Source: a virus
Strand: one strand, 5' to 3'
Virus record (IMG/VR): IMGVR_UViG_3300020411_003715
Span: 64,001 to 128,000 of that record
Length of the DNA: 64,000 nucleotides
Shown here: positions 1 through 64,000 of the stretch, piece by piece
Position numbering within the stretch: the first letter of the stretch is position 1
How the letters are laid out: each line of letters opens with the position of its first letter
Notes under the pieces: model-generated
What the model saw: the letters and a program-made list of their open reading frames with translations, nothing else
Databases searched by the model: none
Told to the model about the DNA's origin: nothing
Translations under genes and position numbers: made by a program

Positions 1-116
1 CTGCTGTCATATATACACGATCATCTCCAGAAGGGACGGAGTGTTCCCAGTTTCCTGTTGCGCCAGAGTTACCTCTAGGGACAATCCCTTCCACCATAGC
101 TTTTCTAGCTATTGTT

Positions 117-401
117 TCAGTTGTTCCGTGGTACAGCTTCATTACATACCCCCGATTTAATTAGGTGTGTTGCCATTCGCCCGTAGTGCCCCTGAAGACT
201 CCACGCCATTCCCGTGTTTATAAGGCTTTGGAAGAATGCGATTACCTCTTCGTCAGACATTAAGCCTGCTTCATAATCACCAAACATTGCCGCACTGATT
301 GGGTTTATTTTCTTGTGAGCTATGTCTTCGTCCGCAACGCGGGTAGTATTGTCTTTGATGGGACTACTTTCTACAGAAGACGGATCTTTCTTTTTCGTCA
401 T
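117..401 (-). CDS. Hypothetical phage protein
   Basis: Track ORF 117..476. AAGGAG before ATG 401 favours that start (MTKKKDP). C-terminal FFQSLINTGMAWSLQGHYGRMA resembles a recurrent small phage family. Confidence 0.7.
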   Translation of the reverse strand: MTKKKDPSSVESSPIKDNTTRVADEDIAHKKINPISAAMFGDYEAGLMSDEEVIAFFQSLINTGMAWSLQGHYGRMATHLIKSGVCNEAVPRNN

Positions 402-474
402 TGATTTCTCCTTAAACGGGGCCCCTTGGGAGGTTGCGTGTAGCATCTCCCAAGAGGTCCGCAGGTATGAAGGC

Positions 475-663
475 ATGGCCTATCGGGCCGTTGATACTTT
501 TTATATAGAGAGTGCGACGTCCGGAGACCAAGTACTCGACGGGGAGGAGTGGAAGCTTCTCCTAAGCGAGAATAAAGAAGAGAAGACTAGCTTCTGGCGG
601 GCGGTCACCTCACACTTGTTGATGATGGCGAACGCGCACGCGATGGAGCACTACGAGGCGTAG
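475..663 (+). CDS. Hypothetical protein (62 aa)
   Basis: 3' part of track ORF 322..663 from ATG 475; does not overlap the divergent gene. Confidence 0.4.
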   Translation: MAYRAVDTFYIESATSGDQVLDGEEWKLLLSENKEEKTSFWRAVTSHLLMMANAHAMEHYEA

Positions 664-768
664 GTTAGTCTTCCCTGGTCACGTTGAAATAGACGATGCA
701 GAAACCTGATATTAAGATTAGAAGCACTAGCGCTAAGTCGGCCATATGCAATTAAAGCTTTTGCGTCG

Positions 769-2346
769 CTAAACAGCAACTTCCTTATCAGCGAGAAAAC
801 CGATCATCTCCCTAAGTTCCTCAACCGTGTAGGGCTTCTTCTTGGTTCCTCGACTATGGATGTACTTGTGGCATTCATAGCATACAGGCACTAGATCTTT
901 TATAGGGTCGACCACATGCTCTTCGCCCACTTCGTGGAGCGGGTTTACGTGGTGAACCTGAAGGTACTTTGCTACCAAGTGCCCAAGCTTGTGATGCTTT
1001 TCGGGCTCGTAGTCGCACACCTTACAGATAAAGCCGTGGTGCTCTAAACATGCGGCCCTAGCCTTAGGGTCACGCTCGTACACGTTCAGGACAACCTCTT
1101 TAGCTCGGCCTTCCTTATAGATGAAGTCTTTCAATAGCTTGTGCTTCTTTTCTTGCGAAAGGGTGAACCCGTATTCGCGTGGTCCCGCATCAACCTCTTT
1201 GTCCGGATTGATAAGTACCGGCTCAAGCCAAAGCTCCTCCATGCTTCTGATTTTCTCACCACCGCGCTCATGTCCCGCAGGGTAAGTCGCAACATCCCAA
1301 GCCTCGTATGGAATCCACTGACCCGCGCCTTCATGCCCAACCGGGTACTTCTTTGGCCCAGACCAGAAGTTGTGGTTGTGCCCGCGCCGCCACTGTCGCT
1401 TTGCCTCCCAGGAGAACCCGGGGGAATTTACAACAAGAGCTTCGTCCCGCTCTCCAATGTAGCGGACTGTTGCCCCGGAAACCCGAGAGAGCATTGTTTT
1501 GTAGCGTCTAGCCTTTTTACCATTTGGCTTCTTACAATTACGGAGCTTAGCCTTAAGCCTGTTTCTCTCCTCTATCCCGGACCTATCCTTCCGGATACTC
1601 GGGTCTTTTGTGTTTATGTACATCAAGAGGGAAACGAAGACGCGGTAAACACTCATGAAGGTCTGGACGTTCACGGAGTTCCCATCCTCAGCAGCCTTCT
1701 CTACGCCCGGTGAGGAGTACTCCCTAGACGGGTCAGACAGGATCCTTTTTACGTAATCTTTTACGCACTCGAAGTCTCGAAAACACCGAACCAGATCTAG
1801 GTTCATAAAGAACTTTGAACCAAATTCACCCCCCGCTCCCTCAGCGTGGAGGAAGAAGAGAAGCTGGTCCACCTCATGGTCTGACTTTCTATTATCCCGT
1901 AATACGTAGAATCCCGAGATTGGGTAGTAGCATTCGTCGTACAAGCTCCAAAGCTTCCACCCACATGAGCGCATGTTCACATAGAAGCACGGGTACGGCA
2001 TCCTCCCCAATTCCTCGATTCCTACTTTAGATATATCTGTGGCATCGAGCTTTTCCTGCATAATTTTGGGGATACAGAATACCTGCTGCCCCCACCTATC
2101 GTAGTCAAGCATACAGTGAAGCTCGTTTTTAAAGACCTCATCATACGGGCCGGCAGCGAAGTCCCGGACAAGCCATTCGGCCAGCGTAGCGGACGCTTCC
2201 GGGGCAGGGCAGTCGCTATCACCGGTAGCCGACTTAGACACCCTAAGGCCGTCAGACATCTCTTTTGCCAGGGCAAGCCCTGCTCCGATCTCTGGCTGGG
2301 ACTTCAGTAACCAATCATAATGTGGGACGGGGTACGTAGCATCCAT
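769..2346 (-). CDS. Unknown phage domain fused to a C-terminal McrA-like HNH endonuclease
   Basis: C-terminus EGRAKEVVLNVYERDPKARAACLEHHGFICKVC...LQVHHVNPL...DLVPVCYECHKYIH matches the HNH/McrA pattern. N-terminal ~390 aa include RMPYPCFYV and RRGHNHNFWSGP. Confidence 0.85.
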   Translation of the reverse strand: MDATYPVPHYDWLLKSQPEIGAGLALAKEMSDGLRVSKSATGDSDCPAPEASATLAEWLVRDFAAGPYDEVFKNELHCMLDYDRWGQQVFCIPKIMQEKLDATDISKVGIEELGRMPYPCFYVNMRSCGWKLWSLYDECYYPISGFYVLRDNRKSDHEVDQLLFFLHAEGAGGEFGSKFFMNLDLVRCFRDFECVKDYVKRILSDPSREYSSPGVEKAAEDGNSVNVQTFMSVYRVFVSLLMYINTKDPSIRKDRSGIEERNRLKAKLRNCKKPNGKKARRYKTMLSRVSGATVRYIGERDEALVVNSPGFSWEAKRQWRRGHNHNFWSGPKKYPVGHEGAGQWIPYEAWDVATYPAGHERGGEKIRSMEELWLEPVLINPDKEVDAGPREYGFTLSQEKKHKLLKDFIYKEGRAKEVVLNVYERDPKARAACLEHHGFICKVCDYEPEKHHKLGHLVAKYLQVHHVNPLHEVGEEHVVDPIKDLVPVCYECHKYIHSRGTKKKPYTVEELREMIGFLADKEVAV

Positions 2347-2681
2347 TAGTCGCTAGCCCACCCAAAGAACAGGTACAGAGGTGTGTCTTCAGACGAGCCC
2401 TCTCGCTTCTCGTATCCCCTTGTGGTCTCTGTCAGGTCTATACACCCAGCAGGCCCCCATTTATCAGAGACCCTCGGGTCTCCATTATCAATAAGCTGAC
2501 TAGCGAACTGGTACGGCTCTTTGCCCTCGGGGACAGGGATAATAACAAATTCTGACTTTTCAGCCACTGTTCCGGTGTAACCACCATGCCCATGCTCCCA
2601 CTTGGCATCTCTAACGGCGCTCCAAAAAGCGCTCTCTGGGGTCTTCCCCCAAGATTCTTGATAAAATGTGCTCGCGCCCAT
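2346..2681 (-). CDS. Conserved hypothetical phage protein
   Basis: 111 aa; GGAG RBS; motifs HGHGGYTGTVAEK, DKWGPAGCI, YLFFGWAS. Confidence 0.8.
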   Translation of the reverse strand: MGASTFYQESWGKTPESAFWSAVRDAKWEHGHGGYTGTVAEKSEFVIIPVPEGKEPYQFASQLIDNGDPRVSDKWGPAGCIDLTETTRGYEKREGSSEDTPLYLFFGWASD

Positions 2682-2701
2682 AAGTAACTTCTCCCATTAT
2701 T

Positions 2702-2729
2702 CTTATCTTTCTTCTCCTCTAATTTTTAC
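2702..2729 (-). promoter_or_regulatory. Putative promoter GTAA-N18-GATAAG
   Basis: Variant of the repeated minus-strand motif, just upstream of the RBS of 2346..2681. Confidence 0.5.
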
Positions 2730-2824
2730 TATTAACCAGCTCCAGAGGATGCCGGGGACGGACACCATCCACAGGATCGCCCCGGCAAACTCTTTAGCTG
2801 ATTCTCTATCGTGTATCGGAGTCA

Positions 2825-3151
2825 TTAGGCTGCCCGACGCTTCTTATACAAAGATCTAGCGTTCTTGTTAGAGCAGTCCCGAGAGCAGTACTTTGACCTT
2901 TCGCGTGGGGGGTTATTACACGGCCCCCAAGCGCATGCGGAATCTGCACTCTTAGTGTGCGGAATCTGCACACCCCCGCTGGGTTCGCAAACCACAAGCT
3001 GTCTTGGCCGATCCTCTAAGGGTGGCCGCACAGAGCAGTTTTTGTACCAGCAAGCCTCAAGGGAGGCCGGCAGCTTTGCGGAAGGGCAGTGGATTTCACA
3101 AACCCAGAAGTCAAAACTCAACCATTTTGCGTTTTGTCGCATGTTTTCCAT
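2825..3151 (-). CDS. Zn-finger protein
   Basis: C-terminal CAWGPCNN...KYCSRDCSNKNAR followed by a basic tail; start uncertain (track start 3220). Confidence 0.6.
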   Translation of the reverse strand: MENMRQNAKWLSFDFWVCEIHCPSAKLPASLEACWYKNCSVRPPLEDRPRQLVVCEPSGGVQIPHTKSADSACAWGPCNNPPRERSKYCSRDCSNKNARSLYKKRRAA

Positions 3152-3642
3152 TCCGATAGGGGGACCGTCCCCCGAACTGTGTTTGGACCATTGGGTGAAT
3201 CCCCAGAGAAGTCCTGCCATAGCCGTGCCTCAATTTCGATAAATTGACGAACATCGGCCAGCTCTACCTGCACCGGGTCTCCCCGGTTATTTACGCGAAC
3301 TATATACCCGCCTTCATTGTCAGTGGCTACTTCATAAAAGCTCCCCAAGAACCCGATAACCGCGCATGGGCCGTAGTTGTCGCCAGGGCCGTTACGGGCC
3401 AGGAAGTGCGCACCACGCGCACAAGCCTCAACGAGTTCATCGTATAGCGCGTAGTTGGCTTCGTAGAAAATAACCGACGTGTAGCCTTCGCCCTCACACT
3501 CCTCAACCTCATCACCTTCGTCTCCAATAGCACCAACTAACAGGTCAAGGTGATCAGTGCGAACATTTATATTTAACCAGCACCGATCACCCACCAGAGA
3601 CCACCATACATGGTGAAGCGAAGGGACAGGCGGGGCAGCCAA
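3118..3642 (-). CDS. Hypothetical protein
   Basis: Operon-like spacing; true start probably a GTG near 3594 (MGDRCWLN). Confidence 0.65.
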   Translation of the reverse strand: MAAPPVPSLHHVWWSLVGDRCWLNINVRTDHLDLLVGAIGDEGDEVEECEGEGYTSVIFYEANYALYDELVEACARGAHFLARNGPGDNYGPCAVIGFLGSFYEVATDNEGGYIVRVNNRGDPVQVELADVRQFIEIEARLWQDFSGDSPNGPNTVRGTVPLSEWKTCDKTQNG

Positions 3643-3829
3643 TATAAGTACCCTTGCCCTTTCCCCCTTTAAGGAGCGGCTGATTCATCTCAACCGTTAT
3701 CTCCATAAGCTCGTTACAGCCGCAGTTTGGGCACGGCATGTCAGCAGCCTTCCCTTCTAACATTTTGGCCACAGGGACCCCAACAGGCTCACCCTGCGGG
3801 AGCCCGTAGTTCCTATCAAAATCCTTCAT
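3587..3829 (-). CDS. Zn-ribbon protein
   Basis: CPNCGC...CPACP; AGGAGG before ATG 3829. Confidence 0.7.
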   Translation of the reverse strand: MKDFDRNYGLPQGEPVGVPVAKMLEGKAADMPCPNCGCNELMEITVEMNQPLLKGGKGKGTYIGCPACPFASPCMVVSGG

Positions 3830-3843
3830 AAGCCCTCCTGAAA

Positions 3844-4608
3844 TTAATACCAAGCATGCATACTGTGACCCTCGCTGCCCCAGAATTTACACCAGTTCGC
3901 TGCCTCTTTTACTAACTCAACCTCGGACATCGCGTCGCTAGGCGCTTGGGATGACAAGATTTCCTCTGGCATCGACAGGATACTTTTCTCAAAAGATTCA
4001 GCAGCCTCCAAAAGGCGCTCTCCGTAGTCAAGCAGATCTTCCGGGCTATGGTCCTCCCAGGCCTCACTGACAAGCGCTTCGTCTAACCAGTCTATATAGC
4101 CAAGAACCTTTCCTCTGAAAGATTCTGGACCAACACAAATACCACTAGGGCCAACCATGCCCTCCTTGCGAGTGGCAAGTTCAGAGACATACTTCCCTTG
4201 ACTATCCATGATATAGTCTTCCACGGTGGGGTATTTAGCTCTTAATGCTTCGCCCCCAGGGGAGCTTGCGACTTCTTTGTAGTGTTCCCTGGCCCACTCA
4301 TCGGCCTCTTTAGACATGCCGATTTGAGGAGCGCCTAGGGTATCCATTGGCGTAACAACGCACACGCTTTTAGCTAAGCGCCACTTTCTTGTCCTCTCTA
4401 GAATGTTTATAGCGTTAGGGGTTTTCTCCCAACGATCCACCAAAGGGTTCGGGTAGATTGTTGGGACATCCTCCCCAAGCTCTTTACAAAATGCTATGAA
4501 GTCCTCACTTCGCTCTTCCATAAGTTTATTGAGTTGAGCATCAGCAAACATAAGGTTTACCTCTTGACTCTCAATAGTCTTATCTCTTACGCACCAGTCT
4601 AGACCCAT
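3844..4608 (-). CDS. Hypothetical phage protein
   Basis: 254 aa; AGGAG RBS; promoter motif upstream. Confidence 0.8.
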   Translation of the reverse strand: MGLDWCVRDKTIESQEVNLMFADAQLNKLMEERSEDFIAFCKELGEDVPTIYPNPLVDRWEKTPNAINILERTRKWRLAKSVCVVTPMDTLGAPQIGMSKEADEWAREHYKEVASSPGGEALRAKYPTVEDYIMDSQGKYVSELATRKEGMVGPSGICVGPESFRGKVLGYIDWLDEALVSEAWEDHSPEDLLDYGERLLEAAESFEKSILSMPEEILSSQAPSDAMSEVELVKEAANWCKFWGSEGHSMHAWY

Positions 4609-4664
4609 AAAGATCTCTCCTTTCTTTACCGCAAGTAGCGGCTTGTTATTTACTTAACGTAGTG

Positions 4665-4692
4665 CTTATACTGAAATACAGATAATGTTTGC
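4665..4692 (-). promoter_or_regulatory. Putative promoter GCAA-N18-TATAAG
   Basis: Exact motif in the intergenic region upstream of 4608. Confidence 0.65.
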
Positions 4693-4772
4693 TGTACTAC
4701 AACTAATATTGTATACACACATTGTTCGTGGGACCCACTTTGGCCGAAGAAGCATCTTCAAAAGACGCAAGA

Positions 4773-5339
4773 ATGAAGAAAAACATAAAAAGCGCAATAA
4801 CTTACGGCAGCGGGACTATAAACACCTGGAGCGGTGGGAAGTTCTCTTTCATCGAGCCTGACCCAAATGATATACGGATAGCTGATATCGCTCACGCACT
4901 TTCATTACAATGTAGATTCAATGGTCACGTGAATGAGTTTTACTCCGTGGCAGAACACTCCATATTAGTTAGTGATATCGTTTTAAAAGATACCGGCGAC
5001 GCCTACTTAGCCCTTTCCGGGCTGTTGCATGACGCAGCGGAGACCTATGTAGGTGACGTTGTCAGCCCATTGAAAAGGATGCTACCCAAGTACCTATCTT
5101 ACGAGTCTCTGGTTGAGGGGTGCATTTCCGAGAAGTTCGGGGTGCCTTACCCGCACCCCCCTCAAGTACTCTCTGCGGACAAGCGCGCACTAAGACAGGA
5201 GTTCCTTAAGCTCGCCCCGTTCACCGACAGCGCGGAACCACATAAACCGATGAGCCCATCCGATGCCGAGTCCGCCTTCATGAAGAGGTACGAGGAACTG
5301 GTACAGATGTGTAAAGATGGGACCCCTGGGGATGATTAG
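4773..5339 (+). CDS. HD-domain phosphohydrolase (YfbR/phage nucleotidase-like)
   Basis: DIAHALSLQCRFNGH, YSVAEHS, LLHDAAETYVGD, ADKRAL motifs; track start 4722. Confidence 0.88.
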   Translation: MKKNIKSAITYGSGTINTWSGGKFSFIEPDPNDIRIADIAHALSLQCRFNGHVNEFYSVAEHSILVSDIVLKDTGDAYLALSGLLHDAAETYVGDVVSPLKRMLPKYLSYESLVEGCISEKFGVPYPHPPQVLSADKRALRQEFLKLAPFTDSAEPHKPMSPSDAESAFMKRYEELVQMCKDGTPGDD

Positions 5340-5583
5340 AGCGAGTCACCAGAGGGGGCTATGGGAGCTAGTGGGGCTCGCGGAGGCCAAAACCCGAGAC
5401 CGGGATAATGGTATAGGCCCTTTCGAGCTTACGGGAACCGAGCAGGTTTCAAGACATCTTGATTGCCCAAACTACGACTATTGCCTTAACTTTGCTGCGG
5501 AAAAACGATGGGAGTCTTTTGGTTGCGAGGGCTGCAGAAAGACGGAGCACGGTAGGTTCGAGGAGGTAACGAGACCCTTATGA
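5332..5583 (+). CDS. Cys-cluster hypothetical protein
   Basis: CPNYDYCL...CEGC; overlaps both neighbours as expected in an operon. Confidence 0.6.
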   Translation: MIRASHQRGLWELVGLAEAKTRDRDNGIGPFELTGTEQVSRHLDCPNYDYCLNFAAEKRWESFGCEGCRKTEHGRFEEVTRPL

Positions 5584-6437
5584 GTACAGCGGAAGAATAT
5601 AATGCACGAACCATGGAAAAGTTTGGATGGGGCAGGGAGCACTTAAACTTGCCCCATGACTGCTCCATGCAGGAGGTAACCAAGGCCGTACTCCTGTTCC
5701 AAGCGGATCAGGGGCTTACCCAGGACGGCAAGGTGGGCCCCGCCACTTGGCGAAGACTTGAGGCCAAGCGACAATTTGACATGGCAGAGGGGTCTGGCTC
5801 AGAGGGACACGTCCTTATTGGCGGCGTCCCGGTAGCGGTGAACTTTAAGTCCGAGATGTGTACGCAGGACTCCCCGTATTCTCTCATCGGCCTTGGGGGC
5901 CACTCAACAAGGACATACGATCCCACAATGGTTGTTTGGCACTGGGACGCTGCGCTTAGCGGTGCGTCTTGCTACAAAATCCTGAAGAAGCGGAAGATCT
6001 CTTCTCACGGAGTTATCGACAATGATGGGACGTTTTATCAGTTCCTAGATTTAGCGCATCACGTTGGTTGGCACGCTGGGGACAGGGGTGTCAACAAACG
6101 TTCTATAGGCATAGACTTATCTAATGCCGTTTATACAAAGTACCAATCTTATTACGAGCGGCGGTGGGGCTCTCGGCCTGTGATCAAAGCTAAGGTCCAC
6201 GGAAGGAGCCACACCCTGCTCGGTTATTATGCCGCGCAATTGGAGACCGCTGGAAGGCTGGCCTCTTTTCTCAAAGAGCACTTTGGGATTCCTCTGGAGT
6301 ACCCAGAGGTGACGTCATCGATAGATGACCCTGAAGATTTCAAAGGACACATTGCCCACTATCACATCACAAAGAAGAAGTGGGACGTAGCAGGATTCCC
6401 GTTTAAAGACGTTTTGGAGGGCAAGTACAATGTCTAA
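5580..6437 (+). CDS. Endolysin: PG-binding domain plus N-acetylmuramoyl-L-alanine amidase (Amidase_2 type)
   Basis: FQADQGLTQDGKVGPATW (PG-binding); VVWHWD, SSHGVIDNDG, WHAGDRGVNKRSIGID, GHIAHYHITKKKWD. Confidence 0.9.
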   Translation: MSTAEEYNARTMEKFGWGREHLNLPHDCSMQEVTKAVLLFQADQGLTQDGKVGPATWRRLEAKRQFDMAEGSGSEGHVLIGGVPVAVNFKSEMCTQDSPYSLIGLGGHSTRTYDPTMVVWHWDAALSGASCYKILKKRKISSHGVIDNDGTFYQFLDLAHHVGWHAGDRGVNKRSIGIDLSNAVYTKYQSYYERRWGSRPVIKAKVHGRSHTLLGYYAAQLETAGRLASFLKEHFGIPLEYPEVTSSIDDPEDFKGHIAHYHITKKKWDVAGFPFKDVLEGKYNV

Positions 6438-7158
6438 TACCCAGAGACCCGACATCAGCAAGATCAAACAGAAGATTGCTGGCCGGGATATTGACCATGA
6501 AGAGCCTATCGAAGAGGCCCCAAAGCCCGCGAACACCGGACCCTTGATGCGCCCGGAGACAATTGAACAGGTCAAACAGTTTGCTAAGGACGTTCAGGAA
6601 CTCCGAGAGCAGGAGGCCCAGGAAGAGGTAGTTCGGACAGAGATCGAAGAACTCCCTGAAGAGCTTGAGGGCACCGATGCCACCGGTGACAACATGTTCT
6701 ACAGGTATACTGCCGCCGATAATCCGGATGTCCGAAGGGCTATTGAGGAGAGAGCGTCCGAGATGGATTTTGCCGACCTCATAATCACCGGCCGGGTCTC
6801 TCAGCACATCCCCATCATTAAGGATAAGTTCGAGATTGAACTTCAATCTCTTCTCGCGGCCGAGAACTTTTGGATTGAGCGGCGAGCAGAAAAAGAGGGC
6901 ACTACCGACTGGGCACTTAGGAGTTGGATGGGCTATGCGCGGCTAGCCCTCTCCATCGTAACGATTAATGGCAAGACGATGCCCCCGTGCTCGGACAACA
7001 AGGGCGTTGTCGACGAAGAGCGTTTTGCCGAAAGGTTTAGCCACTTAATGGGTATGGGGGAGAAGCCTGTTGAGTACCTTCTTGTCAACCTGACTTGGTT
7101 TAATGACCGTGTTGACCGCCTAGCCGAACACGATTTCGAGCAGCTAAAAAATGGATAG
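6430..7158 (+). CDS. Tail assembly chaperone-like protein (short form)
   Basis: Acidic N-terminus, helical C-terminal domain ending ...RVDRL...EQLKNG*, with A_AAA_AAT immediately before the stop. Confidence 0.6.
   Translation: MSNTQRPDISKIKQKIAGRDIDHEEPIEEAPKPANTGPLMRPETIEQVKQFAKDVQELREQEAQEEVVRTEIEELPEELEGTDATGDNMFYRYTAADNPDVRRAIEERASEMDFADLIITGRVSQHIPIIKDKFEIELQSLLAAENFWIERRAEKEGTTDWALRSWMGYARLALSIVTINGKTMPPCSDNKGVVDEERFAERFSHLMGMGEKPVEYLLVNLTWFNDRVDRLAEHDFEQLKNG
7146..7152 (+). other. Putative -1 programmed frameshift heptamer A_AAA_AAT
   Basis: X_XXY_YYZ heptamer in phase with 6430..7158, ending one codon before TAG; the -1 frame stays open to 7478. Confidence 0.65.
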
Positions 7159-7478
7159 AGTCTCCTCTAGGCTGGGCACGAGCCAACTTGTTTTACGACA
7201 AGGTGGAAGCTCCACCCGTTCCCGGAAGCCTTCAGGAGGCTCTCTGCATATTGGTTTTTCGTTACAGGCAGGAGCAAGATTTTTACGGAAAGTTGGCGAG
7301 TTTACAGCCAGAAGGATCGGAAGAGCAGCGAGATGCGTTTGCGAAACTCCGGGCCGCCAAGTTCCCGTACGTATTTAAGACAGCCCGTGATGAGAGAGCC
7401 AGAACACAAGAAACGCTCGATAGAGCATTTGCAATGGGACCGATACTTGTTCGGCCCCTAACAGCGGAGGAAAGATGA
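7149..7478 (+). CDS. -1 frame extension of the chaperone (GT-like C-terminus)
   Basis: Reads KWIESPLGWARANLFYDKVEAPP...; the track's TTG start at 7188 has no RBS. Confidence 0.6.
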   Translation, partial: KWIESPLGWARANLFYDKVEAPPVPGSLQEALCILVFRYRQEQDFYGKLASLQPEGSEEQRDAFAKLRAAKFPYVFKTARDERARTQETLDRAFAMGPILVRPLTAEER

Positions 7479-7834
7479 TTGAGGTAAATAAGGGCGTCCT
7501 TGTTATAGGACTTTCGAACACCATACTTTTTGGGGGCGAGTCTACTGTAGAGCTTATTATGCTCAACGTCTCCACGGGACAGGACTTCTCCCTTCCGCTC
7601 ACAGAGGAACAAGCCGAGCTTTTGCTCTCCCAGGTCTCCGTCGAGGAGATGCTTAATACTGAGCCCGAGGAAGAGCCTAGCTATGAGAGCGTATCTGCAA
7701 CTAGCGCAAACAGCGTACGGGTGGGAACAGACTCTGATAAAATGCGTGCCGAGCTTAATAACATTATTGGGGTACAGGACCCGGGAGCGGTAGTGGATGC
7801 TTGGCAAGCTTCTGAAGAAACACCGCAACTTTAA
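7475..7834 (+). CDS. Hypothetical protein
   Basis: ATGA overlap with the upstream stop; acidic 119 aa. Confidence 0.75.
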   Translation: MIEVNKGVLVIGLSNTILFGGESTVELIMLNVSTGQDFSLPLTEEQAELLLSQVSVEEMLNTEPEEEPSYESVSATSANSVRVGTDSDKMRAELNNIIGVQDPGAVVDAWQASEETPQL

Positions 7835-8222
7835 CGAGTATTGGACGTGCGCAACATGCGGAAGACCAAGAAGAAAGAAAACCCCAAAAAGGAAGCCGTG
7901 CCACCAGTGTTATTCAACTTTGCCCCCGAGGATAAAAATTACCCACAAACGGGGAAAGGGGGATCGAGCACACCAGGACTCTGCCGTGGCAAAGCAGCTT
8001 ATGCGCACAGCGGTCTTCGCCAGAAAGGGGTTGGGTTATGGCGTAAACACTTTCCCTCAAGGAAGCCCGTCGAGACGACTGCTGGACGCCTCAAGGGTAT
8101 TCGAAACAAACAGTCGCAGGAAGAAGTGGTTTTGTCAGGCATTCATCTCCGGAGAAAGGTATGCCGGACATCTAGACCACGATATCTGTTTTTATAGAAT
8201 TGTACCGGAGGTAAGGAGACAC

Positions 8223-8387
8223 ATGTCATCTAAAAAAATGATGCAGATTCGCATTTCATCTGACCTGCACAAGTGGCTGAAGCTGCACGCGGCGCAGAAC
8301 GAAACAACTATGACCACTATAATTATTAACTACCTTGAGCGTATGCGGCAGAAGTCCCAGAAAAAGGTTAAGGTGGATCAGATATGA
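8223..8387 (+). CDS. Ribbon-helix-helix DNA-binding protein
   Basis: AAGGAG RBS; MMQIRISSDLHKWLKLHAAQNETTMTTIIINYL has the RHH pattern. In frame with the longer ORF 7797..8387, which carries CxxC...CxxC and may be the true gene. Confidence 0.75.
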   Translation: MSSKKMMQIRISSDLHKWLKLHAAQNETTMTTIIINYLERMRQKSQKKVKVDQI

Positions 8388-8929
8388 CCGAGAGAGCCGA
8401 GGCCCCAGACACACTATCGCTTTCCGTTGAGGAGCTGGATTGTCCGTCTACGGTTGAGGGGATCCTATCTGTGCTAAGGCGCGTCTTAAGCAAGCCGTAC
8501 GTCCAGTCCGTTTCCTTGAGAGCCGAGCGCCCGATAGAGGTCGCTTGGTATAAGGACATATCAGACTCGCTATCAATAGGTGACCCAGAAGAGAGCCCTG
8601 ACTCAGTCCTTGCCCGGATAGACCTTGAGGAGTTTTCTTCCGCAAAGCCGGCAAGAGAGGCCCTAATGGAGGGCATCATGACCTTGAACCAGAAAGGGTT
8701 GCAGGCGACACATCTGTTCGTGGGCTCGGCCAGCTTTTTTAAGGGCTGGATAGAGCTACCGTCCGTTCTTAGCCTCCCACCCTTTGAGGGCACCGAGTAC
8801 AAGAACTTTATTGGGCTGCGTGTCCTTGAGACCGACTTTCTTGAGGAAGATGTGGTCGTTTTGCTTGGCGCAGGCTCTAGCGCATCAACAAGAACGGAGC
8901 TTACGAAAGCTCTTAAGATAGTCACCTGA
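8384..8929 (+). CDS. Hypothetical protein
   Basis: 181 aa; ATGA overlap. Confidence 0.8.
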   Translation: MTERAEAPDTLSLSVEELDCPSTVEGILSVLRRVLSKPYVQSVSLRAERPIEVAWYKDISDSLSIGDPEESPDSVLARIDLEEFSSAKPAREALMEGIMTLNQKGLQATHLFVGSASFFKGWIELPSVLSLPPFEGTEYKNFIGLRVLETDFLEEDVVVLLGAGSSASTRTELTKALKIVT

Positions 8930-8942
8930 AACGGAGGGCCTC

Positions 8943-9383
8943 ATGGCATCTAAAAAGAAAACAATGGAAAAATTACAGCTAGAAGTCAAAGATACGCTTG
9001 AGTCTCTCGGCTGCATGGAGGTTGTCTCAGCGTCAAGCCGTGGCGGGGACGCTAGGTTTTTGTGCCGAGTGTCGGACGAGGCCCGGTGGTTAAGGATTCT
9101 GTTCGAGTACCTTGGCGGGGAAGGCGACTGGTACTCCTTTATTGGAAAAAAGTACTTCATTCATGAGGGAAGGCTCGTATTTGGATGGGTGCTCATCTTT
9201 GAGTCTTCTGAGCTTGATAAGGCCATACAATCTGTAAGGTCTCTTTTTATAGAAAGCCTTGACGTTGTAGACGAGGCCGATGCAAAGACCGCTGAGGATG
9301 AGCCTGGGATGATTGAGGTGAAGCTCCCATCAAGCGCTGGTTTTTCTAAGAAGCTTCAGGCAAGAGTCCAAAACTTGAGGTAG
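8943..9383 (+). CDS. Hypothetical protein
   Basis: 146 aa; GGAGG RBS. Confidence 0.8.
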   Translation: MASKKKTMEKLQLEVKDTLESLGCMEVVSASSRGGDARFLCRVSDEARWLRILFEYLGGEGDWYSFIGKKYFIHEGRLVFGWVLIFESSELDKAIQSVRSLFIESLDVVDEADAKTAEDEPGMIEVKLPSSAGFSKKLQARVQNLR

Positions 9384-9390
9384 TCCGTAG

Positions 9391-10035
9391 ATGGTAACTA
9401 TATTAGACCCTAATAATGCAGTAGCTGATTATGTGATACAGGTTAGCACGGTCTTTCGGCCGAACACGTCGAATCGATTAGGCTCCTTCAACCTTTGGTC
9501 GAAGGGCGGATGGTTTGGACAAGCTGACGAGCTTCTTAAGTTTTGCCCCGCAAATGGTTGCCTAGGCTTTCACTCCGACTCCTTCTCGTTAACGGAGCAG
9601 GAAGCGGAGCGTATCGGCGACCTTACCCAGGGCGAGGTGTCTAAGTGGCCCTTAGATTTACAGGCCAAGTATCACAATTGGTATGAGTTGCCTGTCGTGT
9701 GTGATCTTTGCGGAACTATAGGCATCCGAGAAAACCTCCCGGACAGCTACGGGTTCAATATGGATACGACGAAGATTGCCAACAGGATGGCGCAATTCTA
9801 CACCGCTCTCGGTGGGCTGGCTGATATTTATATGGTCAGGACCAAGAAGGATATGGTCTTCCAAAAAGCCCGGGAAGAGCTATACTCAACCGACTATAGC
9901 TTTAATAGGTATCGAAAAACCCTCGAATCCGCTCGCGATCGGGATTGCGTATACTACCCGCTGAAGAGTATTATCAAGGACACCGCTAGTGGCGGGGACT
10001 TGGCAAAAAGATTTAAAGCCTTACTGGATGCTTGA
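9391..10035 (+). CDS. Cys-containing hypothetical protein
   Basis: 214 aa; CPANGC and CDLC suggest a Zn site. Confidence 0.8.
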   Translation: MVTILDPNNAVADYVIQVSTVFRPNTSNRLGSFNLWSKGGWFGQADELLKFCPANGCLGFHSDSFSLTEQEAERIGDLTQGEVSKWPLDLQAKYHNWYELPVVCDLCGTIGIRENLPDSYGFNMDTTKIANRMAQFYTALGGLADIYMVRTKKDMVFQKAREELYSTDYSFNRYRKTLESARDRDCVYYPLKSIIKDTASGGDLAKRFKALLDA

Positions 10036-10370
10036 CAAATATGAATATTCAAGAGGTATTATCCGAGATCGTTAAGAGGCAACACAGCATTGCTGTGTAC
10101 AGCGACGTAATTGATTACCTCGAAGAGTACCTTCCTTCGGACACGGAGCCCGTTCCCGAAGAAACCTTGACTGTAGAGGGCTCTTGCTTTGAGCCAAAAG
10201 TTACCCAAGAGGCCATAGAGGCTGTTATAGAAACCTTGTCTGGGATTCTTTCTGAGGAGCAGAAAGAGCTAGATAAATTAAATTCGATGGAGATAAAACC
10301 AAATGAAAAACCCCGCAAGCAACCAGCAAAGCGTTCCGCCACAAAACCAAAGCGAAAACAAGGAAAGTGA
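10032..10370 (+). CDS. Hypothetical protein
   Basis: 112 aa; acidic body and basic tail. Confidence 0.7.
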   Translation: MTNMNIQEVLSEIVKRQHSIAVYSDVIDYLEEYLPSDTEPVPEETLTVEGSCFEPKVTQEAIEAVIETLSGILSEEQKELDKLNSMEIKPNEKPRKQPAKRSATKPKRKQGK

Positions 10371-10662
10371 GGCCACCTTTGAGGAGGTTGTCGCTGGCCG
10401 ATTAGCTGTTTCTGAGCAGCTTCTTAATGAGCTTCTCAAAGGGTTTGGCATGGCTGGTCAGGCCGTTAACAGACTTGAAAGCTTCACGTTTAGCTTAGTA
10501 GCACTGCTCTTGAAGAAGGAGATTGCCACTATCGAGGAGATTCGCGAGCTACAGGAGCAGTTACAGGGACACGACGATCTGAATGTTTTCTGGGGCGTCG
10601 AGCCGCCAGAAGGCGCTGATCCCGCCGATGTGGGCACAGAAGATACCGCCACCGAAGAGTAG
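10303..10662 (+). CDS. Hypothetical protein
   Basis: 119 aa; GGAG RBS; helical. Confidence 0.7.
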   Translation: MKNPASNQQSVPPQNQSENKESEATFEEVVAGRLAVSEQLLNELLKGFGMAGQAVNRLESFTFSLVALLLKKEIATIEEIRELQEQLQGHDDLNVFWGVEPPEGADPADVGTEDTATEE

Positions 10663-10686
10663 CGCGGTATTTCTAAGCTTGGGTAT

Positions 10687-10714
10687 TTGAAGACACTGCT
10701 TGCGAAGATATAAT
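10687..10714 (+). promoter_or_regulatory. Sigma70-like promoter TTGAAG-N16-TATAAT
   Basis: Near-consensus hexamers in the intergenic gap before 10765. Confidence 0.45.
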
Positions 10715-10764
10715 CAATTTGAAGCACGGCTTGTCTTATTGATGCATTATCTGGAGCCCACTGT

Positions 10765-11103
10765 ATGGACACGACCTCATTAGTAACCACCCTTGTAGCA
10801 GCACTGGGTGCGTTAGCGCCCGCCATTCTGCTTGTTTCGGCGCACTACAAGAAGTTACGTGATGATGTCGTGGCCGCGAGAACTGAGTTTAGTGTTGGAA
10901 TAACGGCGTTTAAGGCTGAGCTTAGCTCTGGACTTCAACTCGTCAACCAGAAGATTGCGTCCATTGAGAGGCAGATCGCGGACCAACAGCAGCACGTGGC
11001 TAAGCTTCAGGATGACCACGTCAAGCTTGCCGAACGATTGGCTGTGGCCGAGACCCAGATACGGGCGGTCGCCGGCACTTCAACAAACAGCAAGATTATT
11101 TAG
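10765..11103 (+). CDS. Membrane-anchored coiled-coil protein (holin-like candidate)
   Basis: N-terminal hydrophobic LVTTLVAALGALAPAILLV followed by a heptad-rich helix. Confidence 0.65.
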   Translation: MDTTSLVTTLVAALGALAPAILLVSAHYKKLRDDVVAARTEFSVGITAFKAELSSGLQLVNQKIASIERQIADQQQHVAKLQDDHVKLAERLAVAETQIRAVAGTSTNSKII

Positions 11104-11141
11104 CCGTCATCCGAATTTCCAATGCTTACCGGGGGTTTCAT

Positions 11142-11357
11142 ATGTCTTTTGACCACTCTGGTAGGCACGGCGGCAACGCGATAACGCATCCACCAATAGG
11201 TTCATGGGTAACCATTAAAGAGGGGATGCTCTTCGGAGGCGAGCGCCTCAGGGTTCTGGACGTAAAGGGTTATCTGTACGCTATCGCCTATCGAGTCTAT
11301 GTGGACGCCCCCGATGGGACGAGCACGTGGTATTGGCCGTGGGAGCTTACCTTCTAG
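11142..11357 (+). CDS. Small SH3-like hypothetical protein
   Basis: IGSWVTIK...LRVLDV...YRV...WYWPWELTF is a beta-barrel-like pattern. Confidence 0.6.
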   Translation: MSFDHSGRHGGNAITHPPIGSWVTIKEGMLFGGERLRVLDVKGYLYAIAYRVYVDAPDGTSTWYWPWELTF

Positions 11358-11405
11358 TCTTAGGTAAAAACGGGGAATCTCTTCCCCGCCGCCCCAAAAC
11401 TGGGG

Positions 11406-11720
11406 CTACCATCCGACATACTCGTCGTCCGGCCTCTTCTGCTCCTTTTCCCACTCTCGTTGGGCTTTATCGTCCGCCTCCTGGTAGAGCCTCTCGGTAT
11501 CAGAGAGCCACTGCTCTTTAGTCTCTTCTGAAGTCAGTGCCGAGATGACAGTTGCCACACCGAACGCGAGCCCTACGATCAAGCCTTCGTACAAGGGCCG
11601 ACCCAGCGGCACAGCCAGCGCGACTGCGATGATGGCGGGGATAGCGGAAGCAAAGATGGTGTCGAAGATGACTGCGAACACTCGGTATTCACGAAGCTCT
11701 TCTTTTTGTCGATCATTCAT
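11406..11720 (-). CDS. Two-TM membrane protein
   Basis: Two hydrophobic segments; AGGAGG RBS. Confidence 0.75.
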   Translation of the reverse strand: MNDRQKEELREYRVFAVIFDTIFASAIPAIIAVALAVPLGRPLYEGLIVGLAFGVATVISALTSEETKEQWLSDTERLYQEADDKAQREWEKEQKRPDDEYVGW

Positions 11721-11801
11721 TTGGACCTCCTAGTCTCTGTCTGTTTGGCGCGTTAGATAGTAGCACGCTATAAAAGATTGTGAATTCAATCCTTCAAAGT
11801 T

Positions 11802-11830
11802 CTTATAACGAAAAAGAGGGCCCCCCTTGC
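11802..11830 (-). promoter_or_regulatory. Putative promoter GCAA-N19-TATAAG
   Basis: Exact motif; GCAA is also the loop of the overlapping terminator. Confidence 0.55.
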
Positions 11831-11840
11831 GAGGGGCCCT
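11811..11840 (-). terminator. Intrinsic terminator
   Basis: AGGGCCCCTC-GCAA-GGGGGGCCCT-CTTTTT downstream of 11884..12351. Confidence 0.8.
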
Positions 11841-11883
11841 CAGTGACCCTTGAGCGATGATCCTTAAAAGGAGGGGGACAGGG

Positions 11884-12351
11884 TTAATGAACCATCGGAT
11901 TCAAGAGCCACATAGCATTCTTAAGAAAGAAGTCTTCGTTTGAGTCATTTTCCGCTGGCTGTATGTGATCTAAGCACTCGATCGCGTCATCTGACCCTCT
12001 AGAGAAAAAGGCTCTTATGTCAGCGGCCGTCTGCTTATCCCCCCTCCTGCAGAATAGGGTTATCCTGCTTGATGCCTCAACCTCTTCCGGCTCATCAAGG
12101 CCGGCGGACTGAAGCACAGCAGCGATGTCACTCTCGCTGGGAGGGTCTAGGTCCATCCCGTAAAACAACACTCGGTCTTTGTGGGAGAGCATAAGGTACA
12201 TTGTGTCACCCCCCTCCTCGTCCTTAAACCTCCCAAAGTCTGATGTTACCCCGGGGGCGGATAGGACCCCTCCCGACGTAAATGGACCAACAGTCTCTAT
12301 CGTGTAGTTATGTATGTCCGAAAGTATCGCTGATCTTGGATCACCAAACAT
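11884..12351 (-). CDS. Hypothetical protein
   Basis: 155 aa; GGAGG RBS. Confidence 0.75.
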   Translation of the reverse strand: MFGDPRSAILSDIHNYTIETVGPFTSGGVLSAPGVTSDFGRFKDEEGGDTMYLMLSHKDRVLFYGMDLDPPSESDIAAVLQSAGLDEPEEVEASSRITLFCRRGDKQTAADIRAFFSRGSDDAIECLDHIQPAENDSNEDFFLKNAMWLLNPMVH

Positions 12352-12391
12352 GGGACCTCCATATCCGAAATCTTCCCCGATTATATGCTAA

Positions 12392-12420
12392 TAAAGGGGG
12401 GCACATAAAACCCCCCTTTA
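12392..12420. terminator. Hairpin, likely terminator
   Basis: TAAAGGGGGG / CCCCCCTTTA perfect 10-bp stem after the stop at 12433. Confidence 0.65.
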
Positions 12421-12432
12421 GGAATCACCCCC

Positions 12433-12696
12433 TCAGGCACCCTTAGCGCGCCTAGCCTCCTCTTTCTTTATTACATCGACCATTTTCGCCTGCGACCCGT
12501 ATCTCTCAACAAGCTCCTTTAGGTATTTCATATCACCGCCGAGAGACGGGTTATTCTTGCGTAGATTGTTGTTCTCTTCTGTAGCCATAGCTAACCTCCC
12601 GATATTCTTTGAAAGTGTATCTACTACGCTCACGATCTGCGGAAGCGTAGCATTAAAAAATTGTTGGGTATTACCAGCGTTCTGCCACCATCCCAT
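12433..12696 (-). CDS. Hypothetical protein
   Basis: 87 aa; GAGGAGG RBS; promoter upstream. Confidence 0.75.
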   Translation of the reverse strand: MGWWQNAGNTQQFFNATLPQIVSVVDTLSKNIGRLAMATEENNNLRKNNPSLGGDMKYLKELVERYGSQAKMVDVIKKEEARRAKGA

Positions 12697-12753
12697 AAAA
12701 AACCTCCTCGATTTTTTTTATTTGGCAAAAAGTACATATTGAGCTTCGAGGTG

Positions 12754-12781
12754 CTTATACCCATACAAAAGGCTGTCTTGC
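12754..12781 (-). promoter_or_regulatory. Putative promoter GCAA-N18-TATAAG
   Basis: Exact motif upstream of 12696. Confidence 0.65.
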
Positions 12782-12843
12782 GCCACAGTTCCCCCCTTCC
12801 ACTTCGTTAATAATGCCAGCTAAACTGGTAATATTCACTGTTA

Positions 12844-13215
12844 GTGGAGCGAAAAGCTATGGAAAATGGGGATAAAAAAATTGTTTTATTACACGCCCTG
12901 AATTTCTTTGACGCTCTGCTCACGCTTTACGCCGTCCGTCTTGGCGTTCTGGAACTTAACCCGCTGATGGCTTGGGCTATCGATGCGGGCCCCGTAGTGT
13001 TTCTGGTGACAAAAGTTCTAGTCGTTTCGGTCGGCATCGAATTTTTAAACAGGCACCTAAAAGAGGATGCTAGACGACTTCTTTCGTATTTATTTTATAT
13101 TTATTGCGCGGTAATACTTTGGCACCTATTCGGAGTATTAGCGCTTTATAGCATATCCCCAAGCGAGAACGTCAGGCACCTAGGGGCCTATCTGGGGAAG
13201 GGCTATGCGGATTGA
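12844..13215 (+). CDS. Small multi-TM membrane protein (DUF5658-like)
   Basis: LNFFDALLTLYAVRLGVLELNPLM...FLVTKV; three hydrophobic segments; start may be ATG 12859. Confidence 0.75.
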   Translation: MERKAMENGDKKIVLLHALNFFDALLTLYAVRLGVLELNPLMAWAIDAGPVVFLVTKVLVVSVGIEFLNRHLKEDARRLLSYLFYIYCAVILWHLFGVLALYSISPSENVRHLGAYLGKGYAD

Positions 13216-15328
13216 TCGTGTTTATTGTCTTCTTGTCGTTGCTGTTTGCTTCCTTGTGTCTTGTAATGCTCCTGACAGAGCAACGGGCGCAGGCGGCACG
13301 GGACCGGTCGACGCCCAGATCGAAACCCAAGATGCGGATATCCACACACTCGATACGCCCGACGACACATCATGTCTCCCTCATTGTGGGGATGAGTACG
13401 AGTACCAACAGAGATGCTGGGACACCGTACTATACTTCTGCACACCCGACGGGGGACTGCCCGGGAGCGACCCGGCCATCTACCAACAAGAGATTGTTAT
13501 CGACAAGTGCGACGAGGAGGGGAATCCTTGCGTACCAGAATACGCAAATGACCCCGATTGCCGATGGGAGATTATCTCTACCGGAGAATGTGAAGACTGG
13601 CTTGAGTGCGACCCCACCGACCCAAATGCAATTGTACAGGAAGACGTACCCTGCCAAGACGTGGACGAATCCGGGAACGAGTACGAAGGGTTTCAGGACA
13701 TCCACTGTCAGAAGGGACAGCTTATCGCAGGTCCGTGTGAGCCATGTGGTGAGGAGATCTGTGACGCTATCGACAACGACTGCGACGGAGACGTGGACGA
13801 AGGACTATATCCTTGCTCAAGTGAATGCGGAGAAGGGGAGGCTATTTGCATCGAGGGAGAGCTACACCTCTGTTCCGCACCCCAGCCCGAAGAAGAAATA
13901 TGCGACTACATCGACAATAACTGTAACGGAGTGGTTGACGAGAATCAGCTTAACGCTTGCGGCGCTTGTGGGCCTATACCTGATGAATCTTGCAATGGCA
14001 TAGATGACGACTGCGATGGTCTGATTGATGAAGACCTTATTGAGCAGTGCGAAACCCCTTGTGAGATAGGGCTCACCATATGCGTAAACGGGGTGTGGTC
14101 CCCATGTTCAGCGCAGTCTCCTGAAGACGAGGTCTGCAATGGCTTTGATGACGACTGCAATGATTTAGTTGACGATGGGATCCTATGCGAGTGTCAGGAA
14201 GAGGATGTGGGCGTTCTGATCCCGTGCATGGAAGATCCTCTTATCTGTGGGCAGGGATTCAAAACGTGTGAGTGCGTCACCCCTTTGTGTGACCAGACGG
14301 CGATGACTCCGTGCAAGGCAGCTTGCGCGTACATACCTCCACAAGGGGATGGCGTTTGCGATGAGCAGCTTGGGATGATTATGCCGGAGCTTTGCAATAA
14401 TTGGGACGACAACTGCAACCAGCTTATTGATGAAGACTTATTCTCAAATTGCTACAGCGGACCCGAAGGAACCGTGGATGTTGGGATCTGCCTTCCTGGA
14501 TCTATGATCTGCCTTGAGGGGCAATGGGGGCATTACGCAAACCCGGAACAGGAAGACATATTTATGCCGGACCATTGTCATGGAGAAGTCCTGCCAATGG
14601 AGGAAGACATATGCAATGGGGCGGATGACAACTGCGACGGTGTGATCGAAGAGGTGATGGAGGAGACAGACATAGTCTTCATAATCGATGGTTCTGGGTC
14701 TATGTCAGATAATATAAACGCTGTTGTCGCAGCGCTCACCGCCTTTGCAGCAAACTACTCAGACGCCGTGGTCATTCAGTGGGGGCTCGTTGTGGGCCCC
14801 ATGAATGGTGAGCAGTTAGTAGCTGTACAGAACCTAGCACCTTTCGAGCAGTTCATGCTTTCCCTCGTAGGACTCCCCCCGGAGGTCGGAAACGCAGGTG
14901 GGAACGAGATGCTTTATGACGCCTTATACCTAGTCGTCCACAACCTTATCGACCCCGCCAGCCTTCCGAAACATCCCGCTGCACTGGCCTGGATAGACTC
15001 TGTGGACGGGTCTGTTCCACCGATCCCCCAGTTCCAGTTTAATTGGCGAGAGGACGCAAACAAAGTTGTTGTCGTGTTCACTGATGAGGATGGGCAGTCG
15101 TACACGAACCCGGAGATAACACAGCAGAACATTATAGATGTTCTAAATCAGGCAGATGACGTGAGCGTGTATACGTTTACTCCCGAAGGGGTAAAAGAAA
15201 ACTCAATATTTTCGCAGGGCTGGCTGCCTGTTTCTGTAAACGGTGGTTGGTACGAGCTTACAAGCAGTGCCGACGAAATGTTTACTGACCTAGCTGAGGT
15301 GCTAGACGAAACAGTGTGCGGGCAATAG
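13205..15328 (+). CDS. Lipoprotein with six Cys/Asp 'putative metal-binding' (MopE-type) repeats and a C-terminal vWA domain
   Basis: Lipobox-like FLVSC; six CxxxDxxCxxxxD[E/D]-type repeats; MIDAS DIVFIIDGSGSMS and VVVFTDED. Confidence 0.85.
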   Translation: MRIDRVYCLLVVAVCFLVSCNAPDRATGAGGTGPVDAQIETQDADIHTLDTPDDTSCLPHCGDEYEYQQRCWDTVLYFCTPDGGLPGSDPAIYQQEIVIDKCDEEGNPCVPEYANDPDCRWEIISTGECEDWLECDPTDPNAIVQEDVPCQDVDESGNEYEGFQDIHCQKGQLIAGPCEPCGEEICDAIDNDCDGDVDEGLYPCSSECGEGEAICIEGELHLCSAPQPEEEICDYIDNNCNGVVDENQLNACGACGPIPDESCNGIDDDCDGLIDEDLIEQCETPCEIGLTICVNGVWSPCSAQSPEDEVCNGFDDDCNDLVDDGILCECQEEDVGVLIPCMEDPLICGQGFKTCECVTPLCDQTAMTPCKAACAYIPPQGDGVCDEQLGMIMPELCNNWDDNCNQLIDEDLFSNCYSGPEGTVDVGICLPGSMICLEGQWGHYANPEQEDIFMPDHCHGEVLPMEEDICNGADDNCDGVIEEVMEETDIVFIIDGSGSMSDNINAVVAALTAFAANYSDAVVIQWGLVVGPMNGEQLVAVQNLAPFEQFMLSLVGLPPEVGNAGGNEMLYDALYLVVHNLIDPASLPKHPAALAWIDSVDGSVPPIPQFQFNWREDANKVVVVFTDEDGQSYTNPEITQQNIIDVLNQADDVSVYTFTPEGVKENSIFSQGWLPVSVNGGWYELTSSADEMFTDLAEVLDETVCGQ

Positions 15329-15353
15329 CGGACAGCAGCAGGGATCTACAAAC

Positions 15354-15620
15354 GTGAGCACTTACGGACTTTACGAAGAAGGAACAAAACTCTCATGTAA
15401 AAAGGCGGTGGAGATTGTTGTCTTCAAGGATGACGGCCCCGAGTCGTATGTAATAGAGGAGGGCACGGAATGCGTTATTTCTGCAGACGGCCTGTTCCCC
15501 ACGGTGGAGATTTCCTGCGACGCCATGGACGTGGTCTTACGGGTAAGAATACCGTTTGATTTTGATTGGAGAGGGCACTTCTCTGTAAAAAAATACAGGC
15601 ACCTGTCTATAGTAAAGTAA
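15354..15620 (+). CDS. Hypothetical protein
   Basis: 88 aa; follows the lipoprotein gene. Confidence 0.6.
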   Translation: MSTYGLYEEGTKLSCKKAVEIVVFKDDGPESYVIEEGTECVISADGLFPTVEISCDAMDVVLRVRIPFDFDWRGHFSVKKYRHLSIVK

Positions 15621-15821
15621 TTATCGGCCGGACAGCCACCCCATTACAAACCCACCAATCAGGGCCAGAAGGACCAGACCAACCCACAGTTGGATGCCCA
15701 ACTCACAGTTGGTCGCAGAGGTGTTCCTGGACCGCTGACGCACTACTTCCCTTAGATCCCCCACCGGGGCACCACATTCAGAGCACTCATCTGTATTGGG
15801 CATTCTGTGACTCAAGGGCAC
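15621..15821 (-). CDS. Small protein with CxxC and a C-terminal TM
   Basis: ECSECG; hydrophobic LWVGLVLLALIGGFVM. Confidence 0.55.
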   Translation of the reverse strand: MPLSHRMPNTDECSECGAPVGDLREVVRQRSRNTSATNCELGIQLWVGLVLLALIGGFVMGWLSGR

Positions 15822-15862
15822 TCCTAGCTAAAAACAAGGGGGATAACCCCCTTGCCGATTGC

Positions 15863-16021
15863 TTACGCAATCTCTTTTCGATCAACCCATCTGGTAATGC
15901 TACCGCCATCGCGAGCATCATACCAAGTGATCTTGAAGCTGTCCCCGCTGATCTCAAGGATCTTAGCGAGAACACCCCCAGGACCGATGGAGTGGACCAG
16001 AACAGTCTCTCCTACCCTCAT
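15863..16021 (-). CDS. Small SH3-like protein (52 aa, not in track)
   Basis: My translation MRVGETVLVHSIGPGGVLAKILEISGDSFKITWYDARDGGSITRWVDRKEIA; TGATG overlap with the upstream stop. Confidence 0.65.
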   Translation of the reverse strand: MRVGETVLVHSIGPGGVLAKILEISGDSFKITWYDARDGGSITRWVDRKEIA

Positions 16022-16758
16022 CACTTCCTCCCCATTGAAGGTTTAAGCCAGATATCCTCACCAAGGAAAGCTTCCTGAAGCTCGGATGCAACGAAGTCCT
16101 CGTTGAAGAGAACACGCGCTGCTACAAGAGAATCGTGCTTGAAGATCTTATGAAGCTCTTCACGAATTCTCTCACGACTCACACTCTTGAGTAGGCTGGT
16201 AATATGACGGCTCTCGTAATGAGTGCTGTCGTTCACGAGAACGTTTTCCCGAAGCATCGCAGTGAGATCATAGTCCAGGTCCAGATCCTTCGTGAGAAAG
16301 AACCTAAGTGCACGCATGATGCGCAAGGCGTCTTCCTCAACCCGTTCTGCAGAGTTGCCTACACAGCGGATTACTCGATCCTGGATGTCCTCTCTCCCAC
16401 CGAAAGGATCGAACAGGTCGCCAGTACTTACCGATCGCGCAATAGCGTTCATGGTGAAGTCCCGACGGGCCAGATCATCCTCAAGGGTCCCAGGCTCTAC
16501 CGAGTCGGGATGCCTCCCGTCACTGTAGGCACCCTCTTTCCGGGCCATGACAATGTCAAAGACCTCTTTGTCCTTGATACCACGGATGGTGAAGAACTCA
16601 GGAGTCACGAGGAAGAGCTTATCAAGTTCATCCTCAGCCCACTCAAGAAGGCCGTCCCACCCAGAAGGGCAGACGGCCACGAAGTCTCGGTCACTGTTTT
16701 TCAGCCCGAGAAACTCATCGCGGATAGATCCGCCAACCTCAAAAAGCTCCACACCCAT
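16021..16758 (-). CDS. cca: Class II tRNA nucleotidyltransferase (CCA-adding / poly(A) polymerase family), short form
   Basis: VGGSIRD, DRD, DLARRDFTMNA, EDALRIMRALRF, VSRERIREEL; 245 aa. Confidence 0.9.
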   Translation of the reverse strand: MGVELFEVGGSIRDEFLGLKNSDRDFVAVCPSGWDGLLEWAEDELDKLFLVTPEFFTIRGIKDKEVFDIVMARKEGAYSDGRHPDSVEPGTLEDDLARRDFTMNAIARSVSTGDLFDPFGGREDIQDRVIRCVGNSAERVEEDALRIMRALRFFLTKDLDLDYDLTAMLRENVLVNDSTHYESRHITSLLKSVSRERIREELHKIFKHDSLVAARVLFNEDFVASELQEAFLGEDIWLKPSMGRK

Positions 16759-16772
16759 AACAACCTCCTAGG

Positions 16773-17570
16773 TTAAATGGCCCACGCGATAGTCGCACCG
16801 CGAGCAACTTTTGCTCTGGACTTCTCTATCGACGCTATGGGGTTGATAGAGAAGTCCCCGCGTAGGCCTTTGTAGAATAGAATTGGGAAATCCCTCTTAA
16901 GAACTTCCCACGCCTCATCACTCACATACGACGCATACATTTTTGTAATGCCCGCATCACGAAGTTTGTACTTGTCTATGCAGTACGCGTAGTGCTCGTA
17001 CACAGAAAGAAGCTCCTTCATAAGAGACTTCTTAATAGCATCCACAAGTTTGCGCCGCCGATCGTCGCAACTAAACACACGTTCGTTCAGGGGGGTGGCC
17101 GGAAACGACCCTCCCCCAAACAACTTCTCGGCGCTCAAGTTGACAACAAGATCGACCAGCAAGACCAAGTTGTCCGAACTCCTAGGGCTCCAATCGCAAG
17201 GGTCCAAGCCCAGCGTAAACGATGGCCAGCGCAAACGAGCCGTACACCCAGGATCACCAGAGGCCCAGTCGGTGAGCACGCCCCACCCACGAGTATCCAG
17301 GGAAGGCTCAGTAAAGCTATCCCGAAGACCGAGGTGGATCTCCCGCTGACGGGTCCACGAGCTTGGGACAGCAGACCCCGACACCGGATGCGCCGGCAAA
17401 GCAATTCTAGACTCACCATACGGGTAGTTCTCGTTCTCAGAAAAAACACAAAGCCTCTTGCGATCAATCTGAGCCCTAAACCCCGCTAACCTTCCGAAAC
17501 GTCCACCATCAGCAGGGTCCATAACATAGTAGTCGTATACACCGTTGGACGTCCTATCAATAATCCCCAT
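16773..17570 (-). CDS. Hypothetical protein
   Basis: 265 aa, co-oriented with cca. Confidence 0.75.
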   Translation of the reverse strand: MGIIDRTSNGVYDYYVMDPADGGRFGRLAGFRAQIDRKRLCVFSENENYPYGESRIALPAHPVSGSAVPSSWTRQREIHLGLRDSFTEPSLDTRGWGVLTDWASGDPGCTARLRWPSFTLGLDPCDWSPRSSDNLVLLVDLVVNLSAEKLFGGGSFPATPLNERVFSCDDRRRKLVDAIKKSLMKELLSVYEHYAYCIDKYKLRDAGITKMYASYVSDEAWEVLKRDFPILFYKGLRGDFSINPIASIEKSRAKVARGATIAWAI

Positions 17571-17572
17571 CC

Positions 17573-17710
17573 CTAACCTCCATTAGCAATGGACAACATC
17601 TTCATCAGCGCCATGCCAACTCCGAAACTGCCCAAAATTGTGATCACGTAGTTGCCTACCTCGATCTCAAACGTTTGCTGCATCTGCAGCGCCTTAAGAA
17701 TCTCCTTCAT
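17573..17710 (-). CDS. Small membrane protein
   Basis: AAGGAGG before ATG 17710; one hydrophobic segment. Confidence 0.65.
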   Translation of the reverse strand: MKEILKALQMQQTFEIEVGNYVITILGSFGVGMALMKMLSIANGG

Positions 17711-17750
17711 TTTCGACCTCCTTATAGGAGAGTAATTCTCCTTCACAGTT

Positions 17751-17779
17751 CTTATACCCATCCAACACCTCAGTATTGC
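17751..17779 (-). promoter_or_regulatory. Putative promoter GCAA-N19-TATAAG
   Basis: Exact motif heading the 17710-15621 gene run. Confidence 0.65.
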
Positions 17780-17866
17780 CCTTATTACGGGTTAATAAAA
17801 AAAGTGGTTCCACGTAATATCTTTGTTAAATAGGATCGCCAATACCGGAGGGGTAAGGATAATAAA

Positions 17867-18187
17867 ATGGAGATCGGCGGTGTTGGTTCGGCAGGAATGG
17901 GTGGTTCAGGAGTAAATCCGGCAGCCCCAGCGCAAGCACCAACTGCAGATAATGGAGCCCCTACAAATGTTCAACCCGATGTTTCTGAAGCAGGTCATGA
18001 AGCTGCTTCTTGTTGTGGCGGTCACAGCAGTGCTGTGGCTAGCGTTAACTTCAGCTCACAAGACTTTTTACAACTTCACCAAACAGTACGAGGAGCATCT
18101 GCGCCCGAGGGCACAAATTTCGATATGCAAAAGCTCTTGGAGTTAATAATGGCCATGAAGCTTTTGGAGCAGATGGATCGCGGGTGA
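17867..18187 (+). CDS. Hypothetical low-complexity protein
   Basis: RBS-like GGAGG/AAGG upstream; disordered N-terminus and helical C-terminus. Confidence 0.65.
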   Translation: MEIGGVGSAGMGGSGVNPAAPAQAPTADNGAPTNVQPDVSEAGHEAASCCGGHSSAVASVNFSSQDFLQLHQTVRGASAPEGTNFDMQKLLELIMAMKLLEQMDRG

Positions 18188-18319
18188 TAGACAGATCTGT
18201 CCAGCCATTGAGCACTACCGAGGAAGGGTGTTTGTTAGCTAGCGCCCTCGTTCTATCATATGTTCACGGCACTGTTTGGACCCGTGCTCGTAAACTCAAA
18301 ACCTCTAGGAGAAAAAATA

Positions 18320-19681
18320 ATGGCATATAAGTGGCAACAAGCAGCCGCAGAGAATGTTTGGTTCGAGACCGCATTTTCTGGTGGCACATTTGCAACATGG
18401 TCGGGCAGCGCATCGTCCCTCGCGGGCGCGCTTTCCCCATATCTTACTTCCTCAAACGCGTCCTCGACGTATTTGACCCAGTCGTCTGCGGCTTCGACGT
18501 ATTTGACTATTTCAAATGCTGCGTCGACGTACCAGACCGCGTCTGCAATGTCGAGCTACTCGACTACTTCGCAGATGAACACCGCTATTGCTGCGGCTGT
18601 TTCTGGCGCGAAGGTTCCGACGTCCTGGCTTGACCCAGTCCAGAGCACGGTATCTTCGGCACCCAGTGGCCCCTCCTCTGGCGACCGACACCTTTGCTCT
18701 GGCTCTATTTCTGGCGTCAGCGGAACTGCCGCTGGTGACATCATCGAGTATAACGGATCGGCGTGGACAGTAGTGTTCGACAGCAGCGCTGACGGTGAAG
18801 AAGGGGTGATGTTCTATCACCAAGGTCTTGACCAGCTTTACTTCTTACCGTCTGGCGGTGGAACTTGGCAGCAGATTGGTAGCGCCCTCGGTGGCGATGT
18901 CATGCTCGACTCCGAGTTTGCTAGTGCGTTCGCAAGCGCAGTTGCTTCTGACAGCACTATTGCTGCAAACACCGCTAAGGTAAGCAACGTTTCGACAAAT
19001 CTGTCGAACACCGCCAGCACCACCGCCGTTACGATTCACTCGTCTGATGGTAATGATACCTCTATTTCTGCAGCAAGCACTAGTGCTGCGGGTGTCATGA
19101 CCGCCGCTCATGCTACTGCGATTGCGGCAAACACCGCAAAGGACACCTTCCCTGGGTTTGGCACTTCGTCGGGAACGGCACTTGAGGGTAACACGACCAC
19201 CATCACTGGTGCTCAGGCTTCGGCCATCGCCGCAAGCACTTCTGGTGTTGCGAGTAACTTGAGCGCTATTGGTACCATCAACAATCTTACCACGGCCTTG
19301 GGTGCTAGTGACCTTGTTGCTGCTGTTAATGCTCTTGCGAGCCGACAAAGCAACGCTGGTACTGCACTTGATCCTGCCGACGCCTCTACCGGGTATACTA
19401 TTAGCAGCCCCGGTAAGTACTGGATGCAGGGGACCCTGTCCGCAGACGCGACCTTGACGCTTCCCGCTTCTTCGGGGCTTTCGGATGGCGCGACTATTGG
19501 GATCAAGCTTCAGGGTTTAGGATCGGGTAAACACCTGACCGTTGACGTGAATTCGGCGGACTCGGGCGTTAAGATCGATGGCCAGGATGAAATTGATATT
19601 GATGTTGCATACGCAGCGCTTTCTTTCGTTTACCAGAGCAACAGTGATGGCAACAACACTAAGGCCTGGATGGTCATGTAA
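18320..19681 (+). CDS. Virion fibre/decoration-like protein, Ser/Thr/Ala-rich
   Basis: AGGAG before ATG 18320; WLDPV...APSGPSSGDRHL...GDIIEYNGSAW module; C-terminal ...IDIDVAYAALSFVY...WMVM typical of fibre modules. Confidence 0.7.
   Translation: MAYKWQQAAAENVWFETAFSGGTFATWSGSASSLAGALSPYLTSSNASSTYLTQSSAASTYLTISNAASTYQTASAMSSYSTTSQMNTAIAAAVSGAKVPTSWLDPVQSTVSSAPSGPSSGDRHLCSGSISGVSGTAAGDIIEYNGSAWTVVFDSSADGEEGVMFYHQGLDQLYFLPSGGGTWQQIGSALGGDVMLDSEFASAFASAVASDSTIAANTAKVSNVSTNLSNTASTTAVTIHSSDGNDTSISAASTSAAGVMTAAHATAIAANTAKDTFPGFGTSSGTALEGNTTTITGAQASAIAASTSGVASNLSAIGTINNLTTALGASDLVAAVNALASRQSNAGTALDPADASTGYTISSPGKYWMQGTLSADATLTLPASSGLSDGATIGIKLQGLGSGKHLTVDVNSADSGVKIDGQDEIDIDVAYAALSFVYQSNSDGNNTKAWMVM
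18451..18540 (+). repeat. Three 30-nt / 10-aa tandem repeats (SxA(A/S)STY(L/Q)T)
   Basis: tcgacgta(tttg/ccag)ac recurs with a 30-nt period. Confidence 0.8.
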
Positions 19682-19705
19682 TCCGGTCTGAGCTTAGTAT
19701 TAGCT

Positions 19706-19748
19706 AAAAATAAGGGTGGGGGCTTAATTGCCCTCACCCTTTCTTTTT
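19706..19748. terminator. Bidirectional intrinsic terminator
   Basis: AAAAAT-AAGGGTGGGGGC-TTAATT-GCCCTCACCCTT-TCTTTTT between convergent genes. Confidence 0.8.
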
Positions 19749-20235
19749 ATGTCACGTTTGTGTTCCTCGTGTACGCGCCAGCAAGGTCTTCTTGACCGTC
19801 TGCCACAAGCGCATGCTCTTTCCAGAACGCAACACAACGTGCGTACTCTTCCATTTCCCGTGCATCCCATGGCTCGCGAGGGCTCGAACTCTCTGCCCTA
19901 GAACCGTACATGGTGAAACAAACTCCGCCACGAATACCGATAACCACAATATTCCTAGCGGGGCGGTATTCACGACGAACCATTCTAGAGGGGCCCCGAC
20001 GCTCCCCCCGCTGCATGTAGAACACGCTTGACTCTTCAACAGGAGCGTCCCCCGCTGCGGGACCGTATAGCCCGCATGGGACAGTCCCCAGGTGCTCGGG
20101 GAGAGGAACCACTTCAAGGATGAAGGACTCCTCCGGCCTATCGAGAAGCCGGGGTAGGGTTTGTACGTAGTTTGTCTGCTCTTCGGTCAGATCGTGATCG
20201 TCATGAGCGACGTGGGTAAATACCGTGGGTGACAT
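19747..20235 (-). CDS. Conserved hypothetical phage protein
   Basis: AAGGAGG RBS; SRMV...TMYG...PREPWD...FWKEHAL motifs. Confidence 0.8.
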   Translation of the reverse strand: MSPTVFTHVAHDDHDLTEEQTNYVQTLPRLLDRPEESFILEVVPLPEHLGTVPCGLYGPAAGDAPVEESSVFYMQRGERRGPSRMVRREYRPARNIVVIGIRGGVCFTMYGSRAESSSPREPWDAREMEEYARCVAFWKEHALVADGQEDLAGAYTRNTNVT

Positions 20236-20335
20236 AAGTCCTCCTTGTGATCTTTTTTCTGCATTTAGTTGAAATAGCTATTTGCTACCCAACTATTACT
20301 GAGTAATAATTATAATTGTAGACAAAGGATTGCGC

Positions 20336-20506
20336 GTGGCTGAACCCATTCCCCCGAAAGATCTTACCGAGAAGATTGTAGAGGAATGGCTACAGAAGGC
20401 CACAATGCGAGAGCTTAATATATTCCACGACAGGAATAAGATTATAGTCTGGCTATGTCGCGCCTTGCTCAGGGCCTGGAGGGACAAAGCCCCTCCTAGC
20501 CCTTGA
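20336..20506 (+). CDS. Small hypothetical protein (56 aa, not in track)
   Basis: GTG after AAAGGA; MAEPIPPKDLTEKIVEEWLQK...; TATAAT upstream. Confidence 0.45.
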   Translation: MAEPIPPKDLTEKIVEEWLQKATMRELNIFHDRNKIIVWLCRALLRAWRDKAPPSP

Positions 20507-20987
20507 CTACAATCTGACGCTTTCGGCGGTGAAAGCTTGGGTTAAGTGCCGCTGCTTTGTATTCAATGATACAGCACCCGTAACCAATATCTTTCACCCT
20601 ACCGTCAATGCACTCGATCTTTTGGTAGTCACCCACACGCTCGTGGAGGACAACACCCAGGCCGTACTTCCTAGATCTTTGGTACCAATACTCGCCATTG
20701 AACACTTCCCACCCGCAGGAAAGCATAGCCTCCCATCGAGCCATAGCCCCATCCATGCTGTATGTGCTGCAGTAGTCTTCGCCAGCAATACCGATAGAAA
20801 CAACCCTTACGGCGGGCTTGTTCCTAAGATCAAACAGGATGAACCATTCAGGGGTGTCAGACAAAGAACCCTTCTCGTCTATACTGTTGCGTGCACTACT
20901 CTCTCGCGCAGGGTTTACCAGAAACTGAGTAGCCCCATTGCTTATAATATCAAAAGAAGTTGGGTTTGGTGGCAGTTCATTCCTCAA
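20496..20987 (-). CDS. Hypothetical protein
   Basis: 163 aa; GAGG RBS. Confidence 0.65.
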   Translation of the reverse strand: MRNELPPNPTSFDIISNGATQFLVNPARESSARNSIDEKGSLSDTPEWFILFDLRNKPAVRVVSIGIAGEDYCSTYSMDGAMARWEAMLSCGWEVFNGEYWYQRSRKYGLGVVLHERVGDYQKIECIDGRVKDIGYGCCIIEYKAAALNPSFHRRKRQIVVKG

Positions 20988-21076
20988 ATCTTTTCCCCTT
21001 ATGTTTTAGATTTCTAGACCTCCCCACAAGGACATCATAGTCCCTGTTGTGGTGTTTTCCTGCGTGGTTCCCAGAC

Positions 21077-21295
21077 CTAACTGCTAGCATCATGCTCGCC
21101 ACACATCGCTGCTTCGGCAGCTTTTTCTTTTTCGATTTCATGTCCGCCTCCGGAGTTCATGTGGTTGTAGATAAGTGTTTTTATGCAGGGCTCGCACCAA
21201 GCGCCCGAGTGCTCCGTGGATACGTACCTGTCGCCCGAAGAACTCTTACACCCAGAACAGCTACCATCCCCACTATCAGTGCGTCTTAGGAACAT
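21077..21295 (-). CDS. Small Cys-rich (Zn-binding) protein
   Basis: CSGC...CEPC; AGGAGG RBS. Confidence 0.6.
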   Translation of the reverse strand: MFLRRTDSGDGSCSGCKSSSGDRYVSTEHSGAWCEPCIKTLIYNHMNSGGGHEIEKEKAAEAAMCGEHDASS

Positions 21296-21346
21296 TTTAT
21301 TTATCCTCCTTCCTTACCCTAAAAGGTATCCGCTAATATATTATAT

Positions 21347-21685
21347 ATGAAGAGGCACTCCATATTATTAGCGTCCATCATCCTTGGCTTAATTGGGTTT
21401 GGGACACTTTTGGGGTGTTCCGAGGGCCAAAAACAGCGACCGCCGCTTGTCTGCCAATGGTCAATTATTACCATGCAGGGCGGGATCTCCGTAGTTAGAG
21501 ATGGAAATCCTTCGGAAAAGGATGTAAAAGGCCTAATTGGTTCTGGGGTCGGTTTCTCACAGAGGGTCGAGAAAGAGATCGTCTGTAAGGCCGAAGCTGC
21601 TAATAATACATTTATTAGCAATCAGCCAACGCCTACTACCGCACCCCCTAAGACCGATGAAGGAACCTGGGCTTATAATTATTAG
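21347..21685 (+). CDS. Putative lipoprotein
   Basis: MKRH + hydrophobic core + LLGC lipobox. Confidence 0.7.
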   Translation: MKRHSILLASIILGLIGFGTLLGCSEGQKQRPPLVCQWSIITMQGGISVVRDGNPSEKDVKGLIGSGVGFSQRVEKEIVCKAEAANNTFISNQPTPTTAPPKTDEGTWAYNY

Positions 21686-21696
21686 CGAGTAATAAT

Positions 21697-21951
21697 TTGA
21701 AATTCTGGAAAGTATTAGCGACAGTCCTGCCTACTGAAGAGAAAATCAGTTTTATTGTGCAGAGTCCTGACATCTACTCAGCGTCCAAGATCAAGGACAC
21801 ACTTATCGAGGTTCATCCCGAGTACAAGAGTGTCCGTGTCAAAGAGACCGAGCGACCCTCTTGGATGGAGTTCTCTTACGGCGAAGCGGATAAGAAGCCA
21901 CCAAGACCTAAGCCTTCCGAAGCTCAAGAAGCTCCTCAAGAAGAGGCCTAA
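21697..21951 (+). CDS. Hypothetical protein
   Basis: 84 aa, follows the lipoprotein. Confidence 0.55.
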   Translation: MKFWKVLATVLPTEEKISFIVQSPDIYSASKIKDTLIEVHPEYKSVRVKETERPSWMEFSYGEADKKPPRPKPSEAQEAPQEEA

Positions 21952-22195
21952 GCCAATTCCAGCAGGCATCGTCTAGTTGGAATGTAGATCCTTGCCCGTT
22001 TTCACCTACGTAGACAGAGACACCAGGGCCCATGGCTACTATGGAAGCGCCTAGATCTTTTACGAGTTCTAGGTCTTCTTTGATTATATCACCAAGAGCT
22101 TCCCGGTCATTTACTAAATATCTAGGGGTGTAGTCTGCGCTTTGAATCGTGCTTCTTCCCATCTTCCGGCCTCGTGGTGGGTTGGGGTTTCTCAA
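21908..22195 (-). CDS. Hypothetical protein
   Basis: Likely start ATG 22162 (MGRST). Confidence 0.55.
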   Translation of the reverse strand: MRNPNPPRGRKMGRSTIQSADYTPRYLVNDREALGDIIKEDLELVKDLGASIVAMGPGVSVYVGENGQGSTFQLDDACWNWLRPLLEELLELRKA

Positions 22196-22236
22196 AAATG
22201 AATGACTGCTCGTAGTCAGGGTAATTGGTGTGCGCC

Positions 22237-22446
22237 TTAGTTGTCATCAGGTTCTCCGATCCCGAGAAAGTTATAATCGCCGGACCTTACCGCACAAACG
22301 TCTGCAGTAACAGCGTCTTTATAGTCATTTCTCTTTGTCTCCGAGTCCTTACAGTCGAAGCATATCAATCGAGTAGAATACATAGACATGATATGACCGT
22401 TCGTACTTTTGTTGCACCTTTGGCATACACCCTCCCATTTTGTCAT
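22237..22446 (-). CDS. Small Zn-binding phage protein
   Basis: CQRC...MSMY...ICFDCK; ATGA overlap. Confidence 0.7.
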   Translation of the reverse strand: MTKWEGVCQRCNKSTNGHIMSMYSTRLICFDCKDSETKRNDYKDAVTADVCAVRSGDYNFLGIGEPDDN

Positions 22447-22583
22447 AGAATGATCTCCACCACCCTTGAACAGCTAGCGTCGTTGCCGCATCCTGGGCAC
22501 ATGCTGCTGAACACAGACCCGTGCTCAACGCTAAGGAAGCTTGTGTTGCAACCAGGGCATTGATGCCATTCATTCGGACTCAT
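22443..22583 (-). CDS. Zn-ribbon peptide
   Basis: CPGC...CPGC; start trimmed from track 22658. Confidence 0.55.
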   Translation of the reverse strand: MSPNEWHQCPGCNTSFLSVEHGSVFSSMCPGCGNDASCSRVVEIIL

Positions 22584-23019
22584 AGAGATCTGGGGTTGGT
22601 GATAGTCGTTTCCGGGGGCGTGTAATCTCAGTGACATCTGATTTGTTGATCCTAGCATTGGATTCTCCTTCCCACAAAGGGGCTAGAACTAGAGTTTTTG
22701 CATTTACTTCGGCTACGATCCGAGATCGAAACCCATTCTTGTAGTATGTGACGACATCACCCTTCTTAGGCTTGTTAGCCCCTACCGAGGCGTGTGCGTC
22801 ATACACAGTCTTATATTTTCCGGCCTCAAGAGTGATCCATGCTTTACAGAGAATGGTCTTAAACCACTTCCTAAACTCTGCAGCATTCCACCGACCACTG
22901 GGGCATTTGTTTTTCCTGAACCATTCCGCAAGCTCGTCGCTAATCTCAAGATCGATAATTGTTTTCTTCTCGTCTGTCACAGCGTCGAACACAGATACGG
23001 AGAACTTTTCCTCTTCCAT
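22570..23019 (-). CDS. Hypothetical protein with a KOW/SH3-like C-terminus
   Basis: GGAGG before ATG 23019; KKGDVVTYY...RIVAEV. Confidence 0.7.
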   Translation of the reverse strand: MEEEKFSVSVFDAVTDEKKTIIDLEISDELAEWFRKNKCPSGRWNAAEFRKWFKTILCKAWITLEAGKYKTVYDAHASVGANKPKKGDVVTYYKNGFRSRIVAEVNAKTLVLAPLWEGESNARINKSDVTEITRPRKRLSPTPDLYESE

Positions 23020-23221
23020 AAAACCTCCAGTATCAACTGTTAATAAAAGAAAAGACACTCATCGCAGCCACCATTGTTTTGGTGACTGCGACGAGTGTCC
23101 AAGTAGGCACCGTGTCGCCGATGCCTGTGCGTACCAACGCCAGTCCCACAGAGAGGAAGGAGGGCCCTCTGGAGCATAAATCGCTCCTAAGACAGCGTGG
23201 TAATTCTATACGCTGGGATCG

Positions 23222-24805
23222 TTACCCATCCAGATCGACTAGCTCGATCTCACCCACGAAATTCTCGGGCTCGTAGTTCCCCGAGGCAAAACGTGAGATA
23301 ACCTCAAACGTATTGTCGGAGAACCCGCCGATATTGAGGATGTCCTCCCTATCGTGAGCCTGCGTAGATCCGTAGGGCTGGATGTCGATACAGACCAGCT
23401 TCGCGTTGGGGTTACGCGACTTATAGGTGTTCCACTCCTGCATCACAGAGGTACCGGCGTCGTTATACCAGTAGCTCCGCTCCTCACCCTCAGGCCTGAC
23501 CCAAGACTCGTTATCGCTAACGTACACCACAAGGTTACCCGTGTGGTTAGTCTCATTCAGATGCTGAAGAGCGAGTGCGCAGTATGTACCGCCACCACCG
23601 TAGTTGGCCAGCGTTTGAGCGTTCTCAAGAACACTCTCACTGTCCCACTTAACGGTGTGCACGCTCGTATCAAAAGGCACAACCGTACAACGGTCTCCAG
23701 CCTTATGATGGAACGCGGACGCCACGAGAGCGGCTACGTCAATGCAGCGAACCTTAGAGGATGCGCCTGGACGATCACCTGTAACAGACCATGACATCGA
23801 CCCCGAAACATCCGGGAGGATGGCCACACCACCATCTACGTCAGGGATGTTCGCAAGGGAACTATCCACTGCGCTCTCAAGCGCCTGACGGATGGGAGCA
23901 GGAACCTGCTCGTCGGCATTCATGTACGCAGCCAGTAGCTGGTACGGGAATACCCGTGCTTTGGCAATGATATCCTTATCGGAAAGTCGCTCAGCGACCA
24001 CATCAATAAGCTCCGGATGACTCTCGAACACTCCGTGTCTTTGTGCGGTGTTCAGGTTCATGCGGGTCATATGCCAGCCACCCTCCCGGATGATCGCCGC
24101 CCACTCCTCAGTCCCCAATTCCTTGGAGGTGAGAAGCTGGAAAGGGGCCCAAGACACACTGTTGAAAGAAACGTCTTCGCCGTTCTTCCATCGGATGTAG
24201 TCTCGAACCCGCATGGGCAGATGTTCCATGTCGTAGGGTTTGTCTATAAGATACGAGAACATAGCGTTCTGCGCAGGATTGACCGCCTTAGGGTGAACCA
24301 TCTTGATGATGTCCCCCAAGGAGGGCTTATTGCCAACACTGTCTCGAAGCAGTTGCTCGGGAGTTCTACCCGTAAGGTAGTTCCGAACAAGGCGACGAGG
24401 AGCATGGCCGAAAGACTTCCTACCAGTCACGCCGGAACGGATAGTCTGCGCGAAGTTTCGCAGCATCTTTCCGTTGTCGATGACCCGAGGGAAAACCTTC
24501 TTCAGGTTATCCAGGTCATGCTTGGCAAGCCAAGCGCATAGAACAGCAGGGACATCTTTCATGTATCCCTTCGTTCGGGCATAGACCGCAGCCTTTGCGA
24601 CGAACTCAGATTCAATCTGCGGAAGAACGTTGTCCATCAGGTTGGTCAGTTGCTCTTGCGCGCTGCTGTATGCAGCATTCGAGAATGTGCCAGTCATTGC
24701 GTACTGGGCAAGCTCATGCTTCGGGTCAAAGGCGTATGCCTCACCACCAGCGTTGTTTGTAGTGTTGACAGGTCGGGTGCTTGTTGTGAACAAGTCGGTA
24801 TTCAT
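23222..24805 (-). CDS. rsr: Ro60/Rsr ortholog (TROVE + vWA RNA-binding protein)
   Basis: TROVE motifs VYARTKGYMKDVP, VIDNGKMLRNF, SLGDIIKMVHPK, RMNLNT, RVFPYQLLAAY; vWA DVSGSMS, GGGT, SDNESW, GGFSD; AGGAGG RBS. Confidence 0.96.
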   Translation of the reverse strand: MNTDLFTTSTRPVNTTNNAGGEAYAFDPKHELAQYAMTGTFSNAAYSSAQEQLTNLMDNVLPQIESEFVAKAAVYARTKGYMKDVPAVLCAWLAKHDLDNLKKVFPRVIDNGKMLRNFAQTIRSGVTGRKSFGHAPRRLVRNYLTGRTPEQLLRDSVGNKPSLGDIIKMVHPKAVNPAQNAMFSYLIDKPYDMEHLPMRVRDYIRWKNGEDVSFNSVSWAPFQLLTSKELGTEEWAAIIREGGWHMTRMNLNTAQRHGVFESHPELIDVVAERLSDKDIIAKARVFPYQLLAAYMNADEQVPAPIRQALESAVDSSLANIPDVDGGVAILPDVSGSMSWSVTGDRPGASSKVRCIDVAALVASAFHHKAGDRCTVVPFDTSVHTVKWDSESVLENAQTLANYGGGGTYCALALQHLNETNHTGNLVVYVSDNESWVRPEGEERSYWYNDAGTSVMQEWNTYKSRNPNAKLVCIDIQPYGSTQAHDREDILNIGGFSDNTFEVISRFASGNYEPENFVGEIELVDLDG

Positions 24806-24846
24806 GAGAACCTCCTAAGGCCATGACAAAGAGTTGAGAGAGAAAT

Positions 24847-25006
24847 TTCCGACAAGGAGTTACTGAAGAAGTTAGTTGAGAGAGACAAGCTCTCTCGGTA
24901 AAGAGGAGAGTGCTCTCCTCAAACTCGGATAGTTTCTGTGTCCCAGAGGGATCAACTTACTATCGTCTGTTGCCTTCTTTGATGTATTCCTCAGTGGCAT
25001 TCGGAA
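24847..25006 (-). ncRNA. Y-RNA-like RNA 3 (long, 160 nt)
   Basis: TTCCGAATGCC...CCTTGTCGGAA closing helix; ACTGAGGAA/TTCTTCAGT stem; TACAT motif; internal hairpins GAGGAGA/TCTCCTC, GAGAGAG/CTCTCTC, GATAGT/ACTATC. Confidence 0.8.
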
Positions 25007-25016
25007 AAAAGAGAAA

Positions 25017-25081
25017 GCCCAACAAGGGTGTACACTAGAGATAATTAATCAGTGGTATGTACTCCAGCGCGGCATTTGGGC
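25017..25081 (-). ncRNA. Y-RNA-like RNA 2 (minimal, 65 nt)
   Basis: GCCCAAATGCC-GCGCTGGAG-TACAT-loop-CTCTAGTGT-ACACCCTTGTTGGGC. Confidence 0.8.
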
Positions 25082-25090
25082 AGAAAGGGC

Positions 25091-25152
25091 GGCTGACAAG
25101 GATGTGTAGCAGTTACTTTAGTTCGGTATGTAAACCGCTACGGCATTCAGCC
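25091..25152 (-). ncRNA. Y-RNA-like RNA 1 (minimal, 62 nt)
   Basis: GGCTGAATGCC-GTAGCGGTT-TACAT-loop-AACTGCTAC-ACATCCTTGTCAGCC. Confidence 0.8.
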
Positions 25153-25164
25153 AAAGTTAAAAAC

Positions 25165-25290
25165 TCTACAAGAGAGAATCTCCCCCCCGAGGTGTAATGA
25201 TATACAGATTTATCTGTAGTACACAAGCGCGCATAGGCGCTCATTTATATCATTACCCCTCGGAGGGGAAGAGAGGCTCTCCGGGCTAGA
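25165..25290 (-). ncRNA. Long structured hairpin, possible fourth divergent Y-like RNA
   Basis: ~27-bp imperfect inverted repeat (25179-25204 vs 25246-25271) capped by two small hairpins; base ends in CTTGT but has no AATGCC. Confidence 0.45.
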
Positions 25291-25606
25291 CCCAGCGACC
25301 CACGCTCGAAACGACATCGCTGTCGTTGAGCTTGTGGTCGAAGGCAGCATCCAAGTCGCCGAACTTGGAAGCCCAGAAGAGCCGAGACCCGCTATTGGTC
25401 ACGCACATCCAAATGGTGCGCTTGGTGACCCCGTCACCTTTCTGAATCTCGGTCCAGGAAAGGCCGGCGGAGACGACGTCGCAAGTGGCGTGCCACTCAC
25501 GTTCGTGAACTCCGAAGCGGATCCCCTGACCTTCGAGATGTTCAATGTCACGAAGGTCAAGAGCGCTGATGTTGCCAGCGCGGGCGATAAAGTTTGCGGT
25601 AGCCAT
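25286..25606 (-). CDS. Hypothetical protein
   Basis: AGGAGG RBS; directly upstream of the Y-RNA/Ro60 unit. Confidence 0.75.
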   Translation of the reverse strand: MATANFIARAGNISALDLRDIEHLEGQGIRFGVHEREWHATCDVVSAGLSWTEIQKGDGVTKRTIWMCVTNSGSRLFWASKFGDLDAAFDHKLNDSDVVSSVGRWV

Positions 25607-25675
25607 AAGGCACCTCCTATAGGTTGTGGGTTATAAAAGCAGCATGATGAAATACATATGGACTCCATCACTATT

Positions 25676-25704
25676 CTTATCCCAATAAACACCCTCAGTT
25701 TTGC
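25676..25704 (-). promoter_or_regulatory. Putative promoter GCAA-N19-GATAAG
   Basis: Motif upstream of 25606; candidate promoter of the Y-RNA/Ro60 unit. Confidence 0.6.
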
Positions 25705-25718
25705 ACCACGTATAGGGT

Positions 25719-25746
25719 AAAAACAGAGGGGGAAAATCCCCCCCTG
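25719..25746 (-). terminator. Possible intrinsic terminator
   Basis: CAGGGGGGG-ATTTT-CCCCCTCTG-TTTT after the 25785 stop. Confidence 0.5.
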
Positions 25747-25784
25747 CCTGCTGCTAAACCCACAAGCCCGTAGGCATGTGTAGG

Positions 25785-25946
25785 TTAGGAAGCTGACGTG
25801 GCCTCTGCGGCCTTTCGAGCCTGACGCTCGTTGAGCTTTACGTCGACTGCGTGAAGCACACGAGTAGTGGCCCAGAAAGAGGCAACGAAGCATGCGCAGT
25901 GAGTTGCGGTCTTTGCGAGTACGATAGCGAATTCCTTATTCATCAT
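25785..25946 (-). CDS. Small protein (53 aa, not in track)
   Basis: AGGAGG RBS; MMNKEFAIVLAKTATHCACFVASFWATTRVL...; promoter upstream. Confidence 0.65.
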   Translation of the reverse strand: MMNKEFAIVLAKTATHCACFVASFWATTRVLHAVDVKLNERQARKAAEATSAS

Positions 25947-26003
25947 TCCCTCCTAGGGACAAGTTGTGTTTACGAAGCAATCCTAATGGATCCCTTCATT
26001 ATT

Positions 26004-26032
26004 CTTATGCCTAAAACAGAGGTCGTTTTTGC
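26004..26032 (-). promoter_or_regulatory. Putative promoter GCAA-N19-CATAAG
   Basis: Motif upstream of 25946. Confidence 0.6.
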
Positions 26033-26095
26033 ACTATTTTATGCCCAATTTATTATTAGCTAATAAACGCCCGAAGGCGCATAATGAGGTCTGAG

Positions 26096-26500
26096 CTAGT
26101 AGAGAGAGTCAGCGTCTGAAAATACAAACACTGTTTCCTCTTCATGGACGGATGCCCGCCCACGCTCAAACCCCAGCTTTGGTGCCAGCTCTCCTGCAAG
26201 GAGACTTAATACCTCACACGCTAGCCAGTTATCTGGCGACACGCAGATCGAATCATTAAGTATACGCACTCGCGTGCGACCAAATTGATCTTTGTCGAGG
26301 CTGCAATCCCCACTAGTATAATCCTGTAATACAGCGCGTGACACTAATCGAGCGGTGTAGTACAAGCGATAATGGATTGATACGCCTGCGTTCGGAAATA
26401 ATCGAACGAGTGGCCGCATCAAGAATACGGGGAGCAAGTATAAAATAAGCACCATAAGTACAATCGAAGCTAGAATTGCGGCTAGGACCGTTAGCATCAC
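26096..26500 (-). CDS. Membrane-anchored hypothetical protein
   Basis: N-terminal hydrophobic stretch; overlaps the upstream stop. Confidence 0.7.
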   Translation of the reverse strand: MMLTVLAAILASIVLMVLILYLLPVFLMRPLVRLFPNAGVSIHYRLYYTARLVSRAVLQDYTSGDCSLDKDQFGRTRVRILNDSICVSPDNWLACEVLSLLAGELAPKLGFERGRASVHEEETVFVFSDADSLY

Positions 26501-26634
26501 TCAATCTCTACGCGGAACTTTGAGTTCTTTGTCAACTCATCTACCCAAACCAACGCCAGTTGGCTTAGGACTTGTACCGCGACAGGTACGAGAACACTTG
26601 CTAAAAGCACTTTGCCTAGTTCTTTTCCATTCAT
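26497..26634 (-). CDS. Small membrane protein (45 aa, not in track)
   Basis: AAGGAGG RBS; MNGKELGKVLLASVLVPVAVQVLSQLALVWV... Confidence 0.65.
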   Translation of the reverse strand: MNGKELGKVLLASVLVPVAVQVLSQLALVWVDELTKNSKFRVEIE

Positions 26635-26710
26635 GGAAGCCTCCTTCTATGTGAAACAGTTTGCGATGTACTGTGTACAAAGCGGGTCTAAGACGTTCAG
26701 ACCCATGATG

Positions 26711-26738
26711 CTTATACCAATCAAATATGAAATACTGC
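26711..26738 (-). promoter_or_regulatory. Putative promoter GCAG-N18-TATAAG
   Basis: One-mismatch copy upstream of 26634. Confidence 0.5.
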
Positions 26739-26753
26739 ATAGCAGGAGGAAGC

Positions 26754-27116
26754 ATGGCGATAGTCGTAGAAAACAGCAGGGTTCCAAAACTAGTGAGTTG
26801 GTTTTTTCCCGTGGCCGGGTTTACCTTTGGCCCCTTTATCTTCATTGATAAGAGCATCCAAAGAGGAACTCGACAGTTCGACACTTTGCTTAATCATGAG
26901 AAGATACATGTGGTGCAGCAGTACGAGCTTTTGTTCATTGGTCACTGGTTTCTGTATTTGCTGTTTACCCTTGTCGGCCTAATCAAGTACCGGAGCGTTC
27001 ACAAGGCATACCGCGAAAACGTGTTTGAGTTGGAGGCCTATAACAACCAAGATGACTTGCTATATTTACATAGGCGCAAGCTATACTCCTGGTTTAAGCT
27101 CATTTGGAAGAAGTAG
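26754..27116 (+). CDS. HExxH zincin-like small protein
   Basis: AGGAGG RBS; GFTFGPFIF, LNHEKIHVVQQ, VFELEAY. Confidence 0.8.
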   Translation: MAIVVENSRVPKLVSWFFPVAGFTFGPFIFIDKSIQRGTRQFDTLLNHEKIHVVQQYELLFIGHWFLYLLFTLVGLIKYRSVHKAYRENVFELEAYNNQDDLLYLHRRKLYSWFKLIWKK

Positions 27117-27139
27117 TCCCATTGTGTTTGGAGTAACCC

Positions 27140-30100
27140 ATGCCAATTAGCTCAACCGACGTTAGCAATATAATCGGCGGACAGGTAGGGATGTTCAGCG
27201 CATCTGCGCAGTACGCCCAAGCCATATCATCTCAGTATGGGTTCGCCCCTTCCGGTGCCCCTTTCGGCCAAGACCCAAGAATGGCTGCCAATATCCAAAT
27301 GGGCGGCGCGATGGGGAGTGGTCTCGCCCGAGCACCCGGGATGGCTCTCGGCGGTATTGGGCTGATGAGTATGTTCGGGATGGCTCCCCGAATGTTTGAT
27401 CCCTTCACCTCTACAATACATGCGGGGGCAATGGGCATGCGTGCAGGAGGTGTAGGGGGAGCTATTGGTGCGGGTGGAATGGCGTTGGCAGGTTACGGTG
27501 CTTTAGCCGGAGCCGGTAGTTGGATGACAAACCAGATCGCAACTGGCGCTCAGAACAGAATGATGACAACGGGCGCTATCAACAATGTGTTCCCCGGCAT
27601 GGGCATGCAAGGGTTGAACATGATGGCGGGCCAAGTTGAAAGCATGTCTCGACAAGGCATGGGATCTATCCGCGAGCTTACAGGTGTGATGCAAGGCGGA
27701 GCCATGTCCGGTGCCTTGGACACAAGTACGCTTTCCCAGTTCTCCATGTCGTTTAGTAAGTTAGTCAATAACGTTCGTAACGTTGCGACGGCCCTAAATA
27801 CTTCCATGCAGCAAGCGCAACAGGCTATGCAGCAAGTGAAGTCCATCGGCATCAATTCAGATCAAGCGGCCGGCTTCCTTGGAACAGCCCGAGCATTCGG
27901 TGCAACAGCAGGAGTGTCCCCAGGCGCAATGATGAACTTTGCGGCGGGAGGAGCCTCCTTTGCAAGACAAGCCGGAATAGACCGAGCTGTTGGTGCTACG
28001 GGAGCTATTACACAGGCAGGGATATACGGGTTAGCGCAGAAACAAGGCATGGGCGGAATTTTGCCCGATTCCTACAGTAGACACATGCAAGGAGCATCTC
28101 GCTTCTTAATGGGAAGCCGAGGAAGAACAGTTTTAGGGGCAATGTTCGACCCCAATACTGGAGGGCTTGATCCACAGATGGCCCAACTCATGTCTGCGGG
28201 GGCCTTGACTAAGTCGGAGATACAGGCCGCATATAATAGGAATGTGACCGGCAACAGGGACATGTTCGGCGCACGTAGAGGAGAGTTGGCTGCATCATTC
28301 ATGTCTCAGTACGGGCCTCAAGCAGTTGGCGGGGCGCTAAACGCAATGACAGCCGGCTCGTCTAGACCGAGCATGCTTCAACAATCGCTTACTGGGCTCA
28401 CTCGAAGCGACATCCAAGGGCTCCAAACATTACGAGCTAATAGTGACGCACTATCAGGCCAGTTGATAAACGCTGCTCGTCAAGGGTTCAGAGAGGGACA
28501 GCAACAAATGTCCTTTGGCTCTGCCCTTGGTCAGCAGTGGGATAAGTTGATTAAGCCAATCAAAGATGAGTTCAGGCAGATTGGTGCGGGACTAACCAAG
28601 TCAATGATGGGCGCGTCCCAGCAAATGATGAGTGAGTTTGTTCGTCAGCCCAGCCTTCACGCTACCACTGGGCAGATGATGCAGCACATCTCTGCCACTC
28701 AGGGCGGCAACCGCGATTACATGTCTGCATGGAATGCCACCCAATCAAGACTTAATTACATTACCAACGCCGCGCCGAGTGATTCTTGGTCTGGGTACTT
28801 AGCAAGCAGATTGCCCTCGGGGTTCCGTCTCGGGAGGATGGCTCCGGGCACAACGCTTGATGAGCTACCCATGATGGGCTTTGGTACTGATAGCTATAGC
28901 CCTGGACAATCCCTGGCTCTTGGCGGGTTGGCTTTTGCTCCCGGCGGAAGAAACTACCTGGGCTGGGCAGGTCAGGGTATAAATCAATTAGGACGAGGAA
29001 TTGCTGCCCTTGGGGGCTCCCCGGCTTCTACTGGATTTATGGGTGCTGGTGGTATTGGCGGGCCGGGATCTTGGCTTCGCGGTGCTGGCAACTTGGTTCG
29101 CGGCGGTGGTTACGCTCTTAGGGGAATGGGTTTTCTCGGCAGGATCGCTGCACCAGCGCTCATTGCTGGTGACCTAATAACCAATGCGGCCCCAGCGGGA
29201 ATGAGGGCTTATGGTCAGACAGCCATATCCGAAGGAGCTATTACGGGTAATGAGCGCCGCCTCGCAATGTCATTAATCAACGCAGGAGTTATCGGGGAGG
29301 ACGGGTATTCCGATCTGCGCGTTGGAAGTATGGCGGGAGGAATCGGCAGCACCCCCGAGGGAATGACCCCATTAAGCGGTTTCGTGTCTGGACCATCAGG
29401 CGGACAAGGAGGGACGCAACGCTTCTTAACCAAGAAGGGCATGGAGGTATACGTTGGCGTCCAAGACGGGAGCAAAGAAAAAGAAGCGAGAAAGAAGCTT
29501 ATTAAGACCGATGGCGAAAGGGGCACTCCCGAGTCTGTGATTTCTTCTGTAAGGAGGATGATAAAGGACAATGAAAACTGGGAAGACATGCCTGCGTCCA
29601 AGCAGATAGGTGAGGTAACAAAACATATACAAAGCCTGGGGTATAAACGAATCACAACACAGGATGCGTTCTCTCTTGTTTCTGGCAAGGGCATCGTAAG
29701 CGATGAGATTCGTGCTTCAATGGAGCATGCCGATCCAAGCATTCTTCACGACAACGCGATAAAGCTCGCACGAGACACCCACCTTATCGGGGTGGGGTCC
29801 GACCTTGCGATGAGTACGGACGGAAAGCTTGACCACACAAAGTTTGGGGCGGAGCAGTTTACCGAGATGGCGGGAGCCTTTCAGAGGGCAGGCGGAAAAT
29901 GGATTAGCCTAGCGGGTATGCGGAGCAAGTTTGGTGACGACAAACAGCTTAACGAAATGGGCCTACTCCCACACAACTACCAAGATATGTCAGATGAAGA
30001 GAAGGCCATATTCATAGGAAATCGTGACCCGGCAGTGCTTGGCAACGTGTTCGCGGGCAGGTCGGACGCGTGGCAGGCTGTGGTTCGCGGAAGGGTAGCC

Positions 30101-31354
30101 AACAAAAGCAGAGCGGGAAGAATGGCCTGGGGCGTGGGATCGGCGGACAAGGATGATAACTTCAAATACGGCGTGGACAGCAAAAGGGGCCTCGGACGAA
30201 GCTGGGTAGCCGGTTTTGCGGCGACGTACTTTGATAACGGTGACAATATCGCAAGCCTAGCCGCCTTTAGGCGAAGGTACGCCCAGGCGGACGCGGATGG
30301 TAAAGCTGGAGTCTTGCGGGACTATGCGGCACAGCTTGGACACGACCCGACCTTTAGAAGAATGTCAGAGACAGGACAGGGCGGCCTCGGAGGTCCGGGA
30401 GCACTTTCAACAGCAAGGATGCTGTTAGCCGATGATGGCGAGTTTACTCTGGGTCAGGACCTCACCCAATCTTTTTACGCTAAAGATGTTCATGCCGTTA
30501 GGGAGGGATACCAGCGCCGCCGAAACGCTTTCAACGAATCCACAACGAGAGTGATAGGCGGAAACATCGCTATGCGCGCTTCCGGAGCGACAACGGCGGG
30601 ACTAGAGCATTACCAGGGGATCCAAAACATATGGGCACAGACGCCCACGGGTGATGGAACCAAGGGAACTATGGCTGCTCGGAGTCAGTTCATCAAGATG
30701 ATCCAGGCAAGAATGGAGGCGGGCTACTCAAACGCCACCGGTGCGCAGCACGCCGCAGCCGCAAAATATGGCGGCGCAATGACAATGCAAGATGCGCAAA
30801 GACTATATGCAGAGCTTATGGAGTCACCAGATGACGTCCATAGGGATATGGCCGCTGGTCTTGCGAACTTCATACAGACTCGACAGATGACGAGAAGCGC
30901 TGGCGGCGCAAGAAGAAGGGCCTCCCAAGTTCTTAGGAAGCTTGGCATCAAGGTAAGCGCTGAGGACAAGAGCTTCTTAAGAGGGAAGTCGGATGTTATG
31001 TCTGCGGCCCTTTCCGGAGAGATCATGAACATGGCTCAGCAGTCTCTCGAAGCACAGTTCGGTGCGAGTGGCTACACTACTGAGCAGATCAACGAGCGCC
31101 ATGCCGAACTTGTTACCGCCCTACGTAATAAGGGAGAAGGTGGGAAGTGGGACAGCTCCGACTGGGAGAACATTGTATCTAGTCAGGGTGGTATTCGTGG
31201 CGTTAGCCAAGGAACTGCCGGCGGGGGCCGAGGACAAGGACAACTTTCTAGCCTTGCCGATGACTTTGCCGCAGCACTTAGCACTGCGACCAGCGCCTTG
31301 AGAGGAAACAACATGACAAATCCGGATGGAACTCCGGGAAAGAGCCCCACATGA
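27140..31354 (+). CDS. Tape-measure-like protein (1404 aa)
   Basis: Very long Gly/Ala/Met/Gln-rich, largely helical protein heading the structural block; no catalytic motif recognised. Confidence 0.6.
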   Translation: MPISSTDVSNIIGGQVGMFSASAQYAQAISSQYGFAPSGAPFGQDPRMAANIQMGGAMGSGLARAPGMALGGIGLMSMFGMAPRMFDPFTSTIHAGAMGMRAGGVGGAIGAGGMALAGYGALAGAGSWMTNQIATGAQNRMMTTGAINNVFPGMGMQGLNMMAGQVESMSRQGMGSIRELTGVMQGGAMSGALDTSTLSQFSMSFSKLVNNVRNVATALNTSMQQAQQAMQQVKSIGINSDQAAGFLGTARAFGATAGVSPGAMMNFAAGGASFARQAGIDRAVGATGAITQAGIYGLAQKQGMGGILPDSYSRHMQGASRFLMGSRGRTVLGAMFDPNTGGLDPQMAQLMSAGALTKSEIQAAYNRNVTGNRDMFGARRGELAASFMSQYGPQAVGGALNAMTAGSSRPSMLQQSLTGLTRSDIQGLQTLRANSDALSGQLINAARQGFREGQQQMSFGSALGQQWDKLIKPIKDEFRQIGAGLTKSMMGASQQMMSEFVRQPSLHATTGQMMQHISATQGGNRDYMSAWNATQSRLNYITNAAPSDSWSGYLASRLPSGFRLGRMAPGTTLDELPMMGFGTDSYSPGQSLALGGLAFAPGGRNYLGWAGQGINQLGRGIAALGGSPASTGFMGAGGIGGPGSWLRGAGNLVRGGGYALRGMGFLGRIAAPALIAGDLITNAAPAGMRAYGQTAISEGAITGNERRLAMSLINAGVIGEDGYSDLRVGSMAGGIGSTPEGMTPLSGFVSGPSGGQGGTQRFLTKKGMEVYVGVQDGSKEKEARKKLIKTDGERGTPESVISSVRRMIKDNENWEDMPASKQIGEVTKHIQSLGYKRITTQDAFSLVSGKGIVSDEIRASMEHADPSILHDNAIKLARDTHLIGVGSDLAMSTDGKLDHTKFGAEQFTEMAGAFQRAGGKWISLAGMRSKFGDDKQLNEMGLLPHNYQDMSDEEKAIFIGNRDPAVLGNVFAGRSDAWQAVVRGRVANKSRAGRMAWGVGSADKDDNFKYGVDSKRGLGRSWVAGFAATYFDNGDNIASLAAFRRRYAQADADGKAGVLRDYAAQLGHDPTFRRMSETGQGGLGGPGALSTARMLLADDGEFTLGQDLTQSFYAKDVHAVREGYQRRRNAFNESTTRVIGGNIAMRASGATTAGLEHYQGIQNIWAQTPTGDGTKGTMAARSQFIKMIQARMEAGYSNATGAQHAAAAKYGGAMTMQDAQRLYAELMESPDDVHRDMAAGLANFIQTRQMTRSAGGARRRASQVLRKLGIKVSAEDKSFLRGKSDVMSAALSGEIMNMAQQSLEAQFGASGYTTEQINERHAELVTALRNKGEGGKWDSSDWENIVSSQGGIRGVSQGTAGGGRGQGQLSSLADDFAAALSTATSALRGNNMTNPDGTPGKSPT

Positions 31355-31755
31355 GAGTAGATAAGAACACAGCGGGTATTATTATCGCCCTAATAACTTC
31401 AGTTGCTGGCTTAGGCACAGCGCTCATAAATCACTACTCCACCAACGAGGGTGCTGTAGTAGAGAGTGAGAAGAAGAACCGTAAGGGCTACAATGCCACC
31501 CGAAGATCTATTGTGAAGGTCGCAGAGGACGTGGACGCAAATGCAAAGCGTATCGATATGCTTGAGAACCACATCATACTTCAAGACCAAACCATCAGGG
31601 CTCTTCTCAGTGGAAGGGTGCTTACGTCTGATCCTCCTCCGGTTCCAAAAGACTTGACTGCTGATAGGAAGCGGCGGAAGAAACGACCATCTACAAGAAA
31701 ACGTGCTGAGCCACCGAGTTATGACGTGACACAGTCTCAGGGAGGCGGAAACTAA
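31351..31755 (+). CDS. Membrane-anchored coiled-coil protein
   Basis: N-terminal TM AGIIIALITSVAGLGTALI, coiled coil, basic tail. Confidence 0.75.
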   Translation: MRVDKNTAGIIIALITSVAGLGTALINHYSTNEGAVVESEKKNRKGYNATRRSIVKVAEDVDANAKRIDMLENHIILQDQTIRALLSGRVLTSDPPPVPKDLTADRKRRKKRPSTRKRAEPPSYDVTQSQGGGN

Positions 31756-32111
31756 TGAGTATGGACGTAAAGGAAAGAGGCTTCGGGGCATACTTCAGCA
31801 CCCTTGACGCGCTATTCAAGAGAATGGGGCGACAGTCCGATGAAGTAGAAGATCACATCCAGAGCGATGCTGATGGTCTGGCTGAGTACAGTAGCACGGG
31901 CCCGGGCTATAATGAGATTACGACATTCTACAAGTTTGATGCCGGTGGTCACCACGTCAGGTTCTTAAACCTTGTTTCTCCTGATATTCTCTTAGTTCAC
32001 CAATCTAAGATGGTTGGCTTTTATCAGGTTATGGGTGGTCGTGAAGAGGTAAGAAATGTCCAACGGGATGTTAAAGACCTCATCGTAAAAGACGTCAATA
32101 TGAAGGTTTGA
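31755..32111 (+). CDS. Hypothetical protein
   Basis: TAATG overlap; 118 aa. Confidence 0.75.
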   Translation: MSMDVKERGFGAYFSTLDALFKRMGRQSDEVEDHIQSDADGLAEYSSTGPGYNEITTFYKFDAGGHHVRFLNLVSPDILLVHQSKMVGFYQVMGGREEVRNVQRDVKDLIVKDVNMKV

Positions 32112-32134
32112 GCCTTATCTTTGTGGAGCGGCGT

Positions 32135-33385
32135 ATGAGTGTAGACATAGAAAAGTTAGCCCGAAAGTGGAGTAGGGACAAGAAAGAGGAGGCGCAACGA
32201 AGAGCCGGCTTTTGGGCAGGCGCTTCTGCACCAGTTCTTGCTGGCCGTCACGGAAAAGGTCAGCATATATCCCCCTTTCAAGGAGTTCAGTTTGAGAGCG
32301 TACGGGACCTAACCAGAAATGTTCGAACCGGTGACGTTCTTCTCGTCGCAGATGGCAAAAGACCGTTTAGCGCGAAGAAGGCTCTTATCTCTATCGGCAC
32401 AGGGATACCTGATGGTTACCATGCCGCTGTCGTCGCCGGCGTCTCCAAGAAGAAGGGTGAGATTGAGATACTGGACCTCACCTTTAAGGGTTACCAGCGC
32501 AAGGCCATCGCAGCCAGCAATATAAACAGTTACTCCTTATTTAGAATAAGCGATCCGGCTAAACAAAAGGCTGTGGTCGATAACATGCATAGGCTGGTTA
32601 ATACACAGAAGCGATTAAATGCTGCTCTCAAAAGAGAGGGGATGAGTTCCCGCGCAATCAGAAAAGTTAATCGTGCGATGTACGCCGAGACTATTAATCC
32701 CGTAATTGGTGTTAGGGAACTCTTTGTTCCTTATGTCCAAGACAGATCGGTGCGTAACGCTAATTACGTAAAAAAGGTCGAGCGGGAACTTAAGTTTGTG
32801 TCTAGTAATATCAACGGTATTGCAAAAGACATGGTCGACTACTGGAAGCAGACGGGCAAGATCGATACCTCAAACCTTAAGCCTATCCAGCGAGTTTGCA
32901 CAAGTGTAGCCGCCTCTGTGGGTGTGCCCATCGGTGCGACATCTCACCCCAAATGGGCTGGGCCCAATGATATTCTTAGGGGAAAAGGTCTCAGGCCCAT
33001 TGGATATAAGGTCTCCCCGAAGCACACTAACTTTGTAAAGCTTTATGACGGACTCCTTAAGGTTATGCCTAATATCGTGAGGGGTGCTGCTGGGGTAGGT
33101 CTTGGTGGTTTTGTTGCAGGAACGATTGCTACGAGACAGGCACTGAAGCGTAGCGCTGAGCGTCGTGAAGCCAGGAAGGCTCGTGCAGAAAATAAGCTAA
33201 AAATGAAGAAACGCGTTCATGTAAAGGGGCATATGCGTGGAAGAAAGTACGTGAAGTCACACACAAAGATGGCCTACGTCTACGAGCGAATGTCGATGGA
33301 CGATCTACAAGATAGGGCGTATGCTCATGGACTAAGTAAGTCGGCTGCGATAATGGAAATTATCAAATCAAAGATTACGGAGTAA
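32135..33385 (+). CDS. Permuted papain-like (NlpC/P60, YiiX-type) amidase with an EKLA leader
   Basis: TGDVLLV...YHAAVV (His) precedes VCTSVA (Cys), then GPNDIL...LRPIG; C-terminal Gly-zipper and VKGHMR motif; GGAG before ATG 32135. Confidence 0.7.
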   Translation: MSVDIEKLARKWSRDKKEEAQRRAGFWAGASAPVLAGRHGKGQHISPFQGVQFESVRDLTRNVRTGDVLLVADGKRPFSAKKALISIGTGIPDGYHAAVVAGVSKKKGEIEILDLTFKGYQRKAIAASNINSYSLFRISDPAKQKAVVDNMHRLVNTQKRLNAALKREGMSSRAIRKVNRAMYAETINPVIGVRELFVPYVQDRSVRNANYVKKVERELKFVSSNINGIAKDMVDYWKQTGKIDTSNLKPIQRVCTSVAASVGVPIGATSHPKWAGPNDILRGKGLRPIGYKVSPKHTNFVKLYDGLLKVMPNIVRGAAGVGLGGFVAGTIATRQALKRSAERREARKARAENKLKMKKRVHVKGHMRGRKYVKSHTKMAYVYERMSMDDLQDRAYAHGLSKSAAIMEIIKSKITE

Positions 33386-33389
33386 TAGT

Positions 33390-34064
33390 TTGAGTAGTCC
33401 CGAACAATATAACGCGAATCAGATGGATATGGGCAGATTTACAGACGCCCAGGTCACACACCTCGTTGAATTCTGGCAAGAGCACAGAGGATTAACCGTT
33501 GACGGATATTGCGGACCCCAAACGCAAAGGGACCTTTTGCAGGACATGTTTGGTAACAGCGCTGTTCCTAGTAATCTAGGTCTTATGGCACTGGAGGTGG
33601 CAATCACGGAGATCGGTAATGGTGAATTGGGCGTTAACAATGCTGGGGATCATGTTGCTCGCTATTTTGGAGTCAGCGAAGACCGTGGCAGCTCTGCTAT
33701 TGGCTCTTGGTGCGCTGCTTTTGTTGGGTATTGTTGTGAGCGTGCAGCAGGTGACCTCGGTATTGAGTTACCCTTTCAAAGATCCGGCGGAGCGAAAGCT
33801 ACTTATAAAAGAGTGGGAGAGGCGGGACAATTTATTGAGGTAAGTGAGGCCCTTCCGGGAGACGTTGTCTGTTGGGATCGAGGCAAGCTTCTTCCCAACG
33901 GACAACCCTCTTGGCAGGGTCATATAGGCTTTGTTGAAAAGCTACAAGAGGGTATTCTTTATACTATTGAGGGGAACGTTGGACGTTTCCCGTCAAAAGT
34001 TAGACGGTTTATGCACGATATAGACAAAGAACCCAGACTCATTGGGTGCGCGAGGTTGCCATGA
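33390..34064 (+). CDS. PG-binding + CHAP/NlpC-P60 peptidoglycan hydrolase
   Basis: FWQEHRGLTVDGYCGPQT; WCAAFV, PGDVVCW, GHIGFV, TIEGN. Confidence 0.88.
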   Translation: MSSPEQYNANQMDMGRFTDAQVTHLVEFWQEHRGLTVDGYCGPQTQRDLLQDMFGNSAVPSNLGLMALEVAITEIGNGELGVNNAGDHVARYFGVSEDRGSSAIGSWCAAFVGYCCERAAGDLGIELPFQRSGGAKATYKRVGEAGQFIEVSEALPGDVVCWDRGKLLPNGQPSWQGHIGFVEKLQEGILYTIEGNVGRFPSKVRRFMHDIDKEPRLIGCARLP

Positions 34065-34783
34065 ACGCTTTGGAAAAATACGCAGCTAATAAGAAGCTCG
34101 CCACCCTGCTCAAGGAAGCGAAGATCGAGAAACTGGCCTGGGAGTCAGCAGACCCAGAAATCTCTGGCGACAAGCTGTTGATGGTCTTTAGAGGCTCAAA
34201 CCCAAAAACCATGACCATGGCTAAAGCCCGTGGGCTAAAGCCCGCTTTTGATGAAGAGCTTGGCGGTGGGTATAAGGCTTCACAAGAGATAACCGACCCG
34301 GCAAGAAAGAAAGAGATCTTAGCCGACCTCGTAAGAAAGCAAAAGAAAGCGAAGGACAGGCGCAGCGGGATCTTCGGAAGAAGGCCGTGGATCGGGAAAA
34401 AAAGAAAAAAGCGTTATGACTTTGAATCCGCACACTTAGATAAACTCACTGCCATGGCGGATAAGATGAAGAGTGCCGCCGCTAAAAAGAAACCGACCAA
34501 GAAGGTAGAACTTGAGCCGGACAGGCTGCGCAGGGCAATGGCCGGAGGAATGCTAGGCGGTGGTGCCGCGCTTCCAGCGGCCACCTTGTCCGCCCTGATT
34601 ACCAGAAACCCGCAGTTCCTCAAGGACATTGCCAAAGGGACCGCGAAAGGTGTAGGGGCAGGAGCGCTTTTGGGGCAAGCCTTCCCGATCATGAAGGGGA
34701 AGGACGATGGTCCAATGCGGCTGGTAAGAGAGACCAAGGGGCCTCGCAAAGGGAAGCTGGTCTTTGCCAGGGAAAACGAATAG
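34061..34783 (+). CDS. MNALEKYAA-leader protein 1 (Gly-zipper cargo)
   Basis: Leader at an ATGA overlap; GGMLGGG and GVGAGALLG segments. Confidence 0.85.
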   Translation: MNALEKYAANKKLATLLKEAKIEKLAWESADPEISGDKLLMVFRGSNPKTMTMAKARGLKPAFDEELGGGYKASQEITDPARKKEILADLVRKQKKAKDRRSGIFGRRPWIGKKRKKRYDFESAHLDKLTAMADKMKSAAAKKKPTKKVELEPDRLRRAMAGGMLGGGAALPAATLSALITRNPQFLKDIAKGTAKGVGAGALLGQAFPIMKGKDDGPMRLVRETKGPRKGKLVFARENE

Positions 34784-34785
34784 AT

Positions 34786-35214
34786 ATGAACGTACTAGAA
34801 AAATACGCGGCAAAGCGGCTTCTCATTAAGAAGTTAGCCTCAGCCAACCCGTTTCAGGTTAGCGCCTCGCATACTAGTAACCCGGCATTGAGTTGGCAAA
34901 AGCGGGATCGCCCAACCACAGGCGTCCGAAGGGCTCTACATAAGACAGAGGGTGCCACCGATAATCTCTTACGGCATGCTTACAGTAAAAATGCACCTTC
35001 AGGCGCACGACAAAGACCGCAGTCGAGCACTAATTTGAATGTAAAAACGGGCCCAATAAGCTTTGGCGGATCACTTAGAGGCGGCAAGATCTCCGGATAC
35101 AAAGTGGGACTGAGCGGGAACCTCACCAAAAACCTAAGCGGAAGAGCGTCAGTCAACGTGCCAGTTGGCGGGGGAAGCCCTAGATACTCAGCGGGCCTTA
35201 ATTGGAGATTTTAA
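34786..35214 (+). CDS. MNALEKYAA-leader protein 2 (beta-strand cargo ending YSAGLNWRF)
   Basis: MNVLEKYAAKRLLIKKLA leader; alternating-pattern C-terminal strands. Confidence 0.85.
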   Translation: MNVLEKYAAKRLLIKKLASANPFQVSASHTSNPALSWQKRDRPTTGVRRALHKTEGATDNLLRHAYSKNAPSGARQRPQSSTNLNVKTGPISFGGSLRGGKISGYKVGLSGNLTKNLSGRASVNVPVGGGSPRYSAGLNWRF

Positions 35215-35215
35215 T

Positions 35216-35548
35216 ATGAACGAACTAGAAAAATACGCAGCCAAGCGCAAGCTTGCCGCTGAGTTAATTAAGCGGGCCTATCTTGCTCGGATTGCGCAGG
35301 GCCTCAAGCACTTTGCAACGGGCGCTAGAACGCAAGCTAGAAAGGCGAGGAAATTCTTTATGGGTGGCGTGAGGTCTGGAAAGTACCGCCATAGTATGTG
35401 GAGCGCAAACCCCCTCCAACGGGCCGCGTACAATACTGGGAGAGCTTTGGGAAGAGGCGTCCCTGCAATAGGAAGAGGAGTCAATAGGGTGGGAACGCGA
35501 CTCAAGGACTATGGCAGTAGACTTATAGGAAGAGGAAGAATCGTATAA
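35216..35548 (+). CDS. MNALEKYAA-leader protein 3
   Basis: MNELEKYAAKRKLAAELIKRA; Arg/Gly-rich cargo. Confidence 0.85.
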   Translation: MNELEKYAAKRKLAAELIKRAYLARIAQGLKHFATGARTQARKARKFFMGGVRSGKYRHSMWSANPLQRAAYNTGRALGRGVPAIGRGVNRVGTRLKDYGSRLIGRGRIV

Positions 35549-36156
35549 TGAATGCTTTAGAGAAATACGCCGCCATGGGTAACTCACCCTTTACACGCCA
35601 GATGCTCAGCGGGAGCGGTCTCCCTGGTTACTCCAAGGGCGGGCCTGTGAAGAAAGATGGTTACCTGACTGACAAGAAGGGCAAGCCATACGCTCGTGTA
35701 CACAAGGGCGAGAAAGTAGTACCTCAAAAGAAAAAGGAAGCCTCAACCATGAATGCTTTAGAAAAGTATGCTGCTAAGCGAAAGCTTATTAGCGAACTCA
35801 CCAAGCAAGCTTGGCTACTCCAGGGCGGTAAGGCGCTTGCCACGAAAGCCTGGGGAGCAGCAAAGCCAGTCCTCTCGGCAATCGGAAAGCCTGTTAAACA
35901 AGTTGCAACCCTCCCAGGCCGAGTAGCTAACCGCCTCGCAAAGCCAGTGGGGCAATGGGCTAAACGTAACCCCAAAAAAGCGATAGCAATGGGGGGAACG
36001 GGCATGGGTGCCATGATCTCCGATGAGATGACGGACTGGACAGGCAAGAAAAGACGTGCGGATGCCAGAAGGGCTGCAAGGTGGGCCAAGCAGTCAACTG
36101 GCGCGGGCCAGAGAACTGGCACCTTCGTCCGAAGCACCCTCAATAAAAATAATTAG
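35548..36156 (+). CDS. MNALEKYAA-leader protein 4 (two in-frame leaders; internal start 35749)
   Basis: Leader at 35548 and again at 35749 after AAGGAAG. Confidence 0.85.
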   Translation: MNALEKYAAMGNSPFTRQMLSGSGLPGYSKGGPVKKDGYLTDKKGKPYARVHKGEKVVPQKKKEASTMNALEKYAAKRKLISELTKQAWLLQGGKALATKAWGAAKPVLSAIGKPVKQVATLPGRVANRLAKPVGQWAKRNPKKAIAMGGTGMGAMISDEMTDWTGKKRRADARRAARWAKQSTGAGQRTGTFVRSTLNKNN

Positions 36157-36166
36157 GGGTGACTCT

Positions 36167-36547
36167 ATGAGCCCATTGGAAAAATATGCAGCTAAGAAGC
36201 TTCTTATTACGAAGCTTGCGTCGAATGCCCTTAGGCTCGGAAAGAAGAAGGCTGTCCGTGTTATGGAGGCGATCACCAAAAGAAGTAAGTCCGTCAAAGA
36301 GACTCGTGAAGCCATGCCTACCGCCATGCGGAAAGTGCTGGGCAAAGAGAAGATCGTCAAGAACCTAGCTGAGCTTCCTCGGGAAGTAGCGAGGACCGCC
36401 AGGAAGATAGAGAATAAACTCGGGCCAAACAAGGGGCTGGAATATGCATTTGCTCAGCTAGCTAAAGGTACGAAGCACCCAAGCTTTAGAGGCAAAGCGA
36501 AGTCCGGCCCTGATTGGAACAAACGACCCAAGAAGAGATCAGTATGA
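36167..36547 (+). CDS. MNALEKYAA-leader protein 5
   Basis: MSPLEKYAAKKLLITKLA; AGGGG RBS; Lys-rich. Confidence 0.85.
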   Translation: MSPLEKYAAKKLLITKLASNALRLGKKKAVRVMEAITKRSKSVKETREAMPTAMRKVLGKEKIVKNLAELPREVARTARKIENKLGPNKGLEYAFAQLAKGTKHPSFRGKAKSGPDWNKRPKKRSV

Positions 36548-36834
36548 ACGCACTAGAGAAGTACGCGGCGAAGCGAAAGCTGGCTGGCCACCTTGGCGCG
36601 GCTATGGGCATGAACGAAGACGCACATATGTTGTGCAAGATTCTTGACACCACTGCTGCGCAAGCGATTGCGCTTAAAAAGAAGATCGCCATGGGCAAGA
36701 GGCTTCCGTCCTGGGCGGAGTACAAGGTGTACAAGGCGGGGGACGCTATTAAGTCCGCATACTCTTCTACGTATTCGATGGCCGACCACGCACCAAAGAT
36801 AAGCATAATGATTGGTGGCCGTAGGCCTTATTAA
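36544..36834 (+). CDS. MNALEKYAA-leader protein 6
   Basis: ATGA overlap; cargo contains LPSWAEYKVYKAGDAI. Confidence 0.85.
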   Translation: MNALEKYAAKRKLAGHLGAAMGMNEDAHMLCKILDTTAAQAIALKKKIAMGKRLPSWAEYKVYKAGDAIKSAYSSTYSMADHAPKISIMIGGRRPY

Positions 36835-36850
36835 ACTTAAAGGAAAGGTT

Positions 36851-37318
36851 ATGAACGCACTAGAAAAATATGCAGCTAAGCGGAAGCTTACTGAAGAATT
36901 AACCAAGCGGGCAGCCCTTCTCCCAGGATTCGTTGCTGGAGGGAAGGCAGTGCTTCACGGGATCAAGGGCGCACTGGGTCGAGCCGGCGGGGCGGTTAAG
37001 CGTACTGGCAGGGCCGCGTGGCAGGGTGTTCAAAAGGCTGACAAGGCAGTAGAGCGCGGCCTCCAGCGCGTTCTGGACCGCACTCCTGGCACTAGCTCGA
37101 ATAAGGCGATGAAAGCCATCAAGGCAAATCAAGCTCAGGCTAAGGCCAAGTTCGTCAACATGAGAGCCGCTACCGGCAGGAGATTCACCGCTGCCAGTAA
37201 TGCGCGCAGGGGTGAGGGCATGCGAAACTTCGCCACTAACAAAGGGGTCCATAGTGTCTTAAAGAGAACTGGGCCATCCCCGGGCACCCGGCTACTGAAT
37301 AAGAAGATAGTTACATAA
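36851..37318 (+). CDS. MNALEKYAA-leader protein 7
   Basis: AAGGAAAGG RBS; MNALEKYAAKRKLTEELTKRA. Confidence 0.85.
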   Translation: MNALEKYAAKRKLTEELTKRAALLPGFVAGGKAVLHGIKGALGRAGGAVKRTGRAAWQGVQKADKAVERGLQRVLDRTPGTSSNKAMKAIKANQAQAKAKFVNMRAATGRRFTAASNARRGEGMRNFATNKGVHSVLKRTGPSPGTRLLNKKIVT

Positions 37319-37335
37319 TGTAGGGGGTTGCTGGG

Positions 37336-38310
37336 ATGGCGTACAACTATAGCAAGGGCGAACAAGCCAGCGGGGACATCAGGTCGGAGGACGACCCGGA
37401 CACCAAGGTTGACTTTGGGTCTGATCGTATAAATCTGGTTGTCGGTGGCTCTGCTAAATTAGCAACCTATTCTCAAGGCGTCCTTCTAGACGGCATGATG
37501 GGGATCGGGGAGGCAAACTCCATACCCACGCCCATCAGCAATTGTGGACAGGTGTTCGCCCTTGATGCTGGGGACAAGGACACTGCGTTGCTTTTTAAGT
37601 TCGAGGGATCTGAGGCCTACCTCACGGACTATAGCAAGTTCGCCACGAACGCTTGGCTCATGGGGTCTTCCGCGACCACGTCTACTTCGGTGTACAAGTG
37701 GGGATCTCGCTCACTAAGACTTCAGCAGAGCAACGCCTCTTATGGGGATTATGACCGTGTTAGCGTGCCGCACACCTACTTCAACCCCAGGTACGAGTCG
37801 TTTACTGTTGAGTGTTGGCTGTACGCAACATCGAACCCAGGCTCAGGAGATGTAGCGACTATAGCCACGCAAGCAAACGAAGACAGTAATTGGGCGTTTG
37901 TCTTGTCTTCTTCGGGAAGACTTGCCATCGGAATCGCCGGTGGATCGACATGGCTCGCCACGTCCGGGACGATTACCCTTAATCAGTGGTGCCACGTTGC
38001 CGCCGTACATGATATTAATTGGTCGAACAACACGTTTACAACGTCTATATACATAGACGGAACCCAGAGCGCGACATCTGCTGAGTCTGGGACGACATCT
38101 TACTGGTCAAGCACGGAGAATCCTTTGGTCATAGGGTACATGAATGATGGCTCTGACCACTCACCCCTTGAAGGGTACATAGATGATTTCCGGGTTAGCA
38201 CCACTGCGAGGTACAGCGGTTCCTCGTTTTCGGTACCGACCAGCTCCTTAGGGGGGACGACCGCTATGTTTGCGCAATCTGCCAACGGGGAGATGCGGAG
38301 AATTAGTTAA
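37336..38310 (+). CDS. LamG/concanavalin-A-like lectin domain virion protein
   Basis: FTVECWLY, QWCHVAAV, LVIG, GYIDDFRVSTTARY. Confidence 0.85.
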   Translation: MAYNYSKGEQASGDIRSEDDPDTKVDFGSDRINLVVGGSAKLATYSQGVLLDGMMGIGEANSIPTPISNCGQVFALDAGDKDTALLFKFEGSEAYLTDYSKFATNAWLMGSSATTSTSVYKWGSRSLRLQQSNASYGDYDRVSVPHTYFNPRYESFTVECWLYATSNPGSGDVATIATQANEDSNWAFVLSSSGRLAIGIAGGSTWLATSGTITLNQWCHVAAVHDINWSNNTFTTSIYIDGTQSATSAESGTTSYWSSTENPLVIGYMNDGSDHSPLEGYIDDFRVSTTARYSGSSFSVPTSSLGGTTAMFAQSANGEMRRIS

Positions 38311-38414
38311 CGTGGGCGTGCACAGATGAATTACCGCTTAATATCTGAGGTACCTCATCTGGCACGTACGACATATAATACTTTTAGGCTTTTTGGATAG
38401 AGTGAGGACTAAAA

Positions 38415-39053
38415 ATGAATTTATTAGACAAGACCATATGGGGGACGCTCCTTGAGAAGGTCGCCAATACTGTTGCCGAAGGAACCGTTGGCTCTTCGAT
38501 GAAGCCTGCGGCCGTCCAACAAGCTTCGCCCACGCCTGGGCCTGCCCCAAACCCGCAAGCTTCGCCCACGCCTCTGGTCAGACCCAATCCACAAGCCTCA
38601 CCCACACCTGGGACCGGGAGCGGCCCGAGTATACCGGGACTCAAAGACCCAAAAGCATACTTAGATGCCATGAGAAAGCTTAAGAGCCAGCACAACACGG
38701 CAACCCCAGAGGGGCAGCAGGCATACCAAGCGGCTTGGAAGAGAACCCAGAAAGCCTTTGGCCTTTCCACAAACCCACAAGAGTTTGGTGCAGGTTTGGT
38801 GCAGCAGAGTCCTGATCTAGCAAAACGATTAGAGCAGTCAAAGGGAGGAGCAGAGTGGAGCAAAAACAATCCCTTCCTAAAAGCTAAAGGAAACCAGCAA
38901 GGGGGGAGTAGCGCTTCTACATCTGGCAACCCCATGACCGTGGCGAGACCCCTAAGGAAAACCGCTCCAACGGCCAATCCAGCAGCGGGCTTTAAACCAC
39001 CTAAGCTTAAGCTACCTAAGTTGCCTAGTGTAACTAACCTTCAGCCTAAATAA
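38415..39053 (+). CDS. KxA-motif protein, Pro/Gln-rich
   Basis: MNLLDK...LLEKVA leader variant. Confidence 0.8.
   Translation: MNLLDKTIWGTLLEKVANTVAEGTVGSSMKPAAVQQASPTPGPAPNPQASPTPLVRPNPQASPTPGTGSGPSIPGLKDPKAYLDAMRKLKSQHNTATPEGQQAYQAAWKRTQKAFGLSTNPQEFGAGLVQQSPDLAKRLEQSKGGAEWSKNNPFLKAKGNQQGGSSASTSGNPMTVARPLRKTAPTANPAAGFKPPKLKLPKLPSVTNLQPK
38520..38612 (+). repeat. 36-nt / 12-aa tandem repeat (QASPTP...PNP) x2.5
   Basis: caagc(t/c)tc(g/a)cccac recurs three times with a 36-nt period. Confidence 0.8.
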
Positions 39054-39069
39054 GGGGTTTGGCTGAACA

Positions 39070-39603
39070 ATGCCTTCTAAAGAGCAAATACATCGGCTTG
39101 CCGATAAGCTAAACATACCCTGGGACAATGACCCCTCTTTCAAGTCATGGTCCAAGAGGGTCACTGGGAAAGCGCATCTTGACAACATGACTCCCGAAGA
39201 GCTTAGCAGGCTGAAGAAAGCCCTAGCCAAGAGAAGGGCGAAGAAGAAGCTAGCATCGGCTTTTTCCGAGAGTTTGTACAAGGAGGCATCACTCCTTGCA
39301 AAAGCGTTGGCGTTCGTTAAAAAGCTTAAGTCTGCTCCCAAAAAGGTGAAGAGCTTTGCTGGAGGATTACCTAAAGATGAGCTTGCTGTGTTCAATATCG
39401 GGCTTGCCTCACCCCTTCCCGGAGGAAGTATTGCGGGATGGGGAGCGTATAAGGGTGCGAAAGAGGGGATTAAGGCGCTTAAGGACGGTCTCCCATTTTC
39501 AGCCTACAGAAAGTTGAACAAGGCTGTAGCGAAGAGCGATAGAATTAATTTTACCAAAAAGGGTGGCCTTCTTCCGTTGTACCTAGGGATGGGCCGGCAC
39601 TAA
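39070..39603 (+). CDS. KxA-motif basic protein
   Basis: Internal KKLA and YKEA, followed by amphipathic SLLAKALAFVKKL. Confidence 0.8.
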   Translation: MPSKEQIHRLADKLNIPWDNDPSFKSWSKRVTGKAHLDNMTPEELSRLKKALAKRRAKKKLASAFSESLYKEASLLAKALAFVKKLKSAPKKVKSFAGGLPKDELAVFNIGLASPLPGGSIAGWGAYKGAKEGIKALKDGLPFSAYRKLNKAVAKSDRINFTKKGGLLPLYLGMGRH

Positions 39604-39700
39604 CTTGCTCGACAAGTGGAATGGTGAATGTATAATTCACACCCCTGTTGTAATAATGCTATTAGGGGTTAATACTTTAACTGATAATTGGAGGTCTAGA

Positions 39701-39811
39701 ATGAATGAGTATATGTGGGGAGTTGTTACCGGATCTGTTGTAACACCCTTCGCCTGGGTTTGTTTAAAATGGTGTATGGCCAAGCTTAAAGCGGTTCTTG
39801 CTAAGAACTAA
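39701..39811 (+). CDS. Small membrane peptide (36 aa)
   Basis: GGAGG RBS before ATG 39701. Confidence 0.6.
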   Translation: MNEYMWGVVTGSVVTPFAWVCLKWCMAKLKAVLAKN

Positions 39812-39821
39812 GGAGAATAGA

Positions 39822-40001
39822 ATGACACTTCAGATGGCCGTTCAGGCTTTATCGACAAAACTTGGCAGCGCCCTTGAGGACATTGCCAAGTTTGAGGACA
39901 AGGGTAATGACGCTGCTGCTCGAAGAGCGCGTAAAAGCCTTCAAGAGATTGCTGTAGCATGCAAAGAGCTTCGGGCAGCGATTCAGGAAAAGCGTAAGTA
40001 G
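39822..40001 (+). CDS. Histone H1-like (Hc1-family-like) small DNA-binding protein
   Basis: KFEDKGNDAAARRARKSLQEIAVACKELR matches the KGNKAAGTRARK motif; AAGGAG RBS. Confidence 0.75.
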   Translation: MTLQMAVQALSTKLGSALEDIAKFEDKGNDAAARRARKSLQEIAVACKELRAAIQEKRK

Positions 40002-40075
40002 TTTTGGCTAAGTGGGGACATGGGTTTATTTATTCATAGGATTCAAGCCGCACATGGCCTAGGGAGATATAAGGT

Positions 40076-43000
40076 ATGAGTTGCAATCGCCCTACGGGCC
40101 CATATGATTCTGGGACAAATGCCGGATTTCAGACGTTCACCGCCGAGGTGAACACCGCTACAAATCCGTCTACCGACGTTAAGGTGTCCTGGATTTGGTA
40201 TCCTGATGGATTCGAGACCCATAACGAGAGCACGCCGCCCGCCACACCAACAGCCTGTCACATATCCCATGTAAAGGTTTACAGGGATGGCGTTGAGGTT
40301 TCTTCTGGTGATGGCGTCGCGGTCAACCGCAATGATGACCACCAGGGCGTGCCTGACATGTATGATGTCGGGGAGTTTTTCGACACAGGCCTTACCCCAG
40401 GAACCACTTATAGCTACACAATAACCGCTTACATTTACGACTCCAGCCCCGCGCAAGAGTCCTTGCCCACAAGCGCAGTGACGGTAACGACCGCGTCGAC
40501 CTCAAATCAGCAGTCGAACAACGCACCGGTGGCCAGTGACAGTTCTGAGACGGTTGTGGAAAACGGTACGCTGACCGCAACAGCCGTTGCTACAGACGCT
40601 GATGGTGATGCGCTTACTTACTCTATAGCCACAAACCCTGCGAACGGAACGGTCTCTATAAATACGTCAACGGGCGCGTATACATATGTGCCTACTGCGA
40701 ACTATATTGGTTCGGACACTTTTTCCTTCTTTGTGACTGATGGCGTTGCGAGCGATTCAGGGACCGTAAGCATCACGGTCTCTAGAGCGGTTCCAAACCC
40801 TTGGTACATCTCTGTAACGGATGCCGTAACATCCCCATGGGTAGAGGGGAAACTTGTTTGGGCAGAGACAGTTTCGAACTCTGTAGACCTTGAGGGGTTC
40901 AAGCTTTACCAGCGGGTGTCTGGCGCAAGCAGTTGGACCTTGATCTCAGACGTTTCCGTAGGCCTCGGCAATACCCCGACAGCACAACAAACAGAACACA
41001 TTGCGACAGGCCTTACGGCGTCCACGTCCTATGAGTTTTATGTTGTTGCCTACAACAGCAGCGGAAACTCTACAAATTCTAACACGGCGTATTACACGAC
41101 AGTCGCTACCCCGACAGGGATGCAGACTATTGATGTAGACGAGCAAGGGGAGACTGGGGTCATATCAGTCACCGGTGTTTTCTATGACGGGTGGGGATGG
41201 ACTGAGACAGATCCAGGAAGCCAAACCGACGTAACGCAGTGGCCTAACGTTAATATGATCTCGAACAACAGCATGAGTGCAACTAGCACTTTTGCAGCGG
41301 GGGCGCATACAATCTATGCCGCAGCGAAGGGATGGGCAACGCCCTCCCTCACGCACCAGATCTCGTTTAACACCTATAATGGGATACAGACCACCCCCGT
41401 AGTGACCGTGTCACAAGACACGAATACACTTAATGTCTCTGTACCGCACTCTGGCTCGTATGATTGGCAAGACCTTTATTACCGAGTCGACGTTACCGGA
41501 TGGAGCGGATCTCCAGGAACACTCCTCTCTGGAACAGGGTGGGTAGCCGCTAACCAAGACGCGTCCGGAAACTTCTCAGTGGACATCACCGGGCTCAACC
41601 CAAGCTCATCCATTGGCGACCACTTCATCGAAGTGCTCGGAGCCTATACAGAGAACGGCCAACCAGAACAGGCGGGCAGCGTTGTAAGCGCTACGTTCAC
41701 AAAATGGGCAGGGATCCAAGACATCCAGGTGACCGTAAACGGGGATGATGGAACACCCAACAACGTAACAATAGTCGTTCAGGGCCTTAGCCCGGATACT
41801 CCGCATGGGTGGAGATTTTCATTCACAGGGCCCCCTGAGGATGGAAACGGAAGTCCACTAACTGACCTATCTAGCTGGGGAGAGTTCGTTCCCGGAGAGG
41901 TTGTGTACACAAACCCAAACACAACCCACAATACGATGATAAAGCGTGCGGGCACGTATGATGTTTGGGCACAAGCATGTTGGGATGATGGAACCCCAGT
42001 TGTCGCCAACCCGCTCGTGGCAGGGAAGGGTTACGTTCAGTACGGACCTTTCACTGTGGCACAGCACGCATACACAGGCTTGACCGAACTGGACGTACAT
42101 CTGCTGGGTGACAACAGAATTAGACTTCATGCTCGTGGGCACGAAGACACTGCTTATGACCACTGGCGATACTCAATAAACAATATGTTTAGTGGGAGCG
42201 CGCCCGGTGACTCTATTAGCGGGGAAGGCGTCTCTGTTCCTGACGGGGATACCGTCGAGGTCGATCTCACAGAAGACCAGCTAGAGACAGGAAGAGTTAT
42301 TATTTACGCTGCGGGCGTTGATACCAATGACCTTCTCATAAGTGCGGCTAGTGGCTCACAACCAGTGCTTGTACGCGTGGTTGAGGTACCAGAAGCACCT
42401 GGGACTGTGGTCACCCTAGATACCTCGTACGACCCATCCAGTATTGAGGTCAGCCCTCATTTCTTCCAGCCAGCTGTGGCCGAACGGATCAGCGAAGATG
42501 CTATCAGGGTAACCAGTGCAGACCTTGCTACCGCGTTAGGTTTTACAACTCAAGCCACATTGGATCAGTTTATTCCGGCGTACGAGGATTCTCTAGCTTT
42601 GCTAGAAAGTCTTTCTGTGGCACCCCCGAACTTTGGTTCGGCTGATTTCAGTGCAATGGTGACGGATAACTTCCTAACCATCGACAACGGGATTCTGTCG
42701 GACACAACCGCAGCAAGTGGTGGGGGCATTATGAAGCTCGTCGATGAGCTTGACACTCCCAGAGCAGTGCTTTCTTGGAGAATTTCAAAACTCGCAAGGG
42801 AGGGGTCCATCACCAATGAGCGCGCACAGGAACTTCTATTCGGAAGCACTTTTGAAACCCCGCACACCCTTGAGACGACAGACGCAAACAACAATCCTGT
42901 CGAAGCACAGACAACCTCTGTTACACGAAGGTTTCTCTCCGTAGGCGACACAAACCCCACAGTGACGCACGGCGCTTCTGATGGGATTGCGTATTCGACC

Positions 43001-43645
43001 CAAGAGAGCATAGAGGCTATGCCGGCTACGACGAGGTATAACAAAACGGAGGAGTGGCTTTATACCAATGGGTACTACCAAACGCATTTTAAGCGTGATG
43101 GTACGGCTCGCACTTGGGCAGAGACGCAACAAGAGTCTCGAAAAGGGTTCACTAACGTAAGGGGGCTTGGCTTTTATAACAATGCCAATTTGCGTGACTT
43201 TATCAACGACGACCCCATGCTTGCGGGAATCACAGAGGCATCCGGAGTATATGTGTCGAGCTACGCCACCTCAGAAGAATCGGGGCTAAGCTCAGCCTTA
43301 CCGGATCCAGGCTATGTGCCTGGGGCGCTAAATGTGCACCCGTATTCCTTGATTCTTATAGATGCTACGATATCCCCAAAAGGGGTTGTGGGGTCGAACG
43401 ACCCGTTGGGATGGAGTGAATACCTCAACTATTTTTCGTGGATGGAGACCGACGCCAATGGCGCGGTGCTTCCAACCGCACAGCAAACGGCAGCGCTTCA
43501 AGCGTGCTTTGATGCCGAATGGACAACAGATCCTAATGTCTGGGGGACAGGACAACAAAGATCTGAGTACTTAGATGAGGTAGCAGAGATAGCTACCCTG
43601 CTCGGATTAACCATAAACATGTATGGGTACACCCCAACACCATAA
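40076..43645 (+). CDS. Large virion surface protein with Fn3 and cadherin-like/Ig domains (1189 aa)
   Basis: GLTPGTTYSYTITAY and GLTASTSYEFYVVAYN (Fn3); NNAPVASD...ATDADGDALTYSI...GSDTFSF (cadherin-like). Confidence 0.8.
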   Translation: MSCNRPTGPYDSGTNAGFQTFTAEVNTATNPSTDVKVSWIWYPDGFETHNESTPPATPTACHISHVKVYRDGVEVSSGDGVAVNRNDDHQGVPDMYDVGEFFDTGLTPGTTYSYTITAYIYDSSPAQESLPTSAVTVTTASTSNQQSNNAPVASDSSETVVENGTLTATAVATDADGDALTYSIATNPANGTVSINTSTGAYTYVPTANYIGSDTFSFFVTDGVASDSGTVSITVSRAVPNPWYISVTDAVTSPWVEGKLVWAETVSNSVDLEGFKLYQRVSGASSWTLISDVSVGLGNTPTAQQTEHIATGLTASTSYEFYVVAYNSSGNSTNSNTAYYTTVATPTGMQTIDVDEQGETGVISVTGVFYDGWGWTETDPGSQTDVTQWPNVNMISNNSMSATSTFAAGAHTIYAAAKGWATPSLTHQISFNTYNGIQTTPVVTVSQDTNTLNVSVPHSGSYDWQDLYYRVDVTGWSGSPGTLLSGTGWVAANQDASGNFSVDITGLNPSSSIGDHFIEVLGAYTENGQPEQAGSVVSATFTKWAGIQDIQVTVNGDDGTPNNVTIVVQGLSPDTPHGWRFSFTGPPEDGNGSPLTDLSSWGEFVPGEVVYTNPNTTHNTMIKRAGTYDVWAQACWDDGTPVVANPLVAGKGYVQYGPFTVAQHAYTGLTELDVHLLGDNRIRLHARGHEDTAYDHWRYSINNMFSGSAPGDSISGEGVSVPDGDTVEVDLTEDQLETGRVIIYAAGVDTNDLLISAASGSQPVLVRVVEVPEAPGTVVTLDTSYDPSSIEVSPHFFQPAVAERISEDAIRVTSADLATALGFTTQATLDQFIPAYEDSLALLESLSVAPPNFGSADFSAMVTDNFLTIDNGILSDTTAASGGGIMKLVDELDTPRAVLSWRISKLAREGSITNERAQELLFGSTFETPHTLETTDANNNPVEAQTTSVTRRFLSVGDTNPTVTHGASDGIAYSTQESIEAMPATTRYNKTEEWLYTNGYYQTHFKRDGTARTWAETQQESRKGFTNVRGLGFYNNANLRDFINDDPMLAGITEASGVYVSSYATSEESGLSSALPDPGYVPGALNVHPYSLILIDATISPKGVVGSNDPLGWSEYLNYFSWMETDANGAVLPTAQQTAALQACFDAEWTTDPNVWGTGQQRSEYLDEVAEIATLLGLTINMYGYTPTP

Positions 43646-43657
43646 GGAGCGCTGATA

Positions 43658-43990
43658 ATGAGACCACTTTTTACTATTTTACTTTTACTCGCCGTTATCC
43701 CTGACTTTGTTGGTTGTGCATCGGATGACTGCCACACCCAAGCAGATCAAGACGCCATGGAAGTGGCGGACGCACTTTCTGATGAAGATGTCGATGCACC
43801 AGACGGCTCTTGGCATGACCAGTACATCGCAGACAATTGCGCAAGATGCCCAGACTGCTGTGTTGATATCGGTGATGCTGACGCAGAAGCCGACGCAGAG
43901 GTTGATGCCGCTGGGGATGCCAATGATTCGGATGCTGGGGTTGATGCGGACGCCGGTGGACCAGATGCGGACGAGGAGGATGCCGAATGA
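43658..43990 (+). CDS. Putative lipoprotein with an Asp/Ala-rich tail
   Basis: Signal ending FVGC; CARCPDCC; DADAEADAEVDA low complexity. Confidence 0.7.
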   Translation: MRPLFTILLLLAVIPDFVGCASDDCHTQADQDAMEVADALSDEDVDAPDGSWHDQYIADNCARCPDCCVDIGDADAEADAEVDAAGDANDSDAGVDADAGGPDADEEDAE

Positions 43991-44373
43991 ACGCTCTAGA
44001 GAAACATGCCAAGAAAAAGGAAAAAGAGAAGGACGCATCAGCCACACTTCCTGCAGAGCAGCTTATCGGGATGCGAGAAGAGATGGAGGACATCTGGAGA
44101 GAAGAGGTTGAGAAGGTAGCGGTGAGCATCCAGAAGGCTTATGAGATTGACAACAAGTCTAAAAACCAGCTTCGGCAAGTGGCGCAGAAAGCCATGAGTA
44201 CCGACCCTTCTGACCCAAAGCTCCAAGCTATCGCCAATCATCCCAACGCTAAAAAAATGGCGGTAGCTGCTGAGAGACTAGGAAGAAAGATCATGTCCCA
44301 AAAAGGGGGCGTGCATAAGCAACTTGCTTCTGGGTACGGAGCCCTTCCGCCAGGAACAAAAGGAATGTCTTGA
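43987..44373 (+). CDS. MNALEK-leader protein 8
   Basis: MNALEKHAKKK...EEVEKVA; ATGA overlap. Confidence 0.8.
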   Translation: MNALEKHAKKKEKEKDASATLPAEQLIGMREEMEDIWREEVEKVAVSIQKAYEIDNKSKNQLRQVAQKAMSTDPSDPKLQAIANHPNAKKMAVAAERLGRKIMSQKGGVHKQLASGYGALPPGTKGMS

Positions 44374-44454
44374 TCGATATTGGCAGACTACTTCGTGTAG
44401 GGCCGCTTACACGATATTATCGTGTAATGGTTGGGGCCAAACACGGAGGATACT

Positions 44455-44595
44455 GTGGCAACAGTGTTGTTTTTATTGGCAGCGATTCTTTTTTTAACTG
44501 CGGAACAAAGGCTGATGGAATCAGAGCTAAAGAGGTCTCAAGAACGATTTCGAGACGAACTGCTCGGAGATAACCCAGACGACGATAGGAGTTAG
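44455..44595 (+). CDS. Small membrane-anchored protein (46 aa, not in track)
   Basis: GGAGG then GTG; MATVLFLLAAILFLTAEQRLMESE... Confidence 0.55.
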   Translation: MATVLFLLAAILFLTAEQRLMESELKRSQERFRDELLGDNPDDDRS

Positions 44596-44597
44596 CG

Positions 44598-46322
44598 ATG
44601 GGCAACAAGGTATGTCTTGTAGAGCCAGATCCCTTCTTAGCTGCAGGGAACACTGTTAGCTCGTTTATTCCTAACTTTGTTTCTGGTGATTTCGATGCGG
44701 AGAAGGCAAAACTAGAGAAGGCGGTGAGCGGGGGCTTCAACATGGCGGACATTCTCAATGTGTCCAGGCCCTTGAATGGTATCGCCGTAAAGCCGAACAC
44801 ACATGCGTTTGTTCAAGTAATTGATGCGAACCAAAGAGTCGTAAAGGTGTTCAACCAGCTTGGTTTCCCAGGAAGCACTGGGCAGTCGGGCGAGTACCTT
44901 GGGGGAAGCTACAACCCTAAAGACTTAATTGAGGCCGATGCCGGGGATGCAAAACTATCTCCCAGATCTGGGGCCGTAAAAGGAAAGGCTGGAAAGACCG
45001 CCAAGTGGCCCTGGGAAACATATAAACAGGGAGTTCCTGGAAACCCTGGCGCGGGAATGGATGACAAGGGAAACCCGGCCTCGCACGCGTGGACGGACTG
45101 GATCCTCCAGCAAGTCAGAGAAGTGCGGGTAGAAAAAACCCAGCTTGTTGAAACCTTTGGGGACAGCTACCTGTATGCCTTTGGTGAGAAGCCAAGAGTA
45201 CTCCAATTCAGTGGCCTCTTAATGAACACAGCGGACTATAACTGGCGGGCTGTGTTCTGGGAAAACTGGGATAACTTCTTCCGGGCGACTAAGCTGGTCC
45301 AGCGTAATGCTAGGATGTATATCGGGTGGGACGATATCCTCGTGGAAGGCTATCCGATCCAGGCAATGGCACAAGAGGCCTCAGACAGCCCCAACGCCCT
45401 CTCCTTCTCCTTCCAATTCTACGTAACAAGTTACAATAATATTTCTATGGCTAATCGGGTATCCGCCCTGCAGGCCAAGAAGCTTCACCGGATCTCAACA
45501 ACCAGATCGATGTGGTCTTCCCAGCCCGTAAAGCAAGCAGAGCTTGGCAACAAAGGCTGGTCCATCATGGACATGGCCCTAGGTAAAGGCGCAGCAGGAA
45601 ATTTTTTCGGTGCACTAAAGCCTGAAGTGTATAACAGTGCCACGGGTAAATGGGAGTATTACGATGTTGAATCTGGAACGTATAAAGACGCGGGATCTCC
45701 AAGCACAAACCCCTTCTCCAAATTGGGTGTTCGCTTAGCGAAGCGGGCTGCAGACATGCTGACAAAGCTACCATTCAAGTTGGCGACCGGAAGATCTGCG
45801 AACCTAACAGCGTTTGTCCAGGCCGGACTTGCCGGAATGGCACTGGATAGCTTTAAGACGGTTGGGGACGTTGCCGTAGAGGGGCTAGAGGATTTCATGG
45901 GTACCAAGCGTGGGGAGGTAAACGCTTGGTTCGGATACATTGGCTCTCTCGCAGACACCGCACTGAGCATCCACAACGGGCGTTGGGATGGGACCCCCAA
46001 TAGCGAGGTTGGGAGTTGGGGTGAGGATATGATGCGGGCCGGGAGCCTTGATGTTATTATCCAAAGGATGGCCTACGCAGCGGTAGGCAAAATAGGAGAC
46101 AGCACGGGCAGATACCGGGATGCCACTACCCTTGTTGAGATAACAGAGGGTAGCAATATGAAGTTTGGCGCGTACCCGGGAGCGGCTGTTGTCGTGAACA
46201 CCGGGGACACTGGGCCAGTTAGCTCCATGGACCTTTCCGCCCTAGGTGACTCCGAGACCTCCTCGGGGGGCCTTGAGGCAGGCGATGAGGTTAAAGAGTG
46301 GTTTGACGAGAACTTTGGGTAG
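44598..46322 (+). CDS. Tail tube-fold / baseplate hub-associated structural protein
   Basis: WILQQVREVRVEKTQLVETFGDSYLYAFGEKPRVLQFSGLL resembles tube/hub initiator folds; sits directly before the hub-like gene. Confidence 0.55.
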   Translation: MGNKVCLVEPDPFLAAGNTVSSFIPNFVSGDFDAEKAKLEKAVSGGFNMADILNVSRPLNGIAVKPNTHAFVQVIDANQRVVKVFNQLGFPGSTGQSGEYLGGSYNPKDLIEADAGDAKLSPRSGAVKGKAGKTAKWPWETYKQGVPGNPGAGMDDKGNPASHAWTDWILQQVREVRVEKTQLVETFGDSYLYAFGEKPRVLQFSGLLMNTADYNWRAVFWENWDNFFRATKLVQRNARMYIGWDDILVEGYPIQAMAQEASDSPNALSFSFQFYVTSYNNISMANRVSALQAKKLHRISTTRSMWSSQPVKQAELGNKGWSIMDMALGKGAAGNFFGALKPEVYNSATGKWEYYDVESGTYKDAGSPSTNPFSKLGVRLAKRAADMLTKLPFKLATGRSANLTAFVQAGLAGMALDSFKTVGDVAVEGLEDFMGTKRGEVNAWFGYIGSLADTALSIHNGRWDGTPNSEVGSWGEDMMRAGSLDVIIQRMAYAAVGKIGDSTGRYRDATTLVEITEGSNMKFGAYPGAAVVVNTGDTGPVSSMDLSALGDSETSSGGLEAGDEVKEWFDENFG

Positions 46323-46333
46323 GATTTATTTCT

Positions 46334-49300
46334 GTGGGTGTTAGCACTGCCATACACGGCCGATTTGTTGGCTGCAGAGTATTCCTTGAGGGGATAGAGG
46401 TCGACGTCGTTCAGGCGACGATAACAGGTGGGGTGAATACTCCCGCTACCGCAGACATCATCATTCCATACAATGATTTTATCCACGAGTTCTTACCAAG
46501 AACCCTGGTCCATGTATTCTTCATGGATAGCCGGTACAGGAAGGGGAAAGAGGTTGACACGGAAAAAACCAAGGACCTTGTCAATGCGATACCCAGACTA
46601 AAGAGCACCAAGGACCTGAGGAAGGCAGCGCTTGCCCTGGACAGAAACGATCCAGACAACTGGAAACTAATGTTTGCTGGCGAGGTGTCGGGGTATTCGT
46701 ACCAGAAGGTCGGAGCATTAAGACAGTGCAAGCTTTCGTGCATGGACTTCAGCTCTTACTTCCAGAACGCAAAGCTATATTGGGGCCGTAGAAACACGAG
46801 TCTCCACAGCTACAAGCAGGCGATTTTTGCGGGAGGCACGCAGCTTTACAGGGGCAAGACGAAGGTTGATAGCTCAAACGACCTTGTTAAGCTTTTGTCA
46901 TCAAAACCCTCACTGAAACCAACTCTTCCGGGTCTACTTGGTGGCCTGTTCTCAACACTTGAGTCCGTAACCGGCGTGTACTCTCCGGACGCCACTAGGA
47001 AGTTCAGGGGAACCAACGATTTCTTAAGTCAGGCGGAGCTTCGGTTAAATATATGTAGCATGCTCGGTGCCTCTGAGAAGGACGACACGACAACAACGTT
47101 TCTCAGGAGTAAATCTTTCAAACGCTACCTAAGGCGAATAACCAGACAACTTAAAAGCACCGCATCCTATTACGATATAATGAACCTGATTCTACAGAAG
47201 TGTTATCAGGTTTGGTCCTCCGTCCCAGCGCCACCGTACATGACGGACCAGAGCGTAGTTGTTAAGTGGAACCAAGTAGTAAACGGGTACAGCTACAAGA
47301 AGGACCCCGCGGTAAAGAAAATCTTTGATGAGACGGCTGAAGTCCATAAGCGCATAGGGACGCACCTACAGGTGGCTATTGACAGGACAGTAGGAAGGTC
47401 CAAAGGGAAGGAGGGGTCTGTACCTGCCGGGACGGACCCAGCCAAACATAAGATTCAGGGCGGTAAGGTTGCTGTTGACACAAAAGAGATCTCAACCACA
47501 GCCACCACGGTTGCCTCAAAAACAAAAGACTGGGGAACTGCGGAGCAGCTTAGGGAAAAAGGGTCACAGCACTACCAGAAACACGGGGTTGGGCCAAAGA
47601 GGACTAGTCGTGCAGCTGCGGCCAAAATTAGGGGGGCATATGGTCACCTTGCTAACGCCAAGGCACATCTGGACAAGATTAAGGCTGACGGGGGCAAAAA
47701 GCAGGACGTCCCTCTTCTAAGAAAGGCATACGCGGAGCTAGAAGCCGCCAAGAAGAAGATGGTTAGAGCCGCAGGCGTTCGAACGAAGCCGATGTCAGAG
47801 ACGTTAAGCACCAACCCCAGGCTACATGCATTCTTGTTCCATCCGGATATCTTCATGTGCCCGCCCCCGAAGTGCAACGTTCTTTTCCCAGACGACATAC
47901 AATCTCTTTCTTTTAGTCGCGGGTGGATGAGCGAGATAACCAGGATATGGCTTCACGGAAGGACATCTTCTGGGAAGGCGAGAAAGAACTGCTATTTCGC
48001 ACCGAACACCTCCATCCTCGGGGCATCAGAAGTTGGCAGCAAAGGCGAGGGCCTTGCGGAGACGGCCATAAAAAAGGGGCATGGATTCTTAATGCCCCAT
48101 GAGAAGTACACAGGTATCAATGGCTCTATCGTTGGTCTAGGGGACAACGCTATCTTCAAGAAGCTACACGTCAAGGGTCTCAAAGAAGCAAAAAAGGTGG
48201 CCAGGGCGGAGGCCAAGAAGATCAAGGGAACCGACGCGGAAGCCAAAGCGAAGAGAAAGAAGCTTGTAACAGATGCAATTAACGACTTTTCTGGGGGAGC
48301 GCAGTTTTCCGCACAGCCGCACCTTCAGAGAGCCGCAAACTATATGTTCTTTGCAAGCAGGTACGGATCTAGAAGCATGTCTGTTACCTGCAGATTCTCA
48401 CCGCACCTTGTGGCGAGCTTACCTTGTTTGGTTCTTGATCCCGATGTCGACCAAGACAGCAGGTTTGTTACGGGGAGGTACTCGACGGCGTTTGCGACGG
48501 AGGGAGACAAAGGGGAGCCATCTTTAGACTCCCGTGGGTTCTCTAAGCGTGCATGGGAACAGGACGCAAGCGGCACGAGGGTAGCGGGAACTAAAGGGAC
48601 GCACTATGTGGGCGTAATTGCTAAGGTGCAGCATACCTTTAACGCGAACGGCGGTGCGCAAACACAAGTAATGTTAACAAAGTGTCGTGAGCACAACGAG
48701 TCCGGAAGCTTCTGGGGAGACGACGACGGTGATGGCGTAATGCATGCCAAGGCTGTCAAAAAGAAGTATTGGCGTCGACGGGTTCGGATGAAGAGCAATG
48801 GCGGAAGCATACACAGCACGGACCATTCAGACTATGACCCTAAAGTGACAGGCAACATTAATGGGAACTTTACAGCAAGAGTGGTCCGAAAGGCTGGTAG
48901 CGCGATTGCGGTTGAGAAGCAAACGCCGGGAGCACTTAAGGCTATCCTAGGAAGCCAGTGGAGAAAAAATCGGAGCTACACCGTTGAGCCCGTCATGGAG
49001 AACGGCCAACCAAAAACAGTTGTTGTCGGGAGCCCCCAAACCTTGGCGGACGGGTCGACCTCCGGATCTGGCAAGGAGTTCATGGCCGTAAAGGTTTATT
49101 CAAGACACTCCAAGAATGTTGTAAAACCTATATCCTTCTCTTTTGAAGCCATTACTACGCCACCATGGTTCGCATCCATCTATCATGCTGGAAAAATAGG
49201 CTCAGAGTATTACGGCCCCATGATTGGCTGTGACTCTGTTGTAGACGGAACACCTCTATCCCTCCATGACCCAGAAGCAACTCTGAAGGAGGGGACAAAG

Positions 49301-49939
49301 ATTAAAGTCTCGACAACGACGATAGACGCCGACACGGGCGACGAAAAAGAGGCTCCTGATCTTGAGATGGAGACATACGTCCTTCCCTTTAAGGTCCAGG
49401 GGGGCTACGAGGAGAGAGAAGTCTTAATCCCTAAGTCTCTTTTTGCTGAGGTTGAAACAACAAAGTCAGCAGCGAACGCTCTTGCGGACATATGGATAGG
49501 GCTGAAGCGGATGGGGGCGGACGTCAATTTATTCATAGACACATATACGTCACGGTCATACGCTAACCTTGTCCAAGTAATGGGCAATAAGAATCCGTAC
49601 CTTAGGTTAAATTACTCTATTGATGACTATGAGACTTCGGCACTACCGATTAGCCCGTTGGGAAAGATAGCCCATACGGGATTCCATGGGTTTGCCTACG
49701 GAAACTACACCGAATTAAAAAATATCGAAAATTACGAGAGGCTTCTGACGGAAGGCAAGAAGGCCTTAAAGGCCATGAACCCCCGAACCGCGAAAAGACC
49801 GTTAAACCCAAAAGTAGACCCAAGGGCCCCCAGATGGTTTGCGGTACACAGGTATCAAAAAGCCATGAAGGCGAAGAGCCGGTCAGGTGGGCAAATCGCG
49901 GAACGACGTAAGCAGGGCGATTTTAACGCGAGATCATAG
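46334..49939 (+). CDS. Baseplate hub-like protein (gp27/gpD-like), 1201 aa
   Basis: RVFLEGIEV...ATADIIIP...LMFAGEV...CMD N-terminus and GVIAKVQHTF...TQVML segment, with large basic insertions. Confidence 0.6.
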   Translation: MGVSTAIHGRFVGCRVFLEGIEVDVVQATITGGVNTPATADIIIPYNDFIHEFLPRTLVHVFFMDSRYRKGKEVDTEKTKDLVNAIPRLKSTKDLRKAALALDRNDPDNWKLMFAGEVSGYSYQKVGALRQCKLSCMDFSSYFQNAKLYWGRRNTSLHSYKQAIFAGGTQLYRGKTKVDSSNDLVKLLSSKPSLKPTLPGLLGGLFSTLESVTGVYSPDATRKFRGTNDFLSQAELRLNICSMLGASEKDDTTTTFLRSKSFKRYLRRITRQLKSTASYYDIMNLILQKCYQVWSSVPAPPYMTDQSVVVKWNQVVNGYSYKKDPAVKKIFDETAEVHKRIGTHLQVAIDRTVGRSKGKEGSVPAGTDPAKHKIQGGKVAVDTKEISTTATTVASKTKDWGTAEQLREKGSQHYQKHGVGPKRTSRAAAAKIRGAYGHLANAKAHLDKIKADGGKKQDVPLLRKAYAELEAAKKKMVRAAGVRTKPMSETLSTNPRLHAFLFHPDIFMCPPPKCNVLFPDDIQSLSFSRGWMSEITRIWLHGRTSSGKARKNCYFAPNTSILGASEVGSKGEGLAETAIKKGHGFLMPHEKYTGINGSIVGLGDNAIFKKLHVKGLKEAKKVARAEAKKIKGTDAEAKAKRKKLVTDAINDFSGGAQFSAQPHLQRAANYMFFASRYGSRSMSVTCRFSPHLVASLPCLVLDPDVDQDSRFVTGRYSTAFATEGDKGEPSLDSRGFSKRAWEQDASGTRVAGTKGTHYVGVIAKVQHTFNANGGAQTQVMLTKCREHNESGSFWGDDDGDGVMHAKAVKKKYWRRRVRMKSNGGSIHSTDHSDYDPKVTGNINGNFTARVVRKAGSAIAVEKQTPGALKAILGSQWRKNRSYTVEPVMENGQPKTVVVGSPQTLADGSTSGSGKEFMAVKVYSRHSKNVVKPISFSFEAITTPPWFASIYHAGKIGSEYYGPMIGCDSVVDGTPLSLHDPEATLKEGTKIKVSTTTIDADTGDEKEAPDLEMETYVLPFKVQGGYEEREVLIPKSLFAEVETTKSAANALADIWIGLKRMGADVNLFIDTYTSRSYANLVQVMGNKNPYLRLNYSIDDYETSALPISPLGKIAHTGFHGFAYGNYTELKNIENYERLLTEGKKALKAMNPRTAKRPLNPKVDPRAPRWFAVHRYQKAMKAKSRSGGQIAERRKQGDFNARS

Positions 49940-49941
49940 AG

Positions 49942-50148
49942 GTGGACAGTATTATGAGTAGTGCTATAGATGACTTTGAGAAAGAATTAGTTAATGATAC
50001 TGTCTCCGAAGATCAAGCGGACGAGGCCATTGCTAAGGATGAACCCATTCCAAACGTAGAAATTTCATTTGGTAAGGGTGCTTCTAGGAAGAACTTGCTC
50101 TGTTCGAGGGGGTTCACGCTTAAAAGTATCTACGATATGTCCAAGTAG
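49942..50148 (+). CDS. Hypothetical protein
   Basis: 68 aa; start may be ATG 49954. Confidence 0.55.
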   Translation: MDSIMSSAIDDFEKELVNDTVSEDQADEAIAKDEPIPNVEISFGKGASRKNLLCSRGFTLKSIYDMSK

Positions 50149-50185
50149 GTAGTTCTTAATAGTATGGATATGTTGCATAATAACC

Positions 50186-50212
50186 ATGACGCTCAGCCTT
50201 TTTTAGCGTCAT
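50186..50212. promoter_or_regulatory. Inverted repeat ATGACGCT-N11-AGCGTCAT
   Basis: Perfect 8-bp arms in the intergenic gap before 50234. Confidence 0.35.
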
Positions 50213-50233
50213 AAAAACTGGAGGATAATTACC

Positions 50234-50632
50234 ATGAATGCATTAGAAAAGCTTGCCGCCAAGCGGCGAATCGCCTCACTACTCGGACAAGAGTTGTTTG
50301 AGGAAACAGGCAAGGAAGCCGGACTTAAAGAGATTGGGAAAGCTCTCAAGGGCTTAATGTCCAAGGCAAAGAAGACCGGAAAGAAGGTCATCGAAAAAGG
50401 AAAGAAGGAAGTTGACGTTATTCGGGCAAAGCCCCAAGAACGACTTCGCGCCAAGTGGAACAAGGGCCCCTTCGTTAAGAAGAAGGTCCAGAACTCCCGA
50501 CAGGCAAACTTGGCCAAAGCAGACAAGCGCACCAAAAAGTCGCGCACACGTGCAGCAGTAGCAGCAGGTGGTGGACTTGCAGGCTTGAGCGCCCTCGGAA
50601 TCGCAACCAAAGGCAACAGCTCGCCTGAGTAA
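50234..50632 (+). CDS. MNALEK-leader protein 9
   Basis: MNALEKLAAKRRIA...GKEA; GGAGG RBS; C-terminal Gly-zipper. Confidence 0.85.
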   Translation: MNALEKLAAKRRIASLLGQELFEETGKEAGLKEIGKALKGLMSKAKKTGKKVIEKGKKEVDVIRAKPQERLRAKWNKGPFVKKKVQNSRQANLAKADKRTKKSRTRAAVAAGGGLAGLSALGIATKGNSSPE

Positions 50633-50658
50633 TAAGCCGCATATTAGGAGATAATAAG

Positions 50659-51606
50659 ATGCTTACAGCAGAAAGACGGGCGGCGCTAGAGATGCGGCTC
50701 CAAGGTGATGACTTTTTGACGAAGCAGGCGGCCATGGAAAAGGTTGCTGCTTACAAAGATACCTATGGCTGGCTCTGGCCATTAGCCGCTGAGGGCGATG
50801 AAGACGTCGCAGAGATGCGGAAAGAGGCCTTTCTAGGAATGGCTGCTCGCTTCATTGCGGGCAAAGGTCGCCAAATGCTTGGCGCTGCCGCCAAGAAGGG
50901 CGGGGAGGTCCTGACTAGATACGGCCGAACCGGTGGTGCCGCTAGCCAAAGAGGTCAGCGGATGATCCGAAGTGGCGAGCAGACGGTTAGACGCGGTCGC
51001 GCACAGGTAGCTCAGGCTAAGAGAGCCCGTCACTGGGGGATTAGTCAGCGACAAGCAGACGTTCTGATGTCTAAGCACACTGGGCCGAAGGGCTCTGCAG
51101 CCGCTAGAGACGCAGGCGCTGCGATCAAGACGCTTGATAAGACTACTAGAAGGTCTTCTGCGAAGGCGGGTAACCGTGCTGCGAGAAAGAACATCAAGTC
51201 TACCTTAGAGCGAAAGGCGGACGCTTCTTACAAGCCGACAGTCGCTGAGCGAATCTCTAGCCGAGTGGGCTCAGGAGCAGGTGGCGCGGGCGAGAGAAGG
51301 TTCTTGCTTGAGCAGGCCAAGGGCGGTGGTTCCGCAGCGCGTGCGCAAGTTCGTCGTGATGGGGCCAAGTCCGGGTTAGTATCAAGAACCCAAGACCTCC
51401 CCAACCGAAGCCGGGATATCTACGGTCGGACTACCCGAGAGGGCATTAAGAGCCGTGGGGCCGCTCGTGTTGTGGAAGGTGTGCTTGATGCACCAACGAC
51501 CGTCAGAAACGCGGCCTCTGGCATCGGCAGCCGCCTTTCCAGCGGTTGGAGAAGCCTCACAGGTCGCAATCCTGGTGGCCGTAACGAGTGGAAGACTATG
51601 GTCTAG
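50659..51606 (+). CDS. KxA-motif Arg/Gly-rich protein
   Basis: TKQA, EKVA, RKEA in an acidic N-terminus followed by a highly basic body. Confidence 0.8.
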   Translation: MLTAERRAALEMRLQGDDFLTKQAAMEKVAAYKDTYGWLWPLAAEGDEDVAEMRKEAFLGMAARFIAGKGRQMLGAAAKKGGEVLTRYGRTGGAASQRGQRMIRSGEQTVRRGRAQVAQAKRARHWGISQRQADVLMSKHTGPKGSAAARDAGAAIKTLDKTTRRSSAKAGNRAARKNIKSTLERKADASYKPTVAERISSRVGSGAGGAGERRFLLEQAKGGGSAARAQVRRDGAKSGLVSRTQDLPNRSRDIYGRTTREGIKSRGAARVVEGVLDAPTTVRNAASGIGSRLSSGWRSLTGRNPGGRNEWKTMV

Positions 51607-51620
51607 GACGCTAATCTGGT

Positions 51621-52514
51621 ATGGAGCTTGTCTTGGAAATTAATCCTATATCGGATTTTCTTAAGTTTGCTGAGAAGCAGACTAAAGTTCGTGCGCATAC
51701 GCGTAGGTCCAAAGGCAAGCTTGTATCTGTAGCGCAGCATGACCGGGAAGTCTCTGGTGAAGAAGCCAAAGACACAATGTCTGGATACGATCATCCGGAA
51801 CTCCAGTTAGACGATAAAAAGGCCAGAGAGATCGAGTTGTGGACAGCTTGGAAGGAGGGGGGACAAAATCCCAGTGATTTAGAACCCCTCCTTAGAAGCT
51901 TCAGACCACTTCTTCGCTCTAAGATGAACGTCTACAAGGGGAAGATGAAGATGATCCCAGATGCCGCGATCGAGGCTGAATTCCAGCTTCGGTTTGTGGA
52001 TGCACTCCGTTCCTATAACCCCGAAAAAGGGTCTTTAGGGACGTACATCTACCGGTATCTGGACAAGTCCAAAAGGTTTATCGTCGAAAACCAGAACATT
52101 GGGAGAATTCCTGAGAATAGAATTTATAAGATTAAAGCCTACACGACAGCCAAGGACGAACTTTCTGATGATTTAGGCAGGGTTCCTTCAGTCCCTGAAA
52201 TCGCAGAGAGGCTTGGTTGGTCGTTAGCGGAAGCAAACCGGATGGATGCCGAGCTAAGGAATGATCTTATGACTCAAGGCTTTGAGGATGATCCCTATTC
52301 GATCACACCCTCAAAGTCTGAAGAGGTTCTCAGACTTTTTAAGTATGAGCTTTCCGGTGATGAGAGAGATGTCTACGAGCACCTTACAGGCTTTGGGAAA
52401 AAACAACTCACGTCGACAAGCGAAATAGCTAAGCAGCTTAAAATGCCTGATTACCGCGTTAGTCGTCTTAAAAACTCAATTCAGAAGAAATTGAAGAGGT
52501 ACTTACATGACTAG
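51621..52514 (+). CDS. Phage sigma70-family factor (group 3, FliA/SigF-like) with an N-terminal extension
   Basis: Region 2 DALRSYNPEKGSLGTYIY; region 3 LGRVPSVPEIAERLGW; region 4 LSGDERDV...EIAKQL...RVSRL. Confidence 0.9.
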   Translation: MELVLEINPISDFLKFAEKQTKVRAHTRRSKGKLVSVAQHDREVSGEEAKDTMSGYDHPELQLDDKKAREIELWTAWKEGGQNPSDLEPLLRSFRPLLRSKMNVYKGKMKMIPDAAIEAEFQLRFVDALRSYNPEKGSLGTYIYRYLDKSKRFIVENQNIGRIPENRIYKIKAYTTAKDELSDDLGRVPSVPEIAERLGWSLAEANRMDAELRNDLMTQGFEDDPYSITPSKSEEVLRLFKYELSGDERDVYEHLTGFGKKQLTSTSEIAKQLKMPDYRVSRLKNSIQKKLKRYLHD

Positions 52515-54165
52515 CATGGGAAAAGAGGCGAATATCGCCAAGGTCCACTTTCTTATGAAAGAAAAGGGCATGAGCGCTAAAGAAGCTATTAAAGCGGCAT
52601 ACCCAGAGTGGTCCGATGAAAAGGTTGCAGCTTTAGCCGCCAAACTCAGCGGCATGAAAGATGCTGGCATGGGCAAGGCTAAAAAAGAGGCCCCTGCGGA
52701 AGAAAAGAAAGCGTCGGTCGAGAAGATGGAACGACTAGGCTTTAAGGACTCTCAGCGTGCTTTGATGCGCGGACTGTCTTCGGGAAAGCCCTCTGACCAG
52801 TCACTGATTGCCTCCAAGGACACAATTAAGCGACGACTTAAAGCCCATGGAAAAGGGGCACTTGTGGGTGCGCCCATTGGGGCTCTTGCTGGCCTTGCCC
52901 TTGCCCCCAAGGGTGGACGTGCTCTCGGTGCGGCCCTCCTAGGCGCGGTCAGCGCGGGGGTTGGGGGGATTGTTGGGCAGACACGGTCTGATCAGAAGTT
53001 TTTGAAGTCGAAAGGTATCGACATGAAGTGGCACGGACTTTCTGTAAAGATTACGCCCAAGGCTCGCGCCAAGTACTTCCCTGAGCACAAGTCACTTACT
53101 GACAAAACTGCTGGGGTCAAGCTTGCCAAGCTGCGAGTGCATGACATCGAAGATGAGATTGGTGATTACCTAAGCGATGCGGATGAGACCAAAGTACGCC
53201 GCATGATCACCAAGGCGAAGAAGAAAAGCTTCGCCATGCGCCATCCGATCTTAACGGGAATCCCCACGCTAGGGATCGCCCCAGCGATGGCAAACAATAA
53301 AGCTAAGATGAAGATCATTCGCCAGCTTGCGAAGTCTGACCCAAAGATGCGTAAGCAACTAAGGAAGATGCGTGAAACTAAGAGGCGAGAAGATCATGAG
53401 ATGGCCGTCGCAAGAGCAGGCAGAACCAATGTCACGGTCAACGAGAAAAGCAAAGAGTCTTCCGTAAAGCTGGCTCAAAATGCGTTTACCGCACCGAAAA
53501 AAACACACACACCAATTAAACCAGCACCAACTAGAAAGACGCCTTCATATCCCAACATTGGGTCTGCAATCCGGTCTGCAGCCAAGCTCAATCGCCCACC
53601 AAGTATTTCAGCAAGCCTTTTACCGAGGCCGTTCAAGCCGGTCGATCCCAATCGTCGTAGCCTCGGAGAGGCTATACAGGGGTCTGGGTGGGGAGCGAGA
53701 AACGACACACTCCTTAAACGGGAACAGGAGGGTAGACGCTGGCAGCTCCAGCAGCGCATCGACCGGGAGCGGAAGATGTTAGAACAGCAGCAGCAGCAGC
53801 AGCAGGGATTCAAAACAGCATCCGTTCAGCTAGTCGCCCTACAACGCGGCTCTGAGGCTCTTTATGAGGGCTACATACAAAAGCATGCTGTTTTGAATCC
53901 GGTAACCACCGCTAAAGTCTCAAAGTTTTTTAAGGGCCTAATGACGAAAGCGAAGCCCGCAGCGAAAGCCGCAGGCGAAACGGTCAAGGGCTGGGGCTCT
54001 GCACTGGCAACCAAGTTCCCAGGAGCAACTAAGAAGGCAAAAGATGCTATTGCAGAATTTGTGAAGAACAACCCTAAAGCAGCAAAGGCGATCAAGGAAA
54101 ACTGGAAGCCTGCCGCAGGCGGAGCCGCAGCGGGTGCTATTATTAGCAAGGCCATGAGTGATTAG
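52507..54165 (+). CDS. Multi-KxA polyprotein-like basic protein
   Basis: GKEA, KKA, DKTA, VKLA (x2), FKTA, QKHA separate unrelated segments; Gly-zipper helices. Confidence 0.85.
   Translation: MTSMGKEANIAKVHFLMKEKGMSAKEAIKAAYPEWSDEKVAALAAKLSGMKDAGMGKAKKEAPAEEKKASVEKMERLGFKDSQRALMRGLSSGKPSDQSLIASKDTIKRRLKAHGKGALVGAPIGALAGLALAPKGGRALGAALLGAVSAGVGGIVGQTRSDQKFLKSKGIDMKWHGLSVKITPKARAKYFPEHKSLTDKTAGVKLAKLRVHDIEDEIGDYLSDADETKVRRMITKAKKKSFAMRHPILTGIPTLGIAPAMANNKAKMKIIRQLAKSDPKMRKQLRKMRETKRREDHEMAVARAGRTNVTVNEKSKESSVKLAQNAFTAPKKTHTPIKPAPTRKTPSYPNIGSAIRSAAKLNRPPSISASLLPRPFKPVDPNRRSLGEAIQGSGWGARNDTLLKREQEGRRWQLQQRIDRERKMLEQQQQQQQGFKTASVQLVALQRGSEALYEGYIQKHAVLNPVTTAKVSKFFKGLMTKAKPAAKAAGETVKGWGSALATKFPGATKKAKDAIAEFVKNNPKAAKAIKENWKPAAGGAAAGAIISKAMSD
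53785..53805 (+). repeat. (CAG)7 microsatellite encoding poly-Gln
   Basis: Seven perfect CAG units. Confidence 0.9.
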
Positions 54166-54438
54166 GTGGCGGAAGAAAAGGAAACCACGGAGGTCCCCGG
54201 ACTTCTATTACGGACGGCCGACAAGGATAAGTTCCTTGAGGACCTGAGAACGCAGACTTTGAGATTTCTCAAAGCGGAGAAGTACAGGCTTCAGGTAGAA
54301 AGAGAGTTTTTACTTAAATCCAAGGAAGGACTTAAGGACGCAGACAGCAAGAATAAAAGGCTTTCCGAGGTGCAGGTATACGCAGATGTAGCAAAGCTCC
54401 TAGGAATAAAGATGCCAAAACAGGTTGAGGAAAAGTAG
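54166..54438 (+). CDS. Hypothetical coiled-coil protein
   Basis: 90 aa, abuts the upstream stop. Confidence 0.7.
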   Translation: MAEEKETTEVPGLLLRTADKDKFLEDLRTQTLRFLKAEKYRLQVEREFLLKSKEGLKDADSKNKRLSEVQVYADVAKLLGIKMPKQVEEK

Positions 54439-54459
54439 GAAGAGCTTTTTTGGTGGGCA

Positions 54460-55734
54460 ATGAAGGTTAAACTTGGAAAACGAGCGGTTCTCCCGTTCTT
54501 CGATACGCAGAACGTAATGCCTGGAGGCGGCGGCCTAGAGGCATTTACTGTTACAGTTACTGACCCCGATGGAACAGACATCGCCACGGAGGACATGACT
54601 GCTGCGGTCGACGTACCAAACCTGTACACCAGCGCACCCATTCTTTTCTCCAAAGTTGGTAAATACACGAGGACGTACAAATATGGTGACGACCCCTCTG
54701 TAATCTTGCAGGACTACGTAGACGTTGGCCCGGACCCGGTGAGCGACCTCAAAAGAGGTGTCCCACAAACACTTATACTTGACCAGCGGGATGCTGGGGG
54801 GATAGGCGAGACCGTAACGGTAAAGATTGTAGACCAGAACCGCGCCTTGGTGTTGGACGAGACGGCTGCTGCATATTCCGCTGACGCGTCTGGGTACACG
54901 GCATCAACAACCCTGTCCAAAGAGGGCCAGTACTTTATAGTCTGGTTTAAGCAGAACAACCTTAATCAGCAACAGCCGTTTATGTACGAGCACGCTCTTG
55001 TGCTTACCCCATCGGGCGCTGAGCTTTGTAGTTTTGTTGTTGCAACATTAGAGGGTAATAACGGGAACCCGCACATTAATACTACTGTGGTTGCGAGCCT
55101 TTCAGATGGAACAAAGGTCGCACAGGGCCTTACGGATAATGAGGGGAACCTATCGTTCAACCTAAACCCCGGAGCCCACGTGATAAGCCTGAATAAAGCA
55201 GGCACTGTTTTTTCAACCAACAACTTTGAGATCTCAGTAATAAACACTCGTGAGGCAGCAAAAGACCCGTCCCTTTATGCCGCCAGCGGAACCGAGATCC
55301 AAGCCTTCCAGCTAGTAACCAAGACGTTCTCACCTACGTTTACAGCCCCCGTATCTCCCGCCCCTATGTGCAAGCTCTACGCAGATGTGTTTAGGATGAA
55401 CGGGAAGCCATTGGCTCACGCCACGGTGCAAGTAGGGCTTTTGCACAAAGCCCAGCTTTTTAGCGGAACTGCGGTGTTCGACACGCAGACCCAGTTTAAG
55501 ATGGACGCGAATGGGCACGTAGAGTTCGAGCTTGTCCAGGGAATACAGGTAGAGATTATTATCGCGCCTCTATCTATTAGGCGTGTTATAACTGTGCCGT
55601 CTGGTGCTGATGCTATGGACCTTGTTTCCGGCGAACTTATCCCGATCAACCTTTTGGACCTCATGGCGGGCGCTGATGATGTCTTTGACATAATTAAAGC
55701 GAAAGCGCCGTCGGCACCGAGGAGAACCCTATGA
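54460..55734 (+). CDS. Beta-sandwich virion structural protein
   Basis: Prealbumin-like repeats (GLTDNEGNLSFNLNPG; MDANGHVEFELVQG). Confidence 0.7.
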   Translation: MKVKLGKRAVLPFFDTQNVMPGGGGLEAFTVTVTDPDGTDIATEDMTAAVDVPNLYTSAPILFSKVGKYTRTYKYGDDPSVILQDYVDVGPDPVSDLKRGVPQTLILDQRDAGGIGETVTVKIVDQNRALVLDETAAAYSADASGYTASTTLSKEGQYFIVWFKQNNLNQQQPFMYEHALVLTPSGAELCSFVVATLEGNNGNPHINTTVVASLSDGTKVAQGLTDNEGNLSFNLNPGAHVISLNKAGTVFSTNNFEISVINTREAAKDPSLYAASGTEIQAFQLVTKTFSPTFTAPVSPAPMCKLYADVFRMNGKPLAHATVQVGLLHKAQLFSGTAVFDTQTQFKMDANGHVEFELVQGIQVEIIIAPLSIRRVITVPSGADAMDLVSGELIPINLLDLMAGADDVFDIIKAKAPSAPRRTL

Positions 55735-57077
55735 GTTTTGACAGGGAACAAGCCTTGCTTCTCATGAGGGAGCTAACGAAGGAAGCCATGTATGGGGGGA
55801 AAGGTGCGCCAGGGGCGCAGCTACCGCCTGTTGCTGAGGGACAAAACACTCCCCCTAACTGGGCGATGAGCATGGACCAGAAGGCCCAAGGCACATCCCA
55901 GAGTAATATGGGCGTGAGGTTAAACTTTAACCGGGCAAGCAAAAGCACTGCGGCGATGCACCGAAACCAGGGCTCTGTTATCCGATCTGCGGAAAGACAG
56001 AAGCCGAAGAAGAACACCGGTGGACTAGTGGGGCGCGCTGATAACATCGTGGCCCAGGAAAAGATATCGGTAGCCTCCGTTTTAAGTAAGCGGGAGGCGA
56101 AGGCTAGACTTGTTGAGCTTCTTCGCTCATCGGATAGCACCAAAGAGGCCTGGATCAGGAAAGAGGCCGCAGGCGGCCTTATTCTTCGAGGCCTCCAAGC
56201 AGCGAAAAACTTCGGCTCTAGGCTTTTTAGCGGGGCCGCTCGGACAGCCACTAAGCCTAAGCCTAAGCAGCTATCGTTTGACTTCGGTGGGGCCGCGTCA
56301 AGAACCAGACCCAGTGGGCCATACGCAAACCTGCCGTCCGCATCCCATGTCACATCCACAGGCCGGGGAACATCTCAGGCGGCAGGAATGGGGTCCCGAC
56401 TCAGAGAAGGGGCCTCTAAGACAAAGCATTACCTGTCGCACAAGGGCTCAGGGTTTAAGAACGTCTACAAGCGAAAAGGCAGTGATGAGTTATTCACCTC
56501 CTATAGACCCACAATGCTTCGACCGAAGAACTGGGAAGTGGTCCGAAAAGCACACCAGACCGGTGGCGCTGTACAGAGGGCGGTTAAGGGTATTGCTGGT
56601 GGCGCGGTTAAGGGCGGTCTCGGGGCATACGGCCTCTCATGGGCGCTAAACCGGGACGCTGCCTGGGATGATCCTAAACGACTCAATATGGCCCTTGGCG
56701 GGGCCGTGCTTTGGCCATCAATGTTTAGTGGCGGGCCAGCAGCCCTTGCCATGATGGGCGGCATGGCAGGGTCCGAAAAACTGAGGGGTGCCGCCGGAGG
56801 CTTTACGCCTGCTGTCGGAGCCTTGTGGAACTCCAGGAACTGGAAAGATGGGGCCCCGTCAAAAACGCAGTCAACAATGGCAAATCTTACGGAAGCAACC
56901 ACAAGGTATGATCCTAAAGAAACCAAGAAAGAGATTGACATGCTGAACCGAAGAGCTGCCGAAGCTGAGAAAAAATGGCTGGCCGAACAGGGCAGAAAAA
57001 AACGCGGGGAGACCAGCGGGGACCGAGCGGCAGCACAGACTCAAGCGAAGCAGGATAAACTCCTGCAGAAGAACTAG
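55731..57077 (+). CDS. KxA-motif protein with Gly-zipper helices
   Basis: TKEA, TKEA, RKEA followed by AGGLILRGLQAAKNFG. Confidence 0.8.
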   Translation: MSFDREQALLLMRELTKEAMYGGKGAPGAQLPPVAEGQNTPPNWAMSMDQKAQGTSQSNMGVRLNFNRASKSTAAMHRNQGSVIRSAERQKPKKNTGGLVGRADNIVAQEKISVASVLSKREAKARLVELLRSSDSTKEAWIRKEAAGGLILRGLQAAKNFGSRLFSGAARTATKPKPKQLSFDFGGAASRTRPSGPYANLPSASHVTSTGRGTSQAAGMGSRLREGASKTKHYLSHKGSGFKNVYKRKGSDELFTSYRPTMLRPKNWEVVRKAHQTGGAVQRAVKGIAGGAVKGGLGAYGLSWALNRDAAWDDPKRLNMALGGAVLWPSMFSGGPAALAMMGGMAGSEKLRGAAGGFTPAVGALWNSRNWKDGAPSKTQSTMANLTEATTRYDPKETKKEIDMLNRRAAEAEKKWLAEQGRKKRGETSGDRAAAQTQAKQDKLLQKN

Positions 57078-57080
57078 AGG

Positions 57081-57914
57081 GTGTCTATTATGATTTATAA
57101 CAACGACGAACAAATAAGCAGGCTTCACAGAGCGCTTCACAAGGTCGCCGCCAGGAAGCATGGAGAAACACAAGGCGTTGCTCTTGAGAAAGTTGCTCAG
57201 GCTGCCTTTTGTGATGAGCTATCGAACATAGACCCCGATTTTGAAAAAGTAGCGTTTGGTTGGTTAGACGTCGCCCTAACTGCTGCAATGTTTGTACCCG
57301 GGCTCAACGTAGTTGCAGGTCTGGCCAGAGGCGCAGCCGTAGCCTATCGCGGGATCCAAGCTGCAAGAGCGGTTAATACGGCAGTCAAGGGCTTGAGCGC
57401 TGCGAGTAAGGTGAGAAACTACGCCCGAGGCTTGCGCGGAGTAACTCACGTAGGGAAGGGCCTCAAAGGAACTAGCCAGACCGCCCAGAAGTTCCGAGCG
57501 ATGGCAAACCCAGCAAAACCACGACAGATGAATCTGTTCGGTCAGCAAGGGACGCAGGCGGCAACAAGGGGAACTGCCTCTAACGCACAAAGAGAGCTTG
57601 GTAAGCAACTTGGCACTCTCCAAAGGAAAACCCAGCGAGGGAATAGGTTCACGAGAATGCTTGGTCAGAACCAATCCAATATTCGCGCAAGCCAAGCACA
57701 GCAAGGGTTTAAGCACAGCATTAAGAGATCGCTCAAGGGACAGGCAAGCGTGCCCGGTTCGGCAGCGGCTTTTGGTGCGAATGCTTATTTTGGTGGCTGG
57801 GATGCAACTAAGCGCCTGATGGACGGAACGAGCGGCAAGACCATGGGTCAGGGCGGCCCCGGGTACGGTGCGAAAGGGCTTTCCACCATGAAAAACCTCA
57901 ACCGGGCGGGGTAA
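57081..57914 (+). CDS. KxA-motif protein
   Basis: HKVA, EKVA, EKVA followed by hydrophobic FGWLDVALTAAMFVPG. Confidence 0.8.
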   Translation: MSIMIYNNDEQISRLHRALHKVAARKHGETQGVALEKVAQAAFCDELSNIDPDFEKVAFGWLDVALTAAMFVPGLNVVAGLARGAAVAYRGIQAARAVNTAVKGLSAASKVRNYARGLRGVTHVGKGLKGTSQTAQKFRAMANPAKPRQMNLFGQQGTQAATRGTASNAQRELGKQLGTLQRKTQRGNRFTRMLGQNQSNIRASQAQQGFKHSIKRSLKGQASVPGSAAAFGANAYFGGWDATKRLMDGTSGKTMGQGGPGYGAKGLSTMKNLNRAG

Positions 57915-57918
57915 AGAA

Positions 57919-58884
57919 ATGGCAGAGGTATACGTGAAATGCAGGACAGCACTTCTTCCGGCTGGGGATCCGGTTGGGGACGTATACGTATCTCTTCACC
58001 ATCTGAATGACTATGCCCCCTTAGCAAGCGGCACTACGGACGCAGAAGGGTCTGTGTTTCTTGGGGACCGAGCGCCGGGACCATATGAAATACATATAAC
58101 CACTAATTTGCGAACCAGGATTGTCGATGGCGGATTACAAAAGATCACAGTCGTCAATGAAGACCTGAACGCAGATGGCAACAATGACCCTAATATATTC
58201 GACGTACTAATAGACACTACGGAACTACCCCAGGCAACAGATGCCGCGTTCTGTCGGTGTTCGGGAAACTTCCTAGATGCATATGGAAAAGCTGTTGACG
58301 AGCTAACCATCAGGTTTTCAGAGGGTCCCGAAGAGTTACCAAACCTAGTTTACTACCAGAACCAAAACACGGCACATGCAGTCATTCCCAGCCAAAGGGT
58401 TATCCGGACGGATGAGAATGGGTTTGCGTCAATAGATCTAATGCGGGGAGAGCAGTACACTGTGTACATGGAGGGGTATGAGAATATATCCAGAACAATA
58501 ATTGTCCCTGATGCGGCCTCAGCACCGCTACCGGACGTTATTTTTCAGTACCCAGAATCAATTGAGTACAAACGCGATGGCGTTTTATTAAATCTTAATA
58601 CCCCAACAATCACACTTAATATCGGCCAAGAAGCCACCCTTGAGCTTGCAACAATCTTTAGAAGCGGGCTTCGGTTGGACGGTATTGTAGACATAAAGTT
58701 GTCTATTCCAGAACAAGACATTATTAGTGGTAGCCAAGCAGATAACTCTTTAGTTATAACTGCTTTGTCCCAAGGAAGTGTAACGTTAGAGGTCACCCGT
58801 GTTAAACCCGAGTCAGGAAGTGGAATCAAAGCACTACCAGACCCGGAGATGCGGGGTGCCCTCAGTGTCACTGTTAATCCCTGA
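57919..58884 (+). CDS. Beta-sandwich virion structural protein (paralog of 54460..55734)
   Basis: GTTDAEGSVFLG; TDENGFASIDLMRG...RTIIVPD; C-terminal Ig-like segment. Confidence 0.7.
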   Translation: MAEVYVKCRTALLPAGDPVGDVYVSLHHLNDYAPLASGTTDAEGSVFLGDRAPGPYEIHITTNLRTRIVDGGLQKITVVNEDLNADGNNDPNIFDVLIDTTELPQATDAAFCRCSGNFLDAYGKAVDELTIRFSEGPEELPNLVYYQNQNTAHAVIPSQRVIRTDENGFASIDLMRGEQYTVYMEGYENISRTIIVPDAASAPLPDVIFQYPESIEYKRDGVLLNLNTPTITLNIGQEATLELATIFRSGLRLDGIVDIKLSIPEQDIISGSQADNSLVITALSQGSVTLEVTRVKPESGSGIKALPDPEMRGALSVTVNP

Positions 58885-59197
58885 TATTGAGGAGGCTGTT
58901 GGAAGAGGCAGCGGACGCCCGGTCCCTTGGTTTGTCAGGATGTGGGCTGCGGTTGTGCGTCGCGCAGCGGTAGACTGGGTTCTTTACCGAGAGCATAAAA
59001 CAACTAAGCTCCGTAAAATAGGCGGCGACGCGGATCTCTGGATCTTTAGGGATGATGACCAAAAAAGGCTAAGCTCATTCTCCTCAGTATGCGATATTCT
59101 TGGTCTAGAGGCTGATCTTGTGAGGCAGAAGATCTCAGAGCTAAGCGAAGAGGACGCAAGACGACTACGAGGGATGGAGTTTGGCGATGACTGGTAA
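58799..59197 (+). CDS. Conserved hypothetical phage protein
   Basis: WAAVVRRAAVDW...WIF...SFSSVCDILGLEADLVR; true start uncertain. Confidence 0.7.
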   Translation: MLNPSQEVESKHYQTRRCGVPSVSLLIPDIEEAVGRGSGRPVPWFVRMWAAVVRRAAVDWVLYREHKTTKLRKIGGDADLWIFRDDDQKRLSSFSSVCDILGLEADLVRQKISELSEEDARRLRGMEFGDDW

Positions 59198-62129
59198 GAT
59201 ACCCGCGAGCGAAGTAGATGACAGCATTAACGTTCTCGGCCCAACGTCCCCCGCCATAAACAGGGGGGTCGTTCAGTCCGCAGACAGGATCGTCGACAAC
59301 ATAAAAGACTTTGTCTACAGGGCGCTAAACTCTGATGTAGACTCTGTATATGCGCTTATGTTCTTCCTTCGAAATAAGGAGATCCTAGCCTGTACGGAGG
59401 CACTGGGCGCAATTGTAGATGCGCTTGAGTATGCGCCTTTTTCTCAAGGCCAAGAGACCGAGCTTTCTACAGAAAGCATAGAAGAGATAGAGGACATCCT
59501 GCTAGATATGGCCTCTGCAGGTGACACCGGGCTTAAGCACCTCACTGAAAGACTTGAGGGGGCGGTAGCTAACCTGTCTAGGAGTGCCAGAACCTCTACG
59601 GGGGCTAGACTCTCTGGGGTTAGCCGGGACACCGCAAAAGCAACAACACAATCGCTGTGCAGGGAGCTTTCCTTCTTCCTGAAAGACATCCTGAGAAACG
59701 CAGAGTATTTCAGGGATACTATCGAATCCTATATGGGTGCAGACCTTGAGGCTGCGGGGAAGTACAGCCAAGCAGCCACGGCGGCGACTGTTATGGGAGC
59801 GCACGCCGAAGATGCGTTCAGGGACCCAAACAAAGCCGTCATCGATGCCGTCGTTGCACTATCTCTAGTGAAACAAGCTCTTGAGCCTAAGCGAGACATT
59901 CGCCTCCCAAAATTTGACGGGGACGTGTTAAACCTTCCCGGGGAGCGGGGGGAGCTTCTTAGTGGAACACTTCCGTTTATCGTTCAGCCCGAGTCTGAGT
60001 CAGTAACGTTCGATCTGGACGGGTCCACCGAAAAGAGCGCCTCCCTGACAGCTCCACAATCCCTCAGCCCTGTAGATACGGTCACCATAAGCGATTTTGA
60101 CATCGTAAGGACTTCGTCTGGATTAATGTGCACCATGAGCGCTGAGGGCTTTGAGTCATATGTGGTTGACCAAGGTAACCCATACTCACACCCAGATAAC
60201 GATACGTCGCCAGCATTTAAGGACGTTGTAGTCCCTTACTCTGTAAAAATACAAGGAACATGGCTCACAGACCCAAACGACCCAAGCACGCAGGCCGCAT
60301 ATACGATAGTCGATGTCCCCAATGACCCAGATGATTTATCCCAAGGAGGGCTACTAAAAACTATCTCTTTCGACCAGTTAAATCTCACAACTGTCGGCCA
60401 GATAGATTACCTGAACGGTTATTACGCAGTCAGGATAGAGAACCACACGGGCTTCTACCTATTTGGCGGCGCATACGTTACTTATGACTATTACGTTCTT
60501 GGCGACCTGATGTACAGGCACACTTCGGATAGTAAGTTCTGGGGCGTCAACAATGAGGTCGTACCCATGGATGGGCTATCCCTGGTGGCGCACAACAGTA
60601 TTATTTCTTGGAACCCGAGCCTTGAGAACTCTGGCAAGGTTATCACCTGCGCTGGAGGCAAGAACGTTTCGGCAGGGAGCGCGTGGAAGACCTCCTTGGC
60701 GTCAGTATTGGCAGGCTCTAGTTTGACCTCTGAGGGGACCGGGGTGGTAATCGAGGAGGGTGACTCGGAGACGAATAGTTTCTCTGTATCACTTTCTCAC
60801 CGAGGCTCCGCCGTGCGACTACATTATCCACACATGAGCACCTCCCCTAGTGATCTGTTTCATCCAGGAGCTATGGCTCCCAAGTTCAAAACCAAGCCCA
60901 GCATAAACATTCTTCTTGGGCTCGTCAGGGATCTTCGGATGGAGAGGTTTGGGGATGATACCCCCTACGAAGATATCTCTAGAGACGGCATGGCCGAAGG
61001 CGAGTACGCCGAGGACACAGCCATTAACGGAGAAACAGTTAACATTGGGCAGGTCGACACACTGTCTGAAACGGTTGTTACCGGAGGGGTAGATGCGGTG
61101 ACAACAGCCATGTTGATCGCCATACCATCAGAAGATGCTGTATCACCGGGAGATAACCTCTACGACAAAAAGACGGGAAGCAACAGTAAGGTCGTTGGTA
61201 GGTTAGAGCATGGCGGGGTTGTCTACACCAAGGCTGAACCGTCATTTGCAAGACCTGTCACTGAAGACGGGGTGGCAATACAAGCTCCAGCAGACATCGT
61301 GATGACGAGACGGAGAGTGCGTGTTGAGTCTAGGTCTAACGCTGCATCTAGCAGCGTGGCTGTCTCGGGAGGATCAGGGGACAGGCTCGGATTTAGCGGA
61401 GAAGGGAAGGGAATCAGCACAACTGTAGCACTTGGCGCTACGCTGGACCTTGTTAATCCGAGCACCGATCCCGGGTACAACGTCAAGCCTAACGATCCTG
61501 TTCTAGAGGTCTTTGATAACGGGGTAACCAGAACAATCGGGAGAGTTGAAGGGGTCACGGGAAACCGTATTACTATAGTAATAACGCCAGGGGTGACATT
61601 TGAATACCCACTCAGGCATCTTCAGATAGTTCCGCTTGGATGGCTCTCAAGGAAAGATATTGGCGGGGATTTATCTTCAGCAATAACCCTTCTTGAAAAC
61701 ATTGATACAGAAAAGCTTGTTGAGCTTTCAGTGGTCTACACCGAGTCTGGTGCTGCCCAGGGACAGTTTTTCGGGGAGCTTTCTTCTTCTATTGATGCAT
61801 TGAGCCTTCTAAGAAATACCTATCTTAAATATGAAGCCCACGTAGTTAACACTGTTAATAAGCTGGTAGATTATCTGAAGCAGGAAAAACTTACGTATGT
61901 CCAAGAGTTGGTGATGACCGGTAGATTTAATGAAATCTCGCAACTTACCCCAGATAAACTATCCTCTAAGGGGGATGTTGAGAGTATGCTTGACGCCGCA
62001 TACTCTCTTCTTGGGGGTGGTGCCGAAGAGACGGTCATAACTCGTGGGTTTGACCCGCTGTCTGATTTTGCGAGCAGGGGTGAAAATGAAAACTCTTTCA
62101 TAGAAGAGTTGGCCACTATAGAGGAGTAG
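59181..62129 (+). CDS. Large structural protein (baseplate region)
   Basis: 982 aa; helical termini and beta-rich core; context only. Confidence 0.6.
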   Translation: MAMTGKIPASEVDDSINVLGPTSPAINRGVVQSADRIVDNIKDFVYRALNSDVDSVYALMFFLRNKEILACTEALGAIVDALEYAPFSQGQETELSTESIEEIEDILLDMASAGDTGLKHLTERLEGAVANLSRSARTSTGARLSGVSRDTAKATTQSLCRELSFFLKDILRNAEYFRDTIESYMGADLEAAGKYSQAATAATVMGAHAEDAFRDPNKAVIDAVVALSLVKQALEPKRDIRLPKFDGDVLNLPGERGELLSGTLPFIVQPESESVTFDLDGSTEKSASLTAPQSLSPVDTVTISDFDIVRTSSGLMCTMSAEGFESYVVDQGNPYSHPDNDTSPAFKDVVVPYSVKIQGTWLTDPNDPSTQAAYTIVDVPNDPDDLSQGGLLKTISFDQLNLTTVGQIDYLNGYYAVRIENHTGFYLFGGAYVTYDYYVLGDLMYRHTSDSKFWGVNNEVVPMDGLSLVAHNSIISWNPSLENSGKVITCAGGKNVSAGSAWKTSLASVLAGSSLTSEGTGVVIEEGDSETNSFSVSLSHRGSAVRLHYPHMSTSPSDLFHPGAMAPKFKTKPSINILLGLVRDLRMERFGDDTPYEDISRDGMAEGEYAEDTAINGETVNIGQVDTLSETVVTGGVDAVTTAMLIAIPSEDAVSPGDNLYDKKTGSNSKVVGRLEHGGVVYTKAEPSFARPVTEDGVAIQAPADIVMTRRRVRVESRSNAASSSVAVSGGSGDRLGFSGEGKGISTTVALGATLDLVNPSTDPGYNVKPNDPVLEVFDNGVTRTIGRVEGVTGNRITIVITPGVTFEYPLRHLQIVPLGWLSRKDIGGDLSSAITLLENIDTEKLVELSVVYTESGAAQGQFFGELSSSIDALSLLRNTYLKYEAHVVNTVNKLVDYLKQEKLTYVQELVMTGRFNEISQLTPDKLSSKGDVESMLDAAYSLLGGGAEETVITRGFDPLSDFASRGENENSFIEELATIEE

Positions 62130-62139
62130 GGGACCACGT

Positions 62140-62625
62140 ATGTCATTGACGGATGAAAATAAGCCTGGGGAGGTTGAAGAGGCAGACAGCAAGGGGTATT
62201 CCAACGAAACCAAAGATGTAACCCTGGCCGGAAACGTCAAGGACTACAAGGCGCAGATGAAAACCGCCGCCATTCTTGAGGAAGCCCTTGTCATGCTCCG
62301 ATCTTCCGCTAGAACCAACGATTACTTCGTTGGTTACTCTTTGACAGAGGTAATGGAGGAGCGTATCCGCGTGATAGGCGGTAAAACTGGCTTAAACGGG
62401 TCGGCTGACGACGACAAAGTCGTAGATCAATTTATACCCGGAAGTACCCAAAACCCTAAAGCTAGGACTAAAATAGCTAGAGTAAACTACCTTTGGCACC
62501 TACTCCTTGGTGAGGACGAGGGAAAGACAAAAGAAAAGGGCGGGGCTATCGGCATGGCGATAAACATGAAAGAGGTGAAAGACCTCACTTGGCCAGATGG
62601 TGAGGACGAGGGCACAGGGATATAA
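62140..62625 (+). CDS. Hypothetical protein
   Basis: 161 aa; GGGG RBS. Confidence 0.7.
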   Translation: MSLTDENKPGEVEEADSKGYSNETKDVTLAGNVKDYKAQMKTAAILEEALVMLRSSARTNDYFVGYSLTEVMEERIRVIGGKTGLNGSADDDKVVDQFIPGSTQNPKARTKIARVNYLWHLLLGEDEGKTKEKGGAIGMAINMKEVKDLTWPDGEDEGTGI

Positions 62626-63644
62626 TGATCGATCTTCAAACCATATACATCCGAAATGTCGCGGAGCTTGATGACATTAACATCGCTTCGATGATTAGGA
62701 TTGAGAATATTGACGTTAGTGCGGTGACCGATGTTTTGATTAACGGCGCAAGCGCCAAGTTCTTTCCGTTTGGTTTAGATGTGCTGATGGTCGCTCTGCC
62801 CGCTTCTTTTGCGCATTACCAACAGCTCGTAGCGAACGAGGCCCTGGGCACTTCGGTCTCTGAATCCGTAAACGACATTAAGGTTGTGCGGAGATACGAA
62901 GGGGTGGATGGGGCTGAGTACACAAACACAGAAATAGTTTCCTGGGAAGACAACGCACTAGACATTCACGCACCCTATGGGTCTAAGCGCGTAACCCTGG
63001 ACAGCGGGGTCCTGAGACTATCCGGCAGAAACTTTGATAAGGTTGTCCGTGTAATTGTGAACGGGAAGGACCAGCAGTTCCTGATTGAGTCTGGTAGTTC
63101 GGTTTTAACCTCGATCCCCCCAAACGATTTACAGATAGAGTCTGTAGAGGTTATTACTACATCCGAAAAGGTTGGTCGCGAAACGTTCTTCGACTACTTG
63201 CTGGGCGGTGATGTAAACGTGGTTTCTGGGTTGTTTAAGATGGTGCAGCAGTTCGTCAAAGTTCTAATGACAACGCCGGGGACAGACTCCTTCAACAAGT
63301 CATTAGGCGGTAATATGCAGAACTGGGTTGGTCAGACGATTAACCTGGACAACCCGCAGGCCCTTGTGGCCAAAACTATAATTAATGTCGTACAAGTTGC
63401 GACACAGATCCAGATCCAGCAGATTGAAGCGAACGTTCCGGTTGATGAGAGATTAAGCGATGTTCAGGTTCTGGATGCAAGATTAGACCCGATGGACCCC
63501 TCGATTATGCAGATGTCTCTAAAACTAAATACGTTCGCGGGAAAACAGGCGTTTTTTCAGATGCTTGTGGGTCAGGCGAAAGATCAGATTGATGCGGCTG
63601 CTGCTTCGGTAAATCCAAACAGCGCAACCCCTTCGACGAGTTAG
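62625..63644 (+). CDS. Baseplate wedge protein with Ig-like N-terminus and gp25-like C-terminus
   Basis: VSGLFKMVQQFVKVLMTTPGTD...GG...DERLSDVQV. Confidence 0.65.
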   Translation: MIDLQTIYIRNVAELDDINIASMIRIENIDVSAVTDVLINGASAKFFPFGLDVLMVALPASFAHYQQLVANEALGTSVSESVNDIKVVRRYEGVDGAEYTNTEIVSWEDNALDIHAPYGSKRVTLDSGVLRLSGRNFDKVVRVIVNGKDQQFLIESGSSVLTSIPPNDLQIESVEVITTSEKVGRETFFDYLLGGDVNVVSGLFKMVQQFVKVLMTTPGTDSFNKSLGGNMQNWVGQTINLDNPQALVAKTIINVVQVATQIQIQQIEANVPVDERLSDVQVLDARLDPMDPSIMQMSLKLNTFAGKQAFFQMLVGQAKDQIDAAAASVNPNSATPSTS

Positions 63645-63656
63645 GTGTAGGTTATT

Positions 63657-64000
63657 ATGGCAGATTCATCTCTTAAAAGGTTTATGATAGAGCGGATGCT
63701 CGACCTTGACCCCACGCTGAGTGAGGACGAGGGGTCTATTATGTACACGAAGGTCATCGACCCGCTTATAGCTAGGCTGGGTGTTGATCCTGTATCTGTA
63801 GACGTAGAGACCTTCATAATGACGAGGCTCGCCAATGACTTTCCTGAGCTTGATGTAAACTCTCCCGGGTCTGTACTACGCGATGTCTTGGTATCCCCCC
63901 TCGTGCTTCTCCTTGAGCCTCTGCGAAGGGAGATCTTTTTCCTAAAGACACAGAACTCCTTAGCAGCAGGGTCGTCTCTAACCGAAGACGAGATGGACGC
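63657..64000 (+). CDS. Baseplate J-like protein, partial (runs off the window)
   Basis: Open from ATG 63657 to the end: ...PGSVLRDVLVSPLVLLLEPLRREI...LTEDEMD; follows the gp25-like gene. Confidence 0.6.
   Translation, partial: MADSSLKRFMIERMLDLDPTLSEDEGSIMYTKVIDPLIARLGVDPVSVDVETFIMTRLANDFPELDVNSPGSVLRDVLVSPLVLLLEPLRREIFFLKTQNSLAAGSSLTEDEMD

What the first reader, a model, noticed from the sequence alone, without database searches (positions are those of the whole stretch)
34061..50632. Leader-cargo array: ten MNALEKYAAKRKL leaders fused to unrelated cargos
Seen: the leader starts ORFs at 34061, 34786, 35216, 35548, 36167, 36544, 36851, 43987 and 50234, and occurs internally at 35749. Seven of these genes are consecutive and most are translationally coupled. 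The codons differ synonymously between copies (e.g. gaaaaatacgcagct, gagaagtacgcggcg, gaaaagtatgctgct), so selection is on the peptide and not on the DNA. Most leaders end in a second K-x-A (KEA, KLA, KRA, KQA), after which the cargos share no evident similarity. Known: T4 internal proteins use a 10-aa N-terminal capsid-targeting sequence removed by the prohead protease gp21. Inference: this is a portable capsid-targeting/maturation signal with K-x-A cleavage specificity (rather than the Glu of T4/phiKZ) that loads a diverse payload into the virion. It could be usable as a packaging tag.
Basis: partly seen in the sequence, partly recalled or inferred. Interest (0 to 1): 0.92.

Follow-up and report, generated by a model that had tools for sequence, protein, structure and literature searches.

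The report
Shared leader peptide on phage head-cargo proteins
An uncultured 180-kb marine phage puts the same 13-21-residue N-terminal peptide on a dozen small, very basic, otherwise dissimilar proteins, and the peptide's core (hydrophobic-Glu-Lys-x-Ala) recurs in the phage's head-assembly proteins, so it is most likely a "load into the capsid and trim" tag like the one known from phage T4, written in a different code.

Summary
All ten MNALEKYAAKRKL-type leaders are at the stated coordinates, and the 180,106-bp phage contig holds two more. Invariant residues use all synonymous codons, so selection acts on the peptide. The parts after the leader show no detectable similarity (best BLASTP E 0.26). 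They are not a diverse payload, though: all are small, basic (pI 9.4-12) and low in complexity.

The leader core [LIVMF]-E-K-x-A is enriched tenfold in structural-module ORFs only (25 against 2.4 expected). It lies mostly near N-termini. It keeps its position in head-module homologues of related phages.

The phage's head protease has the T4 gp21/herpesvirus assemblin fold (Z 10.0). Across 81 diverse homologues, near-invariant h-x-K-x-A-[S/A/G] sites flank its catalytic domain.

Best reading (about 0.55): the leader is a capsid-targeting and maturation propeptide on internal head proteins. It is a new variant of the T4 capsid-targeting sequence system.

No cleavage or packaging has been measured.

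This scan has found T4-type (h-x-E) leaders on other phage DNA before, but not this leader.

The parts
32108..33385 (+). 425-aa ORF just upstream of the array. Its likely start (Met10, about 32135) reads MSVDIEKLARKW, an N-terminal hEKxA variant of the leader.
33390..34064 (+). CHAP peptidoglycan hydrolase with a weak PG_binding_1 match. Its stop overlaps the first leader gene by 4 nt. It carries no leader.
   Evidence: PF05257 E 1.1e-08; PHROG endolysin and tail-lysozyme families
34061..34783 (+). Leader gene 1 (240 aa): MNALEKYAANKKLATLLKEAKIEKLA, i.e. leader, then LLKEA, then a second full IEKLA.
34786..35214 (+). Leader gene 2 (142 aa): MNVLEKYAAKRLLIKKLA. Cargo pI 11.8.
35216..35548 (+). 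Leader gene 3 (110 aa): MNELEKYAAKRKLAAELIKRA. Cargo pI 12.0.
35548..36156 (+). Leader gene 4 (202 aa) with two leaders. The first is at the start. The second is at 35749, with its own purine-rich SD, so it is either a natural two-unit fusion or an internal start. The first unit's cargo is the only one with a clear orthologue in a relative (88% over 42 aa).
36167..36547 (+). Leader gene 5 (126 aa): MSPLEKYAAKKLLITKLA. Cargo is 30% K+R.
36544..36834 (+). Leader gene 6 (96 aa): MNALEKYAAKRKLAGHL. It overlaps the previous gene by 4 nt.
36851..37318 (+). Leader gene 7 (155 aa): MNALEKYAAKRKLTEELTKRA. Cargo pI 12.0.
38415..39053 (+). 212-aa ORF starting MNLLDKTIWGTLLEKVA: a degenerate leader-like start followed by a true hEKxA at residue 13.
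43987..44373 (+). Divergent leader gene (128 aa): MNALEKHAKKKEKEKDA. It overlaps the stop of the acidic ORF 43658-43990.
50234..50632 (+). Leader gene (132 aa): MNALEKLAAKRRIASLL. Cargo is 27% K+R.
50659..51606 (+). 315-aa basic ORF with tandem sites FLTKQAAMEKVAAYK at residues about 20-31. It looks like a longer N-terminal propeptide carrying the same motif.
57081..57914 (+). 277-aa ORF with LEKVA at residue 35 and FEKVA at residue 54.

Best explanation
The 13-21-residue leader has the consensus M-N-A-L-E-K-Y-A-A-K-[KR]-K-L-x-x-x-L. It is often followed by a second h-x-K-x-A. I read it as an N-terminal propeptide that marks small basic proteins as head-internal proteins of this phage.

Its core, hydrophobic-Glu-Lys-x-Ala followed by a small residue, is the lineage's head-maturation motif. 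The same motif occurs:
- four times in the acidic scaffold-like protein next to the protease;
- near the N-termini of several other virion proteins;
- on both sides of the catalytic domain of the prohead protease itself.

Proposed mechanism: the leader brings the protein into the assembling procapsid core. The gp21/assemblin-fold protease (genome 21370-23055, invariant H104 and S160) then cuts at the motif. The cut is probably after the Ala, as herpesvirus assemblins cut at h-x-A|S. This releases the basic cargo to stay with the DNA and possibly be ejected with it.

Shown: the leader, peptide-level selection, motif enrichment and positional conservation, and the protease fold. Inferred: recognition by the protease, the cut position, packaging and ejection.
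For: 1. Peptide-level selection and portability. Invariant residues use all synonymous codons. The same leader heads 33 further distinct proteins in related IMG/VR and marine metagenome contigs. Only one of this phage's cargos has an orthologue there. There are no hits in 185,579 prokaryote genomes.

2. Motif statistics.
- [LIVMF]EK.A: 25 in 71 structural-module ORFs against 2.4 +/- 1.7 on shuffling, and 4 against 2.4 in the other 127 ORFs.
- h.K.A[SAGT]: 49 against 14.8, compared with 11 against 9.3 in the other ORFs.
- Controls hERxA, hDKxA, hEKx[^A] and the reversed motif are not enriched.

3. N-terminal bias. 18 of 25 sites lie in the first 60 residues (6.6 expected). Without the canonical leaders the count is 11 of 16 (3.5 expected).

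4. Positional conservation. The sites are kept in homologous head-module proteins of phages whose proteases are 62-79% identical, while the flanks vary. In one relative the 19085-like protein starts MNELEKQAAK.

5. Protease.
- PHROG head maturation protease, E 5e-12.
- AF2 model pLDDT 85.
- Best structural matches are T4 gp21 5JBL (Z 10.0, rmsd 2.7 over 130 residues) followed by about 35 herpesvirus protease entries.
- H104 and S160 are invariant in 81 homologues.
- L-x-K-x-A-[SAG] at residues 27-32 has K in 79/81 and A in 78/81, and lies in a segment with pLDDT below 50.
- [MLI]-x-K-[VLI]-A-S at residues 227-232 has K in 76/81 and A in 73/81.
- Both sites are also present in phage G gp19, and phage G's portal has MAKQAA at residue 16.
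- The layout parallels the herpesvirus R-site (PrV YLQA-T226; PMC4498786) and the motif-conforming N-terminus of T4 gp21 (PMC9026906).

6. Cultured relative. In Salmonella phage Arash, 11 of 12 annotated CDS with hEKxA are virion proteins by LC-MS or annotation, against 116 of 272 overall. The exception sits just before the capsid gene, where a scaffold protein would be expected (PMC10585845).

7. The cargos are small and basic, like the T4 internal proteins (PMC9026906).
Against: - There is no proteomic, expression or cleavage evidence for this uncultured phage.
- The motif starts at residue 4. A cut at the first site would remove only 5-8 residues, and the second site is absent in about a third of leaders.
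- Residues 225-231 of the protease are modelled as a beta-strand that aligns with core strands of herpesvirus proteases. Conservation of that site may therefore be structural rather than a sign of autoprocessing.
- In the scaffold-like protein the motif opens a repeated unit of about 30 residues. That would also fit a binding element.
- The capsid protein has only KEKIA, inside an N-terminus that is conserved throughout, so nothing can be read from it.
- The Arash mass-spectrometry list holds 43% of all genes, so it discriminates weakly.
- The array lies next to a CHAP hydrolase and tail/baseplate-region genes, about 70 kb from the head genes.
Confidence: 0.55

Rival explanations
1. Docking motif without cleavage. 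The amphipathic leader helix and the other hEKxA segments are a short linear motif that binds a common head component: the scaffold core, the inner face of the capsid protein, the portal, or the protease as a receptor. The leader stays on the mature protein. This resembles encapsulin cargo-loading peptides or the capsid-binding helices of scaffolding proteins.
For: The leader looks strongly helical, with conserved L4, L13 and L17. In the scaffold-like proteins the motif starts repeated units that look like helix-turn-helix elements. The protease ends in a near-motif, G[ML]EKLLAKID, at its extreme C-terminus in close relatives. Motifs placed at the very ends of proteins suit docking better than trimming of a few residues.
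Against: The strong N-terminal bias, with upstream segments of variable length and no conservation (3-135 residues), is the pattern of removable propeptides seen in T4, phiKZ and SPN3US (PMC10052503). Tandem sites suggest redundancy of cleavage. The small residues conserved at and after the Ala fit a protease subsite. The protease C-terminal near-motif is not conserved across the family.
Confidence: 0.2
2. An expanded paralogous family of small basic proteins whose conserved N-terminal helix works in the mature protein outside capsid assembly. Possible roles are nucleic-acid binding or a membrane-active, lysis- or entry-associated function next to the CHAP hydrolase. The array would be ordinary tandem duplication with fast divergence.
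For: The genes are tandem and coupled. All cargos share one compositional class. The array follows a CHAP hydrolase.
Against: This does not explain the same motif, positionally conserved, in acidic scaffold-like and other head-module proteins and in the protease. It also does not explain enrichment restricted to structural-module ORFs. By eye, the cargos contain no hydrophobic membrane-spanning stretch.
Confidence: 0.12
3. The invariant Lys of h-E-K-x-A is the acceptor site for the phage-encoded ubiquitin-like conjugation operon (Ubl-E2-JAB-E1), so the leader is a modification tag.
For: The Lys is invariant (45 of 45). A ThiF-type E1 is present in this genome, in three complete relatives and in Arash, so it co-occurs with the motif everywhere tested. 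Another shared phage tag in this scan turned out to be linked to a modifying enzyme (e1-127136).
Against: Co-occurrence across five related genomes is uninformative. The motif distribution (N-terminal bias, scaffold, both flanks of the protease domain, also in phage G gp19) tracks the protease family. No consensus-directed Ubl conjugation is known for such operons (my own knowledge).
Confidence: 0.05
4. The repeat is a DNA- or RNA-level element, such as a recombination cassette junction or a translation-initiation module, and not a peptide signal.
For: It always sits at gene starts in a tightly packed array.
Against: Synonymous codons are fully scrambled at invariant residues. The upstream sequences differ. 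The motif also occurs inside ORFs.
Confidence: 0.02

Closest known systems
Phage T4 capsid targeting sequence (CTS) on internal proteins IPI/IPII/IPIII and Alt, removed by prohead protease gp21 (PMC9026906)
   Same: A short N-terminal peptide is shared by small, basic, otherwise dissimilar and fast-evolving proteins. The genome encodes a protease with the gp21 fold. The protease-related motif also occurs in scaffold-type proteins and near the protease's own N-terminus.
   Different: There is no sequence similarity to MKTYQEFIAE. The conserved unit is h-E-K-x-A plus a small residue, not (L/I)-x-E. The motif lies at residues 4-8 with an optional second copy at about 14-22. The phage is not T4-like: it has a fused beta/beta' RNA polymerase, a sigma factor, and Salmonella phage Arash as nearest cultured relative. 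Targeting and cleavage are untested.
Propeptide processing in phiKZ, 201phi2-1 and SPN3US giant phages (motif S/A/G-x-E; PMC10052503, PMC9026906)
   Same: Many virion proteins carry N-terminal propeptides of very different lengths. Sites are multiple and redundant. The virion is rich in internal and ejected proteins; in the relative Arash the RNA polymerase subunits are among the most abundant virion proteins (PMC10585845).
   Different: The motif is different. Those phages have no uniform short leader heading a tandem gene array.
Herpesvirus assemblin with its R and M sites (h-x-A|S/T; PMC4498786)
   Same: The protease fold matches (Z 7-8.9). A small Ala followed by Ser, Ala or Gly is conserved in the motif. 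A conserved site lies right after the catalytic domain at about residue 226-232, followed by a long C-terminal extension.
   Different: The extra Lys (and in this phage Glu) determinant is not part of the herpesvirus consensus. Cleavage here is only inferred. The post-domain site may be a structural strand.
Encapsulin cargo-loading peptides
   Same: A short portable peptide is thought to direct unrelated proteins into an HK97-fold shell.
   Different: Encapsulin peptides are usually C-terminal and Gly/Ser/Leu-rich, and they are not coupled to a protease (my own knowledge). There is no sequence resemblance.

Membership tests
T4-type capsid targeting sequence / internal protein system | Short N-terminal peptide shared by otherwise dissimilar small basic proteins of one phage | tested here: met
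   12 copies in the genome. Cargo BLASTP best E 0.26. Cargo pI 9.4-12.
T4-type capsid targeting sequence / internal protein system | Peptide ends in the gp21 cleavage motif (L/I)-x-E | tested here: not met
   The only invariant Glu is residue 5, preceded by A-L. No conserved h-x-E closes the leader. An analogous but different motif (h-x-K-x-A) is proposed.
T4-type capsid targeting sequence / internal protein system | Sequence similarity of the leader to the T4 CTS (MKTYQEFIAE) | tested here: not met
   Judged by inspection of the consensus MNALEKYAAK[KR]KL. The T4 sequence is quoted from earlier notes of this scan and my own knowledge.
T4-type capsid targeting sequence / internal protein system | Prohead protease of the gp21 type encoded in the same genome | tested here: met
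   Genome 21370-23055. PHROG 18299 E 5e-12. Fold match to 5JBL Z 10.0, rmsd 2.7, 130 residues.
T4-type capsid targeting sequence / internal protein system | Tagged proteins are packaged in the head, processed and ejected, and the tag suffices to package foreign proteins | not testable with these tools
   Uncultured phage. The only support is indirect, from Arash virion LC-MS (PMC10585845).
gp21 / assemblin-fold prohead serine proteases (for the enzyme proposed to read the leader) | Assemblin/gp21 fold with conserved His and Ser | tested here: met
   The top 37 structural matches are all gp21 or herpesvirus proteases. H104 and S160 are invariant in 81 sequences. A catalytic role was not tested.
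gp21 / assemblin-fold prohead serine proteases (for the enzyme proposed to read the leader) | Match to Pfam Peptidase_S77 (PF03420) | tested here: not met
   No match at E <= 10 in the whole genome. The PDB sequence searches gave no relevant hit either. The relationship is visible at fold level only.
Herpesvirus-type cleavage rule (h-x-A|S) | P1 Ala and P1' small residue at conserved sites, including one just after the catalytic domain | tested here: inconclusive
   The family logos show A at 78/81 and 73/81 followed by S/A/G. No cleavage data exist, and the second site is modelled as a strand.
Encapsulin cargo-loading peptide | C-terminal (or defined N-terminal) Gly/Ser/Leu-rich peptide binding an encapsulin shell, with no protease | tested here: not met
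   The leader is N-terminal, Lys/Ala-rich and associated with a tailed-phage head module that has a protease. Binding itself was not tested.

The most novel reading that the evidence does not exclude
h-x-K-x-A-(S/A/G) is the substrate code of a large, uncharacterised clade of gp21/assemblin-fold prohead proteases: 3,406 clusters at 50% identity match at E <= 0.001. These enzymes cut after Ala as herpesvirus assemblins do, and free themselves at both ends of the catalytic domain. On this reading the 13-21-residue MNALEKYAAK leader is a self-sufficient, transferable tag for loading into the capsid and then releasing the protein. It would let the injected proteome of these marine phages and their relatives, including Salmonella phage Arash, be predicted from sequence.
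Probability: 0.35. Interest if true: 0.7.

Novelty: new variant of a known kind. Interest (0 to 1): 0.58.

Why it matters
If correct, the T4 principle of a capsid-targeting tag exists in an unrelated phage lineage with a different peptide code.

It would also give a sequence rule (h-x-K-x-A plus a small residue) for predicting processed and packaged virion proteins across a protease family that is abundant in metagenomes but has no described specificity that I could find.

It would offer a second, orthogonal short tag for loading foreign proteins into phage heads.

The herpesvirus-like Ala-plus-small-residue site on a gp21-like enzyme would add a concrete link between phage and herpesvirus capsid maturation.

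If the motif proves to be docking-only, it would be a phage counterpart of encapsulin cargo-loading peptides. That would also be new.

Tried and rejected
- Complex prediction of protease residues 34-224 with the 40-residue leader gave no verdict (score 0.01, below the mark). It counts neither for nor against binding.
- The first protease fold, from a 7-sequence alignment, was unusable (pLDDT 45). It was repeated with 81 sequences.
- Foldseek alone gave only weak E-values (best 1.6e-3). The VIA-align second look settled the fold.
- Sequence searches gave nothing relevant: protease against PDB sequences, single and profile, and Pfam S77 on the genome.
- Pfam on ten leader proteins gave no significant domain. 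Pfam and PHROGs left most neighbouring large ORFs unnamed.
- The search for related loci with the Laminin_G_3 protein that flanks the array found no relative, so array synteny in relatives was not compared.
- ORF 9248-11239 against the Arash portal, and ORF 18000-19088 against Arash gp218, showed no similarity. The portal of this phage remains unassigned.
- I looked for an experimentally mapped cleavage site in a cultured member of the protease family. The phage G paper gives none. The T5 papers are not held. Salmonella phage Sen-NF did not look T5-like from the six annotated genes around the match. Bxz1 gp95 lacks the post-domain site.
- The DNA-level repeat explanation is rejected on codon evidence.
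- Host mimicry or prophage origin is not supported: the leader pattern has no hit in prokaryote genomes.

Full report
**What the DNA is.** The window is bases 64001-128000 of a single 180,106-bp virus contig. The contig encodes:
- a fused beta/beta' multisubunit RNA polymerase (genome 890-7159);
- a large terminase (16260-17990);
- a head maturation protease (ORF 21277-23055, true start MLKLL at 21370);
- acidic scaffold-like proteins (23149-23757 and 24006-24794);
- a major capsid protein (25764-26957);
- a sheath-like giant protein (30745-35169).

The window holds a second structural block with a CHAP hydrolase, a Laminin_G_3 protein, Big_9/FN3 and baseplate-like proteins, and a sigma factor.

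The nearest cultured relatives are distant. They are Salmonella phage Arash (capsid 37%, protease 33-41% identity) and three Vibrio phages. Closer uncultured relatives are IMG/VR contigs of 173-181 kb with terminal repeats, and marine metagenome contigs.

**Observation.** The genome has two more, at 13879 and 37084. Seven consecutive, tightly coupled genes (window 34061-37318) carry eight leaders.

At the invariant residues every synonymous codon is used: four Leu codons at L4 and four Ala codons at A8. Selection therefore acts on the peptide.

The parts after residue 21 show no significant pairwise similarity (best E 0.26). All of them are basic (pI 9.4-12, K+R 15-30%, G+A 17-30%) and have no Pfam domain. 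"Unrelated cargos" is therefore true for homology but not for kind.

**The leader across relatives.** A back-translated pattern finds the leader only in this phage group: 9 IMG/VR stretches, 18 metagenome stretches, and none in 185,579 prokaryote genomes. Complete relatives have 4-7 copies against 0 for a reversed control. This phage, with 12, has the largest set seen.

Relatives supply 33 further distinct leader proteins. Again all are basic. Only one of this phage's cargos has an orthologue among them. The leader is fixed while the rest turns over quickly.

The consensus of 45 leaders is M-N-A-L-E-K-Y-A-A-K-[KR]-K-L-x-x-x-L, with M1, E5, K6 and A8 invariant.

**The key step: the leader core is not private to the leader.** [LIVMF]-E-K-x-A occurs 29 times in 198 called ORFs against 4.8 +/- 2.1 after shuffling.

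| Motif | Structural-module ORFs: observed / expected | Other ORFs: observed / expected |
|---|---|---|
| hEKxA | 25 / 2.4 | 4 / 2.4 |
| h-x-K-x-A-[SAGT] | 49 / 14.8 | 11 / 9.3 |
| bare K-x-A | 222 / 187 | 142 / 118 |

The controls hERxA, hDKxA, hEKx-not-A and the reversed motif are not enriched.

The non-leader sites are:
- four in the acidic scaffold-like protein;
- one in the next acidic protein;
- sites near the N-termini of ORFs 9248 (LFEKVAAKFLL at residue 12) and 19085 (residue 11), and of window ORFs 32108, 38415, 50659 and 57081.

Sites are biased towards N-termini: 18 of 25 lie in the first 60 residues against 6.6 expected. Without the canonical leaders the count is 11 of 16 against 3.5 expected.

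In head modules of relatives the sites keep their positions while the flanks change. One homologue of ORF 19085 starts MNELEKQAAK, a leader-like start. The leader's "second K-x-A" is a degenerate, sometimes complete, second copy of the same unit.

**The protease.** A search of 1.84 billion representatives finds 3,406 clusters at E <= 0.001. With 81 of them the catalytic domain folds at pLDDT 85. It matches T4 gp21 best (Z 10.0, rmsd 2.7 over 130 residues), followed by herpesvirus proteases (Z up to 8.9). H104 and S160 are invariant.

Two motif copies flank the domain in nearly all homologues:
- [LFM]-x-K-x-A-[SAG] at residues 27-32, in a segment with pLDDT below 50;
- [MLI]-x-K-[VLI]-A-S at residues 227-232.

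Arash and phage G gp19 also have both sites.

A nearly invariant pentapeptide inside a disordered segment points to a linear recognition motif. In these sites the Glu position varies while Lys and Ala do not. This argues against a T4-like cut after Glu. It is compatible with a cut next to the Ala, as in herpesvirus R and M sites (YLQA-T226 and VQA-S488 in PrV; PMC4498786). This is inference. The 225-231 segment is modelled as a strand and may be conserved for structural reasons.

**Link to virions.** The only experimental link comes from the relative. In Arash, 11 of 12 annotated genes with hEKxA are virion proteins by LC-MS or annotation, against 116 of 272 overall. The exception lies just before the capsid gene, where a scaffold protein would be expected (PMC10585845). 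Arash virions also hold the RNA polymerase subunits in high amounts, so this lineage packs many proteins. The Arash list is broad, and Arash lacks the MNALEKYAAK array, so this is weak support.

**Interpretation.** The pattern matches what is known for T4 and the phiKZ/SPN3US group: a short motif read by the prohead protease, repeated in scaffold proteins, present in N-terminal propeptides of many head proteins and near the protease's own ends, and, in T4, a 10-residue targeting sequence shared by small basic internal proteins (PMC9026906, PMC10052503).

I therefore take the leader to be a targeting-and-maturation propeptide of internal head proteins (confidence about 0.55).

The main rival is the same motif acting as a docking element without cleavage (0.2). 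Lesser rivals are:
- a paralogous family with a function unrelated to the capsid (0.12);
- a Ubl-conjugation site (0.05). The E1 gene is present in all five related genomes tested, so this cannot be excluded;
- a DNA-level element (0.02), contradicted.

**Novelty.** This is a new variant of a known kind. This scan has already reported T4-type h-x-E leaders on other phage DNA, but it found no look-alike of this stretch. What is new here is the code (h-E-K-x-A), the non-T4 lineage, the size of the tandem array, and the tie to a large uncharacterised protease clade whose own conserved sites predict its specificity.

Noticed in passing
window 43658-43990 (+): 110-aa ORF with a lipoprotein-like signal (MRPLFTILLLLAVIPDFVGC) followed by an extremely Asp/Ala-rich acidic tail. 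Its stop overlaps the start of leader gene 43987.
   Followed up: no
window 35575-35748 (cargo of the first leader in ORF 35548-36156): The segment GNSPFTRQ...GGPVKKDGYLTDKKGKPYARVHKGEKVVP is 88% identical to part of a leader protein in relative G001 (L048). It is the only cargo conserved between phages, so it is likely a functional module of unknown role.
   Followed up: partly
genome 13189-14178 (outside the window, L001): Three repeats of NPYxGKxxASGxKGLxTMxxLSG[VI]KHA[SA] precede an internal leader. A similar KG[LV]STMxSLS unit occurs in ORF 19750-20661. This is a second recurrent peptide in head-region proteins.
   Followed up: no
genome 890-7159 (L001) and window 51621-52514: The RNA polymerase beta and beta' are fused into one 2,089-aa protein, and a sigma-factor gene lies inside the structural block. 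In the relative Arash the polymerase subunits are among the most abundant virion proteins (PMC10585845), which suggests a packaged polymerase.
   Followed up: partly
genome 46512-47024 (-), and G001, G002, G003, Arash: A ThiF-type E1 (part of the Ubl-E2-JAB-E1 operon noted by other readers) is present in this phage, three complete relatives and Salmonella phage Arash.
   Followed up: partly
genome 21370-23055 (protease): Invariant C170, C173 and C184, with H175 and H186 conserved among close relatives, lie inside the protease domain and may form a metal site. A C-terminal extension of about 330 residues is conserved among close relatives.
   Followed up: no
window 39070-39603 (+): 177-aa ORF (PHROG 286) with an internal leader-like stretch, LKKALAKRRAKKKLASAFSESLYKEA, at about residues 47-72.
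   Followed up: no
genome 1-60 and 180047-180106: Both contig ends consist of tandem GCAGCAGGGGGCGCA-type repeats. This may be a terminal repeat or an assembly artefact.
   Followed up: no
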